From: Candidatus Zhuqueibacterota bacterium
GTDB taxonomy: Bacteria; Zhuqueibacterota; Zhuqueibacteria; Thermofontimicrobiales; Thermofontimicrobiaceae
DNA length: 64,000 bases
NCBI GenBank assembly: GCA_049322915.1
Contig: JBMOPW010000014.1
Span: 280,973-344,972 of the forward strand
Direction of reading: 5' to 3'
In this document: one piece after another, positions 1 to 64,000 of the stretch
How positions within the stretch are numbered: the stretch's first letter is position 1
How the letters are laid out: each line of letters begins with the position of its first letter
The notes under the pieces: model-generated
What the model was told of the DNA's origin: nothing
Database searches by the model: none
The model's input: only the letters and a program-made list of their open reading frames with translations
Translations under genes and position numbers: made by a program

Positions 1-1
1 T

Positions 2-3000
2 CCCGGGGAATCGTATTTCTTTGCAGTGAAAACAGCGGACGAGGTTCTGAATTGGTCGGCGATGTCCAATGTGAAGGAGGCGTCGACCAGTACAGGCGGA
101 GGCGCATTGTTGAAGACAGATGAATTCAATGACCCCAATACATTGACGCAATGGTGGAGCGCTAATCCCGCCTATGTGGTGCAAAGTGGGCGACTCAACA
201 ATGTGACAGGAGTCGGTTGGGGTCAGTTAGCTGTGTTCAAACTGAATGTAAACCCGGTGGAAGCGTCACTCCAGTGGGCTGCAGCGCCGAATGCGGATGC
301 CGCAGGTATTGACAAGGCCGGTATCGCAACGCTTTTGGACGCGGCCAATTATAACACAGCGAATGGCTATTTGTGCACGATTCGAACCGGGGGCGCCAGT
401 CCGGTTCTTTATCTGTTTAAAATGACGGCGGGCACCCCGGGTGATTTATTGGGAAGCGCTACTATCGCCGGGAAAAATATTCCGGCTGCTGGAGATGTGT
501 TCAAAATTGTTACGAGTTCGGATGTGACCGGTCATCATTTTGATTATTATGTGAATGAAGTATTTTATGGTCGGCTCAATGATGTCAATAAATTTTACAG
601 TAACGGGACTGACTATTACGCCGGTATTGAATTGTATGGTGGATTGAATAATGATGTGGAGAAATTCACTGTGTTGAATCAGGTGGGCGAACCGAAATAT
701 CTGGAGAAGGTCAGCCCATTGTCAGACCCGGGTGGCATTGTTGGCAAAAAATTGGCAGACTCTCTGACGGTCAGGGTTCTTGATGAGAATTATAATCCGG
801 TGTCAAATCTCACCGTGGATTTTGCGGTGACCAAAGGCGGCGGTTCCGTGGATATCACACCATCGCCGGAAATTCGCAGGGAAGCGGAAAAAGCCAATGT
901 CATCGAAGGGCAATTTGAAGAAGGCGTGGACACGCAAGCCAGCGGCGGCCGCTATATGGTAGTCAATGGGAATGGTGAGCGATTCCTGGGAAAACTGGAA
1001 TTTAATGTGTACATTAAAACCGCTGGCAATTATTTGATGTTCGCACGTGTCAAAATTCCGGACAATAATACCTATTCATTTTTTGTCCAGGTTGATGATG
1101 CTCCGGCTTTGGATACCCTCAATTTGAGCATCGGCGCGTGGGACCTTCCGAGAACGGCCGGTGTGTGGTTCTGGGACTGGGTTTCCGAGCGCGGCGGCGG
1201 TGAGTACAAGATATGGAACCTGACGCAGGGGATTCATAAAATTACGCTTACCACGCGGTGGAGCCCCAACGTTCAAATCGATAAGATTCTTCTTTCAAGT
1301 AATTTCAGCTACTGGCCTTCAGGAACGGACGAGTGGCCGGAATATTCAACGGATGCAAACGGTATTGCCAAGGCTGCATTGACGCTTGGCCAGACCGCCG
1401 GCGAGAATGAGGTTCAGGCGACTGCGCCGGGGTATACACTGTCAGGCGCTCCGCAAATTTTCACAATTACCGGAAATCCGGATGTCCCCAAGTTAATGGT
1501 GGCGACACCGCCGACAACGGTGACCGGCGTTGGTGGTCAGCAGCTTAATTCGCCTTTCGAGGTGACATTGACCGACGCCTATGGAAATCCAGCGTACGGC
1601 TATAACGTGACGTTTCAGGTCACAGTTGGAAATGGCAAGCTATCCAATGGTCAGGCGACGCACGTGGTGACAACCGATGTGCAGGGCAAAGCCAGTTCCT
1701 ACCTCACATTGAGTACAGAAAGTACAGCGAATGAAGTGCAGGTGAGTTATACCGGTTTGCCCGTTGTAAAATTTACCGCAACGGCAACCTCGGGCATTGC
1801 TAATACATTGGCGATAACAAGCGGCAATGACCAATCCGGGCTTGTCAACACAACGCTTCCGACGCCGCTTAAAGTACGAGTGACGGATAGCGCTGGCGCC
1901 GGCGTCAGAAATCATAATGTTCATTTCCAGGTCACCGCAGGAGGTGGATCATTGAGCCCGGCTGCTGCTTCGGGCATGGAATCGTTCGATGCACTTCCGC
2001 TGGGGAAAGTCCCATCAAATAAAACGTCTTTCATCGAGGGCACGCTTGCTTCGACAATGGATGTTTTGACGGATAATAATGGTTACGCACAGGTCAGATT
2101 GCAATTAGGTTCGGCTGCCGGAACAAATTCCGTCACGGCCACTGCGACGAAAAATGGCCAGCCACTCAGTGGATCCCCAAAGACATTCAATGCGACTGGC
2201 ACTGCCGGCGCTGCGTACGCGATTAATTACCATTCCGGCAATTCGCAGACTGGCGCTGCAGGAATGCCACTCGGGGCGCCATTCGTTGTGAAAGTCACAG
2301 ATCAGTACAATAATGGCATTGTCGGACACCAGGTTGTTTTCGAAATTAAAAGCGGCGGCGGGTCGTTCGTGACAAGCGGCCCCTGGTACAGCGAAGCCGG
2401 TGGATTGGCGCAAGTGACACTAAGATTAGGCTCTACTTCTGGTGTGGTGAATGAAGTATGGGCCTCGGCAGAATCCAACGGCGTACCCCTGGATGATTCC
2501 CCTGTCGTCTTTCAGGCGACATCCGGTACGGTCACAACGTTGACCTACGTGGGTGGGAATAATCAAACCGGGTCAGCGGGTTGGCCATTGCAGGACTCGC
2601 TCAAGGTGAAGGTGTTGGATAATTATGGCAATCCGGTGGGCGGGTATCCTGTGACATGGACGTGCACCGGGACCAACAAGGGCACGGTTGATGGTCTGGA
2701 GCAGGTTGTCAAAAATTCTGATAGTAAAGGCATCTCCAAAGTGCAGTTCATCTGCGGCAGAATGCCGGGCGTTGCCGGCGGTGCAGAGGCAAAAGCTGGC
2801 AGCCTGACCGGATCGCCCTACAACTTTATCGTCAATGTGGCTGATGTGGACGCCATCCATTATGTCAGCGGCGACGCGCAGACAGGCACTGTGGGTTCGG
2901 TACTGCCGCAGCCGTTCAAGGCGGAAATCATCGATGCGCTGGGCAAGCCCATTCCCGGATTCCCTGTGGTGTTTACCGTCAGGCATGGCGATGGAAAATT

Positions 3001-6000
3001 GAGCGGAGATACGACAATTACTGTGCAGACTGACAATGATAAAGTGGCTCAGACGACGCTGACGCTGGGACCCCAACCGGGAACCAATAATAATGTCGTT
3101 GAAGCGGCTGCGTTCATGTCTGGGAAAGAAATGTTAGCAAACGGGGGCTTAGACATTTGGGACGGCGATGGACCTGATAAATGGACTTTAACAAAATCTG
3201 CATCAGGCGCAACAGTTCTACAAAATTCATCTGATTCAAGATCTGGGAATTGTGTAGAAATGAAGGTGACCACGATTAGCGCTTATAGTACACTTGAGGA
3301 TGAAAATACTTACATTGTTACCCCAAATGTTACATATGAACTTTCTTTCTGGGTGAAGGGAGCAAATGGCGGAGAAAAAATTTGGGCAACGTTTAAACAA
3401 GGGAATTATTATTTACTATCAAATGGCGATTGGAGCTCTCAATCTGACAGTTGGATGAAAAATCAAATAATCTCTCAGAATTACAAGAAATATTCAATAT
3501 TATTTACTTCAAGAAATACAGAAGGATTACTCGGAAAAGTAAAACTCACTTTAATGAACAATAGTAATGCTACTGTTTTTTTTGATGATGTCTCCCTCAT
3601 CGAAAAAAATGCCGGAGGCGAGACCCCTCTCAATGGTTCTCCTCTCACGTACACGGCTTCTGCAACTATTGGCGCGCCCAATGAGCTTAAATATGTGAGT
3701 GGAAATTATCAATCAGCAGTTGTCGGTAATCCATTGGAGAGTCGGTTTTTAGTCAAGGTCGTCGATGTCTTGGGAAACCCGTACACTGGTCATCCGGTCA
3801 AATTCACGGTGAAGACTGGCGGCGGCACCCTGGACGGGCAGTCGCTTACTACCGTGACGAAAAATACAGACGGGAATGGCGAGGCCGGCGCGATTCTGAC
3901 TGTTGGTCTATCCTCGGGCGAAAATAACAATTCGGTCGAAGTGGTATCCTACAAACCGGGGACGACCACCAATCTGGTCGCTTCACCCATGACATTTTTC
4001 GCTTCCGGTCGGGCGAGCGCCGCTAAAAATCTGGAGTATGTCTCTGGTAACGGACAACCCGCAAGCGCTGTCCGCGAAAAGCTCGCTCAGCCGTTCCGCG
4101 TGAAGGTGACGGATAATGCCGGCAATCCGGTGCCGGATCATCAGGTTCAATGGATTGTCATTCAGGGACATGGCACGTTTAACAACCTGACGGATTCAGT
4201 GAAGACAGATCCGACGGATGCGACCGGAATCTCTGATGTCTATTATTATCCTGGACCGACTGCCGGACTGACCAATATCGTCCGCGCCCGGTCATGGAAT
4301 GGGCCTGAATTGAGCGGTTCTCCAAAGACATTCCAGGTTGAAACAAAGGCCTCATCTGTCAGTGCTCAAAATTCAACGATAACGGCCACGAGCCCAATCC
4401 CGGCCGATGGCACAACCAAATCGACAATTACCGTGACGCTGATGGACGCTTACGGCAACAAAATTTCCGGCAAGGCGCTGGCATTTTTCACGACAGGCTC
4501 CGGCAATATCCCGACGCCATTCACTGAACTGACGAATGCGAACGGACAGGCGGTGGCGTACCTTGCCTCGACACGGGCGGAAGAGAAAACGATCACCGTG
4601 AGGGATATTTCCGATGGGATTGACCTATTGTCTTCAGCGAAAATTACGTTCACGCCATTGGCAGCCCATGCGATCGGATACGTCTCAGGAACGAATCAGA
4701 CACGTAACTTTGGGACTGCGCTCAAAGATCTGCTCAAGGCCCGGGTGACGGACGCGAATGGAAATCCGATTGCCAATCACGATGTCACCTTTGAGGCCTA
4801 TGTCGGCGGCGGCTCCATTTATGAAAAACAGCCCATCAAAACCGACGCCAATGGGGTTGCTTCGGCGACCTGGATTCTTGGTTTGTCCGAAGAAGTGAAT
4901 CGCGCCAGGGCAACGGCCTATAGCATCTCCGGGAGTGTCGACTATATCGCCACAGCGTATGCCAGCACAGCGACAACGCTCAAAAAGATCAGCGGCGATA
5001 GCCAGACCGGCACGGCCGGACTGCCGCTGTCGAATAATTTCATCGCGAGGGTTGTTGATGGCAGCGATAATCCGATCTTCGATTATCCTGTCAAATACAA
5101 AGTCAGTTTTGGTGGTGGTAATTTCAATGGCGCCTCGTCGATTGAAATACGCACCGATGCATTCGGCAATGCCAGCCGCACATTCACACTCGGTCGGGTG
5201 GCTGGTTCCAATGTTGTGACAGTGGAGGCCTCAGCTCTGTCCGGTTCGCCCCAGGGATTTACAGCTCAGGGTGTTGCCGGCGAAGCGGCTAAAATCACAA
5301 AATGGGCTGGCGAAGGTAAAACAGGAAGCGTCGGCGGACAAATCAGCGGCATCCAGGTCAAAGTAACGGATATTTTTGACAATGCAGTGAGCGGCTACAC
5401 AGTGACCTTCTCCGTTATTCAGGGAGATGCAACTATGAGCGGATCAGGCGCTGTGATCAGTGGCGCTGATGGCGTTGCGTCGGCTACTATTAATGTCGGT
5501 TCAACAGTCGGTGAAATTCATGTGATGGCCTCGGCGCCTGGGATGATTGGCGATGGCGCAAAGATCACAGTGTACGCTGTCGCTTCAGCACCGGTCTCGA
5601 TGGAAATTTACAAAGGCAATAATCAACAAGGCACTGTTGGTCGGGAGCTGGTTTACCCTCTATCCATAGTCGTTCTGGATCAATATGGAAACCCGGTGAC
5701 AGGTCAGAATACCTCTATTTCGTTTGTGGTGACCGAAGGCACCGGTCAATTGCTCGATGGCCCGGCCGTCTATACCGATGAAAATGGAATTGCATCGGTG
5801 CGATTCAAACTGGGTTCGGTTACCGGTAGCAATTACAAAGTCTGGGCGATCAATAACGGCCTTGCTGGTTCACCCAGGGAATTTCAGGCAACCGGCGTGG
5901 GCAACAAGTTCCCACTTTTTAATGCGATCAATGATGCATCGCTCCAGGAAAATCAGAGCATATCCTTCACAGTGAGCGCCACGGATGAAGACGGTGATCC

Positions 6001-7030
6001 GGTTCAGTACGGAATCAGGGATATTCCGGATGGTGCGGCATTTGACTCAACGAATACAAAACAATTTAGCTGGACGCCCAGTTATCTCCAGGCTGGCAAG
6101 CATGTCGTTCATTTCATGGTCAAAGATAATAAAGGCGGGTTCGATGATGAGCCGGTTACGATCGATGTTACGAACATCAATCGCATGCCGCAGATTGATT
6201 ACTTCGAACCGGTAAATCATTTGTTGGTGGGCCATAAGTCCATTGGCGAGACCTTCCGTATGATCGTTCAGGTTTCGGATCCGGATTACGATGAAGTCAC
6301 CTATGAATGGTATGACAATGGTCTGCTGGTTGGATCGCAAAATTATTATGACTTCTTTGTTGTCAGCGAAGAACTTGGCACCCATTATATCGTTGTGAAA
6401 ATATCCGATCCGTATGATACCATCCAGCGTGATTGGGAAATCTATGTGAAAACACCGGTCGAACTGGCGAACTTCTCCGGTCATATCGTCAAACGACGAG
6501 GCGTCGCGTTGCAGTGGGAAACGACATCGGAAGTCGCACATTCCGGCTTCAATGTCCTCAGACGCGAGGCATCGGAGAATGCGTATCGTCAGGTGAACAC
6601 GGAGTTGATTAAATCCAATGGCGCGAATTCCTACAATTATCTCGATCAATCGGTCGAAGTGGGAGCCACGTATTCGTACAAATTGGAAGATGTGTCCATC
6701 AATGGTCAGCATACGGAGCATGATGCGATTACCATATTTGTTGCCAGACCCGATCGTTATGAGCTGCAGCAGAATTATCCCAATCCATTCAATCCAAAGA
6801 CAAATATTGAATATCAGCTTCCAATGGAAACGCGAGTCAGTTTAAAAATTTACAACATCATGGGACAGGAAGTGAAGACGTTGATTGATGATGTGAAAGA
6901 GGCTGGCTATCACGCGCTCATCTGGAATGGGCTGGATAATAGTGGCGTGGCGGTTTCTTCAGGTATTTACTATTATCGCATGGTGACAGGGTCGTTTGTG
7001 GAGACGAAGAAGATGGTCCTCCTGCGGTAG
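2..7030 (+). CDS. Giant secreted Big_1 (invasin/intimin Ig-like) repeat adhesin with inserted CBM-like domains and FlgD/T9SS-type C-terminal sorting domain; 5' end probably outside window
   Basis: Frame is open from position 2 (PGESYFFAVKTADEVLNWS, resembling the end of an FN3 domain). Many SGxxQxG...VxVxDxxGNP...TDxxG repeats; C-terminal PVELANF...QNYPNPFNP...KKMVLLR. Confidence 0.85.
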   Translation, partial: PGESYFFAVKTADEVLNWSAMSNVKEASTSTGGGALLKTDEFNDPNTLTQWWSANPAYVVQSGRLNNVTGVGWGQLAVFKLNVNPVEASLQWAAAPNADAAGIDKAGIATLLDAANYNTANGYLCTIRTGGASPVLYLFKMTAGTPGDLLGSATIAGKNIPAAGDVFKIVTSSDVTGHHFDYYVNEVFYGRLNDVNKFYSNGTDYYAGIELYGGLNNDVEKFTVLNQVGEPKYLEKVSPLSDPGGIVGKKLADSLTVRVLDENYNPVSNLTVDFAVTKGGGSVDITPSPEIRREAEKANVIEGQFEEGVDTQASGGRYMVVNGNGERFLGKLEFNVYIKTAGNYLMFARVKIPDNNTYSFFVQVDDAPALDTLNLSIGAWDLPRTAGVWFWDWVSERGGGEYKIWNLTQGIHKITLTTRWSPNVQIDKILLSSNFSYWPSGTDEWPEYSTDANGIAKAALTLGQTAGENEVQATAPGYTLSGAPQIFTITGNPDVPKLMVATPPTTVTGVGGQQLNSPFEVTLTDAYGNPAYGYNVTFQVTVGNGKLSNGQATHVVTTDVQGKASSYLTLSTESTANEVQVSYTGLPVVKFTATATSGIANTLAITSGNDQSGLVNTTLPTPLKVRVTDSAGAGVRNHNVHFQVTAGGGSLSPAAASGMESFDALPLGKVPSNKTSFIEGTLASTMDVLTDNNGYAQVRLQLGSAAGTNSVTATATKNGQPLSGSPKTFNATGTAGAAYAINYHSGNSQTGAAGMPLGAPFVVKVTDQYNNGIVGHQVVFEIKSGGGSFVTSGPWYSEAGGLAQVTLRLGSTSGVVNEVWASAESNGVPLDDSPVVFQATSGTVTTLTYVGGNNQTGSAGWPLQDSLKVKVLDNYGNPVGGYPVTWTCTGTNKGTVDGLEQVVKNSDSKGISKVQFICGRMPGVAGGAEAKAGSLTGSPYNFIVNVADVDAIHYVSGDAQTGTVGSVLPQPFKAEIIDALGKPIPGFPVVFTVRHGDGKLSGDTTITVQTDNDKVAQTTLTLGPQPGTNNNVVEAAAFMSGKEMLANGGLDIWDGDGPDKWTLTKSASGATVLQNSSDSRSGNCVEMKVTTISAYSTLEDENTYIVTPNVTYELSFWVKGANGGEKIWATFKQGNYYLLSNGDWSSQSDSWMKNQIISQNYKKYSILFTSRNTEGLLGKVKLTLMNNSNATVFFDDVSLIEKNAGGETPLNGSPLTYTASATIGAPNELKYVSGNYQSAVVGNPLESRFLVKVVDVLGNPYTGHPVKFTVKTGGGTLDGQSLTTVTKNTDGNGEAGAILTVGLSSGENNNSVEVVSYKPGTTTNLVASPMTFFASGRASAAKNLEYVSGNGQPASAVREKLAQPFRVKVTDNAGNPVPDHQVQWIVIQGHGTFNNLTDSVKTDPTDATGISDVYYYPGPTAGLTNIVRARSWNGPELSGSPKTFQVETKASSVSAQNSTITATSPIPADGTTKSTITVTLMDAYGNKISGKALAFFTTGSGNIPTPFTELTNANGQAVAYLASTRAEEKTITVRDISDGIDLLSSAKITFTPLAAHAIGYVSGTNQTRNFGTALKDLLKARVTDANGNPIANHDVTFEAYVGGGSIYEKQPIKTDANGVASATWILGLSEEVNRARATAYSISGSVDYIATAYASTATTLKKISGDSQTGTAGLPLSNNFIARVVDGSDNPIFDYPVKYKVSFGGGNFNGASSIEIRTDAFGNASRTFTLGRVAGSNVVTVEASALSGSPQGFTAQGVAGEAAKITKWAGEGKTGSVGGQISGIQVKVTDIFDNAVSGYTVTFSVIQGDATMSGSGAVISGADGVASATINVGSTVGEIHVMASAPGMIGDGAKITVYAVASAPVSMEIYKGNNQQGTVGRELVYPLSIVVLDQYGNPVTGQNTSISFVVTEGTGQLLDGPAVYTDENGIASVRFKLGSVTGSNYKVWAINNGLAGSPREFQATGVGNKFPLFNAINDASLQENQSISFTVSATDEDGDPVQYGIRDIPDGAAFDSTNTKQFSWTPSYLQAGKHVVHFMVKDNKGGFDDEPVTIDVTNINRMPQIDYFEPVNHLLVGHKSIGETFRMIVQVSDPDYDEVTYEWYDNGLLVGSQNYYDFFVVSEELGTHYIVVKISDPYDTIQRDWEIYVKTPVELANFSGHIVKRRGVALQWETTSEVAHSGFNVLRREASENAYRQVNTELIKSNGANSYNYLDQSVEVGATYSYKLEDVSINGQHTEHDAITIFVARPDRYELQQNYPNPFNPKTNIEYQLPMETRVSLKIYNIMGQEVKTLIDDVKEAGYHALIWNGLDNSGVAVSSGIYYYRMVTGSFVETKKMVLLR

Positions 7031-7080
7031 CTATTTTTTGGCGGAACCTCTGTGGCAGGAGGTTCCGCCTATAGCTTTTC
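7029..7080 (+). terminator. Probable intrinsic terminator
   Basis: GGCGGAACCTC (7040-7050) / GAGGTTCCGCC (7059-7069) stem, extended by AGCTAT/ATAGCT and followed by TTTT. Confidence 0.65.
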
Positions 7081-7112
7081 GGAAATTCAGTGATGTCTGA
7101 GAATTTTTTCCT

Positions 7113-7145
7113 AAAAACGACTGCTTGGGGCAAGCCGTCGTTTTT
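7113..7145. terminator. Second hairpin with A/T tails, possibly a bidirectional terminator
   Basis: AAAAACGAC-TGCTTG-GGG-CAAGCC-GTCGTTTTT. Confidence 0.5.
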
Positions 7146-7179
7146 CACTTTATGTATCTAAACAGAAAGGCGTTCTAGA

Positions 7180-8643
7180 ATGAGTGGGGCTTCTGTGAAT
7201 TACAAACATGTGCTTTTGGTCAATCCATCGATTGACACAGAACAGAAATACGGCAAATTGGCGAATATGCTGTTAACGCCATCCGTGCCGTTCAGCATTG
7301 TGCATCTGGGCAGCTTTTTAAAAAGTCAGGGGTATCAGGTCCGATTGTTCGACGAGCAAATTGAATTGCTCACTGAAGAAAGAGTCCAGCAAATCGTGAA
7401 AGAGTTCTCACCCTGTGTAATCGGGTTTTCCTGCACAACGCCGGGGATGGCGCGGGCGCACAAAATCGCCGCGGACATCAAAAATATCAATCCGGGCATT
7501 AAAGTGGTCATGGGCAATATTCATCCAACGGTTCTCCCTGAAGAAACGCTGCGGGATAAAAATGTGGATCTGGTCGTGCGCGCTGAAGGCGAATATACCA
7601 TTCTGGAGTATTTGCAAGCCATTGAGCGTCAGGGAGAGTTTTCCAAAATTGACGGCATTTCCTATCGTATGAACGGGGGATTCAACCATACAGTGAATCG
7701 CGAATATGTCAAAGACCTGGATGTGCTGCCGCCAGTCGATTGGTCCTTGCTGACTGATACCGGCGGTGATTACAGCGTCGAATGGATTCTGACGTCGCGG
7801 GGATGTCCGTATAAATGCATCTTCTGCTCGGCGCGAAGCGTTTCGGGGTATAAGTATCGATTCAATAGTCCTCAGCGCGTCATCGAGGAAATTGATGTGA
7901 TTGTCAAAAATTACGGCAAGAAATTCTTCAGTTTTGCGGATGACAATTTTGCTGTCAAAAAGGATCGCACGCGGGAAATCTGCAATTTGATGATCGAACG
8001 CGGGTACAATAAAGAAGTGAAATGGCTCTGCCAGACCCGGGCCGATGCAGTGGATGAATCGCTGCTGGAATTGATGAAAGAGGCGGGCTGTGAATACATC
8101 AGCTTTGGTATTGAAACCGGCACCCAGCGGTTGTTGGATCTCATCAAAAAAAGCGTCAAGATCGAAACGATTGAAAAGGCGGTGAACATGGTTCACAACG
8201 CCGGCATTAAAACCAGGGGATCGTTCATGCTCGGCCTGCCATCCGAAACCTACGAAGATTCCCTGGCGACGATTAATTTTGCTCTGAAAATGCCCCTGGA
8301 TATTGCCAAGTTCAATCTGGCAGTTCCCTATCCCGGCACTGAATTGCTGAATCTGGCGATCCAGGAAGGACTGGTCGTCACGGACGATTGGTCAAAAATA
8401 AATACTGCCGCCGGATTGAGCAATACCGAGGCATTTTATGTTCCCAAAGGCCGAACCATGGAAGAACTGGCCAGGTTGCAAAAGAAAGCCCACACAAGTT
8501 TTTATCTGCGTCCCCGGCAGATCTGGAGAATATTGAAACGAGAGAATATCGATTTCAATATTCCCAAAATTAGTTCGCCTAAACAATTCTTCGAATTGGT
8601 GGCTGCTTCGGCTGAATTCATGATTCAGACGCTCAAGAAATAA
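7180..8643 (+). CDS. B12-binding (class B) radical SAM protein, putative methyltransferase
   Basis: N-terminal B12-binding-like region (GNIHPTVLPEE, VVRAEGE); TSRGCPYKCIFC CxxxCxxC motif; ADDNF, GIETG, FMLGLPSET and PYPGT motifs. Confidence 0.9.
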   Translation: MSGASVNYKHVLLVNPSIDTEQKYGKLANMLLTPSVPFSIVHLGSFLKSQGYQVRLFDEQIELLTEERVQQIVKEFSPCVIGFSCTTPGMARAHKIAADIKNINPGIKVVMGNIHPTVLPEETLRDKNVDLVVRAEGEYTILEYLQAIERQGEFSKIDGISYRMNGGFNHTVNREYVKDLDVLPPVDWSLLTDTGGDYSVEWILTSRGCPYKCIFCSARSVSGYKYRFNSPQRVIEEIDVIVKNYGKKFFSFADDNFAVKKDRTREICNLMIERGYNKEVKWLCQTRADAVDESLLELMKEAGCEYISFGIETGTQRLLDLIKKSVKIETIEKAVNMVHNAGIKTRGSFMLGLPSETYEDSLATINFALKMPLDIAKFNLAVPYPGTELLNLAIQEGLVVTDDWSKINTAAGLSNTEAFYVPKGRTMEELARLQKKAHTSFYLRPRQIWRILKRENIDFNIPKISSPKQFFELVAASAEFMIQTLKK

Positions 8644-9013
8644 TTTGATGATTATTTCCAGTCAATTTGTTTTGCTGAGCCTTTTCGGTGTGAACGATGG
8701 GATGATGCCGGTGAAGCTGGAATACAATGCGCCCATGATTCATGCCCGAAATTACACCTCTGATTCAGAGCCCTATCCAAAATTTAATTGCAGGGTTATA
8801 TTTTTTCAACCCAGGGATTAACGAATTCCCATTTTGCCGAGCAAAAATTTTGCTCAACATCATTGTATTGAAGGTACTACTCACATGTTATTTTTCCTTT
8901 CAGCACGATGAACCGCGGAATTGTCATGACATGTCCCATCGGTGAAGTGCGTCGTTCAGTTTATGGTAGTGTCCATGAATATGGACAGACAAAATATGTG
9001 GATCGAGGAGTCT

Positions 9014-11677
9014 ATGAATATCGGAACTACTCTCAGGAAAATACTGTTCCTGATCGCGATGTTGACCTGTCCGGCGATTGGGCAGGATATGGTTCAGAGC
9101 GAAGCTGGAAATTTAATTCCAAACGCTTCATTTTTAGGGCTGCATTATGTGGAACGAATCGGGTACGCGCTGGATGGCGGCGGTGATGTTAACGGGGATG
9201 GCTATGATGACTTCGTGATCGGCACGTTCCACAATGGCGTGGTCGGGCAGGATGGAGGCGCCGTCTACTTAATTTTAGGGAGTTCCAGGTTAACACGTGG
9301 GATGAATACCAGTTTGTCCAACGCAGATGCCCGATTTTTAGGCGCGGCAGCGTTCGATGCGGCCGGCTATTCGGTCGCCTGTAACGGTGATTTAAACGGG
9401 GACGGCTTTGATGATTTCATCATTGGTGCGCCGGCCGGGAATGATTCAAAACCCAATTGGCCAGGGAAAGTCTATATCGTTTTTGGCAATGCCGGCGCTG
9501 CCTGGGGAAATTATTTTTATCTGGGGACAAGCAGCAATGTGGTTTTTGACGGTGAAAATGGCCAGGATCTGGCCGGGCTATCCGTCGCTTACATCGGCGA
9601 CTTGAATGACGATGGCTATGATGATTTTCTCTGCGGCGCTCCGTTCAATGATCAATATGGCGCCGGCGCCGGTAAAGCCTATCTGGTGCTGGGCGAAGGC
9701 GGCGCATGGGATAGCCATTCGTACCTGTCAGAAAGTGATGCCAGCTTTATCTTCGATCGTGACGGCTCGGAGGTGGGATATTCCGTCGCCGGCGTTGGAG
9801 ATATCAATAACGACGGCACGCCGGACCTGGCTATCGGCGCCATGGGCGCCAGCAAGGTGTTCATATTGTACGGTAGAAAAAATGTCAGTTGGGGGATGGA
9901 TTTCAATCTGCGCAATGCAGATTTACAATTGTACGGCAGAGAGAAAGGCGAGGATGAAGGCATCGGCTGGCGAATTGCCGGCAACGGCGACCTGAACGGC
10001 GATGGCATTTCCGATGTGATGATTTCCGCCATCCATAATCACCAGGGCGGCCAATTGGCCGGCAAAGTGTATGTCCTGTTCGGAAAGAACGGCGGCTGGG
10101 TGGAATCCGAGCTCAGTCTCGAAAGCGGCGATGCGTCTTATATTGGTGAAAATTCAGAGGACTACGCCGGCTGGGGATTATCGCTGGCCGGAGATGTGAA
10201 CCAGGATGGATTCGATGATTTTCTGATTGGCGCCTGGTACAATGATCAGAACGGAGCGGACGCCGGCAAGGCTTATTTGATCAATGGCAAGAGCAGCGGC
10301 TGGGTGAAGGATGTGCGGCTCGAGGAAGTCACAGATTACTTCCTGGGTGAGCGCGAGATAAATTACGCTGGTTTTGCCGTGAGCACTGTAGGCGATTTCG
10401 ATGGGGACGGCATCAGCGATTATATCGTTTCTTCTCCGTACAATAGCGAAGTGCAACAATGGAGCGGCGAAGTGCATCTCTTCGCCAGCCAGGAAATACC
10501 GTACTATATTTCTGGCACGATCAATTATACATTGACGGATCAAAAAATCCCTCGGGTTGCAATTCAATCTGCGAACGAACCGGAGGCCATTGCATACACA
10601 ACGTGGGCGGGCAATTACACATTATCTGTGACCGGCAAAATGGATCATCTGGTTTTTGCAGCGAAGGGATCGGGCGAACATACTGGCGCGGCTGTTACGT
10701 CCTATGACGCAGCATTGATCTCGAGATTGGCGGTCGGCCTGGGAGCGGATGATCCAGTCAATTCAGACGCGGCGGACGTGAATCTCGATAGTAAAATTAC
10801 GATGTACGATGCGGCTAACGTTTTGCGTTACGCAGTCTCACTGCCGCCGCTGGCCGGATCCCATGCCGGCGATTGGAAATTTCAACCGCAGCAGGTCAGC
10901 TATTCCTACGTTGTCAATGATTTCAGCAACCAGAATTACGATGCCTACATTGTCGGCGATGTGGATGCAAGCTGGACCACTCCCGATTCCGGTTTGAAAA
11001 AGCAGTTATTTGATGGAGAACTGAGTTCGAGGAAAATCGTCGCGTCGCGTGGTGAGATTTCAATACCGATTGAGATACCGGCGCAGACCAGGCTGCTGTC
11101 CTTTGATGTGGCCATGAATTACGATGCTGAGTTGCTTGAATTTGTCCGCATCGACAGGAACGCATCCCTGAGCGATTTCAATATCGCCCTGAACACCAGC
11201 CTGCCCAATAAACTGATCGCCGGCGGTTTTTCTGTCAACGAAGTGAATGTGAGCCAAACGCTTCTGACAGTTGTTTTTAAACCGAGGTTGACAACGTCTC
11301 AAAATGCACAAGTCTCTTTTGACCGGGTGGCAATCAATAATAGCGTATTGCATTTCAGCCCGCTTGAGATTGAAATAGGAGAATCGAACCGAGTGCCTGC
11401 GACGTTTGCCTTGCTGCAGAATTATCCCAATCCATTCAATAATGCCACAGCGATACCGCTGCACGTGGCGCAGTTCAGCCGCGTGACGGTTTCAATTTAC
11501 AACGCGCTGGGTGAGCATGTCACCACGCTGGTGGATGAAAACCTGAATCCCGGCGCGTACCAACTTTCCTGGGATGGAACGGATCAACATGGAGTGAGGG
11601 CAGCGTCCGGGGTGTATATTTGCAAAGCGGCATTCCCCTCAGCAACGCAGCACATGAAACTCATTTACATGAAGTAG
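9014..11677 (+). CDS. Secreted FG-GAP (integrin-alpha-like) propeller + dockerin + cohesin + type-A-like CTD protein
   Basis: Start moved to ATG 9014 after GAGGAG, giving a signal peptide. Seven GDxNxDGxDD repeats; dockerin-like DVNLDSKITMYDAANVLRYAV; cohesin-like ISIPIEI...SFDVAMNYDAELLEF; QNYPNPFN. Confidence 0.8.
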   Translation: MNIGTTLRKILFLIAMLTCPAIGQDMVQSEAGNLIPNASFLGLHYVERIGYALDGGGDVNGDGYDDFVIGTFHNGVVGQDGGAVYLILGSSRLTRGMNTSLSNADARFLGAAAFDAAGYSVACNGDLNGDGFDDFIIGAPAGNDSKPNWPGKVYIVFGNAGAAWGNYFYLGTSSNVVFDGENGQDLAGLSVAYIGDLNDDGYDDFLCGAPFNDQYGAGAGKAYLVLGEGGAWDSHSYLSESDASFIFDRDGSEVGYSVAGVGDINNDGTPDLAIGAMGASKVFILYGRKNVSWGMDFNLRNADLQLYGREKGEDEGIGWRIAGNGDLNGDGISDVMISAIHNHQGGQLAGKVYVLFGKNGGWVESELSLESGDASYIGENSEDYAGWGLSLAGDVNQDGFDDFLIGAWYNDQNGADAGKAYLINGKSSGWVKDVRLEEVTDYFLGEREINYAGFAVSTVGDFDGDGISDYIVSSPYNSEVQQWSGEVHLFASQEIPYYISGTINYTLTDQKIPRVAIQSANEPEAIAYTTWAGNYTLSVTGKMDHLVFAAKGSGEHTGAAVTSYDAALISRLAVGLGADDPVNSDAADVNLDSKITMYDAANVLRYAVSLPPLAGSHAGDWKFQPQQVSYSYVVNDFSNQNYDAYIVGDVDASWTTPDSGLKKQLFDGELSSRKIVASRGEISIPIEIPAQTRLLSFDVAMNYDAELLEFVRIDRNASLSDFNIALNTSLPNKLIAGGFSVNEVNVSQTLLTVVFKPRLTTSQNAQVSFDRVAINNSVLHFSPLEIEIGESNRVPATFALLQNYPNPFNNATAIPLHVAQFSRVTVSIYNALGEHVTTLVDENLNPGAYQLSWDGTDQHGVRAASGVYICKAAFPSATQHMKLIYMK

Positions 11678-11705
11678 GTCGTCGATTCAAATAAAGGAAA
11701 TCGCT

Positions 11706-14378
11706 ATGTTCAGAAATCCCAAATGGATCATTTTACTCAGCGCGTTATGTCTGATGTCGATTTCGGAAACAAGTCGCAGCCAGGAATCGGCTTCTGCCTT
11801 ATTGAAACCGATGGAGCGACTATCCCCATCCAGTTCATTTTATGGCGAATTGAACCTGGGCCGGCTTGGCTATTACCTATCCAGAGCAGGCGATGTGAAC
11901 CGGGACGGCTATGATGATTTTATGATTGCCGGCTACCATCACCATGTTCATGGCTGGAACTCCGGCGGCGTTTATCTGTTTTTGGGCAAATCGACCATCG
12001 ATTGGAGTCTCAACATGCTGGTGGGACAGGCAGCGAGCGCCCTTTTTTGTGGTTATCACGATTATGATTTTACCGGGTACAACATTGACGGCGGCGGCGA
12101 TTTCAACGGTGATGGTCTCAGCGATATGCTCATCGGCGCGCCCGGGAACTGGGATCGGGAGCCTCCATTCCCCGGCAAAGCATTTATCGTATTGGGTCGG
12201 GAGAATGCAGACTGGGGCATGAATTTCGTGCTGGAGTATGGCGCGGATGAGGACTTTTTGGGTGAACGAGATTATGATCAGTTTGGCTATGCCGTCTCGT
12301 TCATCGGCGATCTGAACCAGGATGGGTATGATGAAATTTTATGCAGCGCAGCGTTCAAAAATCTGCAATATTCCTGGCAGGGTAAAGTGTACCTGATAGC
12401 CGGGAATGCCCAGGGCTATCCCCGGGGCGCGTTAGCCGCGGAAAGCGCGGTGGCTTCGTTCATTTATCCGGCCAACGAAGCGAACGTCGGTAGCGCAGTC
12501 GCCGGGGTGGGCGATGTCAACAAGGACGGCATCCCGGATTTCGCCATTGGCGCAGCCGGCATTGGTAGGGTCTTTCTGCTGTTTGGCAGAACCGGCATGG
12601 ACTGGGGCAACCCTTTTAATCTGACAAATGCCGATGTCGTCTTTTTGCCGGAAGACGCGGAACGCGACGACTCCGGCTGGCAGGTAAAGGGTGTGAATGA
12701 TGTGAACGGCGATGCCATCGATGATTTTTTAATTTCCGGGCTACAAATAAATAACGACGCCGGCAAGACCTACTTGATTCTCGGACGGGAGAACTGGCCT
12801 GCGCGACAATTCTATTTATCCCAGGCAGATGCGTCCTTTTTGGGCGAAGGGTCGGAGCAACATTCCGGCGTGTCCATTGCAGGGGTGAACGATTTCAATG
12901 GCGACAACTATAATGATTTCATGATCGGCGCGCGCTATTACAGCGGCGGCAAATACCATCGCGGCAAAGCCTACGTGGTCACGGGAAAATCCGGCGGGTG
13001 GCAGCGAAATGTTCCGCTATCGGAAATCGAGATCAATTTCGTCGGACAGGATACAATTCACTGCGCCGGCTGGGGCGTCAGTGGCGCCGGCGATGTCAAT
13101 GCAGATGGCTGCATGGATATTCTCACGTCGGCCCCGTTCAACAGCGAATTCGATAAATGGGCGGGCGAAATTTATCTGTTCCTGGGGGATTATAATGTGC
13201 TCTCACTGACGGGAAAAGTAGCTCATGTCAACGGATTCTCAATTGCCGGCGCGATGGTCAAGGTGACTGCCAATGGTACCTTTCAAACGCTCACCGATAT
13301 CAGCGGGGAATATCGATTCCGGTTTTCGCCGTGCAACTCCGTGACAGTCTCAGCAACGAAAACGGAAGGCGCGGAATCTGCAAGCACAGCTATCTCGGCC
13401 TACGATGCGGCACTGGCCGCACAATTTGCCGTTGGTCTGCGACCGCTGGATGCAATTCAGCAGTCTGCCGCGGACGCGAACAGCGACGGCAAAGTGGGAT
13501 GTTTTGATGCCGCGCTCATTGCGCAGTATGCCGTGGGGCTGAACCTGGTTCCCTCATCTCAGGCTGGTGGATGGTTTTTCGAGCCAAAAAGCTATTTCTA
13601 TCAGTCGCTCTACTCGGATAAAATGAATGTCAATTTTACCGCGGGAATTCGGGGCGATGTGGACGGGAACTGGCAGGGCGCTGGTGAGCTGAAGAGAATA
13701 TCTCCTTCCAACGAGGTTCACATTCTGCCGGATAAAATTGATGTGAATGACCAGTCAACTGTCGTCATTCCGATTCAGTTAACGGATTATAACAAAGTCA
13801 TTTCTGCCGATATTGAGATAAATTACCCTGCGGATGTGTTGGAATTTGCCGGGATCGCGCCAACCAATTTCAGTCGTAAGTTTGCGACCGCCATAAATAA
13901 CACATCGGCCGGCCTTTTGAGAATCGCCATGTATACGATGGGACAACCCTGTCCGGGAGAGGAATTGCGTCTGCAATTCACGGTACTGAATAGAAATTAC
14001 GCCGGCGTTGCGCCGGTGTCCCTGACCGATTTGCGGGTGGATAATAAAAACGCCGTGGCCGATGAGACGACGCTGTTTTTTGGAACAGGTCAAAAACCGC
14101 TGACTCCCGTGTCGGTCAAAAATCTGCCCAATCCCTTCAATCCGGAGACGACGATTCATGTCACCAATGCAGTAACCGGACATGGCTCGGTCAATATTTT
14201 TGATGTGCTGGGCCGAAAGGTTCGGGAATTCGATCTCGGAGTGATTCAGCCCGGGGAGCAAAAAATTCTTTGGAATGGTCGGGATGAATATGGACAGGAT
14301 CTGGCCAGCGGCGTGTATCTGCTTCAATTCCGCTGCGGCGCCGATGTGACGCTGAATAAAATGATCAAAATAAAATAG
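11706..14378 (+). CDS. Paralogous FG-GAP propeller + dockerin + cohesin + CTD protein
   Basis: Signal peptide; seven FG-GAP repeats; ADANSDGKVGCFDAALIAQYAVG; VVIPIQL...SADIEINYPADVLEF; NLPNPFNP...KMIKIK. Confidence 0.8.
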   Translation: MFRNPKWIILLSALCLMSISETSRSQESASALLKPMERLSPSSSFYGELNLGRLGYYLSRAGDVNRDGYDDFMIAGYHHHVHGWNSGGVYLFLGKSTIDWSLNMLVGQAASALFCGYHDYDFTGYNIDGGGDFNGDGLSDMLIGAPGNWDREPPFPGKAFIVLGRENADWGMNFVLEYGADEDFLGERDYDQFGYAVSFIGDLNQDGYDEILCSAAFKNLQYSWQGKVYLIAGNAQGYPRGALAAESAVASFIYPANEANVGSAVAGVGDVNKDGIPDFAIGAAGIGRVFLLFGRTGMDWGNPFNLTNADVVFLPEDAERDDSGWQVKGVNDVNGDAIDDFLISGLQINNDAGKTYLILGRENWPARQFYLSQADASFLGEGSEQHSGVSIAGVNDFNGDNYNDFMIGARYYSGGKYHRGKAYVVTGKSGGWQRNVPLSEIEINFVGQDTIHCAGWGVSGAGDVNADGCMDILTSAPFNSEFDKWAGEIYLFLGDYNVLSLTGKVAHVNGFSIAGAMVKVTANGTFQTLTDISGEYRFRFSPCNSVTVSATKTEGAESASTAISAYDAALAAQFAVGLRPLDAIQQSAADANSDGKVGCFDAALIAQYAVGLNLVPSSQAGGWFFEPKSYFYQSLYSDKMNVNFTAGIRGDVDGNWQGAGELKRISPSNEVHILPDKIDVNDQSTVVIPIQLTDYNKVISADIEINYPADVLEFAGIAPTNFSRKFATAINNTSAGLLRIAMYTMGQPCPGEELRLQFTVLNRNYAGVAPVSLTDLRVDNKNAVADETTLFFGTGQKPLTPVSVKNLPNPFNPETTIHVTNAVTGHGSVNIFDVLGRKVREFDLGVIQPGEQKILWNGRDEYGQDLASGVYLLQFRCGADVTLNKMIKIK

Positions 14379-14380
14379 AG

Positions 14381-15178
14381 GTGGGTATGAAATGGTCCAG
14401 GCTCATGGTCGTATTGTGCGCATGCCTGATCATTTTTAACGGGGGGGAAAATGGTGCATCAGGCCAGGTTATCGTTCGGGTTCAGAATACGGCAACAACG
14501 CCGGATACAACGGTGAGCGTGCCTGTTCTCGTCGGTGATGTCACTGGCTATGGCATTATTTCTTTTCAATTCAGTGCGAAGTACGATTCACTTGTGCTGA
14601 GAGCGACGGATGTTTCGTTGGGGAATACCATTGCAGAAAGCTGGGGCGATGTTGCCAATAATCTTGAATCACCGGGGAACATGGTTGTCGGGGCATTTGG
14701 CACTGCGGCGCTTTCCGGCTCTGGCGCCTTGCTTTTCCTTGAATTTGATGTGATTGGTTCTGTCGGGGATTCAACCCGAATTGAAATAGAACAATTCAGT
14801 TTCAATAACAACAATCCGCCAGTCGCTGTCACGCAGGGAATGCTGCATATTGTCAGCTCAACCAGCGTCACCCGGGAAAACGCTCCCTTTATTCCCGACG
14901 ATGGCCAGTGGGTGAGTCACTATCCGGAGCCATTTCACACTGCGACGTCCATTGTGTGCCAAACAGAAAGAGCGGGGTTCATCGAGTTGTCGATTTACAA
15001 TATCCTGGGCCAGGAAATAGATCGGTTCAGTAGAATGACATCCGCGGCCGGGCGGCACACTTTTACCTGGTTAGCGAACAAACGTTTGGGCGCAATACTG
15101 GCCCCGGGGATTTATTTTTGTGTCGCCAGATTGGACGATCGCATCATTGGAATGAATCGGCTGGTGCGCATTGAATAG
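14381..15178 (+). CDS. Minimal secreted cohesin + CTD protein
   Basis: Signal peptide; VSVPVLVGDVTGYGIISFQFSAKYDSLVL...SGSGALLFLEFDV cohesin pattern; degenerate CTD HYPEPF...PGIYFC. Confidence 0.75.
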   Translation: MGMKWSRLMVVLCACLIIFNGGENGASGQVIVRVQNTATTPDTTVSVPVLVGDVTGYGIISFQFSAKYDSLVLRATDVSLGNTIAESWGDVANNLESPGNMVVGAFGTAALSGSGALLFLEFDVIGSVGDSTRIEIEQFSFNNNNPPVAVTQGMLHIVSSTSVTRENAPFIPDDGQWVSHYPEPFHTATSIVCQTERAGFIELSIYNILGQEIDRFSRMTSAAGRHTFTWLANKRLGAILAPGIYFCVARLDDRIIGMNRLVRIE

Positions 15179-15437
15179 AATTTGGATCCGAGAATATCGA
15201 TAGTACAAACGATGTGGGATTTCCTGATGGGGCTTTGGCAGTAAGGGAGATGGAGGTGTGCATCGATCTGAATGTGGGAATCGTGAGGAGCGAAGGAAAA
15301 AGCAACACACATTTGAAAGGCATCAGGCATAAAATCAGTGTCGGTTGGGCGACGCCACCGGGTTAAATGCCGGATGCGTGTTTAGCATTATCGTTCAACG
15401 CAGGACAACGATGGATACTGGAAGCGAGGAATAACGT

Positions 15438-17876
15438 ATGCTGAAGAAAATTGGTCTGCTATTATTATTCATCTTTATTGTGGTCTCGAATGGATTGGCG
15501 CAGGTGCAGGTGACCGTGCCGGATACGACGGCGAAAAGTGGTCTTGAAGTCACCATCCCGGTCCGGGTTTCCAATTGTTCGAATTATGAAATTTTTTCCT
15601 ATCAATTTACATTGACCTATAACAGCGCGGTGCTGACGCCGGTTCGCCTGGAAACTGCCAACACGGTGACATCGAGCTGGCCAACGCCGGTGATGAACAA
15701 TTCCACTGCCGGGGTGCTGGAAATTGGCGGCTATGGATCCAATAAAATTGTCGGGGGAGGCAGCCTGGTAAAAATTGTATTCCAGGTCATCGGCAATCCC
15801 AATCAGGTATCGAATCTGAATCTGTCGTATTTTGAATTCAATGACGGTAATCCCGGCGCAATTATCGAAAACGGCAGCATCACAGTGACAATGACCGCGC
15901 TGGCTGTGACGATTACTACCAATGTGCCGGGCAATACGCAGGTGATCGTGGATGGTACTCCATTCACCGCGCCGCATGTTGCATACTGGGAATCCGGAAC
16001 GCAGCACGAGATTTCTGCGGCGAGTGTGCAGACTCTCGGGACTGACCGCAGATACCTTTACCAATCCTGGAGCGATGGCGGCGGACAAACGCACACAATC
16101 ACCGTCACTCAATCGACAACGATCACAGCGACTTATTCCACCCAATATTACCTGACTGTCCAATCAACCTATGGCAATCCCCAGGGGAGCGGCTGGTACA
16201 ACGCCGGGGCGATCGCGTATTTTTCTGTGGAGTCGGAAATTCTGAGCGATGCCACCACGAAACGTCGATTCGCTTCGTGGTCTGGCAGCGGCTCTGGCAG
16301 CTATTCCGGCGCTCTTCGGGAAGCGAATGTGACGATGAACGCGGCGATTGTTGAAACAGCGAACTGGACGACGTCCTATCTGGTTCAAATCAGTTCAGTC
16401 CACGGCACGCCTTACGGCGCCGGTTGGTACAATGCCGGGACCGTCGTCAGCTTTGGCATTGATTCGACGCAGATAAATCGATGGAATGCGCATTCTCAAT
16501 TCAGTTCCTGGGCAGGCACCGGGACAATCAGTTACAGCGGGACTTCGCCGCAATCGACAGTCACAGTGAATAGCCCCATCACCGAAGTGGCGCAGTGGAA
16601 TGATGAATTCCTCGTGCAGACCGGCTCATCGCCGCAGGGCATTCTGACCGTCCCCGGCGCCGGCTGGTATCCCAAAGGCTATCCGTTCACAACGATCAGC
16701 GCGCCAGTCACCATCAATAAAGATGGAACAGCGTATGAATTCAAAGGCTGGCTCGTCAATGACCAGGTTGTCTCAGGCAATCCCATCACGCAGGCTGTCA
16801 CATTGCCAATGACAATCATCGCCGATTACAGTCAGGATATTACTGTGACCATCACCACGAGCGTCGGCGTTGGGACAAAAGTGCTGGTTGATGGCGCAGA
16901 AAAAAGCGCGCCGCATACGGCTTCCTGGACGGCTGGCTCGTCCCACAGCATCGGCGTCGCCAGCGAGCAGAATGGCATTCCCGGAACGCGGTACAGTTAC
17001 ATTCAATGGCAGCACGGCGGCAGTCAGGTGCAAACCGTGAGTCCAACCACCAATTTAAATTATGTGGCCAATTTGAAAACCGAATTTTTCCTGGACGTGT
17101 CCACTGATCCGGCGGATATCCTCACGCTGACCGGCGAAGGCTGGTACGAAGCCAATGAGGTCGTGGAACTGGATTCGGCGCCGGCATCATTCAAATCCGG
17201 ACAGAGCAGCTATCGTCTTCTGCACTGGCTGGAGGACGGTGTGGTCAGGTCCGAAAATCCAATCAGCATTGTCATGAATGAGCCGCACACAGCCGTGGCG
17301 AAATTCCAGAGCGGTTATTACATCTCCGGGACAATTACGTTTGTGGGAGCAAGCCCGGCGCCTGTGACGATCAATGTTTCCGGAATGGAAAATTTCACCC
17401 TGCAAACCAAAGCCGATGGCACCTATTTGATTGGCGGCCTTCTGGCTGGAAATTATCAACTCACCCTCCTTCATCCCAATTTCCGGTTCGAGCCGGCGAT
17501 CCGGACGTATCAGATCTCTAAAAACGAAGAGTATCAGTATTACGTCGCCTTCTACGTCTCTGCTGTCGTAAGCGATGATCGCTCGGGCGGAGCGACCCCT
17601 GATAATTTTTACCTGGGACAGAATTATCCCAATCCGTTTTCAGACCTGACGCATATCGACTATCACCTGAAAAATACGGAACATGTGACTATATCGATTT
17701 ACAACATTCGCGGACAACTGGTAAATCGTTTGATTGATCAGCAACAGCCTGGCGGCCTGTATCGGATTCTCTGGGATCGCACTGACTTCCGCGGGATTGT
17801 CGCGCCGGCCGGAGTTTATTATTACCGAATCGATGCCGGCGATTTTATGGATAAAAAGAGCATGATCATTTTTTAA
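15438..17876 (+). CDS. Secreted cohesin + InlB-B-like repeats + prealbumin-like domain + CTD protein
   Basis: Signal peptide; N-terminal cohesin; repeated GxGWYxxG and WSDGG motifs; QNYPNPF CTD. Confidence 0.75.
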   Translation: MLKKIGLLLLFIFIVVSNGLAQVQVTVPDTTAKSGLEVTIPVRVSNCSNYEIFSYQFTLTYNSAVLTPVRLETANTVTSSWPTPVMNNSTAGVLEIGGYGSNKIVGGGSLVKIVFQVIGNPNQVSNLNLSYFEFNDGNPGAIIENGSITVTMTALAVTITTNVPGNTQVIVDGTPFTAPHVAYWESGTQHEISAASVQTLGTDRRYLYQSWSDGGGQTHTITVTQSTTITATYSTQYYLTVQSTYGNPQGSGWYNAGAIAYFSVESEILSDATTKRRFASWSGSGSGSYSGALREANVTMNAAIVETANWTTSYLVQISSVHGTPYGAGWYNAGTVVSFGIDSTQINRWNAHSQFSSWAGTGTISYSGTSPQSTVTVNSPITEVAQWNDEFLVQTGSSPQGILTVPGAGWYPKGYPFTTISAPVTINKDGTAYEFKGWLVNDQVVSGNPITQAVTLPMTIIADYSQDITVTITTSVGVGTKVLVDGAEKSAPHTASWTAGSSHSIGVASEQNGIPGTRYSYIQWQHGGSQVQTVSPTTNLNYVANLKTEFFLDVSTDPADILTLTGEGWYEANEVVELDSAPASFKSGQSSYRLLHWLEDGVVRSENPISIVMNEPHTAVAKFQSGYYISGTITFVGASPAPVTINVSGMENFTLQTKADGTYLIGGLLAGNYQLTLLHPNFRFEPAIRTYQISKNEEYQYYVAFYVSAVVSDDRSGGATPDNFYLGQNYPNPFSDLTHIDYHLKNTEHVTISIYNIRGQLVNRLIDQQQPGGLYRILWDRTDFRGIVAPAGVYYYRIDAGDFMDKKSMIIF

Positions 17877-17899
17877 ATGAGCATTAAAGGGAAGACATC

Positions 17900-20656
17900 A
17901 TGAGAAATACTTCAATTTTATGTTTGGGAATTCTGCTATTTTTCAGCGTTGCTGCGTTGCAGGCATCTGTGGAAGTGACGCTGCCGGATACCTCCTATTT
18001 TCCCGGAGACACGCTGCGCGTGCCGGTTCGCGTCTCTGACCTGACCGGGTTGGAGATTTACTCCTATCAGTTCATGCTGCATTACGATCCGGCCGTGGTT
18101 CAAATGCTGGGCGTGGATTCGACCGGGAGCCTCACCCAGGCATGGGGCAGCGCGGTCATGAATCTGTCATCGCCGGGGACTGTAACGCTCGGGAATTACG
18201 GCACCTCCGTTCTCAGCGGCGCCGGGGTTCTGATGTATCTGGAATTCGCTTTGATCGGCCAGTCCGATGATTCGACCCAATTGGATGTTCAGAACTTTGA
18301 ATTCAACGATGCAAATCCGGCCGCGGTCGTCACGGACGGATCGATTAAAATTCTGTATGAACCGGTCGTGGTCACGTTCAATGTCAATATTCCCGAAAAT
18401 ATGGAATTCTTCATCGATGGCGTCAGACACAATTTTCCATTTGAAACAGAATGGGGCGCCGGTTCGGTTCATACAATTTCAACAACATCGCCGCAACAGA
18501 TCAGTGCAAACACCCGCGCTGTATTTGAACGCTGGAGCGATGGCGGGGCCATGAGTCACACAGTTTCGGTGACCGAAAATACGCAATTCACGCTGTACAT
18601 GGATAAGCAATACCTGCTGGCAGTGAGTTCGCAGTACGGCGTCATCCAGGGCCAGGGCTGGTATAGCGCCGGCGAAAGCGCCACGTTCTCGGTGGACTCG
18701 GTGGTTGTCCAGGACAATGGTACGCGACAGAGATTCACCGGCTGGAATGGCGTGGGGACTGGTTCATACACCGGCGCGGAACGGACGAACACCATCGTCA
18801 TCACAGCGCCAGTCACCGAAACAGCAACGTGGAAGACGCAATATTTTGTCAGCGTCAAGTCCGCGCACGGAACGCCTGTGGGAGAGGGCTGGTACGATGG
18901 CGGTACCTCCGCGTCCATCAGCATCGATTCGCTGGTGAGCGGCGCGCCGGGAACGCGGTATCTTTTCGAAAGCTGGACTGGCAGCGGCGCGGGTAGTTAC
19001 AGCGGCAAAGATCGATTGGCTCAGTTCACCGTTTCCGGGCCAATCATCGAAAAAGCATTTTGGCAAACACAATTCCATTTCTCCTTGAACTCTGACCCGG
19101 CGGATCTGGTCATTTTTAAAAACGCCGGCTGGTATAATAAAAATACTGTGGTCAAAGGCGATGTCGCGCCGGAATTCGCTGGCACAGCCGATACAACCTA
19201 TCGATTTCAGACGTGGACGCTCGACGGCCAGGCAGTTTCTGTCAATCCCGTCGAAACCATGATGGACACTTCCCATGTCGCGGTTGCGGCCTACGGCATC
19301 GATAGCGTTCGGGTGAAAATTGTCACCGAGGTTGCGGACGATATCGTCATCTCCCTGGACGGTGTGAGCGAGCCTCTTCCGTACGAGGCGTTCTGGCGCT
19401 ACCAATCCGACCATGTCGTGAGCGTCGCGGAAGTCCAATTTGCCAGCGACTCGACCGCACGTTACGCGTTTGCATCGTGGAGCAATGGCGGCGCGCGGGA
19501 ACAGACGCTGAGAGCGACGGCAGCGCAGGTCCTCGAACTGAATGTGACGACAGAATTTCACCTGGCTGTGGGGACAAATCCGGCCGGTCTGATTGAGTTT
19601 CAGGAAAGCGGCTGGTATCTGCCGGGCGCGTCTGTTGCGGTGCAGCCGGCGCCGCCTGTGGTTGTGGCTGGTCAGGATACATTTTTCTTCAAGGGCTGGC
19701 AAATCGACGGAGCGCCGCGCGAAGGCAATCCTGTTTCCGTCCTCATGGACGAGCCGCACGAGGTGGTGGCGATCTATGCCAATGTGTATTCGATTATTGG
19801 AATGGTCAGGAATACCCGGCAGACTTCGCTGAATGGCGCCGTGGTGATTTTATCCGGCGACAAAACGGATACGCTGGTGACGGATGATTCCGGCGAATTT
19901 TTCTTCAGCGATCTGGCGCCAGGGGATTACCGCGTGACGCCCCGACTGGAGGGCTTTTCATTCGAGCCGGAATTTCGCGAGTACACCTCCCTGAACCAGA
20001 TGCAACTGCACCAGGATTTTCTCGGGACTGACATTCAGATGCCGGTTGTTGCGTTATTGGCTCCCACCGGCGGAGAGCAATTTCAGGGCGCGACCGAGGA
20101 TACGATCCATTGGTCGGTGAGCGACAATGGCGGCATCGATTCGGTTTTCATCGAATTCAGCTCCAACAACGGCGGCCTCTGGCAACTGCTCGCTGCGTTC
20201 AATGGCGCGACAGTGGAGACAATTGCATGGAGCATCCCGGACATCAACAGCACGACCTGTAAAATCAGGGTGCGGGCGATTGATTTCGACGGCAATGTGG
20301 CGGTCGATGCCTGCGATAGTCCGTTTACGATTATCGGGAATTCCGGGATCCAGGCCGATCCCGAGCCTCAAATTCCCGGCGAATTTCATGTCGCACAAAA
20401 CTATCCCAATCCGTTCAACAGCGCGACTGTCATTCCCATTCAACTTCCGGAGAAAAGTCTGGTGGCCATTCGGATATACAATCTGGTCGGCCAGGAGATC
20501 TGTTTGCTGCTGAACCAGGAACTGCCGGCCGGACATCATCGCATCCACTGGGAAGCGAAAAATACATCGTTGGCAGAAATGGGTTCCGGCATTTATTTTT
20601 ACCGGGTCGAAGCAATGGGCCGGGTATTCACCGGGCGGCTGGTTTATCTCCGCTGA
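17900..20656 (+). CDS. Paralog: cohesin + InlB-B-like repeats + carboxypeptidase-regulatory-like domain + Ig + CTD
   Basis: Same architecture as 15438-17876, plus a PTGGE...WQLL Ig domain; QNYPNPFN. Confidence 0.75.
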   Translation: MRNTSILCLGILLFFSVAALQASVEVTLPDTSYFPGDTLRVPVRVSDLTGLEIYSYQFMLHYDPAVVQMLGVDSTGSLTQAWGSAVMNLSSPGTVTLGNYGTSVLSGAGVLMYLEFALIGQSDDSTQLDVQNFEFNDANPAAVVTDGSIKILYEPVVVTFNVNIPENMEFFIDGVRHNFPFETEWGAGSVHTISTTSPQQISANTRAVFERWSDGGAMSHTVSVTENTQFTLYMDKQYLLAVSSQYGVIQGQGWYSAGESATFSVDSVVVQDNGTRQRFTGWNGVGTGSYTGAERTNTIVITAPVTETATWKTQYFVSVKSAHGTPVGEGWYDGGTSASISIDSLVSGAPGTRYLFESWTGSGAGSYSGKDRLAQFTVSGPIIEKAFWQTQFHFSLNSDPADLVIFKNAGWYNKNTVVKGDVAPEFAGTADTTYRFQTWTLDGQAVSVNPVETMMDTSHVAVAAYGIDSVRVKIVTEVADDIVISLDGVSEPLPYEAFWRYQSDHVVSVAEVQFASDSTARYAFASWSNGGAREQTLRATAAQVLELNVTTEFHLAVGTNPAGLIEFQESGWYLPGASVAVQPAPPVVVAGQDTFFFKGWQIDGAPREGNPVSVLMDEPHEVVAIYANVYSIIGMVRNTRQTSLNGAVVILSGDKTDTLVTDDSGEFFFSDLAPGDYRVTPRLEGFSFEPEFREYTSLNQMQLHQDFLGTDIQMPVVALLAPTGGEQFQGATEDTIHWSVSDNGGIDSVFIEFSSNNGGLWQLLAAFNGATVETIAWSIPDINSTTCKIRVRAIDFDGNVAVDACDSPFTIIGNSGIQADPEPQIPGEFHVAQNYPNPFNSATVIPIQLPEKSLVAIRIYNLVGQEICLLLNQELPAGHHRIHWEAKNTSLAEMGSGIYFYRVEAMGRVFTGRLVYLR

Positions 20657-20684
20657 AATCAATAAAAATTTTTGTTTTTGAATC

Positions 20685-20720
20685 AGGCCAGCGCTGTAAC
20701 AGGCGTTGGCCTTTTTTATT
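20685..20720 (+). terminator. Intrinsic terminator
   Basis: AGGCCAGCGC-loop-GCGTTGGCCT followed by TTTTTT. Confidence 0.8.
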
Positions 20721-20798
20721 ATTGCTGCAATTGGTCTCCTGTTCATATCTTGAATTGCGTAAGCAAAATCTTCACACCGAGAAATTTGAATTTTTCCC

Positions 20799-20826
20799 TT
20801 GACTTTTGGCAAAATATTTATATTTT
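20799..20826 (+). promoter_or_regulatory. Putative sigma70 promoter for the gene at 21000
   Basis: TTGACT (20799-20804), 16-nt spacer, TATTTT, in an AT-rich gap just after a terminator. Confidence 0.35.
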
Positions 20827-20999
20827 ATTTGTTGTATTTCTTACATTTCTATCTTACCTCAAAAATTTAATGCCAACACACATGATCTACATGTCAAACG
20901 TACTTCAAAAAATCTAATAATTCAAAGGAGGTGGTATATCCAATTGTTATATTAAACCGTAGGAATTAATTAACTCATTAATCAATTAAGGGGTAACGT

Positions 21000-23900
21000 A
21001 TGGAAAGAAAGGTATTGGCATGTTTGCTGGTGATTGCGGTGCTTCTCATTGGAGCTTTCGCTGCCAGCGCACAAACAGTAAATGTTACGATTCCCAATAG
21101 TGGCGGAGCAACCGGGGCAAGCATTTCCATCCCAATCATGGTGAGTGATGTGAGCGGTCTCGATATATTTTCCTATAATCTCACACTCACATTCGACCAG
21201 ACCGTGCTGGATGCAACTGGTGTGACCGTTGTTGGTGCATTGACCGAAGGTTGGGGTGCTCCGACACTATCTGATACGGATGGACAAATCGTGATAGCCG
21301 GCGCCGGCGCCACTGCATTGACCGGGACTGGCGCGCTCGTGTACATCAATTTCACTGTTCTGGGAGGGATTGGCTCGCATTGCGATCTGACCTTCACCGA
21401 AATGACGTTCAATGAAGGCACACCTGCAGCCACCGCGACCGGCGGCACGTTTGCTGTGGCAAAACTGTTTGAAGACTGGAATATCGCAACTACAGGCGCA
21501 CATCGCGGAGTTGGCGTCTGTCCGTTGAGTGGACGCGTCTATATCAGCAACACAACAAACCGGCGAATTAACTATTTTAATGCAGGGAACGAAACCGGCA
21601 CGCCGGATGGCTATATTCTCAATACAGGCTGGGATGCCTGGTTAGGCCCCTATGGTCTTGACGTCGCTGATGACGGAATGGTATACGTAACGACCTATGG
21701 TGCTACCAAATCCATATTCAGAATTACCCCGACCGGGGAAGTCACAAACATAAAAACCGTCGGTGAGAATATGCGCGCTCTCACTGTATATGGCGGTGGT
21801 GTGAATACCGTTATTTACACGCTGGAGAACAGCGGCAAGGTTTTCAAACTAACCACAGACGGAACCACGTGGACGATGACAACGCTGTTCACAATCGGAA
21901 ATACTGAAAATGCGTCCATCGCCGTCAGCCCGGATGGCAACACAATTTACACCAATGGTTACGGTACCGCCATCCATAAATGGGATGCCGCCGGCAATCC
22001 GGACGCTGCTTTCAATCAATCTCCGGCCAGTTGTATTGCGGTTCGCCTGAGCGAAGATGGTAGCCGGTTGTTCGCGATGTACAATGCGGTCGTCGGTGGA
22101 AACAGCAGCTCGTATCTCGGCGAACTGGATCCGGCCACTGGCGCCATGATCGAATCCATTATTGTCGGACCATTGGGCGTTTCACCGACTTACAATGTCG
22201 TCAATGCGTTTGACATTCTGGATGATCGGGATTTCTTCTGGGCATCCGCCGGTCAATATCGTGGTAAAGCCCATGACGCATCGGTGACAGTCCCCAATCG
22301 GCCTCCGTACGCCGTTGCCGGGACGGATCAGTTGGTGGAAATTTACACCGAGGTGACGCTCAACGGTTCCGGTTCAGTGGACATCGATCTGGATCCAATC
22401 ACCTATGCCTGGACTCAGCTCTCCGGTCCGACTGCCACGCTCTCTGATCCAACAGCCGCAAGTCCTACGTTTACACCCAATGCAACGGGACAATATGTCT
22501 TCCAGCTGGTGGTGAACGATGGCGCTCTGGACAGCCCTGCCGATCAGGTGACCATCACTGTTTTTGAAAAAGATTTCAGTGCGAATTTTAATGTGGATGG
22601 CGATCGCAATCGGGATCTTCCCAACTGGGGAATTTTCTCGGTGACGAGCCGCTATTCAACGCCGGAATGGGATTCTACCGGCGGCGTCGGCGGTAGCGGC
22701 GCGCTGCGCGTTCGCGATGGCGGCTGGGGATTTGCCATTGAGCGAAAACTCAATGCGACCCCGGGGACAAATTTTAAGCTGACCGCGGATGTTCTCGTTC
22801 ATGGGACCGATGTTCCGCTCTATTTCCGCGTCTCCGGCCTCACCGTGGAAAATGTCGATGTGCAGATTCAAACCAATAATACGAATTTCGGCTCCATCGA
22901 ATTGACTGGCATCACTGTCAATGGAACCGGCTATCTCCAGATTCTGGGTGAAACCGCCGGCGGCGCTGATACGGTGTGGGTCGATAATATCGTATTCGAC
23001 GACGACGCGACCCTGAATACCTATACCCTGTCCGGCAAGGTGACGCTGAGCGATCTGCCGACTGATATGTCCGGTGCAAATGTCCTGGTCGTTCAAGCCG
23101 AAAAAAGCGCAGTCACAGACACTCTGGGTAATTACTCCGTCAATGGTTTAATTGCCGGCACCTATGATGTAAAATTCAGCAAATTGAATTATAAAGATTT
23201 GGTCCAGGAAAATGTCGAAATGCTGGGCGATGTTATACTGGATGTGACGCTGCAACGCAATCTACCGCCGGTGGCCGATGCCGGGGTGGATAACCTCAGC
23301 GCACAGGCCGCCACCTATGTCGTTCTGGATGGCTCCGGTTCTTCGGACCCGGATAATGATTCCCTCACCTACAAATGGACTTCAGCGGATCCTTCGGTGA
23401 TTATGGTGACGTCATTGACGAATCCTATCGCCGGATTCCGTCCTTCGGAGATCAATGACTACAAATTCTACCTGGTCGTGAACGATGGCACCGAAGACAG
23501 CGCAAAAGACAGCGTGTTGGTCTCCGTCACCATGGAAGCTCCGGCGCCGCTGGGCTATGAATTTGTCGATAAATTTGCCTACGTCTACGCCGCACTCGGC
23601 GTCGCCTGCGACCCGGAAGGGAAAATCTGGGTTGGTTGTTATAGCTACGGCTCTGAGAAAAACCTGGCCGTCTGGAACGCGGATGGCACGCGACCTGACT
23701 GGCAGCCAGTCATGTCCGGGCTCGTTGGCGATCAGACTGTCACGACCGCCGGGAATTGCTACTGCGTGGAAGTTGATTTCGATGGCAATATCTATTTCAG
23801 CAATGCCACAGAACATGTCGTCATGAAATTCGACTACAAAGATGGCACGCCTCTCGGCGGTGTTCGGCTTGCAGCCGGCAGCCCCATCATGAGCGTCGAT

Positions 23901-25343
23901 CAGAATGGCTATTTGTTCGTGGGCACAGTCACCGGCGATACGGTGTGGGTGTATGACAAAGATTTCAACTTCGTCAGCAAGTCCTATGTTACGTATATCG
24001 CCCGCGACATCGAAATTTCACCGGATGGCACTGTCCTTCTTGTGGGACAATTCAGCGGAACCGTGACCCGTTTCGAAGGAACTCCGGCGACCGGTTACGT
24101 GGCGATCGATGATCTTCCCGGCCCATTCGCTTCATCCGATGGACTGGGCGCGACCACGAATATCAGCTACGACAAGTACGGCGCTCTCTGGGTGACCGAA
24201 GAACATACCACCTGGCCGCAGAAAGATTTCATTCATATCTATACGCCGGATCTGGTGACTCGCGAGACATTGCTCCCGAACGAAGCTGCTCCCTGGGATA
24301 ACCCGCGCGGAACAACGTTCGACCATACGCTGGGCGATTCTCTCTTTTACCAGGTTGACTTTGGCTCAAACAATCCGTGGATTCAGCGATGGGCAATTTC
24401 CGGCACCAGTCTGCCGCCTACCTACTATTCCATTCCTGAAGTGGCAGCAGTCGATACCAATGGTTATCCGCTTCTGTCGGATAAAAAAGTCCGCGTCAAA
24501 GGTATCATCACTGTCGCCGGAGAATTCGGCGTGACCGGCCCGGCCTACATTCAGGACGCCATGGATTCCATTGGCGTTGCCATTTATGACGGCTCAAAGG
24601 TGCTGATCGATTCAGTGAAAATCGGTGATGAAGTTGTCGTCTCCGGGTATGTCGATTTTTATAACGGCCTCACGGAAATCAGTCCGGTGGATGAGTTCAC
24701 CATTCTCTCGTCCGGCAATATCGTCGAACCGATGCTGATTACCTGCGCTGATCTGGGTGATGTAGTCGGCGAGCGCTTCCAGTCTGCGCTGGTCAAAATC
24801 GAAAATGTGCACACTGACGAAACGACGTTCCCGAGCAATGCCAACATCCTTTTCTCCGACAAAACCGGCATCGCCACGATGCGCATTGATAAAGACACCG
24901 ATATTCCCGGCGTTGCTGTACAGGCAGATTCGTTCGACGTGGTCGGAGTGATCACGCAATTCGATTCGCAGTCACCCTACTGGGGCGGCTACCAGATTAT
25001 GCCTCGCAGCAAAGGCGATATTCCCAAAGCGACTGGTGTGAACGAGAATGCGGATGGTCTGCCCAGGATATTTGCGCTGTTCCAGAACTATCCGAACCCG
25101 TTCAACCCGGTGACCACAATCAAGTATGATCTGCCAAAAGATTGTCTCGTTGAAATTCAGATTTTCAACGTATTGGGACAAAAGGTGAGAACCCTCGTTT
25201 CCGCACCGCAACAGGCAGGGCATCAACTGATTTTGTGGAATGGCTTGAATGATTCCGGTGTCTCCGTTGCCACCGGCACCTATATTTACAAAATCAAGGC
25301 CGCCGATTTTGTTGAGACAAAACGAATGACGTTGATTAAGTAG
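21000..25343 (+). CDS. Large secreted cohesin + beta-propeller + PKD + CBM-like + OB-fold + CTD protein
   Basis: Signal peptide; N-terminal cohesin; NHL-like repeats; two PKD motifs (LNGSGSVDID, LDGSGSSDPD); GDEVVVSGYVDFYNGLTEI OB-fold motif; QNYPNPFNP. Confidence 0.75.
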   Translation: MERKVLACLLVIAVLLIGAFAASAQTVNVTIPNSGGATGASISIPIMVSDVSGLDIFSYNLTLTFDQTVLDATGVTVVGALTEGWGAPTLSDTDGQIVIAGAGATALTGTGALVYINFTVLGGIGSHCDLTFTEMTFNEGTPAATATGGTFAVAKLFEDWNIATTGAHRGVGVCPLSGRVYISNTTNRRINYFNAGNETGTPDGYILNTGWDAWLGPYGLDVADDGMVYVTTYGATKSIFRITPTGEVTNIKTVGENMRALTVYGGGVNTVIYTLENSGKVFKLTTDGTTWTMTTLFTIGNTENASIAVSPDGNTIYTNGYGTAIHKWDAAGNPDAAFNQSPASCIAVRLSEDGSRLFAMYNAVVGGNSSSYLGELDPATGAMIESIIVGPLGVSPTYNVVNAFDILDDRDFFWASAGQYRGKAHDASVTVPNRPPYAVAGTDQLVEIYTEVTLNGSGSVDIDLDPITYAWTQLSGPTATLSDPTAASPTFTPNATGQYVFQLVVNDGALDSPADQVTITVFEKDFSANFNVDGDRNRDLPNWGIFSVTSRYSTPEWDSTGGVGGSGALRVRDGGWGFAIERKLNATPGTNFKLTADVLVHGTDVPLYFRVSGLTVENVDVQIQTNNTNFGSIELTGITVNGTGYLQILGETAGGADTVWVDNIVFDDDATLNTYTLSGKVTLSDLPTDMSGANVLVVQAEKSAVTDTLGNYSVNGLIAGTYDVKFSKLNYKDLVQENVEMLGDVILDVTLQRNLPPVADAGVDNLSAQAATYVVLDGSGSSDPDNDSLTYKWTSADPSVIMVTSLTNPIAGFRPSEINDYKFYLVVNDGTEDSAKDSVLVSVTMEAPAPLGYEFVDKFAYVYAALGVACDPEGKIWVGCYSYGSEKNLAVWNADGTRPDWQPVMSGLVGDQTVTTAGNCYCVEVDFDGNIYFSNATEHVVMKFDYKDGTPLGGVRLAAGSPIMSVDQNGYLFVGTVTGDTVWVYDKDFNFVSKSYVTYIARDIEISPDGTVLLVGQFSGTVTRFEGTPATGYVAIDDLPGPFASSDGLGATTNISYDKYGALWVTEEHTTWPQKDFIHIYTPDLVTRETLLPNEAAPWDNPRGTTFDHTLGDSLFYQVDFGSNNPWIQRWAISGTSLPPTYYSIPEVAAVDTNGYPLLSDKKVRVKGIITVAGEFGVTGPAYIQDAMDSIGVAIYDGSKVLIDSVKIGDEVVVSGYVDFYNGLTEISPVDEFTILSSGNIVEPMLITCADLGDVVGERFQSALVKIENVHTDETTFPSNANILFSDKTGIATMRIDKDTDIPGVAVQADSFDVVGVITQFDSQSPYWGGYQIMPRSKGDIPKATGVNENADGLPRIFALFQNYPNPFNPVTTIKYDLPKDCLVEIQIFNVLGQKVRTLVSAPQQAGHQLILWNGLNDSGVSVATGTYIYKIKAADFVETKRMTLIK

Positions 25344-25365
25344 TAATTACGTTTTAAATTTTTCC

Positions 25366-25412
25366 ACACTGCCCTTCGCCAGTGATCTGTCGGGGGGCAG
25401 TGTTCACTTATT
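25366..25412 (+). terminator. Probable terminator hairpin
   Basis: ACACTGCCCTTCG...CGGGGGGCAGTGT directly after the stop codon. Confidence 0.6.
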
Positions 25413-25438
25413 TGACCAATTGAAAATGGACGAATCAC

Positions 25439-27277
25439 ATGTGGAAAAAAAATTGGAAGACCGGAATTACCAGTCTGATATTTTTTCTTCTTTTCTTGCC
25501 GCAGTTTGTTTTTAGCCAGGTATGGACGGAAACTTCGATCGACTCATTCAAAACCGGGCAGGGTATCGATTCGCTGAATGTCGCTTTCATCACCGGCGAC
25601 ACAGACGATGGCTCCATTATTCTCGCTCCGGCATCAGAGAATTTTGCGGCTAGAAAAAAGGCGTGGGATAGCGACGATAAAGCCAATAACAACGCCAACC
25701 TCGTGCTGGATGGCAGCCGGAAGAGCCCTAGTTTCTGGGCGTCCTACACGCCCTTTTGTGTGGGCATTTCCATCACCATCGATCTGGAAGCGACTCGCAC
25801 TGTCGAACGGGTGAATATCCTGGGCAGCGACTTCAATCCGCAAATGCTGTACATCAAAGGCTACTCCATTTACACAAGTCTCGATGATAACAACTATAGT
25901 CGCGTGGCGCAGAACCTGAGCAATAAACAGTGGGATGTCTACGAGGAGTTCGCGCCTGTCACGGCGCGTTATATTCGCATCACCATTGAGGCCACCGACA
26001 ACCAGAACTGGACGATCATCGGAGAAATTGAAGTCTATGGTTCCGGCTATGCATCTTCCGGCCATTACATTTCCAGGATAAAGGACTTTGGCAATAACGT
26101 CAATTTTGGCAAAGCAATCTGGCAGGCGACTATCCCTTCCGAAACCAAGCTGACGGTTCAATTTCGTTCCGACTCCACTCACATTACCGGCGAAACCTAC
26201 ATCGCTGAAGATACAGTGAAACTCTCCCATCGCCCGGTGATGACGGCGACAGAACGGGTCACCAACAGCGATGGCTCCGTGGTGTTCGCACGAAATATGG
26301 ACTACATCATCGACTACGAAAGCGGGAAAATTCTTCGGACTGTCCAGGGAACCATCATCCCGGGCCAGGAACTGCGGATCAGTTACAAAACGTGGTCTGC
26401 CTGGAGCCCGGCCTCAGAAGCATCGACCGGGGAGCTGTTCAAAACCCTGGAGCCCCGACGCTATTTGCAATATCGGCTGAATTTCCAGACCTTTAGCCTG
26501 GAGACGCCGGCATTCCAACAGATGTCCATTGAGTATTCAGAAAATGCTGTGATGAATCGCGCTGTGGCGACCGTTTCGCCCACGGAAGTGCCCGTGCTGC
26601 GCGAATCGAGAATTACCTATCGCATCGAATTGACCTCCTTCGGTGGGGATTTAGGAATTGACACATTAAAAATTGAAACGCCGGCCTCAGCCAGGTTGCG
26701 GGACATTCGGCTGGATGGCGTTGCTCTGAACTATCGCGATTTGACCGACCCCCTGGTCAGTGAAATCGTCGCCTATTTCCCGAATCGGATCGCTTCATTG
26801 CAGAGCGGCTTGCTGGAAGTGGACTTCAGCATTACGCTGTTCGAAAGCGAGAATTTTTTCCCGGCGACTCTTGTCAGCACGCAAACCCCGGGGAATCCCC
26901 AATTCGTGGAACAGGGGATGGACGGCTGGCGCGTTGTAACGACCGGCATTCCCGAAAGCCCGCTCGTTTCGGTGACTGCTGACCCGAACCCCATGTCGCC
27001 CAATGGCGACAATATCTGCGACGCCACCGAGATCAGTTTCTTCGTGGCCAAAATCGCGGACTCGAGACGGGTGATGATTAAAATATTTAACCTGAACGGC
27101 GACTGCCTGCGCACACTGCACGACGCCTATTCTATGGCCAAAGATTTCCGGGTGAAATGGGACGGCAAAGATGGCTGGGGAAATCTGGTCCAGCCCGGCG
27201 TGTACCTGTATCAGGTGTCCGTCAACACAGACGCCGATGATTATGTAATTACCAAGACAATAACCGTTGTTTATTAA
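25439..27277 (+). CDS. Secreted discoidin (F5/8C)-like protein with type-B-like (gliding motility-associated) CTD
   Basis: ITIDLE...SLDDNNY...VTARYIRI...IGEIEVYG discoidin pattern; C-terminal PNPMSPNGDNICD...WDGKD...PGVYLY. Confidence 0.7.
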   Translation: MWKKNWKTGITSLIFFLLFLPQFVFSQVWTETSIDSFKTGQGIDSLNVAFITGDTDDGSIILAPASENFAARKKAWDSDDKANNNANLVLDGSRKSPSFWASYTPFCVGISITIDLEATRTVERVNILGSDFNPQMLYIKGYSIYTSLDDNNYSRVAQNLSNKQWDVYEEFAPVTARYIRITIEATDNQNWTIIGEIEVYGSGYASSGHYISRIKDFGNNVNFGKAIWQATIPSETKLTVQFRSDSTHITGETYIAEDTVKLSHRPVMTATERVTNSDGSVVFARNMDYIIDYESGKILRTVQGTIIPGQELRISYKTWSAWSPASEASTGELFKTLEPRRYLQYRLNFQTFSLETPAFQQMSIEYSENAVMNRAVATVSPTEVPVLRESRITYRIELTSFGGDLGIDTLKIETPASARLRDIRLDGVALNYRDLTDPLVSEIVAYFPNRIASLQSGLLEVDFSITLFESENFFPATLVSTQTPGNPQFVEQGMDGWRVVTTGIPESPLVSVTADPNPMSPNGDNICDATEISFFVAKIADSRRVMIKIFNLNGDCLRTLHDAYSMAKDFRVKWDGKDGWGNLVQPGVYLYQVSVNTDADDYVITKTITVVY

Positions 27278-27291
27278 TATATCGAGAGAAT

Positions 27292-28263
27292 GTGGTCATG
27301 GCATTTACTAAAAAATATAATCGCGCGATTCTTTCTCTGGTCGTGGCTTTGGCAATTCTGGGGGTGACTGGGAGTTCATGGGCAGGATTCATCGATACCG
27401 GCCAGGGCGCTCGCCCGGTGGCTATGGGTCGCGCCTTCACCGCTGTCTCGGATGATATTCACGCCATGTTCTATAACCCGGCCGGCATGGCCCAGCTCAA
27501 AGGACTTGCTGCGACAACCATGTACGCCCGGCTGTATCCCGGCGTCTCCGATGTCGACCTGAATTACGGATTGCTGGCCGCGGCCGTGCCGCTGAGCTTC
27601 CTGGGCAAAATCGGCGTGGGCGTCACTAATCTGAGCCTGGATATGTACAAAGAGAACATGTTTTACATCAGTTACGGCCGTAGCCTTCCGTTCAATGTGT
27701 CCGTGGGCGGGAGTTTCAAAATGCTGCGCTGGTCCGCCGATGGCGATACCGATCCCATCACCGGCGCCAGGGACAACAACTATGCCTACAATGGATTTTC
27801 CATCGACGCCGGGGTGATGTATCAGGTGCCGACGTCCCTGGTGAGCCGATTTCTGAAAAGCGGCCGGCTCCAATTGGGGATGATGCTGAAAGACGTCAAC
27901 CAGCCCAGCATTGCTGAAAATGGCTCGGACAGCGGCAAGCTGCCCCTGGGCATGGCGTTCGGGGTTGCCTATCTCTCCGAGAAATTGATCCTGGCCGGCG
28001 ATTTCAGCAAGGTTGATGAATTCAGCAAACTGCACGTGGGCGCCGAATACGTGCTGCAGCGATATGCGTTTGGCGCGTGGAAAACCGCCTTTACCGTGCG
28101 CGGCGGCGGCATCCACGTGATGAGCGACGCCGAGGGCGGCGAAGCCGATTTTGGATTTGGCCTCATGGTCCGCGCCCTGCAAATCGATTACGCGTACGTC
28201 TATCCCATGGCGCTCAAAAACGTGGACGGCAGCCACAAGATTTCGTTGATGTTTTCGTTTTAG
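27292..28263 (+). CDS. PorV/UPF0164-like outer-membrane beta-barrel
   Basis: GARPVAMGRAFTAVSDDIHAMFYNPAG signature; terminal IDYAY...HKISLMFSF. Confidence 0.8.
   Translation: MVMAFTKKYNRAILSLVVALAILGVTGSSWAGFIDTGQGARPVAMGRAFTAVSDDIHAMFYNPAGMAQLKGLAATTMYARLYPGVSDVDLNYGLLAAAVPLSFLGKIGVGVTNLSLDMYKENMFYISYGRSLPFNVSVGGSFKMLRWSADGDTDPITGARDNNYAYNGFSIDAGVMYQVPTSLVSRFLKSGRLQLGMMLKDVNQPSIAENGSDSGKLPLGMAFGVAYLSEKLILAGDFSKVDEFSKLHVGAEYVLQRYAFGAWKTAFTVRGGGIHVMSDAEGGEADFGFGLMVRALQIDYAYVYPMALKNVDGSHKISLMFSF
28205..28261 (+). repeat. 57-bp direct repeat, copy 1 (3' end of the PorV-like gene)
   Basis: Matches 29466-29522 at 55 of 57 positions. Confidence 0.95.
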
Positions 28264-28334
28264 GGATAATTACCCAATGCGCATTCACTTCATGCCATTG
28301 AGTCCTGTAATATTATTTCAATGAACGATAAGTT

Positions 28335-28399
28335 TATGGATAAAATATGGGTATTTTATGGATACAAAATGTAGATAACTTATGGATAGAATATGGATG
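28335..28399 (+). repeat. Six phased TATGGATA-like repeats upstream of and overlapping the fic start
   Basis: Units start at 28335, 28346, 28357, 28370, 28381 and 28392. Confidence 0.75.
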
Positions 28400-29457
28400 C
28401 ATTCGATAAAAAACTACACTTTGGATTTCGAACGAATCAAGAAATTTTAAAACTCATTTCAGAGATTGATTTGTTCAGGGGAAAGTGGGAGCACCTTGAG
28501 AGTCAAAATATCAGTATCTTAAAAGATCTCAGAAATTTTGCTACAATACAAAGTATCGGTTCTTCAACCAGGATAGAAGGAGCAACACTTTCGGATAAAG
28601 AGATAGAAGAATTAATTTCCGATTTAAAAATTAAAAAGCTTGAGACTCGTGATGAACAGGAAGTAATCGGATATTACGATGCTCTGGAATTAATCCTTGA
28701 AAGCAATGAAGCTATTCATCTTGCTGAAAATTATATTCTGCAATTACATTCTGTATTGCTCAAATACTCAACAAAGGACAGCGGGCAAGAAGGAGCATAT
28801 AAAAAGCTAACAAACAAAGTTGTGGCGAATTATCCGGATGGGACACAAAAAATAATTTTTAAGACGACCGAACCCTATTTAGTTCAGAAAGAAATGAATG
28901 AATTACTCGATTGGACAAATAGGAATTTTGAAAGTCAGGAAAACCATCCACTCTTGATATTGGGTTTATTTATATACGAATTTTTATCAATCCATCCTTT
29001 TCATGATGGAAATGGAAGATTGTCCAGATTATTAACAACGTTACTTTTAATAAAATTGGATTATGGTTTTGTTAAATACATTTCATTTGAACACTTGATT
29101 GAGAATCGAAAAGAACAGTATTATGCAGCTTTGATGGAATGTCAAAAAAATCGAAATACCGAAAATGAACATCTGGATAAATGGATACTATTTTTCCTGA
29201 ATTCATTAAAGCTGCTTACAGTAAAATTGACTATAAAACTTGGCGACACAGAAGGTAAACATATTTATATAAATGACAGGCAACAGAGAATTAAATCATT
29301 TATATTAGAAAATCAACCATGTAAAATTGGAGATATAGATAAATACTTTTCTGAAATCTCGATAAATACGTTAAAGAAAGATTTGCAATTCCTGGTAAAA
29401 AATAAAATCATCACCAAACATGGTGAAAGAAAATCCACAATATATTCAATTCCATAG
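28393..29457 (+). CDS. fic: Fic-family protein (class II-type inhibitory motif) with C-terminal HTH
   Basis: HPFHDGNGRLSR catalytic motif; N-terminal STRIEG (S/T)xxxE(G/N) motif; AT-rich DNA. Confidence 0.92.
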   Translation: MDAFDKKLHFGFRTNQEILKLISEIDLFRGKWEHLESQNISILKDLRNFATIQSIGSSTRIEGATLSDKEIEELISDLKIKKLETRDEQEVIGYYDALELILESNEAIHLAENYILQLHSVLLKYSTKDSGQEGAYKKLTNKVVANYPDGTQKIIFKTTEPYLVQKEMNELLDWTNRNFESQENHPLLILGLFIYEFLSIHPFHDGNGRLSRLLTTLLLIKLDYGFVKYISFEHLIENRKEQYYAALMECQKNRNTENEHLDKWILFFLNSLKLLTVKLTIKLGDTEGKHIYINDRQQRIKSFILENQPCKIGDIDKYFSEISINTLKKDLQFLVKNKIITKHGERKSTIYSIP

Positions 29458-29465
29458 TGTAGATG

Positions 29466-29522
29466 CCATGGCGCTCAAAAACGTGGACGGCAGTCACAAG
29501 ATTTCTTTGATGTTTTCGTTTT
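29466..29522 (+). repeat. 57-bp direct repeat, copy 2
   Basis: CCATGGCGCTCAAAAACGTGGACGGCAGTCACAAGATTTCTTTGATGTTTTCGTTTT. Confidence 0.95.
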
Positions 29523-29711
29523 GAGCGGTCGGGAAAATTCCTATATATAGGAATAAGTTAATTTATGATGGAGCCTAATAGTATTATGTTGGGCTTCTTT
29601 AATAGTTTTTATTCGGTTGTCAACCTTTTATATAGAAACAAGATTAGATAGTAGGATGAATAGGATATATTTACTATCAGATGCCTATCAATTTTTTTTT
29701 GGAGCAAGAAT

Positions 29712-30164
29712 GTGGAAATAAAAGAACTATTGGATGTGGGAAATTTTTTAGCTTCAGTTGCAGCTGCTATTGGTTTGATTCTTGTTGCTTGGCAAACGCG
29801 TGAAACTCAAAAGACAAGACAATTGCAAGCAACTATAGCAATTTTTGATGATCTAGGGTCGGAAGATAGCAGAACCGCTCGTAAATATGTATATACTAAA
29901 CTGTCTGACTTTGTTGAAAATTATAAAGATGTTGATAGATATAATGCAGAAAAAGTTATCGCATCATTAAATCGTGCAGCCCTGTTTTGTAATACAAAAC
30001 ACGTAAACAAGGAAATTATTTTTGCTATGTATGGGGAAGCTTTCGTAAAATGTTGGGACAAGCTAAGTAGTTATATTATAGAAAAAAGAAAGATATCAGG
30101 TGCACAATATGCTAGCGAGTTTGAAAATGCAGCAAAGAATGCTTCGAAGTACTGGAAGCTATGA
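29712..30164 (+). CDS. DUF4760-like membrane-anchored protein (cassette 1)
   Basis: N-terminal TM helix; C-terminal CWDKLSSYIIEKRK...EFE pattern; AT-rich. Confidence 0.6.
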   Translation: MEIKELLDVGNFLASVAAAIGLILVAWQTRETQKTRQLQATIAIFDDLGSEDSRTARKYVYTKLSDFVENYKDVDRYNAEKVIASLNRAALFCNTKHVNKEIIFAMYGEAFVKCWDKLSSYIIEKRKISGAQYASEFENAAKNASKYWKL

Positions 30165-30549
30165 TAGTCATTTATATTTCGCTTAGGAATCAATGAATTA
30201 CATGATAGTAACCAAACTTATTACATAAAAAAGTTGTAAATTACTAGCTCCATAGTGTATAACTTACTTAAAAAAAATATATTTTGTGAAACGACTTATT
30301 TGATTTTGTAGAAAAAGGAGTTTTATTAATTCCACAAACATCAATGGAACAAATCATTTGCAATATAAAAAATGAGGTTGAAATTTTGAGTTCGAGATAG
30401 CAACAATATTTGATATACAAATAAACCTGTTATTTAGATATGCTAAAGTAAAAGGATTTAAAACATCTTATGATATTAAGAGACATTAATTAAACAGTAA
30501 AACTTTACCTTGTCAGTAAATGCTAATAATAGCAATTATAAAGTCAATT

Positions 30550-30685
30550 GCCCAACAAAAGCATGCAGCCGAACCTCGAGCACTGTTTGAATTTAATTTA
30601 GTTAAGTGCATTATTTATATTTTCGAATATACAGAAATGTTCGGTGGGTATTAGCCCTCGGGTCGGCTGATGATCATCGTTGGGC
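30550..30685 (+). other. attC site (best preserved)
   Basis: R'' GCCCAAC ... R' GTTGGGC; CATGCAGCCGAACCTCGAG pairs with CTCGGGTCGGCTGATG, leaving extrahelical bases. Confidence 0.88.
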
Positions 30686-30717
30686 TGACGGCAGACGGAA
30701 CTGGAGGAGTTCAGAAG

Positions 30718-32523
30718 ATGATTGGGTCGATTGAAGAGCTTCTGACCTGCGCGCGCAACGGTACATTGCTTGAGCACAGAAGCGGCAACGTCGAATTGAA
30801 GCGGTCCTGGGACCAAGAGAATGGGAAGAAGCTCTCTGCCTTTGCCAACAGGCTGACCTCTATAGTGCAGTGGATGTGCATCGGGATTGCGGACGACGGG
30901 TCGTTGTGCGGCCGGACCGAAGCATGGGCCAAAAGCACCGAGGAGGCCGTTTCCCAGCACCTGAATCAGTACCTCGACCCGCAGGCTACGTGTGAGTTCA
31001 TCTCATGTCACGAGATCGACGGCCAATGGCTAGTCGTGATCAAGTTTTGCTCACCCGGCAGTGTGGTCTACTGGAACAATACTGCGTACAAGGGAGCTGG
31101 AACGACCATCAAAAGCATGACTCCCGAGGAGGTCATGCAACTGACCGTTGCTCTTCCCGGACTCACCGATTACTCAGCACAGCGGTGGGAAGGTATCCGT
31201 GATGAGGGGAAAGCGGGGGACTTCGTCCATGCCGTAGCAGCCAGACGCGAAGGCACAACACTAGAATCGATCACATCACTCACCATCGGCGAAGCGCTGG
31301 AGAGAATCGGTATTCGAGGCACGAATACGGAGCGCGTTCTTTTCGGAGACATCCAGTACCGCATCGTCAAGTACGACGCAGCCGGAACGCCCCTGTCGAA
31401 CGAGACACGTGTTGGCTTGCAGGATCTCCTCACTCCCCAGCTCTTCCTCGAAGTCCAGGAGTGGTCGAGGCAGACACTGGGCATTCGACAGCCCCCCTAT
31501 CCCGAGCGAGCCCTCAGGGAAGGACTTGCGAATGCGGTCGCACATGCAGCGTATTATGAGGCAGGCGGGGACATCATAGTCGAGTTGTACCCGGACCGTC
31601 TGAGCATCAGCAATCTCTGTCAGAAAGAGTCCCGGTACTTCGCCAACAAGTGGTTCTCTCGTGCACACAAGACAATGAACCGCGTCCTTATGGAAGCGCT
31701 CCGTCTGGCCGGCAGCGTTGATGAGCTGGGCCGTGGAAAGACTCTCATTTTTGCCGACTCACTCTGCAACGGAAAGCGACCACCGGAGGTCATCGTTGAA
31801 AAGGGAGGACGGTACGACCGCTGGCGCCTCATCATCCACGGGGGCGATCAGGATCGGCTGCATCTTCGTGTCTACGATAGGCTGCGGAGGATGTACCCTG
31901 ACGAGCACAAGGCACTGATTGCTCACGCGTTGGTGCTTTGGCGTGGGCAGACAGTGTCTCAGATTCGCCAATACGTCGACGGCGAGTCATCAAGGTCTTT
32001 CGCCGAGGTGCTCGCCGACTTGCGGGGGCCGATATTCTACTATCAGAAGCGCGACCAGATAATCCTCCGCAGGTGGGTCTCCGTGCTTCTTGGCGAAGGC
32101 AAGGACTCGAAAAAGCTGTCTGCCGCCGAGGAGGAAGACCTTTTTGAGTATGTTCGGAAGTTCCACACGGAGTTCCACAGGGGGTACATCACTCCAAAGG
32201 AGCTACGTGAAGCGGCGGATATGGGGCATACTCCTTCCGAGGTTGTTCTAGGTTCCCAGATACTGCGAAAGTGGACAGAAGAGGGAAAGGTCGAGAGGGT
32301 CAAGAAGGGCCTCTACAAACTCATTCCGCCCCAAACGTCCGTCGTGCCGGAGGACCTTTTCGAAATGCTCCTAAGGGAATTCAACACTGGCACGGAGCGG
32401 AAGCCGGATGCCCTACAGACGGTCGGAGGCGACGCCGGAACCCGCGCCGCGGACGGCGCGGCTCCCGAAGCGCTCCTCAACCGCGCCGTTAACCCTAGAC
32501 CAGAGATAGACCATTCATCATAG
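30718..32523 (+). CDS. AlbA_2 (Schlafen-like) + HATPase_c_4/RecG-C-like protein (cassette 2)
   Basis: VELKRS...LSAFAN...IGIADDG; YPERALREGLANAVAH...DELGRG. ATG 30718 follows GGAGG. GC-rich relative to neighbours. Confidence 0.8.
   Translation: MIGSIEELLTCARNGTLLEHRSGNVELKRSWDQENGKKLSAFANRLTSIVQWMCIGIADDGSLCGRTEAWAKSTEEAVSQHLNQYLDPQATCEFISCHEIDGQWLVVIKFCSPGSVVYWNNTAYKGAGTTIKSMTPEEVMQLTVALPGLTDYSAQRWEGIRDEGKAGDFVHAVAARREGTTLESITSLTIGEALERIGIRGTNTERVLFGDIQYRIVKYDAAGTPLSNETRVGLQDLLTPQLFLEVQEWSRQTLGIRQPPYPERALREGLANAVAHAAYYEAGGDIIVELYPDRLSISNLCQKESRYFANKWFSRAHKTMNRVLMEALRLAGSVDELGRGKTLIFADSLCNGKRPPEVIVEKGGRYDRWRLIIHGGDQDRLHLRVYDRLRRMYPDEHKALIAHALVLWRGQTVSQIRQYVDGESSRSFAEVLADLRGPIFYYQKRDQIILRRWVSVLLGEGKDSKKLSAAEEEDLFEYVRKFHTEFHRGYITPKELREAADMGHTPSEVVLGSQILRKWTEEGKVERVKKGLYKLIPPQTSVVPEDLFEMLLREFNTGTERKPDALQTVGGDAGTRAADGAAPEALLNRAVNPRPEIDHSS
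32410..32494 (+). other. Degenerate attC site lying inside the 3' end of the AlbA ORF
   Basis: GCCCTAC...CGGTCGGAGG / CCTCAACCG...GTTAACC with a GC-rich central hairpin. Confidence 0.72.
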
Positions 32524-32536
32524 ATAAGGGGAGAAC

Positions 32537-32917
32537 ATGAGTGAAAAACACGAAGAATGGTTGAAGCAAGCTGATTATGACATGGGTACGGCGGATGCCA
32601 TGTTTCAGAGCGGTCGGTATTTCTATGCCGTATTCATGTGTCATTTATCCATTGAGAAGTCGTTAAAGGGTCTGTATGCAGAAGTATTGGAGGAAATCCC
32701 GCCTAAAACTCATAACCTCCTATACCTTCTGGATAAAATTGGCAAGAGACCCGAACAGGAGTTGGAAAAATTTATGATCAGGCTGAATACTGCGAGTGTC
32801 GCCACTCGCTATCCAGATGATTTAGCGAAAATCCAGTCGGCCTACACCGAAGAAATCACCAAAAGTATGATCACCAAAAGCAAGGAGGTGTTGGCATGGG
32901 TCAAGACACAGTTTTAA
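32537..32917 (+). CDS. HEPN-domain protein (HEPN-MNT pair)
   Basis: EWLKQADYD...CHLSIEKSLKG...KTHNL...TRYP. Confidence 0.9.
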   Translation: MSEKHEEWLKQADYDMGTADAMFQSGRYFYAVFMCHLSIEKSLKGLYAEVLEEIPPKTHNLLYLLDKIGKRPEQELEKFMIRLNTASVATRYPDDLAKIQSAYTEEITKSMITKSKEVLAWVKTQF

Positions 32918-33207
32918 GTATAGTCCACAAATTCAAACAGGCCCTGGAAGCCACTATTCGAGTGGAACAATTGATTTTATTTGGTTCCCATGCAGGCGGA
33001 ACTGCTCGTGAGGATAGCGATATTGACCTGGTTGTCATTTCACCGAGTTTTTCAGGGAAAACGTATTGGGAACGCATAGATATTCTCTCTGAGGCTATTT
33101 ATAAAGTGTTTGCACCAATCGAAGCCTCAGCATTTACTCCGGACGAATGGAAATCCGGGAAATCGTTGCTCTCGGACTATGCCAAAAATGGTGTATTGAT
33201 ATTATGA
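32896..33207 (+). CDS. Minimal nucleotidyltransferase (MNT)
   Basis: LFGSHAGG...DSDIDLVVIS; overlaps the HEPN gene. Confidence 0.9.
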   Translation: MGQDTVLSIVHKFKQALEATIRVEQLILFGSHAGGTAREDSDIDLVVISPSFSGKTYWERIDILSEAIYKVFAPIEASAFTPDEWKSGKSLLSDYAKNGVLIL

Positions 33208-33432
33208 GATGATGCTCTCATGCCGGTTAAGGGATTCTTATCAATACAAAGGGTCAGGATTCCTACCCCCCTTGAAAATCGGTTATGTTCGATTTTCGGC
33301 AGAGTATTGTCACATAATTGGTTCCGAATAACATCTTTGGTGGCTAAAAGAATGATAAGGGGTGAAGCTAAAAAAAGTAGGTCAAGTAGGATAGTATAAA
33401 GATAGTTGAAAGAAGTAAACCAAAAAAATTAA

Positions 33433-33563
33433 TCCTAACCGCACTGTGAGAATCCGAACGGGTGGATGCCCGCATCGGTTTAAAATTTAATTTTGACGTT
33501 TAGTGCCATGCAGGTTTCGGTAGGAGAGCATCACGAACCCCGCAGTAAACAACCGAGTTATGC
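33433..33563 (+). other. Degenerate attC-like site
   Basis: TCCTAAC ... GTTATGC, 131 bp, with partial inner complementarity (GATGC/GCATC). Confidence 0.5.
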
Positions 33564-33894
33564 GCAATTAGGCAGGTGAAAAAGCAGCATCAACATAGAG
33601 AGAACAGCAGTTGATGATTCAGTATAAATGATTGAATTGAAAAAATCAATCGCTATTTCAAAAGGGCATAAACGAAGAAATAATAAGAAGTAGGTGGAAT
33701 GAGTATTTTGACAATTAAAACATCTGCCGCGAAAAAGGGACCTGACTCAAAAGCAAACTTTTGTATGAATTGGTTTGGGGATAAACTTCAGAATTCAAAA
33801 GTTAAGCATGAATTCTTTGACATATCGAAAATAAAATATTTTCTGATTATAGAATTTTAAGAGTGAATGAAAAATCGGTAGGCATAAAGTCAGG

Positions 33895-34021
33895 GCATAG
33901 CATCTTGCTGCCCCAGATAAAAACGCCGATTCTTTTAATCAGTTATGGCGGTAACAAAAAGTTCAGTTATTCGAATCGGCTGTCTCTGATGCGTTTTCAA
34001 CCGGTGAGCACGTTGTTAGAT
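33895..34021 (+). other. Degenerate attC site
   Basis: GCATAGC...TGCTGCCCCAGATAAAAACGC / GCGTTTTCAACCGGTGAGCA...GTTAGAT. Confidence 0.75.
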
Positions 34022-34046
34022 GTTCAAAAAATTAGGTAGGAATTTA

Positions 34047-34862
34047 ATGTCTAAAAGTGGTGAATTATTAGTAGCAATTATGAATAATCAGATTGATTTT
34101 TCAATTGCTCGTGATAGACATTGGTATCGAATTCCAGTTGACAGTGTGAGTAAGTGGTTAAAAAATAAATGGCCACCTCAATGGTTATCATTCTATCAGA
34201 CAAAAGCTTTTCAAGAAAAAGCACATTCCATTCAGTACTATTCTCGAGTATTAAAAATAAACATAGCAAAAAGATGGCAGCTTTTTCCAGAACGACCAAT
34301 AGAAAAAAATAGTGATAAACTTTATTACCAATTACTAATCGAGCCGCTAAAAAAATTGTCAAAACCAATATATAGTAGACGTTGGCGTCGAATTGTTTTT
34401 ATTCCAACAACATGGGAAAAATTTAAAGTGGCGATGGAGATCAATGATCTTTATGAAGGGAGCCCATTAGAAGATAAATTATGGGCGGCATTAAAGATGC
34501 TCGATATTCCCGCAGAACGCCAAGAGTACATAAAAGTAAGAAATAAAAACTATTTTCTTGATTTTGCTATTTACTGTGAAAAAGGGAAATTAAATATAGA
34601 GACAGATGGTGATAAGTGGCATCACACGCCGGAGAAGGCACCGCAAGATAATTTAAGAAACAACGACTTAGTGACATCTGGCTGGCAAGTATTACGTTTT
34701 ACAGGTAATCAAATCCATGATCAAATGTCTAAATATTGCATACCTAAAATAGTTGATGAAATAAATAATTTAGGCGGAGTAGAGATCGATAAAAGTACTT
34801 ATAGACGAATAGACTTAGGACTACCTGGTACCACCTTCCAACAAAGCTTTTTTGATAAGTAA
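34047..34862 (+). CDS. DUF559/Vsr-like endonuclease domain protein with uncharacterised N-terminal domain
   Basis: SPLEDKLW...YFLDFA...IETDGDKWH...DNLRNN...GWQVLRF; start ATG 34047 lies downstream of the attC. Confidence 0.85.
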   Translation: MSKSGELLVAIMNNQIDFSIARDRHWYRIPVDSVSKWLKNKWPPQWLSFYQTKAFQEKAHSIQYYSRVLKINIAKRWQLFPERPIEKNSDKLYYQLLIEPLKKLSKPIYSRRWRRIVFIPTTWEKFKVAMEINDLYEGSPLEDKLWAALKMLDIPAERQEYIKVRNKNYFLDFAIYCEKGKLNIETDGDKWHHTPEKAPQDNLRNNDLVTSGWQVLRFTGNQIHDQMSKYCIPKIVDEINNLGGVEIDKSTYRRIDLGLPGTTFQQSFFDK

Positions 34863-34889
34863 ATAGTATATTTTTAAAAATAAATAATC

Positions 34890-35020
34890 ATCTATCAATC
34901 GGCTCACGTTGACCGCAGGGGGTGTGCGTCAATTTAGTTTTAACGTTCCACATAGAGTCTTTTAGTTAATCAAAGTCCAGTGCCCTGCAAGCTTGCGGCG
35001 ACTTTGCCGTGCCGTTATGT
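34890..35020 (+). other. Degenerate attC site
   Basis: ATCTATC...CGGCTCACGTTGACCGCAGG / CTTGCGGCGACTTTGCCG...GTTATGT. Confidence 0.75.
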
Positions 35021-35033
35021 GAGAAAAATTAAT

Positions 35034-35288
35034 ATGAGTAAATATGAACAATTAATACAACAAATACTCGGTGGTAGAGCCGACGCAAATATTAACTTTA
35101 ATGATTTATGCAACCTTTTGCTCCGATGTGGATTTGAGATGAGAGTGTGTGGAAGTCATCATATTTTCAGAAAAGCAGGGATTGAAGAGAAAATAAATTT
35201 ACAAAAAGATGGCAATAAAGCAAAGCCCTACCAGGTGAAACAAGTAAGAAATATCATTTTAAAATATAAACTCGGAGGTCAAGACTAA
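35034..35288 (+). CDS. hicA: HicA-family toxin
   Basis: GSHHIF...INLQ...AKPYQVKQV; start ATG 35034. Confidence 0.9.
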   Translation: MSKYEQLIQQILGGRADANINFNDLCNLLLRCGFEMRVCGSHHIFRKAGIEEKINLQKDGNKAKPYQVKQVRNIILKYKLGGQD

Positions 35289-35500
35289 TGGAACGGTACG
35301 AAATAATAATTTATTGGAGTGAAGAGGACAATGTATATATAGCAGAAGTTCCTGAACTTCCCGGATGTATGGCACATGGGGAAAGTTATGAATCAGCATT
35401 AAAAAACGTTAAAGAAGCCATCCAACTTTGGATAAAAACAGCAGAGGAGTTTAACGATTTTATTCCTGAACCAAAGGGTCGTCGTCTTGTTTACGCGTAA
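35288..35500 (+). CDS. hicB: HicB-family antitoxin (short form, no DNA-binding domain)
   Basis: YWSEED...VPELPGCMAHGES...EAI...IPEP; TAATG coupling to hicA. Confidence 0.9.
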   Translation: MERYEIIIYWSEEDNVYIAEVPELPGCMAHGESYESALKNVKEAIQLWIKTAEEFNDFIPEPKGRRLVYA

Positions 35501-35513
35501 CATTATAAAAAAA

Positions 35514-35586
35514 ACCTTACCAATCGCTGTCCTAGATTGCCCTTTCGTTAGCGCTACAGGGCAACCTGTTAGCTTGTTTTTGTATT
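35514..35586 (+). other. Degenerate terminal attC site
   Basis: ACCTTAC...GCTGTCCTAGATTGCCCT / AGGGCAACCTGTTAGC; R' box eroded. Confidence 0.55.
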
Positions 35587-35700
35587 GCCTGAATGTTTGA
35601 AATGAAAATAGAAAAAAATTATAATCAATTTTCCTCGGGCCAAAAGCCCAGTATAAAATTAATATGAATATGTATTGGCCTTCGTTGGGAGTATTAACCC

Positions 35701-38334
35701 ATGCGTAATTTAAAGTCTTTGTCTGTTTTCAGTGTACTTGTTTTCTCTGTGCTCATGTTGCCGCAGTATATCTTTCCTCAGTTCATCACCGCGCCCGGGG
35801 CTTCGGATGAAAAGTATAACAACTATTCTGAGGAAGGGTATAAAAACTATTCCCAGGAATTTTTGACGTTGAAGCGATACGATGACTTCGGAAATTTTCT
35901 GTTGGAAGGGTTGGATATTTTTTCCATGGCCCGCCAGAATCCGGCCAACGCCGATGACCTCATCAAGTATAAATATTACACCAACTGGTTCGAGAACCTG
36001 GTCGTGGCCAAAGACACGTACAAAGGATTCTCCACCAGCTTCATCATCGGCGATGCGATTCGGACCAAGTTCACGTCGCTGACCCTGGAGTTGGCCCGGT
36101 TGAACGGGATCCGCTGGGACGGCAAAACTGAGAAGAACCAGTTCTCGGTGATTTATTCCCGGTTTTCTGATCCGATTTATATGCCGCTGCGCAGCACCAC
36201 GACGGTCGAGCGGGCGTCTGCGCCGCATTTGTGGAACCGCTATCTGTTCGGCGGCCATTGGGAAACCGAGATCGGCGATGTGCTGAAATTCGGCGCGACC
36301 TATGTGAATATTCATCAGACAAAGAGCAAGGAAGGTTCGGAAGACGCATCGATCAAAGGCGAAGTGACCGAATGCCGCCCGGAAGTGCTGTACCTGAAAT
36401 TCACCGATGATTCCCCGGAAGATGGATTCGGGACGAAGCTGTACAGTCGACCGAAAATTTACATTAACGGCCAGTTGGTCAATATGGCGCCGATGAATGA
36501 AACAGCATATCCGCTGGAAGCCAGTGGAACAGGCAGCTTTGAACTGATGATCCCCATTTCCACAGAAATCACCTCGATTCAATCGATGCAAATCGCCCTG
36601 GTAGTTGCTAATGATTATAAAATTTACGGCGCGCACGAGTATTATGAAAGTCAGGTTGACCTGACCATGTCCAGGACCAATTATCAGCTTCTGGCTCAGG
36701 CGAATGGCAATGTGAAGGATGAATCCAATAAAAAATTGGAAGTGATCGACTACAGTCTCACGACCGGCCGATCCATTTACGGCGTTAATTTCAGCGCGAA
36801 TCTGTTCGGATTCCGGATCAACGGCGAGTACAACACCAATGTCCGCCATGCCAAATTCCCGGTGCTCATCGGTGATCGGTTCGAAAAAAAGAGCAATGCC
36901 TATTTTCTGCAGATGAAGCGAAACCTCGGCCCGTTGACATTTGGCGGGGAGTATTTCAAAATCGATCCGGAGTACCTGACTAACCTGTCCACGTTCAGCC
37001 GGGAGCGCGGCACCCTGGAGGTGGAGACCAGCAGCGCCAGCGCTGTGTACGATTCCGGCGGCGTGTACGACATGCTGGTGGATGACAATGACGATAATGA
37101 CCGGTACCCGGACGGGACTCTGGCTTACCGCGGGAGCGCACTGGACCCTGTCTATGAAGAAAATCCCGAGGAAGTGTTCAGCACAACAGATATTCGTCCG
37201 GACGCGGGCATTTTCCCCGGCCTCGATGAAAACAAGGACGGCATTCCGGACGACGATCAGAATAGCAATGGCACGCCGGATTACCATGAACCATTTATGA
37301 TGTTCTACCGCGACCCGCCCCGTTTCGATTATGGAGACGATTGGAATAACAACGACGTGATTGACGTGCGAGAAAATGACCAGTTGCCTGACCATGTCTA
37401 CAATCGCGATCTGAAAGGCTCTCATCTGTTCGTGGGCTATCAGGTCTGGCGCGGATTTCATATTACCGGCGGCTACTTGCGCAACGAGCAGATTGCTGCC
37501 GGTGGCCGCAATCAAATCAAATATGGTAAAATCGATTATGATTTGTTCATGCCGAAGTTGGCGCAAATTAAAGTCTATCATGTCACCAAGGATGTGCAGG
37601 ACGACATTCCCGATCCGACCTATCAATTCGATATCACCGAATTGGGAGTGAATTTCAATAGTCCGAAGTACATGCAGGATGAGCTGAGCATGCGCAACTC
37701 CATGGTTTATACCACATTTCTCGGCACGAAATATCTTCAGATCCCCAATTTGAATATTGAGAATAATGTGAAATACGTGCTCAACTCTCAGCGGCGGATT
37801 GAGCAATGGTCCAGCGATGAAAATCAGATCGTCCTTGACCAGGACAAGGGGCAGGTGAATTACTGGGGCGTCGTGAATAAAATCGATTACCAGTTCAAAC
37901 TGTCAGAGAAACTCCTGTTGATTCCCCAGTTCAAACATCGCTGGGAGATTAAATATAAAGACTACGAACCGGCCATGCACGACACTCTGTACCACAATCA
38001 ATGGTACATGCCGATCATTCGGCTGGATTATTTTTTCACGCCCAAGACCGTCATTCGCATGGGCTTTCAGGGGTTCTCGTTCAAGGCGATCAATGAAAAT
38101 CTCAACGATGGTGACATATTTGTCTATCGTTACCGGGATAAGCTCAATCCGGTCAACAGCACCAATGACCAGATTTTCATGATCATGGCCACGAATGCAT
38201 CGGATTACAACGGGTATAAACTGAAATTCAATATCGGACTCCAAAATATAAAGCGCACCTATATCAGCGAACAGGCTGCGTACAAGAATAAAAGCTATTT
38301 CAGATTTTTTGTGCGAGTTCTGGCAGGGTGGTAA
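35701..38334 (+). CDS. Putative large outer-membrane protein with Asp-rich Ca-binding-like loops
   Basis: Signal peptide; amphipathic strands; terminal FFVRVLAGW; DDNDDNDRYPD and DENKDGIPDDDQNSNGTPD. Confidence 0.55.
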   Translation: MRNLKSLSVFSVLVFSVLMLPQYIFPQFITAPGASDEKYNNYSEEGYKNYSQEFLTLKRYDDFGNFLLEGLDIFSMARQNPANADDLIKYKYYTNWFENLVVAKDTYKGFSTSFIIGDAIRTKFTSLTLELARLNGIRWDGKTEKNQFSVIYSRFSDPIYMPLRSTTTVERASAPHLWNRYLFGGHWETEIGDVLKFGATYVNIHQTKSKEGSEDASIKGEVTECRPEVLYLKFTDDSPEDGFGTKLYSRPKIYINGQLVNMAPMNETAYPLEASGTGSFELMIPISTEITSIQSMQIALVVANDYKIYGAHEYYESQVDLTMSRTNYQLLAQANGNVKDESNKKLEVIDYSLTTGRSIYGVNFSANLFGFRINGEYNTNVRHAKFPVLIGDRFEKKSNAYFLQMKRNLGPLTFGGEYFKIDPEYLTNLSTFSRERGTLEVETSSASAVYDSGGVYDMLVDDNDDNDRYPDGTLAYRGSALDPVYEENPEEVFSTTDIRPDAGIFPGLDENKDGIPDDDQNSNGTPDYHEPFMMFYRDPPRFDYGDDWNNNDVIDVRENDQLPDHVYNRDLKGSHLFVGYQVWRGFHITGGYLRNEQIAAGGRNQIKYGKIDYDLFMPKLAQIKVYHVTKDVQDDIPDPTYQFDITELGVNFNSPKYMQDELSMRNSMVYTTFLGTKYLQIPNLNIENNVKYVLNSQRRIEQWSSDENQIVLDQDKGQVNYWGVVNKIDYQFKLSEKLLLIPQFKHRWEIKYKDYEPAMHDTLYHNQWYMPIIRLDYFFTPKTVIRMGFQGFSFKAINENLNDGDIFVYRYRDKLNPVNSTNDQIFMIMATNASDYNGYKLKFNIGLQNIKRTYISEQAAYKNKSYFRFFVRVLAGW

Positions 38335-38379
38335 TCAACGGCTGAAAATTAGCGGTGCATAAAATTTTTGGATGAAACT

Positions 38380-41300
38380 ATGTTTGAAAAGCTACTCATT
38401 CTCCTGGTCGCCGGCGCGGCAACGCTGAGTCACCTGATCCCTTCTCCGACCCAGATGATCAATATGTTCGAGAAGGGGCAGAAGTTATTCGTGATTGAGG
38501 ATTACGCTCAGGCAATTACCAGGTACGAGAAAATTCTGGCTATCGACAGCCCGTTTTTGAAAGAGAAAGAGGTCACCACGACACTCGCCGATATGGTCAT
38601 TAGCCTACCCGTGGCGGCGAGATACCAGATGGCGAATTGTTATAAAAATCTGGGCGACTTCGAGCGGGCGATTGAGCATTTTAAAATCGTTGTTCAAACG
38701 GCTGAGATTGAACGGTTGCAGGCGATGGCGCAGAGTCAGATCGTACTGACCCGTTACAATCAGAAAGAGTACCAGGCCACGATTGAGGAAGCGCGCTTTC
38801 TGCTCGATCATTTTGGGAACAGCGAATACGCCGAACGGGCGTTGTACAATATTGGCTGGTCGAATTATGAATCCGGCCAGTATGCCGAGAGCATTGCGGC
38901 GTTCGAAGAAGGCATCCGTCGATTCCCCCAGGGTGAATATGCTGTCCGATCGCAGTATCAAATCGGTGAAAGCTATTTTGAATTGAAACAATTTCAAAGC
39001 GCCGTCGACGCCTACAATAAGCTCATTGAAAATTATATCCCGAAGTCATTCAGCGAGCGGCAGTGGAGCGAGATGGAATTATCCCGATTGAAGCGGCGCA
39101 CCCAGGTTGAATCCGGCATCGGCAAGAGTCGCGAAGAGCATCATATCATTGAACTCTCGGCCAAAGCTGTGATCCGGATTGGCGATGCGTACGACCAGAT
39201 GCAGAGCGCGGACAAATCCATTGAAGCCTATTTGCGCGTGCCCCAGGATTATTTGCCCATGACCGATCTGGTGGAAACGGCCTATATTAAAGCGGCGGAC
39301 GTCGCGCTTCGTTACAAAGGATTGGCGGACGCGGTGCAGGTGTACAAAAACGCCATCGACGCCAGCACGGATCGCGTGTTTCAGGGTAAGATGAAATACC
39401 AAATTGCCAAAGTTCATTTTCAGCACAAAGATTATGCCCAGGCTGCGGCAGAATATAAAAGTTATATAAAAGCGTATCGCGATGTCAGCCAGCAGGTTGA
39501 ATTCACGGTGGACGCGGCTTATTACCAGATTGGGATGGCCTTCTATGAAAATTTTTCGTACGATTCTTCCCTGGTTTTTTATCAGGTTGTGATCGATTCC
39601 TTTCCCAACAGCCACATGCGGCCCAATGCCTATTACGGAAAAGGATTGGTCCTGCAACGCGCCGGCCAGTTCGATGCCGCCATCGCAGCGATGAACGAAT
39701 TGATAACGGCCTATCCGGAGAATCAACAGACGCCGTTAGCTTATCTTCAGATTGCCCGCATTCATTTTGATCGCAAAGATTACGCCCAGGCCATCAGCGC
39801 CTTTTTGTCTCTGCTTCAAAATGCCAAAGACGGCGATGTCATTGATAAAAATTCCATTCACTTTGAATTGGGCCAGTGTTACCGGGACAGCAAGCAACCG
39901 GATCAGGCTATCGCGGCGTTCAACAATGTCGAGAAAGGATCGGACTATTTCGCTGTGGCCAATTCCGAAATCAGCGAGCTATACTTGCAGCAGGGAAATT
40001 TCGAACAAGCGGAACAGGTGCTGCGACAGGTGCTGGATGCGACGACGGAGCCGGGGAAACAAGCTGAAGTTCATTACTATTTGGCGCGGCTCTACGTGAG
40101 CGCGGAGCAATTTGAAAAAGCAATCCCCGAATTTGATCTGGCGATTCAGGGCCTTCAGAAACCGGAAATTTTGCAAAGCGCGCTGTTCGGTCGGGGCGCT
40201 ATTCAGATGCAGACCGTTCAGTACACGTCCGCCATTGCGGATTTTGAGCGGCTACTCGCCATGCCTTTGGTGCTGCCAGAATTGAAATCCAAGGCCATGC
40301 GGCGATTGGTCACCTGCTATCTCAAATCCGGCGATCCACAAAAATCCCTGGAATCCGCCCATTCGTTTGTCGATAATGCCAAATCGAAATCGGATCGCAC
40401 CGATGGGCTTCTGGCGTTGGCGCAGGCGCATTTCGAACTGGCGCAATATGAGGATGGGATTCGCGTCGCTGATGAGATCATCGCCACAGCCGAGGACGAG
40501 GAACATTTGGTACAGGCCTATTTCCTTAAAGGGAATTGCTATTTAAATCTGAAGCAGTTCAGCCAGGGTACGGATGCCTATCAGACTGCCCTGAATAAAT
40601 TTCCGAATTCTGCGTTCATTCCGGAGGTGGCATTTCAATTAGGTGTTGCATACTACAATTCAGAGGATTTTGAGAAAGCAGCGGCGACTTTCTCAGGGGT
40701 GACGCAACGTGTTTCATCCGGAGAAAATCGGCTGTTTGCCCTGTACTATCGCGGTTTCTGTTTAATGAGATTGGGACAATGGAGTGATGCCCGATCAGCT
40801 TTCGGGACGATTGTCGCGGAATTTCCCCGGCGCAATGAAGCAGCCGAATCGGCCTACCAGATCGCTGAAAGTTATTTCAATGAACGGAATTATGAACAGG
40901 CCATTGAAGCTTATAACGACGTGAAGAGGAAATTCCCTGAATCCCGATATGCAGCGCTGTCCATGTATAATTCAGGCTGGGGTTATATTCAAAACAACCA
41001 GCAGGATCAGGGCATCGAAGTCTTCAAACAGTTAATAACCGCCTATCCGGACAGCGCCTATGCCATTGATGCGCTGTTCACAATCGGCGATTGGCATTAC
41101 AATAACAAACGCTACGACGACGCGACCAAAACGTACCAGCAATTGATCGAAAGATACCCGGATTCTGAACTGGCGGAGAAGGCCAGAGGCCATGTCGATG
41201 AACTCGCGCAGATTCATTCCTATAATGAATATGAAAAAGCCAGCATCCTGTTTGATGAGAAGAAGTACCCCGAGGCCATCGTTGCATTCGAGTCAGTGAT

Positions 41301-41496
41301 AGCGAAATTCCCGGAAGCCGATGTCGCAGTGGGCGCGAGGGTGAACATCGCCGCGTCGCACGAAATGTTGAAAGAATGGAAGAAAGCACTTCAGATGTAC
41401 GAGTACATCATTCAGACTTACAAGGATGATCCGGCGCACCATGATGCCTATGCCTTTGCCAAAGAGCATTACGATTGGATCATGGAAAACCGTTAA
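38380..41496 (+). CDS. Giant exported TPR protein (CpoB/BamD-like repeats)
   Basis: Repeats of AxYxIGxxYF...FPxSxxA over ~1000 aa; hydrophobic N-terminus. Confidence 0.9.
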   Translation: MFEKLLILLVAGAATLSHLIPSPTQMINMFEKGQKLFVIEDYAQAITRYEKILAIDSPFLKEKEVTTTLADMVISLPVAARYQMANCYKNLGDFERAIEHFKIVVQTAEIERLQAMAQSQIVLTRYNQKEYQATIEEARFLLDHFGNSEYAERALYNIGWSNYESGQYAESIAAFEEGIRRFPQGEYAVRSQYQIGESYFELKQFQSAVDAYNKLIENYIPKSFSERQWSEMELSRLKRRTQVESGIGKSREEHHIIELSAKAVIRIGDAYDQMQSADKSIEAYLRVPQDYLPMTDLVETAYIKAADVALRYKGLADAVQVYKNAIDASTDRVFQGKMKYQIAKVHFQHKDYAQAAAEYKSYIKAYRDVSQQVEFTVDAAYYQIGMAFYENFSYDSSLVFYQVVIDSFPNSHMRPNAYYGKGLVLQRAGQFDAAIAAMNELITAYPENQQTPLAYLQIARIHFDRKDYAQAISAFLSLLQNAKDGDVIDKNSIHFELGQCYRDSKQPDQAIAAFNNVEKGSDYFAVANSEISELYLQQGNFEQAEQVLRQVLDATTEPGKQAEVHYYLARLYVSAEQFEKAIPEFDLAIQGLQKPEILQSALFGRGAIQMQTVQYTSAIADFERLLAMPLVLPELKSKAMRRLVTCYLKSGDPQKSLESAHSFVDNAKSKSDRTDGLLALAQAHFELAQYEDGIRVADEIIATAEDEEHLVQAYFLKGNCYLNLKQFSQGTDAYQTALNKFPNSAFIPEVAFQLGVAYYNSEDFEKAAATFSGVTQRVSSGENRLFALYYRGFCLMRLGQWSDARSAFGTIVAEFPRRNEAAESAYQIAESYFNERNYEQAIEAYNDVKRKFPESRYAALSMYNSGWGYIQNNQQDQGIEVFKQLITAYPDSAYAIDALFTIGDWHYNNKRYDDATKTYQQLIERYPDSELAEKARGHVDELAQIHSYNEYEKASILFDEKKYPEAIVAFESVIAKFPEADVAVGARVNIAASHEMLKEWKKALQMYEYIIQTYKDDPAHHDAYAFAKEHYDWIMENR

Positions 41497-41615
41497 CTCC
41501 GGGTGAAGAAATTGATCGGCTCGCTGGCCGTCGTCAGCAAATCAGGAAAGACTTCTGTTAGAAATGAATATGACCATCCCTGCATGATTTCAGATAAAAA
41601 ATTTAAGGAGGCTTC

Positions 41616-42413
41616 ATGATTGATTATATTGTAAGAGGCGGTTTGTATATAATGCTGCCGCTGATATTCCTGTCTGTTGTTTCTTTCGCGCTCATTCTGG
41701 AACGTCTCTGGCGATTCTTCCGGATTCCTCTGGGTGATAAAGCAGATAAAATTCTAAACAATGCCACAGAGTCTTTAGCGACCGGCGATGTCGAAAAGAC
41801 AGTTGAGTATTGCAAAAATAACAGGAATATTTTGACCTATGTATATCTGAAAATATTGGAGCGGTTCGAGTTTCTTGTCCGGGAGAAACGATCCATCAAC
41901 GAGATGCGGACCGAATTGGGAATCGCTGCGGAGGAGAATTCACGCAATTATCTGGAGGAGTTCATTTCGATCATTTACACAGCCAGCACTGTGGCGCCAT
42001 TGTTGGGTCTGTTGGGCACGATTACCGGTATGATCAAATCGTTCGAAGCCATCTCGCGGTCAGGTGTCGGGGACCCCACCGTTGTCTCCGACGGTATCGC
42101 CGAAGCGCTCATTACAACGGCTGCCGGACTCATCATCGCAATCCCGTCGGTGTTGGCGTATAACATCCTCAGGCGAGTCATTGAACGACGACTCATTCAA
42201 ATCGAACCGTTTCTGACGCTTTTCATCAATGCCTTGCTCCGGGATTTAGCCCGATTCAGAACCTATAAAGAAATGTTGCTGACAGCCTACCGCGATGGCG
42301 TGTTGAACAAGGATGAAGAAGCGTTCCTGAAAGAGAAACGCATCGAGTTGAACATCTCGGAGAAAGAAGGGCAAAAGCTGGAACAGGAAGTGAAATCAGC
42401 GATAAAATTATAA
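41616..42413 (+). CDS. exbB: MotA/TolQ/ExbB proton-channel protein with C-terminal extension
   Basis: APLLGLLGTITGMI and GIAEALITTAAGL motifs. Confidence 0.92.
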   Translation: MIDYIVRGGLYIMLPLIFLSVVSFALILERLWRFFRIPLGDKADKILNNATESLATGDVEKTVEYCKNNRNILTYVYLKILERFEFLVREKRSINEMRTELGIAAEENSRNYLEEFISIIYTASTVAPLLGLLGTITGMIKSFEAISRSGVGDPTVVSDGIAEALITTAAGLIIAIPSVLAYNILRRVIERRLIQIEPFLTLFINALLRDLARFRTYKEMLLTAYRDGVLNKDEEAFLKEKRIELNISEKEGQKLEQEVKSAIKL

Positions 42414-42439
42414 AATGGTATTTTGGAGAATCACTATCC

Positions 42440-42844
42440 ATGAGAACAAAAAGTAGATTGGAAGATAAAGGGCTGGATATCACTCCGCTCATTGACTGCG
42501 TGTTTTTGCTGAATATCTTTTTCATGTTGACTTCGGTTTTCTCGGCGCCGCATAGCCTGAAAGTGGATTTGCCCAAAGCAGCGGAATCCGACCTGCCGCC
42601 GGAGAAGGATCTGAACATCATTATTTCCAAGACCGGCGAACTGGATTTGAACGGCGAGCTCATCCTTCCGAAAGATTTGGAGCAACGCCTGCGCGAGGCC
42701 AAAGAGACGTACCGCAGCAAAGTGCTGATCATCAAAGCGGACAAGGAATGCATGCACGGGATGGTGGTGGATGTCATGGATGCTGCGAAAGGCGTGGGGA
42801 TCGATGAATTAGCGATCGCCACGGACAGGGAAGAGGAGAAATGA
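42440..42844 (+). CDS. exbD: ExbD/TolR family protein
   Basis: DITPLIDCVFLLNIFFML, VDLPKA, IKADK...VVDVMD. Confidence 0.93.
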   Translation: MRTKSRLEDKGLDITPLIDCVFLLNIFFMLTSVFSAPHSLKVDLPKAAESDLPPEKDLNIIISKTGELDLNGELILPKDLEQRLREAKETYRSKVLIIKADKECMHGMVVDVMDAAKGVGIDELAIATDREEEK

Positions 42845-43120
42845 CATGACATAATCGAGGTACAGAAGCGAGATACGATTCAAGGGGGCATGCAGCACGC
42901 CACGCGAAAATGGCGATGTGCATTCGAGTCCCGGGTAGTACTGCTGTAGCTGTCGCTAATGAATCTCAACGCGAAATGAAGGAGGTTTTTCAGAGAGTAC
43001 GAAAAGGATGGTGACTCCGCGATCCGTTCAGCCGGCGCGTTAGCGGGAATCGTCGTTCGTGTGCAGCTCACCAGATTGCCTTTGATAAAAATAGATTGAT
43101 GACATGTGTTCATTTGAAAA

Positions 43121-44353
43121 ATGGAAATAGCCCAATTCGAATATAAAATAGCCAGGTCGGCCCTCGTCGTGACGTTCGTAATCTCCGTGGCGTTACACAG
43201 CGGTATGTTATTCATCAATTACAAGATGCCACAAAAGGAGGTTGAAGTCAAACGCAAGCCACTCAGCGTGAAATTCATCCAGCAGGCGCCCCGGCTGATG
43301 AAGACGCTTGAGTTGGTAAAACGTCCCACGACGGTGCAGCGAACACTGACAAAGCGCTTCAGCCGAACCGCCACGACATCGATGCGATCGGTGCGCACTG
43401 CCGCAATCCACGGCGGGACGGTATTGGCTTCATTAGCGCCGCCAACGGCAGAAGTGGAGCGTCGATTCACGCCGCAACGGCTGGATCTGGGGCCGGAGAT
43501 AATTGCCGCTGAAGTGACCAATGTGAAAGAATCCGCTGTGAAAGAATTGCGCGATGATTTGCTCACCGCTGCGGCCATGGATTATGGCCGATTCTCATCG
43601 TTCGCTGTTCAAAATCCGGACGATAAGCAGGATGTGGAAGGCTTCATTTACGTGGCACTGGTGAAGTACCGCACCGATCGGGTCGATTCGGGGAATGAGC
43701 CGGATTGGAATACATCGGCCAAGGCATTGCCGAATATAGCCGCTTATTTGAATGATCACACCGGCGTGAATGCCAAATTTGCCGGCGTGGTGACGCTGGA
43801 TTCGGATGAGTTAAGACAGAAGAAATTGCCCTTTTTGTTCATGACCGGGCATTATTCATTTGACTTCACTCCCATTGAGGCTGAGAATCTGGGACATTAT
43901 CTGCGCGAGGGCGGATTTCTGCTCATCGATGACTCGTTCTATTTTAAAGGCGGCCCATTCGATATTTCTGCCCGAAGCCTGGTGACAGCGGCGCTGGGAG
44001 ATCAGACTGTTTTTGAACGTGTCCCAAATGACCATCGGATGTATCACTGTTTCTTTGATTTTAACGGTCCCCCGGTCGGCGATGATGTTGTGAACAACTG
44101 GACCAGCCGGCTCAACGGCGCCCAGACGACCTACGATTATCTGGATGCGGTTTTTTACGAAGGCAGAATGGTTGTTCTTATTTCCAATAAAAGCTACAAC
44201 AACGCATGGAACGCGGATCCGCACTGGCGGCCCGGTACGCCAAATTCATTGAGCGCGACAAATATACGCCAATTGCAATTTGCGGTGAATATTGTCGTCT
44301 TTGTACTGCTTCAACCAGGCGGCTACACTCAGCAAAATGCGCGATATAAATAA
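43121..44353 (+). CDS. DUF4159-domain protein with N-terminal TM anchor
   Basis: PFLFMTGH...ENLGHYLREGGFLLIDD...HRMYHCFFDF...NIVVFVL; TM helix carries SVALH. Confidence 0.8.
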   Translation: MEIAQFEYKIARSALVVTFVISVALHSGMLFINYKMPQKEVEVKRKPLSVKFIQQAPRLMKTLELVKRPTTVQRTLTKRFSRTATTSMRSVRTAAIHGGTVLASLAPPTAEVERRFTPQRLDLGPEIIAAEVTNVKESAVKELRDDLLTAAAMDYGRFSSFAVQNPDDKQDVEGFIYVALVKYRTDRVDSGNEPDWNTSAKALPNIAAYLNDHTGVNAKFAGVVTLDSDELRQKKLPFLFMTGHYSFDFTPIEAENLGHYLREGGFLLIDDSFYFKGGPFDISARSLVTAALGDQTVFERVPNDHRMYHCFFDFNGPPVGDDVVNNWTSRLNGAQTTYDYLDAVFYEGRMVVLISNKSYNNAWNADPHWRPGTPNSLSATNIRQLQFAVNIVVFVLLQPGGYTQQNARYK

Positions 44354-44376
44354 TTTTCATATAAGGCGGCAGCATT

Positions 44377-45615
44377 GTGATTAGCGAAAGAGTCGACATA
44401 CGAAAGTTCGAAATGCGCATCTGGCCTATGGTCAGAAATGGAATAATTATTTCCTTCCTGGCGTCGATAACGTTTCACCTCATTCCTGTTTTCACTTCCA
44501 TAAAATATGAAACGCGGGAAGTCGAAGTGAAACGAAAGCCACTCAGCGTCAAGTTCGTCCAGCGCGCGCCGCGCCTGGTGAAACCGCTGGAATTGACCAA
44601 ACGCCCTGTTTTGGTGCAGCGGACATTGAGTCGAAATATTTCCAGCATGCGCAGTATAACGCCGCGTTCGATGAAAACCGCATCGATCCACGGAGGCACG
44701 GTGCTGGCTTCGCTGGCCTCTCCTGAAATGACCGTTGATCGCGCCATGGCGATGAATAGCCAGCCTGTTGAGCTGGGACCGGAGCTCATCGCCGGCGAGG
44801 TGGCTGTCGGCAAAGAATCGAGCATGAAAAGCCTGAGCGACGATCTGATGAATGTGCGTCATCTGGATACCGGTCGATTCAAGGCCATGGTCGTGCAGGA
44901 TCCCAACGACAAAACAAAAATTTCCGGCTTTTTCCACATGGATTTGCTGCGCGTGAACAGCCACATGGTTCGCGATTGGGATGGGAACCCCGGCTGGAAC
45001 TCCGAGCCGACCGCGTTGCCGAATGTGAAAAATATGGTCGAGAAAGTCACTGATATCAAAATGAATCTGGCCGAGTTCATCCGAATGGATTCTGAAAAAT
45101 TGATGGACTCGCCTATGGTCGTCCTGACTGGTGAAACCGTGTTCGATTACAGCGCGGCCGATGCAGCCAATTTGGGGCAATACCTGAAAAATGGTGGATT
45201 CCTGTTTTTCGATGACTCCGGCATCCCAATGATCGGCAGCCCCATTGACAGGACAGCGCGGCAGCTCATGGTGGATGCGCTGGGACCGGATATCGTGTTT
45301 GAGAAGCTCCCCAACGATCACCGGCTCTATCATTGTTTCTTCGATTTCAACGGGCCGCCGATTGGCTTCGACTATCGTTTTTCCAAGGAATTGCATGAAC
45401 CGTACAACTTTCTGGAAGGCGTGTACATCGATGGACGGCTGGCCATTTTGATTTCCAATAAAGCCTATTGCAAATTCTGGGATCATGCTTACATCGGGGA
45501 AAAATCCCATGGTATGGGTGATCCCACACGACAACTTCAGTTTGGCGTCAATATTGTGGTGTTCGCCCTCACTCAGCCGGGCGGCATTGTGCAGCGGCAG
45601 ATGAATTACAAGTAA
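44377..45615 (+). CDS. DUF4159-domain protein, tandem paralog
   Basis: NLGQYLKNGGFLFFDD...HRLYHCFFDF...GVNIVVFALT; TM helix carries SITFH. Confidence 0.8.
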   Translation: MISERVDIRKFEMRIWPMVRNGIIISFLASITFHLIPVFTSIKYETREVEVKRKPLSVKFVQRAPRLVKPLELTKRPVLVQRTLSRNISSMRSITPRSMKTASIHGGTVLASLASPEMTVDRAMAMNSQPVELGPELIAGEVAVGKESSMKSLSDDLMNVRHLDTGRFKAMVVQDPNDKTKISGFFHMDLLRVNSHMVRDWDGNPGWNSEPTALPNVKNMVEKVTDIKMNLAEFIRMDSEKLMDSPMVVLTGETVFDYSAADAANLGQYLKNGGFLFFDDSGIPMIGSPIDRTARQLMVDALGPDIVFEKLPNDHRLYHCFFDFNGPPIGFDYRFSKELHEPYNFLEGVYIDGRLAILISNKAYCKFWDHAYIGEKSHGMGDPTRQLQFGVNIVVFALTQPGGIVQRQMNYK

Positions 45616-45860
45616 ATGGCATGCAGCGCATGTTTAACTGACGCTGTGAGCGATTGCTTTGATCTAAAATCTTTAACCTGAATTATTCATGAATTCTACA
45701 ATAGCCCAACTTAACATTATGTTTTCATAATGTGTGAATGTATATGCAAAATCAAACTCAGTTTTATATTCGAATTTTAAATTTATGCACCATTCAGGTT
45801 ATCCCGCTTCCTTTAAAAATACAATGAATAATGCGGGTTAAAAAAGCAGAGTTTACTCGA

Positions 45861-46235
45861 ATGAAAAAATCGATTCTGTCCGTGGTCCTGGCTACAGTAT
45901 GGATAAGCGTTTCGGAATTTGCTCGGAATGAGTTCATGCTTAAATCGTATTGGACCGATCATTACAAAAATCTCGGTCTGGTATTACCATCGGAGCCAGT
46001 TAATGGCGCCCTTTGGGGCGTGTGGTCGCTCTTTTTCGCTGTGGCTATTTTTATCCTCTCACGGAAATTTTCATTGGGTCAAGCTGTTGTACTTTCCTGG
46101 TTTGTCGGGTTTATATTCATGTGGATCGTCATCGGCAATCTCGGCGTTTTACCATACGGCATACTCCCATTCGCCATTCCATTGAGTATATTGGAAACAG
46201 TCATTGCAGCTTACATCATCAGGAAGTTTTCGTAA
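45861..46235 (+). CDS. Small integral membrane protein (~4 TM)
   Basis: Four hydrophobic segments; likely start MKKSIL. Confidence 0.7.
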   Translation: MKKSILSVVLATVWISVSEFARNEFMLKSYWTDHYKNLGLVLPSEPVNGALWGVWSLFFAVAIFILSRKFSLGQAVVLSWFVGFIFMWIVIGNLGVLPYGILPFAIPLSILETVIAAYIIRKFS

Positions 46236-46285
46236 GCCGGGCGAGAGAAATATGCCCGGCGAGGTGTTAAGCATCTTGCTGTTAA

Positions 46286-47098
46286 ATGGAGGAGATTATG
46301 CGAAAAATGTACAGGCACTTTGCGCGGATTTCGGCAGAATATCGAAACCTTCGTTTCACGGATGAAGAACCGATCAACCGGATCGCTGAGTCTCTCGCCT
46401 GGGCAGAGACGATTAAAGCCGCAGATGTGGGCTGTGGCGCTGGACGCTATGACTTCCTTCTCTTTGAGCGTCTGTCCCCCAGGCTTGAACTTTTCGGCAT
46501 CGATACCGAAACGAATATGCTGCGGGAGGCGCGGCGATACCTTCAGAAACATCAGTTTCGCTGCTTCTACACGATGCAGGCTTATGCGAGAGCGCTTCCG
46601 CTTCGGTCTGGTTATCTTGATGCTGTCGTGACATTCAATGCCGTGCACCACTTCCAGGTGCGTGAATTCCTATATGAAGCCACCCGCGTATTGAAACCGG
46701 GAGGAACTCTCTTCATCTACACGCGCACGCGCAGTCAGAATCGGAGAAGTATCTGGGGCCAGCACTTTCCTTCATTCTGGAACAAGGAGAAGCGGCTTCT
46801 GGAGACACGGCAGTTCAAGGAAATTATAGAGGAGGTTCCAGCATTGACGCTGGACACAGTTAACAAGTTCCAATACCAACGGACTGCGACTTTGGCTCAA
46901 CTCCTTGACAAGGCGAAACGGCGGCACTACTCCACATTTGCATTGTATTCACCCTCGGATTTAACAAAAGCCCTTCTTCGATTTGAGGAAAATGTTCGTC
47001 GGCACTATCGGAATATGACGCGCATAGTCTGGCATGATGAGAATGTCATGTTCATTGCCCGAAAAACGGAGGCAATCGCACAAAGCGCCGGGGCCTGA
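46286..47098 (+). CDS. Class I SAM-dependent methyltransferase
   Basis: ADVGCGAG; AVHHF; RVLKPGG. Confidence 0.9.
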   Translation: MEEIMRKMYRHFARISAEYRNLRFTDEEPINRIAESLAWAETIKAADVGCGAGRYDFLLFERLSPRLELFGIDTETNMLREARRYLQKHQFRCFYTMQAYARALPLRSGYLDAVVTFNAVHHFQVREFLYEATRVLKPGGTLFIYTRTRSQNRRSIWGQHFPSFWNKEKRLLETRQFKEIIEEVPALTLDTVNKFQYQRTATLAQLLDKAKRRHYSTFALYSPSDLTKALLRFEENVRRHYRNMTRIVWHDENVMFIARKTEAIAQSAGA

Positions 47099-47320
47099 TT
47101 GGAAGCGTGAACATGATAGGGTCCTGCAGCAAACGCTGGTTGCGCAGAGCGCTTTATTCCATCGAAGGTTTTCGGCAGCCAGAAATACTGGACAACGAAC
47201 CGGCAACCTGCAACTATGGATAAAGACCAGCATGATTGAAGTAAATATTGTTCATTTTAATCTATTGAAATATAAACCTGTGATTTGAAATATATCTGAC
47301 TTAGCAGTGAGGAGGCCTTC

Positions 47321-48088
47321 ATGAGAAGAATTCAATTTGGTGCATTGGTATTCGTTTTGTTTGCGGGATTGCTTTTCCAGCGATGCGCATCGCTGATTCC
47401 CCCATCGATTACAATGGAATCGACGCTGACGCCGGTTGTGAACGAAAATAATGCGAACTTAAAGATCGAGGAAGATGGCGCCCTGGCCTATTCGACCGAA
47501 GAAATGAAGATTGTGGTCAAACCCATGACGGATAAAAAATTGAACAGCATGTTCCCTGACATTTCGAATCGCGAGGACGCATCCACAAATCCCTATACCT
47601 ACGGCGATTGGATCGATCCTGAGCTGGGGTACACGCCGAATCGATTTACGGTGTTCGTCGTGAAAGTGTACAGCTATGGTCTGCCGAAAATCAGTCTGAA
47701 TCCATTAAAGGCAGAGCTCACATCCAGCCGCGGCGACAAATTATTGCCCTACGCCAGAGAGAAAAAAGACAATCCAGGCAGCGAATTGAATTTCGAGAGC
47801 TATTACATGAAAGTGAAAGGCGCCAGCGGTGTGGAGCGGAATCGCTTTGAAGAGCGCATGGGAATGGTGCGAAAAACGCTGTACACAGAGGGACAGGTGT
47901 TCAAAGGGAGCAATCGCGAAGGGTTTTTAGTTTTCGACCCGCTGGATCCATCCATTAAAGATGTCACGCTGACACTGAGGGAGTTTGTCGTCCAGTATGA
48001 CGCCAATAACTGGCCGCAAAAAACAATCGATATCGTCTTCCCCTTTGGCCGGGAATGGAAAGCGGTCACTGAAACCAAAAAACAATGA
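47321..48088 (+). CDS. Putative lipoprotein of unknown function
   Basis: Basic N-terminus, hydrophobic stretch, then Cys (LLFQRC); GGAGG RBS; overlaps the next gene. Confidence 0.65.
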   Translation: MRRIQFGALVFVLFAGLLFQRCASLIPPSITMESTLTPVVNENNANLKIEEDGALAYSTEEMKIVVKPMTDKKLNSMFPDISNREDASTNPYTYGDWIDPELGYTPNRFTVFVVKVYSYGLPKISLNPLKAELTSSRGDKLLPYAREKKDNPGSELNFESYYMKVKGASGVERNRFEERMGMVRKTLYTEGQVFKGSNREGFLVFDPLDPSIKDVTLTLREFVVQYDANNWPQKTIDIVFPFGREWKAVTETKKQ

Positions 48089-49056
48089 TGAAATTGCATT
48101 CGGTGGTTACATACAGTCTGTGGGTTTTGGCGGCGCTGGCGGCAAACGGATATGCCCAAACCGGGAAACCGGTCTGCGCCCTGCTGTCTTTTCAAAATAA
48201 GTCCAATCTTGAAAATAAAAATTGGCGCCTTGAGTGGGATATCCCCCTTGCCTTTGGCGACAGCCTGAAAAACTCCGGGAACTATCAGGTAATCGACCTG
48301 GCGCTCGTTGAAGATGTCCTTGCAGAAAACCAGATCCGGCCGTATACCGCATTCACGCCGGAACTTCTGTCAAAATTGGCCACTGCGTTGGGGGCGGACT
48401 ATCTGATATTCGGCCAGGTCCTTGTTTTTGAGCTTGGTCGGACGACAATTGGCGATCCCATGATGGCGGGCTTTGAATCGTACAAAGCCGAGATGGAGGT
48501 CGCCTTTTCGATTTTCAATCCGATCAATGGGGCGATTTCCGATTCCTATTCATGCCGGAGTGAAATAAGCCAGAAGGACTTGGGGCTGACGTTTGTCGGC
48601 CGACCGTCAAAAAATTATGTGAGCTTTGATGAACTGGATGAAATGAAATTCAATTCCCCTGAATTCAGGGCGACCATTCTGGGCGCAGGGCTGAAATATC
48701 TGACGGGTCGGTTTTTTTCTCAGGTGCTCAAACAGATTCCGGTAGCGGATTCCTCCCAAATCACTCTGAACAAGCAGGATTTTTTCGAAGCGCTGATTGT
48801 GCTGAGGCGGAACGATGAAGTGTATTTCAATGCCGGCTTTGCCGAGAACGTGTCCGCAGCGAGCGTATATGCCGTCTACACACGGGGGGATTCCATTATC
48901 CATCCGGTGAGCGGAGACATGTTAGGTTACGCCGACAAACCGATCGGCGCAGTGAAAGTGATTCTTGTTAAGGACAATCACCTTTCGCTCGCGAGGATCA
49001 TCGAAGAGGCGGAGCCGATCAAGGTGAAAGACAAAGTGTGGATTGAGAAAAATTGA
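48085..49056 (+). CDS. CsgG/HfaB-like domain + FlgT C-terminal-like domain protein
   Basis: ALLSFQN...LGADYLIFGQV; VYFNAG...IHPVSGDMLG...IGAVKV...IKVKDKV. Confidence 0.65.
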   Translation: MMKLHSVVTYSLWVLAALAANGYAQTGKPVCALLSFQNKSNLENKNWRLEWDIPLAFGDSLKNSGNYQVIDLALVEDVLAENQIRPYTAFTPELLSKLATALGADYLIFGQVLVFELGRTTIGDPMMAGFESYKAEMEVAFSIFNPINGAISDSYSCRSEISQKDLGLTFVGRPSKNYVSFDELDEMKFNSPEFRATILGAGLKYLTGRFFSQVLKQIPVADSSQITLNKQDFFEALIVLRRNDEVYFNAGFAENVSAASVYAVYTRGDSIIHPVSGDMLGYADKPIGAVKVILVKDNHLSLARIIEEAEPIKVKDKVWIEKN

Positions 49057-49125
49057 GGCGTGTGGCATTGTCTGGTTGTGGGTTATAAAAATATCAGGGG
49101 ATCATACAAAGTGGAAAATAACTTG

Positions 49126-51616
49126 TTATACGCTTAGAATGATTTATTCGATAAAATCTTAACAGTTAATCTTTGATACTATGCTTTACTTAAAAATATA
49201 TAAAACGACTTTATATCTGGAATGCGTTGATTCGCCTCAATAGTATTGAATAAAAAGGATCGCAGATGAGATGGTTAAGTTTATGGGTAATGATGTCCTT
49301 CCTAGCACAAGCACAAGCCAGAGAAATACAGGCTCACAGGACTGTCGCCCAAATCACCCTTGATGGCAAAATATCAGCATCTGAATGGCGTACAGAAATT
49401 TTTCAATCCAACTTTATTCAGATGGAACCCAATCCTGGTAAGATTTCAACAGAGCAAACAGCAGTTGCGGTCCTCTATAATGATAAAAACATTTACGTGG
49501 CGTTCATCTGCTGCAAGTCTTATCCCGATCCGGTGATTGCCAGAGAGACACGTCGTGATCAACTGGAAAAACAAGATGATGTGGTGTCCATTGTGCTGGA
49601 TACTTATCATGATTCCCGTTCCGCCTTTTGGTTTATGACCAATGCCTTGAACAGTCAAGTAGACATGCGCATAAGCGATGATGGCAATTCGCTTGATACC
49701 AACTGGGACGCTGGCTGGGAGGTAAAAACTGCCATTACCGATAGCGGCTGGACGGCTGAATTTGTCATTCCATTTAAATCGTTGAGGTTCGATCCCTCCC
49801 AAAAAAATTGGGGCGTAAATTTTGGGCGTTTCATTCCCAAGACATTGGAGACGTCCTTTTGGGCAGGTAAGACCGATAATGATTTTCGAGTATCGAAATT
49901 TGGAGTCCTTGCCGGGATCGAATTCCCCAAGGTCGCCTCAGCGCTGCGCTTTATTCCCTACACCACGCTCCGTTATGAACCTTTTACCGGTGAGCGATGG
50001 AATAACATGACGGGATTGGATCTCGAATATCGTTATCAAAATAATATCACAGCCAATCTGACTTATAATCCCGATTTTGCCACTGTCGAGGGCGATAGAG
50101 AGCAGATCAATATGACCCGCTGGGAACTTTCTTTCCCGGAGAAGCGAAGGTTTTTTTTGGAAGGAGGCGAGTTGTTTCAAAGTCGCATCAAACCGTTTTA
50201 TTCCCGTCGCATTGGGGAGATCAATTTTGGCGGCAAAGCAATTGGCAAAACCGGTCCTTACACCTTTGCCATCATCGGCGTCAATGCAAAATCGACCGCG
50301 GATAATCCGCTTACTTCGCGAAATGAATCTTTTCCAGAATACAATATCGGCGTTGTCCGCCTTAAGCGGGATGTATTAATAAGCTCAACGATTGGAATAA
50401 CGCTGATTGACAAAGAGTGGCAGGGAAGCTACAATCGAGTGCTAAGTCTGGATGGTGTTTTTAACCTACCGCATCAGTTCTATGTTACGACCCAATTTGT
50501 TGTTGGAGCACCAGGCGCTTTGGAAAAAAATTATGGTGGTTTTTTGAGATTGGCCAGAGAAAACAATATTTATCACTACCATCTTCGATATACAGAATAC
50601 GCTGAAAATTTTAGAGAGGCTGTCAATGGCATTGGGTTCATCACTGACGATAATAGGCGGGAGTTGGATTCAGCCGTGGAATACAAATGGTGGTTAAAAA
50701 AACGGGGTATTGAATATCTATCTTATGGATCGAATTACAATGTTTATTGGGCCAAGACCGATAACAAGCTCCGTAGTTCGGAGGTCTTCCAGGAGGTGGC
50801 TTGCTATTTCAAAAATAAATTCAGCCTGAACGCAGAGTTCGTTCAAGACTACCAGTTGTTTGAAAAGGGATTTCATAACTATTCGCTGGAGATCGGTCTC
50901 GGCTACAATACGGAAGAATGGTCTGCAACGGAAGTAATGTATCAGCAAGGACACAATTTTGACCGGGATTATTGGCTGATCGCTGGTGAGACCAGATTTA
51001 AAGTTCAAGATAAATTTTCTGTTGAATATGAATTGGAAAAGTTAAGTTTTAATCCTGATCCAGCGACAGAAAGTACTTGGTTGAACATCGTGACGCTCAA
51101 CTATCAATTTACGCCAGATTTGTTCGTTCGATTGTTCAATCAACACCGTACCGAAAATAATCGGATATACGTTTATGGACTATTTGGCTGGCGGTTTAAA
51201 ATGCCTAACAGTGCAATCTATTTTGTTTATACCAGAGATGATTTTGATCAACCAGGATTGAGGCGAGCGGGTAATGAGATTTTCTTTTTGAAACTAGCTT
51301 ATGATTTTTCATTTTAAATAATCTAATATCAGTAACATAGAAAATTATCATTCAGCAACAAGGGACTAATGGCTTGCTCAAAAATTAATGTTGCCATTAG
51401 TGGCATAACTCCATTTAGGTGAAATGGCAGTCGTTGAAGGATCTATGCATTTAAGGATTCATGGAATCAACGATTAAATTAATTAGTGTAGCAGCGTATA
51501 ACAAAATCATGCAGCCGCTTAAAACAGCCGATTCTTTTAGGTAAATTTTGCAAGGGTTGTAAGTTTGTTCGTCGTGTTAGCTATCCCTTAAGCTGTTCCA
51601 ACGGCCGATGAACTTG
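49126..51616 (+). mobile_element. Solitary integron-type gene cassette
   Basis: GTTATAC (49125-49131) is the exact complement of attC R'' GTATAAC (51496-51502). Confidence 0.7.
49266..51317 (+). CDS. CBM9-like + DUF5916 outer-membrane protein
   Basis: ITLDGKISASEW, GWTAEFVIPFKSLRF, NPDFATVE, FPEKRRFFLEG, FYSRRIG; terminal YDFSF. Confidence 0.85.
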   Translation: MRWLSLWVMMSFLAQAQAREIQAHRTVAQITLDGKISASEWRTEIFQSNFIQMEPNPGKISTEQTAVAVLYNDKNIYVAFICCKSYPDPVIARETRRDQLEKQDDVVSIVLDTYHDSRSAFWFMTNALNSQVDMRISDDGNSLDTNWDAGWEVKTAITDSGWTAEFVIPFKSLRFDPSQKNWGVNFGRFIPKTLETSFWAGKTDNDFRVSKFGVLAGIEFPKVASALRFIPYTTLRYEPFTGERWNNMTGLDLEYRYQNNITANLTYNPDFATVEGDREQINMTRWELSFPEKRRFFLEGGELFQSRIKPFYSRRIGEINFGGKAIGKTGPYTFAIIGVNAKSTADNPLTSRNESFPEYNIGVVRLKRDVLISSTIGITLIDKEWQGSYNRVLSLDGVFNLPHQFYVTTQFVVGAPGALEKNYGGFLRLARENNIYHYHLRYTEYAENFREAVNGIGFITDDNRRELDSAVEYKWWLKKRGIEYLSYGSNYNVYWAKTDNKLRSSEVFQEVACYFKNKFSLNAEFVQDYQLFEKGFHNYSLEIGLGYNTEEWSATEVMYQQGHNFDRDYWLIAGETRFKVQDKFSVEYELEKLSFNPDPATESTWLNIVTLNYQFTPDLFVRLFNQHRTENNRIYVYGLFGWRFKMPNSAIYFVYTRDDFDQPGLRRAGNEIFFLKLAYDFSF

Positions 51617-51622
51617 TTAACT
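51496..51622 (+). other. attC site
   Basis: GTATAAC...CATGCAGCCGCTTAAAACAGC / GCTGTTCCAACGGCCGATG...GTTAACT, 127 bp. Confidence 0.78.
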
Positions 51623-51643
51623 TGATCATTAAATAAAAACGGC

Positions 51644-51843
51644 GTAACGACTCAGGTGTTCAATATGTTGAAATGTAAGGGAAGCCGCTGAAGCGGCAGA
51701 ATTCTTCAGCGCGCATCTTTAATCACCATGCTGAAGCATGGCGCTGGTTCAAGATTGTACCAACACCACGATATATCGTGGTGTTCAACAATCAACCCGC
51801 CAGCTAACCAGCGGCTTCAGTAATACGTGAGTTGAGTAATTAC
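51644..51843. mobile_element. ~200-bp MITE-like element with internal REP-like palindromes
   Basis: Imperfect terminal inverted repeat GTAACGACTCAG/TTGAGTAATTAC (9/12); hairpins at 51684-51697, 51726-51741 and 51762-51785. Confidence 0.5.
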
Positions 51844-51918
51844 AATGCGGCACAGGGATTCAAATCGGTCGAGCGTGGGGGAGTATCGATTGGAAAAAGC
51901 ATTTCGGCGGACAGCACG

Positions 51919-52956
51919 TCATTTTTCCAGCAATGCCAGCGCGGCCTGAGCAGATTCGCGGACGCTGGAAATGGGATCTGTCAGGGCCTGTTGCAATGAG
52001 GGAATCGCCTTCGGGTCGCCCAACCGGCCCAATGCTTCGGCAGCCAGGGAACGGAGGGCTTTGTTGCCATATTTCAAATTGTCGATCAGGACAGGGAGGG
52101 CGTTCGCATCATGGATGAATCCGAGCGCCGTCAACGCCAGGCCAACAAGGTAGCCATTGTCGGATTTGGCCTGGTCCAGCGCGAAATTCAATCCGGCCGG
52201 ATTGCCAAAAGCGCCCAGAACCATAGCGGCTAAAAGTTTTGTATCTTCAGGCTGATCCCCGGCGGTAAAAATTTCCACGAGTCCTGCTTCGGAAATCGGG
52301 TTGTGAATGCTCACCAGCGAAAGTGCTGCCTGATGTCGCACATCGGATGTCTCCCGCGGATTGGCCAGAATGTCCAACAACCGCTGAATGAGAATCTCGT
52401 CGTTGAAGTGACCCAAAGCAGCGACCGCGTAATAGCGGACGAGCGGTTCCGAAGAGTCCAGTTTTTTCAGCAGGATTGGAACGGCTCGATGATCGTGCAG
52501 GCCGGCCAGCGCCTCGGAGGCTGCCTGCTGCACATTTTTGTATTGGTCTTTTTCCAGGATTTCTAACAAAATAGGAACAACGGCTGGCGTATTCAGCTCG
52601 CCCAACAGGGTCGCCAGTTGCTGCCTGACAATTTCATCGTCATCGTGCAGATAGGGCTGAATGCAGGAAACAACAGTCTGTTTCTGTGACAGTATTTCCG
52701 ACTTGAGCGCGTCGCTTTTTGCATTGCCGGTTCTCACGTAACATTTCCACAATAAAATTTTTGCACCCAGATTATCCGGCTGTTTTTTCAAGTGCTCATT
52801 CAACAGCGCAATGGCGTCCTGAAGCCCGCTGGGTGTTGTCTGGACTTTATTCTGAAGCGGAGATCGTTTGTAAATTTCCTGAGCCTGTTCCAACTTGGAT
52901 TTTGAGCAGCTTAACATCAGCGAAATCAGCAGAATTGCAGTGAACAATTTATTCAT
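51919..52956 (-). CDS. HEAT/PBS-lyase repeat lipoprotein
   Basis: Lipobox LMLSC after MNKLF; repeats of VRxxAAxALGxL. Confidence 0.85.
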   Translation of the reverse strand: MNKLFTAILLISLMLSCSKSKLEQAQEIYKRSPLQNKVQTTPSGLQDAIALLNEHLKKQPDNLGAKILLWKCYVRTGNAKSDALKSEILSQKQTVVSCIQPYLHDDDEIVRQQLATLLGELNTPAVVPILLEILEKDQYKNVQQAASEALAGLHDHRAVPILLKKLDSSEPLVRYYAVAALGHFNDEILIQRLLDILANPRETSDVRHQAALSLVSIHNPISEAGLVEIFTAGDQPEDTKLLAAMVLGAFGNPAGLNFALDQAKSDNGYLVGLALTALGFIHDANALPVLIDNLKYGNKALRSLAAEALGRLGDPKAIPSLQQALTDPISSVRESAQAALALLEK

Positions 52957-53060
52957 AAATATTTCCTGGTAAAAAATTTTTGTAATATAGTTCATTCGAC
53001 AGTTTTAATCAAGAGAATTCTGGACTTTCAAATGGCGTTTCATTTTACTGATGACTGGAA

Positions 53061-54890
53061 TTGAGATTGAATCGTAACAGGCGAACATGGCTCCGGGGCT
53101 GGCTGCTCTTTTTATTTTCAGCGCTGTTTTTTTCACACGCTGCCGGCGCGAATAAAGAAGCGCGGGCTGTCTGGCTCTCTCGTTTTGAATACACGCCTCT
53201 GGGTTATTCCGCAAGTCGGCAGCGGCAGTTCATCGAGCAGGCGGTGAAAAACCTTCATGACGCGCGTTTCAATATGCTGATCTTCCAGGTGCGCGGGCAG
53301 GCTGATGCGTTCTATCGCTCAGATTATGAGCCGTGGTCCGATCGATTGACCGGGACGCTGGGAAAGAATCCCGGATGGGATCCGCTGCAATATGCCATTG
53401 ATATGGCGCATGAAAACGCCATTGAATTGCACGCATGGATCAATGTCTTTCCGTGCTGGCAGGGCGCTGCCCCGCCGCAGGAGTCCACGCCGAGGCACCT
53501 GTTTTTGGATCATCCGGAATGGATCTGCTGCGACCCGTCAGGAATTCCCATGACCTACTCCGATGAGGGCTACGCATCATTGAGTCCGGGCATCCCTGAA
53601 GTCCGAGATTATCTGAAAAACATCTGCCTCGATATTGTGACGAACTATGAAATCGATGGTCTTCATTTTGATTATATCCGATATCCGAATCGCCAGTATT
53701 CTCATGATCCGATCAGCGAATCCCTGTTTCACGATCCGGTACTGGGCAATCCGGAAAATTTGACCCGCGCGGACTGGCAGCGGAGCCAGGTGAATTTGTT
53801 TGTGCGTGACGTTTACGAGGCGATTATGGCCATTAAGCCGCACGTGAAAATTTCCGCCGCCGTGATCGGGAAATACAATTATTCTGAAGTGAGCTGGGAT
53901 GGTTACAACGCCTGTTATCAGGATGGGGCGCAATGGACTGCCGAAGCAAAAATTGATATTCTCGCGCCGATGATGTACTGGCCCATCGGGCAATTGAATC
54001 CCTGGGCGCCCTTCGAGGTGCTGGCGAGGGATTGGGTTTTCAACAACGCCAATGGCCGATTCATTCTTGGCGGTATTGGCGCGTATAAGAACGAGAATAA
54101 TTTTCCTGAAATAGCCGCCCAGATTGACACCCTCCGGGCCGTTCGCGCCCAGGGGCAGGTTTTCTTTTCGTACAGCAGTCTGGACGATTCATACTTTTGG
54201 GATGACCTGATAGCGCGTCATTACAAGCATCTGGCCAATGTCCCGGCCATGACCTGGAAGGATGACGCGCCGCCAAATCGACCGGCAGCGCTCGAAGTGA
54301 AGTGGCTTTCCCCAACTTCGATTGCAGTGAACTGGCAGCCGCCGGCTCCGGCAGCCGATGGCGACATTGCTGAATACTACAATATCTACCGATGCATCGG
54401 CAGAAGCCCGATCGATATCGAAGACCCGAAGCATCTCTATAAAATCACATCCGATGCAACAGGTCAGTTTGTCGATACCGGCCTGGATTCCGCTCAAAAA
54501 TATTACTACTGGATTTCAGCGCTGGATGACGCGGACAATGAGGGCGGCGTTACTTCCTATAAACGAGCGACCTCTGTCGTGGATGACGCTCAGCGCCTTC
54601 CCGGTGGATTTGCACTCAGGCAGAATTATCCCAATCCGTTCAACGGGAACACGCGAATCGAGTACACCATCCCATTCGCACTGGAGTCGCAGCGGATTTC
54701 TTTGGTCATTTACGATATTTCCGGCCGGAAGGTCAGGGTGCTGCTGGATGGAATTCTTCCGGCAGGAGACTATGCAACTGCATGGGATGGCGCAGACGAC
54801 CAGGGACAACCTGTCCCCAGCGGATTTTACGTGTATCGTTTGGAATGCGATTCCTATCAGGCCGGCAATAAAATGCTCCTGTTGAAATAG
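53061..54890 (+). CDS. GHL10 (DUF187) glycoside hydrolase-like + FN3 + type-A-like CTD
   Basis: EARAVWL, FQVRGQADAFY, WDPL, ELHAWIN, DGLHFDYIRYP; QNYPNPFN. Confidence 0.88.
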   Translation: MRLNRNRRTWLRGWLLFLFSALFFSHAAGANKEARAVWLSRFEYTPLGYSASRQRQFIEQAVKNLHDARFNMLIFQVRGQADAFYRSDYEPWSDRLTGTLGKNPGWDPLQYAIDMAHENAIELHAWINVFPCWQGAAPPQESTPRHLFLDHPEWICCDPSGIPMTYSDEGYASLSPGIPEVRDYLKNICLDIVTNYEIDGLHFDYIRYPNRQYSHDPISESLFHDPVLGNPENLTRADWQRSQVNLFVRDVYEAIMAIKPHVKISAAVIGKYNYSEVSWDGYNACYQDGAQWTAEAKIDILAPMMYWPIGQLNPWAPFEVLARDWVFNNANGRFILGGIGAYKNENNFPEIAAQIDTLRAVRAQGQVFFSYSSLDDSYFWDDLIARHYKHLANVPAMTWKDDAPPNRPAALEVKWLSPTSIAVNWQPPAPAADGDIAEYYNIYRCIGRSPIDIEDPKHLYKITSDATGQFVDTGLDSAQKYYYWISALDDADNEGGVTSYKRATSVVDDAQRLPGGFALRQNYPNPFNGNTRIEYTIPFALESQRISLVIYDISGRKVRVLLDGILPAGDYATAWDGADDQGQPVPSGFYVYRLECDSYQAGNKMLLLK

Positions 54891-55036
54891 CACAGTGCAA
54901 CATATTTTCCTGCCCCCGGCAGTCGTTTGAAGAAGAAAGCGATCATTGTATTGAATTGAAAATAAATCACTTTTGTGAAAGTTTGATCCCAGGCTATACC
55001 AGCAGAAGTCATTCCCTTTTAATTTGGAGGTAGTCT

Positions 55037-57670
55037 ATGAAAAAAGCGTTTACAATTTTTATCATCGCGAGTGCGGTTCTTTTCACCGTTTCTTGTGTTA
55101 TTGCCCAGCAAAAAGATACACTCTATGTCGATGATCTGGACAAGGGCAATTATTATTTTGAATACGGCGGACCCTGGGAAAATGGCGACGATTGGCAGGG
55201 CAGCGCAATCGCCGGCTGGGGGTCAACCAGCCGACAGGTTCGCAGTCTCGACAATCCTGATTTCGATGAATCGGCGGAATGGCGCCTTCCCATCACAACG
55301 AGCGGTTATTACGCGACCTATTTTATTTTGCCGGAAAATGGCAACAGCCGCAATTCCGCACTATACGTTGTCCAGCCGTTCGGCGCTGCGCCGGATTCCA
55401 TGCGCATCGATCAGCGCGCCAACAGCGGCCAGTGGATTTTTATGGGGGTCTATTATTTTTTGGCCGGCGCGGAAAACTCAATCTGGGTGCACAATGATTC
55501 TGTCAGCACTGCCGGCTATATGTTCCGCGCCGATGCCGTTCGGCTCGTCACCTGTCCCGAGACAAAAGACATCGAGCCGATCCGAAGAAATAAATACGAT
55601 TTCGGCGAATGCGCGATGACCAGTTACAAGGATTGGATGTTGCGCGTGTACAATCTGGGCGCAACAACGCTGACCATTCACAGCGCCACGACAACATCAG
55701 GTGTTTTTTCTGTGCCGAATCCGTTGCTGCCGGCCACAATTCCAGCGCGCGATTACATCGATCTGACCGTCCGATTTGCACCGAATTTCGAGAAAATTTT
55801 TGAAGATGTTCTCACCATTTCCAGCGACGATGTGGATGAGCCATTTATCGATATTCCATTGCAGGGACAGGGTACCACGATGACGGTCATTGTGAACAAT
55901 GATGATGGCTACCCCTATTACATGGAACATATCGGTCAGTGGAATAACAGCACGGACGCTGCCAATATCGGGGAGTGGTTTACCAACAAAACCAGCCGTT
56001 ACTCCATTCAATCTCAGAACCCGGGAGCGCGCTGCCAGTTTGTGCCGGACATTCCAAAATCCGGGTACTACTCGATCTATTATTGTGGCCCGACAACGTC
56101 CAATGCCTCCAATCATGCGCTGTACGAAGTGATGCCCTTTGGGTCGAAGACCGATTCCGTATGGATCAATCAGAATTCATCCAGCCCGGATGAATGGAAA
56201 TTCATCGGCACCTATTACCTGTTCGAAGGCATGGATATGAATACCGTGTTCACCGTGAATGACGGCACCGGTCAGGGGTATGTCGTCCGGGCCGATCTGC
56301 TTAAGTTCACCTATGTGCCGACTGTGCCGGATATTGAATTGGTCGAATCGTCCCACACATTCACGGACGTTCCGATTCATACCAATGAGGACTGGTCGTT
56401 CATCGTGAAAAATATTGGCAATGAAAATCTGACCATCAATAACGTGAGGACGGAGTCGCCCTATTTTTCCATTGTCAGCCCGGTGAGCTTTCCTGTCTAT
56501 ATCCCGCGACTTTCCGAATCAACAGTGACGGTGCGATTCAGCCCCATTGGCATCAATGCATTCCAGGACACAGTGTTCATCGAGAGCGATGATATCGACG
56601 AGCCGGTCACCCGCGTTTATTTGAAGGGAAATGGAATCGGTTCTCAGTTGATAGTGGATGACTCCGACACGCTGACCTATTTCTCAAAAGGCCCGAGCGA
56701 TACGACCTGGCACATCTCCGAATCATTGTTCGGCTATAACGGAAACAGCAGTTACACCGGAAAGTACGCCAATCCGGATGCCTGGGCGCAATGGAACCTG
56801 AATGTCGATGTCACCATGAATTACGATGTGTATGCATCCTCCGTTCCCAGTTCCAATTCGACGTTCCACGCTCCGTACATTATCAACCTGCCGGGGATTC
56901 TGCCGGATACCGTGATTGTCAGCCAGAATAGCTCCACAACCGCTGACAATATCTGGATTTATCTGGGCACGTATCAATTCATCAGTGGCTTTGAGACGTC
57001 TGTGCGACTTGTCAATGACACGACAATCACGTATCAGGACACCATGTCCATACTTCGGGCCGACGCGATCAAATTGTCCCAGCCGACGAAAATTGCCCTG
57101 TCGGCGTTCAATATCAGCTATGAAGAAGAAAATATTGTCATCAACTGGGCCACCAGTTCAGAGACGGATCACGGTGGGTTCAATCTTTACCGGCAGACCG
57201 TCGATTTCTTCAATGAGCGGCGCGCCCTGAAATTGAACATTGCGTTGATCACCGGCGAGTCACCGTATCGGTTCGTCGATATGACAGCCGACTTTGGAAC
57301 GAGCTATTATTATTGGCTTGAAGATATTTCGATTTACGGACAGCGCGCGCTCCACGGTCCAATTTCCGGGAATCTTGCCAGTGCATTGCCGCATGTCTAT
57401 CAACTGGAACAGAACTATCCCAATCCGTTCAATCCCAAAACGACCATTCGCTTCTCGCTGCCGGAAGCGAACCATGTGGAAATTTATGTGCTCAATGTGT
57501 TGGGGCAGCGCGTGAGAACATTGATCGATGCCGATATTCGGGCCGGATTCCACAAAACGATCTGGGACGGCCGGAACGATTTGGGACAGGATGTGACCTC
57601 CGGCGTTTATTTCATCACTATGAAATGCGGCGATGTGAAAAAATTGCGGAAGATCATGCTGGTGAAATGA
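55037..57670 (+). CDS. Secreted protein with three golvesin/xanthan-lyase-C-like domains alternating with ASH-type Ig domains + CTD
   Basis: Three copies of A.Y.V...NQ...W..LG.Y.F...RADA; two copies of V.N.G...LTI...VRF.P...I.SDD.DEP; QNYPNPFNP. Confidence 0.72.
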   Translation: MKKAFTIFIIASAVLFTVSCVIAQQKDTLYVDDLDKGNYYFEYGGPWENGDDWQGSAIAGWGSTSRQVRSLDNPDFDESAEWRLPITTSGYYATYFILPENGNSRNSALYVVQPFGAAPDSMRIDQRANSGQWIFMGVYYFLAGAENSIWVHNDSVSTAGYMFRADAVRLVTCPETKDIEPIRRNKYDFGECAMTSYKDWMLRVYNLGATTLTIHSATTTSGVFSVPNPLLPATIPARDYIDLTVRFAPNFEKIFEDVLTISSDDVDEPFIDIPLQGQGTTMTVIVNNDDGYPYYMEHIGQWNNSTDAANIGEWFTNKTSRYSIQSQNPGARCQFVPDIPKSGYYSIYYCGPTTSNASNHALYEVMPFGSKTDSVWINQNSSSPDEWKFIGTYYLFEGMDMNTVFTVNDGTGQGYVVRADLLKFTYVPTVPDIELVESSHTFTDVPIHTNEDWSFIVKNIGNENLTINNVRTESPYFSIVSPVSFPVYIPRLSESTVTVRFSPIGINAFQDTVFIESDDIDEPVTRVYLKGNGIGSQLIVDDSDTLTYFSKGPSDTTWHISESLFGYNGNSSYTGKYANPDAWAQWNLNVDVTMNYDVYASSVPSSNSTFHAPYIINLPGILPDTVIVSQNSSTTADNIWIYLGTYQFISGFETSVRLVNDTTITYQDTMSILRADAIKLSQPTKIALSAFNISYEEENIVINWATSSETDHGGFNLYRQTVDFFNERRALKLNIALITGESPYRFVDMTADFGTSYYYWLEDISIYGQRALHGPISGNLASALPHVYQLEQNYPNPFNPKTTIRFSLPEANHVEIYVLNVLGQRVRTLIDADIRAGFHKTIWDGRNDLGQDVTSGVYFITMKCGDVKKLRKIMLVK

Positions 57671-57855
57671 CGTTCGAAAGCGACAGGATTCAACATTGGT
57701 AATTTTCGATTCCATGACTTGAAGCAGGATTCGACTTGCTATGTCAGGTCACTGTTTGGTTGAACAGTATTCATCTCTGTTTCTGCCAATAGAGAAGCAT
57801 CTCCGCGGAGGGATTTGTAACAATCAATGATCATAAAAAATTCAGGAGTGTTGTA

Positions 57856-58893
57856 TTGAAGAAGAAAATTTTCGCAACAGTCATGGCTAGTTTATTCATT
57901 CTCATCGGTCAGGCAATGACCTCGACAAAAGAACTGAGCGCGGCCGATGGCCTTTTCATTGAAATCGTCACAGAAGGGGACTCGGCCCATTCCAGGCACA
58001 TGTTCATCGATGCGGAAAAATTGACATCGCAACTGCCGGACTCCGCAGTGACAAAAACCAAGACCAAAGGCAGTGAAGTGACCTGGCTTGGAGTCAATTT
58101 GTGCCGCCTCCTGAAAAATGAGGCCGGCGTCGACTGCGCTGAGATTACCAAAATAACAGTCACGGCGCCGGATGGCTATACGTCCGTGCTGACCGGGGAA
58201 CTGCTTCCGGCATTGCCGACAGGCATTTTTGCTTTTCAGAGAAAGGGTAGTCAGTGGCCTGAGAGCTATGGCTATGGGCGACTGGTTTTCCCCGATTTGA
58301 GAGCCATGTACTGGGTGAATGGGCCGGATAAATTTACGATCATTGTTGGACGTTCTCAAAAAGCGCAGCAAGAACATCATTTATATTTCCTGAATCCAAA
58401 AATGCGAGACGGCCTCCTCAAATCGGATTCGGACGGGAAGAGCTATTTCTCGGTGACCGAACTGTTTGAAGCGTTGGATTTGCCGGATGGGTGCTTCCAG
58501 ACGTTGTCGTCCGATGGGTTGTTCCGGGAGTATCCTGCTCACGAAGTCAATCAACGGATTCTGCTCCATCAGGAGCGAAAAGGCATGTGGGAGATTACCG
58601 GGGCGGGAGTCCCGTCAGGATTGAAATTATTCCACATTTTTTTCCTGGCTAATTCGAATACAGGCATTTTCTTATGCAATCTGGAGGAACCCCAGCAAGT
58701 CCAGTGGATGGAATTGTATTGGAAATCTGTTCGTCCTGCCGATGGCCGCTACGAAGTGATGAAGGTATTGAAAAATGGTCAGACAGAACCAGTAGCGATT
58801 CCCGAGGATGCCAGCAGTCCCCTGCAATTGTACAAAATTCTTGAGTCTGAGATGAAGGCTCAGGAGACGATTGATCACTTCATTGTGAACTGA
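57856..58893 (+). CDS. Exported protein with Oxidored_molyb-like fold
   Basis: WLGVNLCRLL...APDGY...GRLVFP...WV; TTG start after AGGAG. Confidence 0.55.
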   Translation: MKKKIFATVMASLFILIGQAMTSTKELSAADGLFIEIVTEGDSAHSRHMFIDAEKLTSQLPDSAVTKTKTKGSEVTWLGVNLCRLLKNEAGVDCAEITKITVTAPDGYTSVLTGELLPALPTGIFAFQRKGSQWPESYGYGRLVFPDLRAMYWVNGPDKFTIIVGRSQKAQQEHHLYFLNPKMRDGLLKSDSDGKSYFSVTELFEALDLPDGCFQTLSSDGLFREYPAHEVNQRILLHQERKGMWEITGAGVPSGLKLFHIFFLANSNTGIFLCNLEEPQQVQWMELYWKSVRPADGRYEVMKVLKNGQTEPVAIPEDASSPLQLYKILESEMKAQETIDHFIVN

Positions 58894-58918
58894 CCCGACG
58901 CAAGCAGCGGATTTATGC

Positions 58919-60667
58919 GTGATGAAAAAGCTATGGCTGTATTTTTTTGTCGCTTCACTCGCTTTCAGAATTTCATTGAGTGCTCAGGTGCTGTCTTTCC
59001 CGGAGGACAGCCTGAATTTCGCCGGGCAGAAAATCGATTCGGTCTTCATTTTTGCTGACAGTCTCGCCATCACCGCCCGGGGAGAAAATTTGCATCACAT
59101 CCGTTTTGAAGGCGGGGCCATTCGGGGAGAAAATATACCCCCATCGTTGAAACTCAGACAACCAAAAGGTGCGATCATCTACCGCTCTGAAGATTCATTT
59201 CAGGATTTGCCGGCCATTATTGGCCGAACCAATAAAACGATCCGGTCGGACAGATTTTTCCGCGATTACCTGCTGCGCATGACTCAATTCAAAGGCGCAT
59301 CGTCAAAAGGTGAAGTCAGCATTGGCGTGTGGGAACCGGAAGCAGGAGTCGCAGCGCGAATTTTTCTGAAGGACGGGACTGTCCTGGAATGCGGAGAAAT
59401 GCCGGCGTCGAAATTCCGGACTAAAAATAATGCCGAAATTGACATTGCCGACTGGCAGCGCATCGAGCCTGAAATCGCCGGTGTCTGGGTGAATCCGCCG
59501 GCGATGGGGAATCATCGCCTGACCGATCGGTTTCTCTCATCTCTGGCAGAAGGCCGGTTGCTCATTGAATTCTGGGATGGACTGGGCTGGCAATTGCTGG
59601 AAAAGGCGCTGGTGAACGGCGTTTTGGGTGATGAAGAAATCACCGTGGAGATGAGCCACTCGCTGTTTCCGCCGGAGACGGCTGCGAATTTCCCGGCAAT
59701 GTTCAATGGCGGGAGCACCGGTGAGAATCTGACTAACCTGTTTCAGGCGCTTCATTCGATGAAGATCGGGTTTGATGTCTTTGAAGGCGAGAAACTGACA
59801 ATGACGATTCCCGGTAACGTGAAGCTGCATAGTGGTCATTCCCCGCAAAAAAAGGATGAAGCGATTTTTCGCTCCGCGTACGCTGCCTGTAAAAATAATC
59901 CATCTCCGCTGGTGTTCGTTCACTATCACGGATTGGATGACTTGAATCATTCATTGGGGCCGGATGACCCGGCAGCGCTTGCCCACTTTGAAAGCCTTTG
60001 GGACTGGCACAATCGTCTCAGGCATATGTGGTCAGGCGGTATGCTAATCGTTTCCGACCACGGCGCCCATTCACTTCCAGAGGACTTTTCCGGGGCTAAC
60101 AAGTTTGAGCGAAAAGGGACGAAAGGCACGCACGGGGATTTCATTTTTGCGGATATGGCCGTGCCAATTCTGGCAGATTGCGGACTGGATAAATCCAGGC
60201 CCGGCAGCAGTCTGCCTGATACGACGATTGAAGCCCTGTGGAATTTTGTTGGTCAATCGCTGGTCGCGGAAGTCGCAGGAAAGCCAATCGCCAGCGGTCA
60301 GCTTGAATTGTTATTTGCCGGCAAGACCTTTGTGCTGGAGAAAGAGCATGACAGCAGCTATTTGGCGGATGAGTTTCATTTTGCGTATTTGAAAAAAGGA
60401 AAGCCGGTAGCAGGTCAGTTCCGAGGTAAAAAACTGATCGAGGTGGTGAAGCGCTTCGGAATTGCGGAGTCGGCTCAGGTGAAAGCCTTTTCATTTGATG
60501 ATGTCCAGCTCGTCTACTCAAACGAGGATTTGAAGGAACATCTGGCGCTCGGCGTCGATTGGGATGCGGCGCAGCGCGAAGGTACATTCACGCTTTATCC
60601 TTTAAAAGACCAATTCCCTAATCGAGTGCTGAAACAACTCCGGCGGATAGAATTTTTTATCGAGTGA
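58919..60667 (+). CDS. Exported alkaline-phosphatase-superfamily protein with C-terminal Oxidored_molyb-like region
   Basis: WDGLG, HYHGLDDLNH, VSDHG and GTHG metal-ligand motifs; signal peptide. Confidence 0.65.
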   Translation: MMKKLWLYFFVASLAFRISLSAQVLSFPEDSLNFAGQKIDSVFIFADSLAITARGENLHHIRFEGGAIRGENIPPSLKLRQPKGAIIYRSEDSFQDLPAIIGRTNKTIRSDRFFRDYLLRMTQFKGASSKGEVSIGVWEPEAGVAARIFLKDGTVLECGEMPASKFRTKNNAEIDIADWQRIEPEIAGVWVNPPAMGNHRLTDRFLSSLAEGRLLIEFWDGLGWQLLEKALVNGVLGDEEITVEMSHSLFPPETAANFPAMFNGGSTGENLTNLFQALHSMKIGFDVFEGEKLTMTIPGNVKLHSGHSPQKKDEAIFRSAYAACKNNPSPLVFVHYHGLDDLNHSLGPDDPAALAHFESLWDWHNRLRHMWSGGMLIVSDHGAHSLPEDFSGANKFERKGTKGTHGDFIFADMAVPILADCGLDKSRPGSSLPDTTIEALWNFVGQSLVAEVAGKPIASGQLELLFAGKTFVLEKEHDSSYLADEFHFAYLKKGKPVAGQFRGKKLIEVVKRFGIAESAQVKAFSFDDVQLVYSNEDLKEHLALGVDWDAAQREGTFTLYPLKDQFPNRVLKQLRRIEFFIE

Positions 60668-61963
60668 TTACTGATAGATGCGACAGTCTCTGATTCTTGC
60701 GTCGATTTCCTTTTCGATGATTTTCAAGGTGGCCTCATCCAACTGGGCGCCTTCGTACGTCTGTATCCCTTCCTGCAGTGCGTCGACGCGGGGCATGAAG
60801 TCTGTTTCAAGAGTTGCCTGACTCATTCGGGCCTGAATCGCCCGGGCCTGTATCTCGGAAGCAGTGGCGATTTGAGCAAACGTCATCCCGGCCCGATCGG
60901 CAGCCAGGTCTGCGTAACTGAAGCCGCTCCCCCCTTTTGAGTCCCCGTACTCTTTGTACACTCCCATCACGTTGGCAAAGTCGCCCCCGCCGGAGAGCGT
61001 GAGCGCCGCGGAGACCATAAAATGTTTGGCCAAATCCTCGCGACGCAATAATGTCATTTTAATGCGCCGCGGCTGCTGCGCACCGTCGATCTCAAGAAAT
61101 CGGACAATCCGATCCATGTTCGAGCCGGTGCCAAACATGGCAAGGCTGAGGATGAGAATTTTATTTTCTGAGATCGCGTCATTGCCGTGAGCAGTGCGCT
61201 CGCTGGCTAATTGAAACAGCGGCGGGAGGAATTGGATGATCGAATTTTTCTGACCTTTCAGAGAGTTAGAAAGGGTGTACAGCCTGTCGTTATAGGCCAG
61301 CCAGCGTTCTTTTTCTCCCACAGGGATGAGCATTCTCCGCCCTCTGGCTTGAATCTGATCAAGAATTTCAGGCCGCCACTGATAGACAACAGTCAGTTGG
61401 TCGTTTTCAATGCGGATGTCCCGGATCGCTCGCTTGATATTTTGAGTAATTCGGTATTCTTCACTGTCCTGCAGGAATTTATGCCCCAGCCAGAAGATCG
61501 GCGTGAAAAACCAACCGGGAAAAGCTATCTGGCCGATTTTCACTTTCTCCAGTCCTAAGTCAGCGCCAGCCCCTGCCAAAAAGACTGCGATATTGAGATA
61601 CGATCCGAACCGATTGTTGGGCAGCGTCACGGTGATCATCATGATAGCCCGATGTGGTTGCAACTCTGTTTTGGCTGCGATCTGGTGGGCCTTATCGGAG
61701 CGGGCAAACGCATAGTCGATGAACAGATTCAGGTCACGCTCCGAAAAAGTGACTGATTTGATTTCGTCAATTTTTAGTTTCCGGGGATCGTTGGCGCGAA
61801 GGAGTTGCTCGACGCGAGCCAAATCCTGAACAGTGAGCTGCTCCTGGCGCTCAACGAGCGGCGCTGTTTCCAGGCCGAAAAAGAGAAAGAGCAGGGGAAA
61901 ACCGATCAAAACCAGCACACACAGAATCAGAAAAATCTTCAGGATAACTATTGCAGTCTTCAT
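60668..61963 (-). CDS. Membrane-anchored hypothetical protein (YfiM-like C-terminal motif)
   Basis: N-terminal TM helix; DLAKHFMVSA...KE..D...GSGFSYADLAAD. Confidence 0.7.
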   Translation of the reverse strand: MKTAIVILKIFLILCVLVLIGFPLLFLFFGLETAPLVERQEQLTVQDLARVEQLLRANDPRKLKIDEIKSVTFSERDLNLFIDYAFARSDKAHQIAAKTELQPHRAIMMITVTLPNNRFGSYLNIAVFLAGAGADLGLEKVKIGQIAFPGWFFTPIFWLGHKFLQDSEEYRITQNIKRAIRDIRIENDQLTVVYQWRPEILDQIQARGRRMLIPVGEKERWLAYNDRLYTLSNSLKGQKNSIIQFLPPLFQLASERTAHGNDAISENKILILSLAMFGTGSNMDRIVRFLEIDGAQQPRRIKMTLLRREDLAKHFMVSAALTLSGGGDFANVMGVYKEYGDSKGGSGFSYADLAADRAGMTFAQIATASEIQARAIQARMSQATLETDFMPRVDALQEGIQTYEGAQLDEATLKIIEKEIDARIRDCRIYQ

Positions 61964-62343
61964 TGTCCATCCAATCAAACTATAGAGCACAGGAATTCAA
62001 GCAGAATGCAGCAGCAAATATTGTGCTTTGCATTGGGTATGTCGCGCGTCAGGCTGACGTACGGTGAATTTTGTATCTGGAAATTGTATTTAAATCATGG
62101 ATCGGCAGCAAAGCCACCAGGCCCGATTGGAGCCGAAATTAATCCGTGATTAAAACATAGTGGAGTATAACAGATTTTCCGGTCTGATTTGTTTGCATTT
62201 AATTCGATTGGCGAATCGCGGCTAAGAGGCTAATTTACCGCTCGTTCGGGAACATGTGTTTCATTCACCCTGATGAATGAATATCCGGCGCGATCAAAGA
62301 TATGAAATTGACCCGATCGGACGGGATCCAATGATGCATTGAG

Positions 62344-63039
62344 TCAATAGTAAATTTCGGTATAAACAAGTGAGCCTGAAAAATGCTGATCAATGATGAA
62401 AATGGCGTCCCGGATCATTTCTGAATTTCCGCACAGATAGAAGTCATAATTTTCTCTCGGCAGTTGCGAGCGAAGGTAGTCAGTGACACGCCCCAAAAAA
62501 GCGCCGATCAGTTGGCCATGCGCATCAACCGGCGCGGTGAGACAGGGAATGTACTGGCCAGATACGGCCCGGAATACTTCGCTGAAAAAAAGCCCGGAGA
62601 CGGCTCGCGCGCCGTGAAGCATGATAGGGCGGATGCGGAGCGAACGGCGCATGGAGACGAACGGCGCGATACCGGTGCCGGTAGCGATAAATACCGGGAC
62701 TTGGGCTGAAGGTTTGAATGTGAAGTAGCCGTGCGGCCCGGTGAATTCGAGCGAAGTCCCTTCAGACAACTGTGACAGAGCGGTCGAAAATAAACCGCCT
62801 TCAACTTTTCGTATGCACACCGTGAGGACAGGCTCGGACGGCGCGGAAGTGAGGGAGTAGTCCCGCTCCATCGAATTGTGAATGAGGCGAATGCGCTGGC
62901 CAGGTTCGAATGTGAAATGATTGGGACTGGATAGCGTCAATTCAAAAGTTGATTCTGAGAGCCAGCGACGCCGGGTGATTTTTGTCGAAAACGCTGTGTC
63001 TGACGGCGTCCCTGAAAAGGGTGGTTTTACTTCTTCCAT
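62344..63039 (-). CDS. FAD/NAD(P)-binding ferredoxin-NADP-reductase-like oxidoreductase
   Basis: FEPGQ, RDYSL, GPHG, ATGTGIAPF, YLCG and terminal EIYY. Confidence 0.92.
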   Translation of the reverse strand: MEEVKPPFSGTPSDTAFSTKITRRRWLSESTFELTLSSPNHFTFEPGQRIRLIHNSMERDYSLTSAPSEPVLTVCIRKVEGGLFSTALSQLSEGTSLEFTGPHGYFTFKPSAQVPVFIATGTGIAPFVSMRRSLRIRPIMLHGARAVSGLFFSEVFRAVSGQYIPCLTAPVDAHGQLIGAFLGRVTDYLRSQLPRENYDFYLCGNSEMIRDAIFIIDQHFSGSLVYTEIYY

Positions 63040-63596
63040 AGGACGTCATTAATTTGATGGAGAAAATTGATATAGCGGGCTAACATGAAAAAGTAATCCG
63101 AGAGTCGGTTCATATAAGCGATGATCTGAAAGATGTGTTCGCCGAATGGGCCTTCGCCGCTGTGCTCAGAGAAAAGAATGATGTGGCGCTCGGCCCTGCG
63201 GCAGACCGTCCTGGCAAGATGCGCCCATGCCGAGGCGATGTGTCCGCCCGGCAAAATGAAATGCTGCAGAGGCGGCAACTGGTCATTCATCGCATCGATG
63301 CTGGATTCGAGGAACACGATGTTGTCGCTGCGAATCACATTCAATTGATCGAAATTCCGGGACTCCGGCGACGTCGCTAACACGGCCCCGATGGTGAAGA
63401 GATCGCGCTGGATTGTCTTGAGCTGTTCTTCCAGCGCCGGGAAGTTCTGAGATAGAATTGCTGAAATGATGCCGATGACGGAATTTAATTCATCGACATC
63501 CCCGTAGGCTTCGACTTGAATTTCGGCCTTTGAAACGCGCTCACCGCTGAAGAGACTGGTTTTGCCGCGATCCCCGCTGCCTGTGTAAATTTTCAT
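63027..63596 (-). CDS. pduO: PduO-type ATP:cob(I)alamin adenosyltransferase
   Basis: MKIYTGSGDRG.T, AYGDVDELNS, FILPGG, ARTVCRRAER, NRLSDYFF. Confidence 0.95.
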   Translation of the reverse strand: MKIYTGSGDRGKTSLFSGERVSKAEIQVEAYGDVDELNSVIGIISAILSQNFPALEEQLKTIQRDLFTIGAVLATSPESRNFDQLNVIRSDNIVFLESSIDAMNDQLPPLQHFILPGGHIASAWAHLARTVCRRAERHIILFSEHSGEGPFGEHIFQIIAYMNRLSDYFFMLARYINFLHQINDVLWKK

Positions 63597-63762
63597 GGTG
63601 TTCCTTTTTAAGTAGAAACGAAAAGCAAGAAGTTTGACTCGCAAAGCACTTGAAATATACATATTCGAAAGAGAAAGAGCAAGCTGAAAGTGCACTGCCT
63701 TCTATCACGGGAAAAGAAATCTGTCGACTCAATTCGGGAAGACTGATAGCGCTTTAATAGTG

Positions 63763-63806
63763 AAAGTCACTCTTAGAATTTCAGATGGGTGACTTTCGTT
63801 TTGTTT
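63763..63806. terminator. Hairpin, possible terminator
   Basis: GAAAGTCACTC...GGGTGACTTTC followed by GTTTTGTTT. Confidence 0.45.
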
Positions 63807-64000
63807 AAACCGACACGAAGCGATTCGCTCTCAGCGCTCAGTAAGGCTGTAGGGTCGGATGGAATTATACTCTCACCAATTGAATGAAACCTTGCAAAAG
63901 ATACTCTTCATATAAATGACCAGTCGAACCCATGTACAATGAATTCGATATTTATTTGTATCTGTAGTGGGGGGGGGGGGGGGGGGGGCGGGCGGGGCGG

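What the first reader, a model, noticed from the sequence alone, without database searches (positions are those of the whole stretch)
9014..25343. Non-cellulosomal cohesin-dockerin assembly kit built from T9SS-type cargo
Seen: six consecutive co-oriented genes each encode a signal peptide, one cohesin-like domain and a FlgD/type-A-like CTD. Four carry mutually similar N-terminal cohesins. Two carry a 7-repeat FG-GAP propeller plus both a dockerin and a cohesin. I recognise no glycoside hydrolase among them. Knowledge: cohesin-dockerin pairs assemble cellulosomes in Bacillota through multi-cohesin scaffoldins. Inference: single-cohesin stalks of different lengths could capture integrin-alpha-like heads, and dockerin+cohesin subunits could chain head-to-tail. 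The result would be a scaffoldin-free adhesive or matrix polymer on a diderm cell.
Basis: partly seen in the sequence, partly recalled or inferred. Interest (0 to 1): 0.85.

Follow-up and report, generated by a model that had tools for sequence, protein, structure and literature searches.

The report
Surface adhesin operon with self-clasping dockerin
Six neighbouring genes of an uncultured sediment-type bacterium encode outer-surface proteins built from cohesin "sockets" and dockerin "plugs", but the plugs appear to be clasped by a socket in the same protein, a very widespread and seemingly undescribed tail module rather than a free building kit.

Summary
Window 9014-25343 carries six co-oriented genes, each with a signal peptide, a cohesin and a type IX secretion (T9SS) type-A C-terminal domain. 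Two also carry an FG-GAP propeller and a dockerin, and none has a glycoside hydrolase. Gene order is kept in six relatives across two families of the order.

In g1 and g2 the dockerin sits nested inside a small beta-sandwich, directly followed by a cohesin and the secretion tail. This about 300-residue cassette is not special to the locus. It matches 64 of 101 genomes sampled from the phylum and 1,622 protein clusters at E<=1e-30.

AlphaFold2 folds two unrelated copies as one compact unit, with pTM 0.86 and 0.85. Covariation across 185 cassettes links both dockerin helices to strands 3 and 6 of the cassette's own cohesin. So the plug most likely pairs with its own socket.

Capture by the four N-terminal "free" cohesins got only weak support: ipSAE 0.32, best control 0.00. 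The scan has noted related cohesin-dockerin loci on other DNA.

Verdict: a new variant of a known kind, of moderate to high interest.

The parts
9014..11677 (+). g1: signal peptide, 7-blade FG-GAP propeller, dockerin-cohesin cassette, T9SS type-A CTD (887 aa)
   Evidence: Pfam FG-GAP 7 stretches (E 3.3e-40), Dockerin_1 24.5 bits, FlgD_ig. TIGR04183 25.5 bits.
10502..11398 (+). g1 cassette (residues 497-795): a prealbumin-like beta-sandwich with the dockerin inserted between its strands, a linker, then a cohesin
   Evidence: AlphaFold2 pLDDT 87.8, pTM 0.86. Order of elements: strands, 3 helices, 3 strands, cohesin strands. Foldseek hits are cohesins. Profile hits in the PDB.
10691..10831 (+). 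g1 dockerin: first Ca loop degenerate, second canonical (DVNLDSKITMYD)
   Evidence: 30.5 bits in the six-frame search; sequence and alignment.
11706..14378 (+). g2: paralogue of g1 (890 aa) with FG-GAP propeller, cassette and CTD
   Evidence: Pfam FG-GAP (E 9.6e-33), CarboxypepD_reg, Dockerin_1 18.0 bits (below cut-off), Cohesin 24.8 bits. TIGR04183 26.8 bits.
13200..14099 (+). g2 cassette (dockerin 13389-13529, cohesin 13731-14054)
   Evidence: local cassette HMM E 4.9e-100.
14381..15178 (+). g3: signal peptide, free N-terminal cohesin (14477-14812), CTD (265 aa). It starts 2-8 nt after g2.
   Evidence: Cohesin 37.8 bits. Orthologues of 258-265 aa lie directly after the second FG-GAP gene in 5 of 6 relatives.
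15438..17876 (+). g4: free N-terminal cohesin (15504-15884), stalk of InlB-B-like repeats, beta-sandwich, CTD (812 aa)
   Evidence: Cohesin 58.6 bits. TIGR04183 37.2 bits. Full-length orthologues at 35-65% identity.
17900..20656 (+). g5: free N-terminal cohesin (17969-18352), repeat stalk, beta-sandwich, Ig domain, CTD (918 aa)
   Evidence: Cohesin 51.2 bits, Flg_new_2, CarboxypepD_reg, Big_7.
20685..20712 (+). Terminator-like hairpin (11-bp stem, T run) after g5, so g6 is probably a separate transcript
   Evidence: The total count of such sites is not above shuffles (22 found against a mean of 22.2), so this rests on position and strength only.
21000..25343 (+). g6: free N-terminal cohesin (21078-21410) on a 1447-aa payload protein with two propeller-like regions, PKD domains, a beta-sandwich and a CTD
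   Evidence: Cohesin 42.6 bits, K319L-like PKD, SGL 34.8 bits, CarboxypepD_reg. The payload differs in relatives.

Best explanation
The locus is a conserved operon-like set of cell-surface proteins of a diderm bacterium.

Export and anchoring. All six proteins are exported by Sec. They are then passed through the type IX secretion system by their type-A C-terminal domain and, by analogy with Bacteroidota, cleaved by PorU and tethered to the outer membrane.

The two FG-GAP proteins. g1 and g2 are integrin-like, calcium-binding FG-GAP propeller heads. Each stands on a compact pedestal in which a dockerin, nested in a small beta-sandwich, is clasped by the cohesin that follows it in the same chain, through the usual cohesin face. 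In these proteins the cohesin-dockerin pair is therefore mainly a built-in (cis) clasp next to the membrane anchor, not a free plug.

The other four proteins. g3-g6 display a different, 'free' class of cohesin at their far N-terminal tip. It sits directly at the surface in g3, on long repeat stalks in g4 and g5, and on a variable payload protein in g6. The ligand of these free sockets is not settled. The only plugs found in the genome are the cassette dockerins, so exchange with the cis cohesin is the obvious candidate.

Shown (computationally): domain identities, conservation of the cluster, spread of the cassette, predicted compactness, and covariation.

Inferred: anchoring, the adhesin role, cis rather than swapped pairing, and any trans capture.
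For: Domains.

T9SS machinery in the genome: SprA at 893.6 bits and two PorU at 868.7 and 818.5 bits.

Synteny: the order FG-GAP, FG-GAP, ~260-aa cohesin, ~815-aa cohesin, (third FG-GAP), ~918-aa cohesin is seen in G001, G009, G013, G008 and G018, and in part in G016.

The cassette is general:
- The own genome has 9 full cassettes, and every dockerin found there (10 of 10) has a cohesin after it in the same ORF.
- 64 of 101 phylum genomes match at E<=1e-10. This count includes the unpublished G105.
- Some ORFs hold three cassettes in tandem.
- 1,622 representative proteins match at E<=1e-30.
- 135 of 189 cassettes end 80-119 residues before the C-terminus.
- Of 52 representatives that I picked from the best 150, 47 carry FlgD_ig.

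Cis pairing:
- pTM is 0.86 for g1 and 0.85 for a 23%-identical cassette on a nuclease-like cargo. Values this high are hard to reach unless the cohesin is placed confidently against the rest of the unit.
- Mean-field DCA on 185 cassettes ranks dockerin-cohesin pairs 68-242, 75-244, 109-244 and 72-200 at places 4, 7, 11 and 14 of all pairs.
- 11 dockerin-cohesin pairs stand in the top 60, against 1 sandwich-cohesin pair drawn from an equal number of possible pairs.
- After shuffling the cohesin halves, the best dockerin-cohesin score falls from 2.16 to 0.91-1.16 in 4 of 4 shuffles.
- The residue pairs compensate in size, Ala with Tyr/Phe and Leu with Ala.
- The spacing between the sandwich and the cohesin is tightly kept: 26-47 residues, with 128 of 189 at 29-32.

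Two cohesin classes: the profile of the N-terminal cohesins scores g3-g6 at E 1e-54 to 1e-67, but the cassette cohesins only at 9e-9 to 5e-4.
Against: - No coordinates or contacts of the models could be read, so the compact unit is inferred from pTM alone.
- AlphaFold2 may dock the two domains from memory of solved complexes.
- DCA with 185 sequences is underpowered. Beyond about rank 60, noise dominates: the top 100 hold 17 dockerin-cohesin against 12 sandwich-cohesin pairs.
- Only 3-4 pairs exceed the shuffle ceiling, and shared ancestry is not fully controlled.
- Covariation cannot tell an intramolecular clasp from swapping between copies of the same protein.
- Conserved linkage of the FG-GAP genes with free-cohesin genes suggests a physical partnership that a purely cis clasp does not explain.
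- The free cohesins keep the same Gly-Tyr/Phe signature at the covarying strand-6 positions.
- In genomes without a cassette match, a full canonical dockerin lies just upstream of multi-cohesin genes (G054, G022, G037).
- An adhesin role for the propellers is untested.
Confidence: 0.5

Rival explanations
1. Trans assembly. The free N-terminal cohesins of g3-g6 capture the dockerins of g1 and g2. The cis cohesin acts only as a temporary cap or as a weaker competitor. The result is heteromeric complexes that cross-link surface proteins on one cell or between cells.
For: - FG-GAP/dockerin genes and free-cohesin genes stay linked across two families.
- g3 starts 2-12 nt after the second FG-GAP gene in 5 of the 7 loci compared, all from the window's own family.
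- All 10 dockerins found in the genome are followed by a cohesin, so no other plug is known for about 14 free-class cohesins.
- Relatives have ORFs with seven or more tandem free-class cohesins.
- In genomes without a cassette match, a canonical C-terminal dockerin gene sits directly upstream of such ORFs.
- The free cohesins keep the interface-type residues.
- The complex prediction of the whole g1 cassette with the g4 cohesin gave weak support. The score was 0.32 (runs 0.32, 0.34, 0.29) and the best of 3 controls was 0.00. That mark was reached by 116 of 157 solved complexes and 2 of 215 mismatches, but scores of 0.60 or under were seen in only 18 of those 157 and in both mismatches that passed. 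Partner pLDDT was 88 and the runs agreed in at least 91% of contacts. No interface was given. Cohesin-dockerin is a textbook pair, so the pass may reflect likeness to solved complexes.
Against: - Covariation and two high-pTM models point to the dockerin face being filled by the cis cohesin.
- The tool itself rates a pass at this score as more often wrong than right unless the guess was likely beforehand.
- Every protein has its own anchor, so no capture is needed for surface display.
Confidence: 0.3
2. Head-to-tail or domain-swapped self-assembly. The dockerin of one FG-GAP protein binds the cassette cohesin of the next copy, giving dimers or chains as proposed for R. bromii Amy4.
For: - Covariation between dockerin and cis-encoded cohesin is equally expected for binding between copies.
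- Amy4, with a cohesin and a dockerin in one chain, is stated to homo-polymerise, and the dockerin had to be removed to avoid aggregation (PMC12663171, passages read).
- Tandem triple cassettes exist.
Against: - AlphaFold2 closes the single chain with high pTM twice.
- The tightly kept spacer length suggests a geometric constraint within one chain.
- Each subunit is separately anchored by its own CTD.
Confidence: 0.12
3. No cohesin-dockerin binding at all. The modules are structural spacers or calcium-binding Ig-like domains, and the gene cluster is merely a product of tandem duplication of T9SS cargo genes.
For: - The first Ca loop of the dockerin is degenerate.
- Pfam scores lie near the thresholds.
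- The paralogy within the cluster is evident.
Against: - The dockerin helices are the most conserved part of the cassette. Invariant columns include Y68, D69, A70, D103 and A104.
- The covariation is specific to dockerin-cohesin pairs.
- Gene order is kept at 35% protein identity.
Confidence: 0.08

Closest known systems
Cellulosome-like complex proposed for Candidatus Stygibacter (Cloacimonadota), Front Microbiol 2021, PMC8542988 (passages read)
   Same: Cohesin and dockerin proteins in an FCB-type diderm, with surface attachment through a conserved T9SS C-terminal domain. Inferred from genomes only.
   Different: That system has a 3,755-aa multi-cohesin scaffoldin and dockerin-tagged hydrolases. 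Here each protein has a single cohesin, there are no hydrolases, every subunit has its own anchor, and the dockerin is nested and followed by its own cohesin.
Ruminococcus bromii Amy4/Sca1 (cohesin plus dockerin in one enzyme), PMC12663171 (passages read)
   Same: One polypeptide carries both modules. Self-association through them is proposed.
   Different: Amy4 belongs to a Gram-positive bacterium and is a GH13 enzyme with a free C-terminal dockerin. Here the dockerin is inserted in a beta-sandwich about 30 residues before the cohesin, is predicted to close in cis, and is followed by a T9SS tail.
Cag_2037/Cag_2038 of the Chlorochromatium epibiont (Chlorobiota), bioRxiv 10.64898/2026.03.19.712371 (passages read)
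   Same: Neighbouring genes in an FCB-group bacterium encode an N-terminal cohesin on a long Ig-repeat protein and a dockerin on the adjacent one. They are modelled to bind, and the role is non-cellulosomal adhesion.
   Different: That is a two-gene pair exported by a type I system, with a terminal dockerin, no cis cohesin and no FG-GAP heads.
Type I cohesin-dockerin complexes of clostridial cellulosomes (for example 1ohz, 2ccl, 5nrm; hits)
   Same: The cohesin fold is shared. The dockerin has paired helices with the YDAAL-type motif, and the covarying positions fall on loop positions 9/10, 14, 17 and 8, 11, 17, 20 and on cohesin strands 3 and 6. I recall these as the known recognition positions and binding face; the recall comes from no call.
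   Different: Only one canonical Ca loop. The dockerin is an insert within another domain. The partner is encoded in cis. No scaffoldin or enzymes are present in the locus.
Non-cellulosomal cohesin/dockerin modules surveyed by Peer et al. 2009, FEMS Microbiol Lett (recalled; seen only in a reference list; not held)
   Same: The general fact that these modules occur widely outside cellulosomes, sometimes both in one protein.
   Different: I could not read the paper, so I cannot say whether the nested cassette or its link to T9SS tails is described there.

Membership tests
Cohesin (PF00963) | Profile score over the curated cut-off (24.1 bits) | tested here: met
   g2 24.8, g3 37.8, g4 58.6, g5 51.2, g6 42.6 bits. 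g1 alone fails Pfam at E<=0.01.
Cohesin (PF00963) | Nine-strand jelly-roll cohesin fold (tested for g1, which fails the profile) | tested here: met
   In the AlphaFold2 model with pLDDT 87.8, essentially all the best Foldseek PDB hits listed are cohesins, with probability 1.00 and TM 0.57-0.67. The orthologue profile hits 2xdh at E 2.2e-5.
Cohesin (PF00963) | Binds a dockerin | not testable with these tools
   Only indirect evidence is available: covariation with the cis dockerin and a weak complex score for g4.
Dockerin type I (PF00404) | Profile score over the cut-off (22.9 bits) | tested here: inconclusive
   g1 scores 24.5 (met) and g2 18.0 (not met). Orthologues score 17.4-29.7.
Dockerin type I (PF00404) | Two duplicated segments, each with a 12-residue Ca-binding loop followed by a helix | tested here: not met
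   Both helices are kept, as is the second loop (D-x-N-x-D-x-x-x-x-x-x-D). The first loop is degenerate or one residue short in all 17 sequences and in 8 of 9 dockerins of the genome aligned. Pfam matches start at profile position 5-20.
FG-GAP / integrin-alpha-like seven-blade propeller | Seven FG-GAP repeats with Ca-binding DxDxDG-type loops | tested here: met
   g1 has 7 stretches (E 3.3e-40) and g2 has 5 stretches (E 9.6e-33). The loops are visible in the sequence.
T9SS type-A cargo | C-terminal TIGR04183 / Por_Secre_tail domain plus an N-terminal signal peptide | tested here: met
   TIGR04183 is over its cut-off of 23 in 5 of 6; g3 scores 21.8. Signal peptides were read by eye.
T9SS type-A cargo | The genome encodes the translocon and the sortase | tested here: met
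   SprA/Sov at 893.6 bits summed (cut-off 200). Two PorU at 868.7 and 818.5 bits (cut-off 420).
T9SS type-A cargo | CTD cleaved and the protein anchored to a surface glycolipid | not testable with these tools
   By analogy with Porphyromonas and Bacteroidota only (established knowledge; no call).
Cellulosome / cellulosome-like complex | Multi-cohesin scaffoldin plus dockerin-tagged degradative enzymes | tested here: not met
   The locus has one cohesin per protein and no hydrolase family. Elsewhere the genome has one three-cohesin protein. Cassette cargo elsewhere includes GDSL esterases and GH114.
Amy4-type self-polymerising cohesin+dockerin protein | Both modules in one chain | tested here: met
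   g1, g2 and all 17 paralogues and orthologues.
Amy4-type self-polymerising cohesin+dockerin protein | Intermolecular chaining | not tested

The most novel reading that the evidence does not exclude
The cis cohesin may be a built-in cap on a nested dockerin. It would keep the plug silent during export and be displaced at the cell surface by the free-class cohesins. Under this reading, more than 1,600 families of T9SS cargo, both adhesins and enzymes, share an exchange-based 'capped plug' system. That system would organise the outer surface of KSB1-type and other FCB bacteria. The six-gene locus would then be a dedicated set of propeller heads plus sockets at graded heights.
Probability: 0.2. 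Interest if true: 0.85.

Novelty: new variant of a known kind. Interest (0 to 1): 0.6.

Why it matters
Cohesin-dockerin pairing is the textbook example of modular extracellular assembly, and it is known almost only from Gram-positive cellulosomes. Here the pair appears as a nested, self-clasping tail that sits directly before the type IX secretion signal. It occurs in thousands of predicted proteins of uncultured diderm bacteria.

If the clasp is real, it is a new structural use of the pair, as an intramolecular pedestal or cap. It would also mean that 'cellulosome-like' calls from domain counts in metagenomes need re-reading, because a dockerin next to its own cohesin need not be a free plug.

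The locus also offers a compact test case: two plug proteins and four socket proteins kept together over long evolutionary distance. Cis and trans binding could be measured against each other with a few recombinant domains.

Tried and rejected
- I first read the genome's dockerin proteins as four 'dockerin then cohesin' and four 'cohesin then dockerin'. The cassette profile showed that the second group is a free-class cohesin followed by a normal cassette, so the order is always sandwich-dockerin-cohesin.
- I considered that a dockerin might hold two cohesins on two faces. I dropped this because both helices covary with the same cohesin strand, and, from recalled knowledge, the two helices form a single binding surface.
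- Co-occurrence of cassettes and free-class cohesins across the 101 genomes gave no clean answer. Each profile cross-hits the other cohesin class near the thresholds, so I draw nothing from it.
- The tree of 21 cohesins of the genome is poorly resolved: 1 of 18 inner branches is well supported. It only hints that g3/g4/g5 group together (91/94) and g1/g2/C26 group together (88/78).
- The PorV/PorQ-like gene after the cluster is adjacent only in the same-genus relative, so it is not part of the unit.
- The search for related loci with g1 found no full-length relative among named species genomes. It returned only propeller or tail matches, plus two partial cassette matches, L033 and L022.
- The sigma-70 and terminator scans are not above shuffles overall.
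- Peer et al. 2009 could not be read.
- Searches for prior descriptions found no account of this cassette or locus. No held paper contains dockerin, FG-GAP and cohesin together. The Zhuqueibacterota paper mentions none of cohesin, dockerin or T9SS in its main text; its supplements were not read. The library is partial, so this does not prove absence from print.
Full report
OBSERVATION

The window holds six + strand genes between 9014 and 25343: g1 9014-11677, g2 11706-14378, g3 14381-15178, g4 15438-17876, g5 17900-20656 and g6 21000-25343.

- Signal peptides: all six begin with a signal-peptide-like N-terminus. This was read by eye, because no predictor was on hand.
- Cohesin: Pfam finds Cohesin over its cut-off in g2-g6. 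It finds FG-GAP (7 and 5 stretches) plus Dockerin_1 (24.5 and 18.0 bits; cut-off 22.9) in g1 and g2.
- Secretion tail: Pfam finds FlgD_ig/Por_Secre_tail in all six, and no glycoside hydrolase. NCBIfam's T9SS type-A sorting domain is over its cut-off in five of six; g3 scores 21.8 against 23.
- g1's cohesin escapes Pfam. A profile of its orthologues hits solved cohesins and dockerins. Its AlphaFold2 model (pLDDT 87.8) matches cohesin structures in essentially all the best Foldseek hits listed.
- Secretion machinery: the genome (6.25 Mb, 45 contigs) encodes SprA/Sov and two PorU sortases.

CONTEXT AND CONSERVATION

Spacing and transcription:
- Spacers are short within g1-g2-g3 and g4-g5. They are longer before g4 (259 nt) and before g6 (343 nt).
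- A strong terminator-like hairpin follows g5.

Flanking genes:
- Upstream lie a 2,334-aa Big_1 protein with a T9SS tail and a B12-radical SAM gene.
- Downstream lie an F5/8-type-C T9SS protein and a PorV/PorQ-like barrel.
- Further downstream is an AT-rich stretch with Fic and DUF559 genes.

Relatives:
- The same-genus relative repeats the whole order.
- Three genomes of the family and two of a second family in the order keep the core. The core is two FG-GAP/dockerin/cohesin genes, a ~260-aa cohesin gene and a ~815-aa cohesin gene, often followed by a third FG-GAP paralogue and a ~918-aa cohesin gene.
- Protein identity falls as low as 35%.
- The g6 position is variable. In G018 it holds an N-terminal cohesin with malectin and BACON domains. 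In G013 and G008 it is replaced by a GH20 gene without tail or cohesin.
- The PorV/Q-like neighbour is kept only in the same genus.

Lineage:
- Earlier notes of this scan call the genome Zhuqueibacterota (KSB1). I did not test that.
- The best tail matches among named genomes are to Calditrichaceae, Zixibacteria, GN15, KSB1 and Ignavibacteria/Melioribacteraceae.

ANATOMY OF THE DOCKERIN-COHESIN PART

An alignment of 17 FG-GAP paralogues and orthologues and the models show the following order of elements:
1. Five strands of a prealbumin/CarboxypepD_reg-like sandwich.
2. A three-helix dockerin.
3. Three more strands, with the conserved motifs W-x-F-x-P and G-D-V-x-G-x-W, that complete the sandwich.
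4. A short low-confidence linker.
5. A cohesin, followed about ten residues later by the T9SS tail.

The top covarying pair overall joins the two halves of the sandwich (16-149). This fits the dockerin being an insert.

The first calcium loop is degenerate or one residue short in all 17 sequences. The second is canonical, and both helices keep a Y-D-A-A-L-type motif. This is therefore not a standard duplicated dockerin.

THE CASSETTE IS GENERAL

Own genome:
- It has 9 full cassettes, plus one canonical dockerin flanked by cohesins.
- All 10 dockerins are followed by a cohesin in the same ORF.
- All 19 cohesin- or dockerin-bearing ORFs listed end in a T9SS-type tail. Eighteen of them were confirmed by Pfam tail domains.
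- Cargo includes FG-GAP/ASPIC and BNR propellers, a lamin-tail plus endonuclease/phosphatase protein, and a C39-like peptidase domain.

Phylum and beyond:
- Across 101 genomes sampled from the phylum, 64 match the cassette profile at E<=1e-10. Most matches span the whole profile, and several ORFs hold three cassettes in tandem. The tally includes one unpublished genome, G105.
- Against 1.84 billion cluster representatives, 29,584 match at E<=1e-3, 8,883 at E<=1e-10 and 1,622 at E<=1e-30.
- In 135 of 189 cassettes collected, the C-terminus lies 80-119 residues further on, which is one tail's length.
- Of 52 representatives that I chose from the best 150 (mostly single-cassette proteins of 421-1,494 aa), 47 carry FlgD_ig and 36 carry Por_Secre_tail. 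Payloads include FG-GAP (12), PKD, InlB-B repeats, GDSL esterases (4) and GH114 (2).

DOES THE PLUG SIT IN ITS OWN SOCKET?

Three lines of evidence say it probably does.

First, two models are compact. g1's cassette gives pTM 0.86. The cassette of a nuclease-like cargo, 23% identical, gives pTM 0.85. With a low-confidence linker, such values need a confidently placed cohesin. That is my inference, because I could not read contacts.

Second, mean-field covariation on 185 non-redundant cassettes points the same way.
- It ranks dockerin-cohesin pairs 68-242, 75-244, 109-244 and 72-200 at places 4, 7, 11 and 14.
- The dockerin positions lie on one side of helices 1 and 3.
- The cohesin positions lie on the strands that I number 3 and 6 from the model.
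- The top 60 pairs hold 11 dockerin-cohesin pairs against 1 sandwich-cohesin pair, from equal numbers of possible pairs.
- Shuffling the cohesin halves four times lowers the best dockerin-cohesin score from 2.16 to 0.91-1.16.
- The pairs compensate in size.

Third, the spacing from the sandwich to the cohesin is tightly kept.

Limits:
- 185 sequences are few, and noise takes over after about rank 60.
- Ancestry is only partly controlled.
- Covariation cannot separate closure within one chain from swapping between copies.

THE FREE COHESINS

- The N-terminal cohesins of g3-g6 form a class of their own by profile score.
- The same class occurs at the N-terminus of another small protein, three times in one ORF (C20), and directly in front of four cassettes.
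- It is found in 76 of 101 phylum genomes, with ORFs of about 2,000-2,500 aa holding at least seven copies, for example G041:C10.
- In three genomes with such ORFs and no cassette match, a full canonical dockerin lies at the end of a ~1,400-aa ORF directly upstream (G054, G022, G037). This class therefore looks like a true dockerin receptor.
- The free cohesins of the locus keep Gly-Tyr/Phe at the covarying strand-6 positions. g6's type has Ala-Ala.
- One complex prediction was run: the whole g1 cassette plus Ca, with the g4 cohesin as partner. It gave weak support.
  - The score was 0.32 (0.32, 0.34, 0.29) and the best of three controls was 0.00.
  - The mark was reached by 116 of 157 solved complexes and 2 of 215 mismatches.
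  - Scores of 0.60 or under were seen in only 18 of those 157 and in both passing mismatches.
  - Partner pLDDT was 88, the runs agreed in at least 91% of contacts, and no interface was given.
  - The pair resembles solved complexes, so the pass may be from likeness.

MECHANISM

My best reading, at about 0.5 confidence, has three parts.
- All six proteins are T9SS-displayed surface proteins.
- g1 and g2 are integrin-like propeller heads on a self-clasped dockerin-cohesin pedestal next to the anchor.
- g3-g6 present open sockets at graded distances from the membrane.

What fills those sockets is open. In that model the cis cohesin would act as a cap. Chaining as in Amy4 is possible at about 0.12. 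A purely structural reading is unlikely.

COMPARISON AND NOVELTY

Non-cellulosomal cohesin-dockerin systems are known or proposed in several settings:
- Cloacimonadota, with a T9SS-anchored scaffoldin.
- Chlorobiota, as a neighbouring gene pair.
- ANME archaea, for adhesion.
- R. bromii.

This scan has also noted related loci in SAR406, Zixibacteria, Gemmatimonadota and others.

The following seem new:
- The conserved FG-GAP plus free-cohesin operon.
- Above all, the nested dockerin with a cis cohesin placed before the T9SS tail, its great spread, and the evidence that it pairs with itself.

My searches found no description of it. The library is partial, and Peer et al. 2009 could not be read.

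I rate it a new variant of a known kind, with interest 0.6.

Noticed in passing
This looks like a string of self-contained beads.
   Followed up: no
G054:C26:5199-5378 with 6141 onward; G022:C22:34433-34612 with 33656 downward; G037:C85:3142-3321 with 4084 onward: In genomes without a cassette match, a ~1,400-aa ORF ending in a full canonical dockerin lies directly upstream of a gene with many tandem free-class cohesins. The downstream ORF is 2,243 aa in G054 and 2,376 aa in G022; in G037 the cohesins are spread over two ORFs of about 1,000 and 1,285 aa. This is a conserved plug-then-scaffoldin gene pair.
   Followed up: partly
window 27292-28263 (+): A PorV/PorQ-family outer-membrane barrel (NF033709, 89.6 bits against a cut-off of 90) follows the T9SS cargo genes. 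It is adjacent to the cluster only in the same-genus relative.
   Followed up: yes
window 28000-36000: An AT-rich stretch (GC 0.35-0.36 against about 0.50) carries a Fic/DOC gene (28393-29457) and a DUF559/restriction-endonuclease-like gene (34020-34862). It is possibly a foreign islet bounding the cluster.
   Followed up: no
window 26-7030 (+): A 2,334-aa protein, possibly longer upstream of the window, has ten Big_1/invasin-like Ig domains and a T9SS tail. Together with 25439-27277 (F5/8 type C plus tail) it makes the first 28 kb a run of nine T9SS-related genes broken only by a B12-radical SAM gene (7180-8643).
   Followed up: no
G000:C20:45244-48369 (-), own genome outside the window: A 1,041-aa protein has three tandem free-class cohesins (each E about 1e-30 to the N-terminal cohesin profile) and a T9SS tail. 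It is a mini-scaffoldin in the same genome.
   Followed up: partly
L091:962-3046 (-) and L092:1474-3540 (-): In two relatives (G013, G008) a GH20 beta-hexosaminidase gene without a T9SS tail takes the place of g6 after the cluster.
   Followed up: no
window 53061-54890 (+) and 55037-57670 (+): Further T9SS-type cargo lies later in the window: a GHL10 glycosyl-hydrolase-like protein with an FlgD_ig tail, and a Golvesin_C/Ig-like protein.
   Followed up: no
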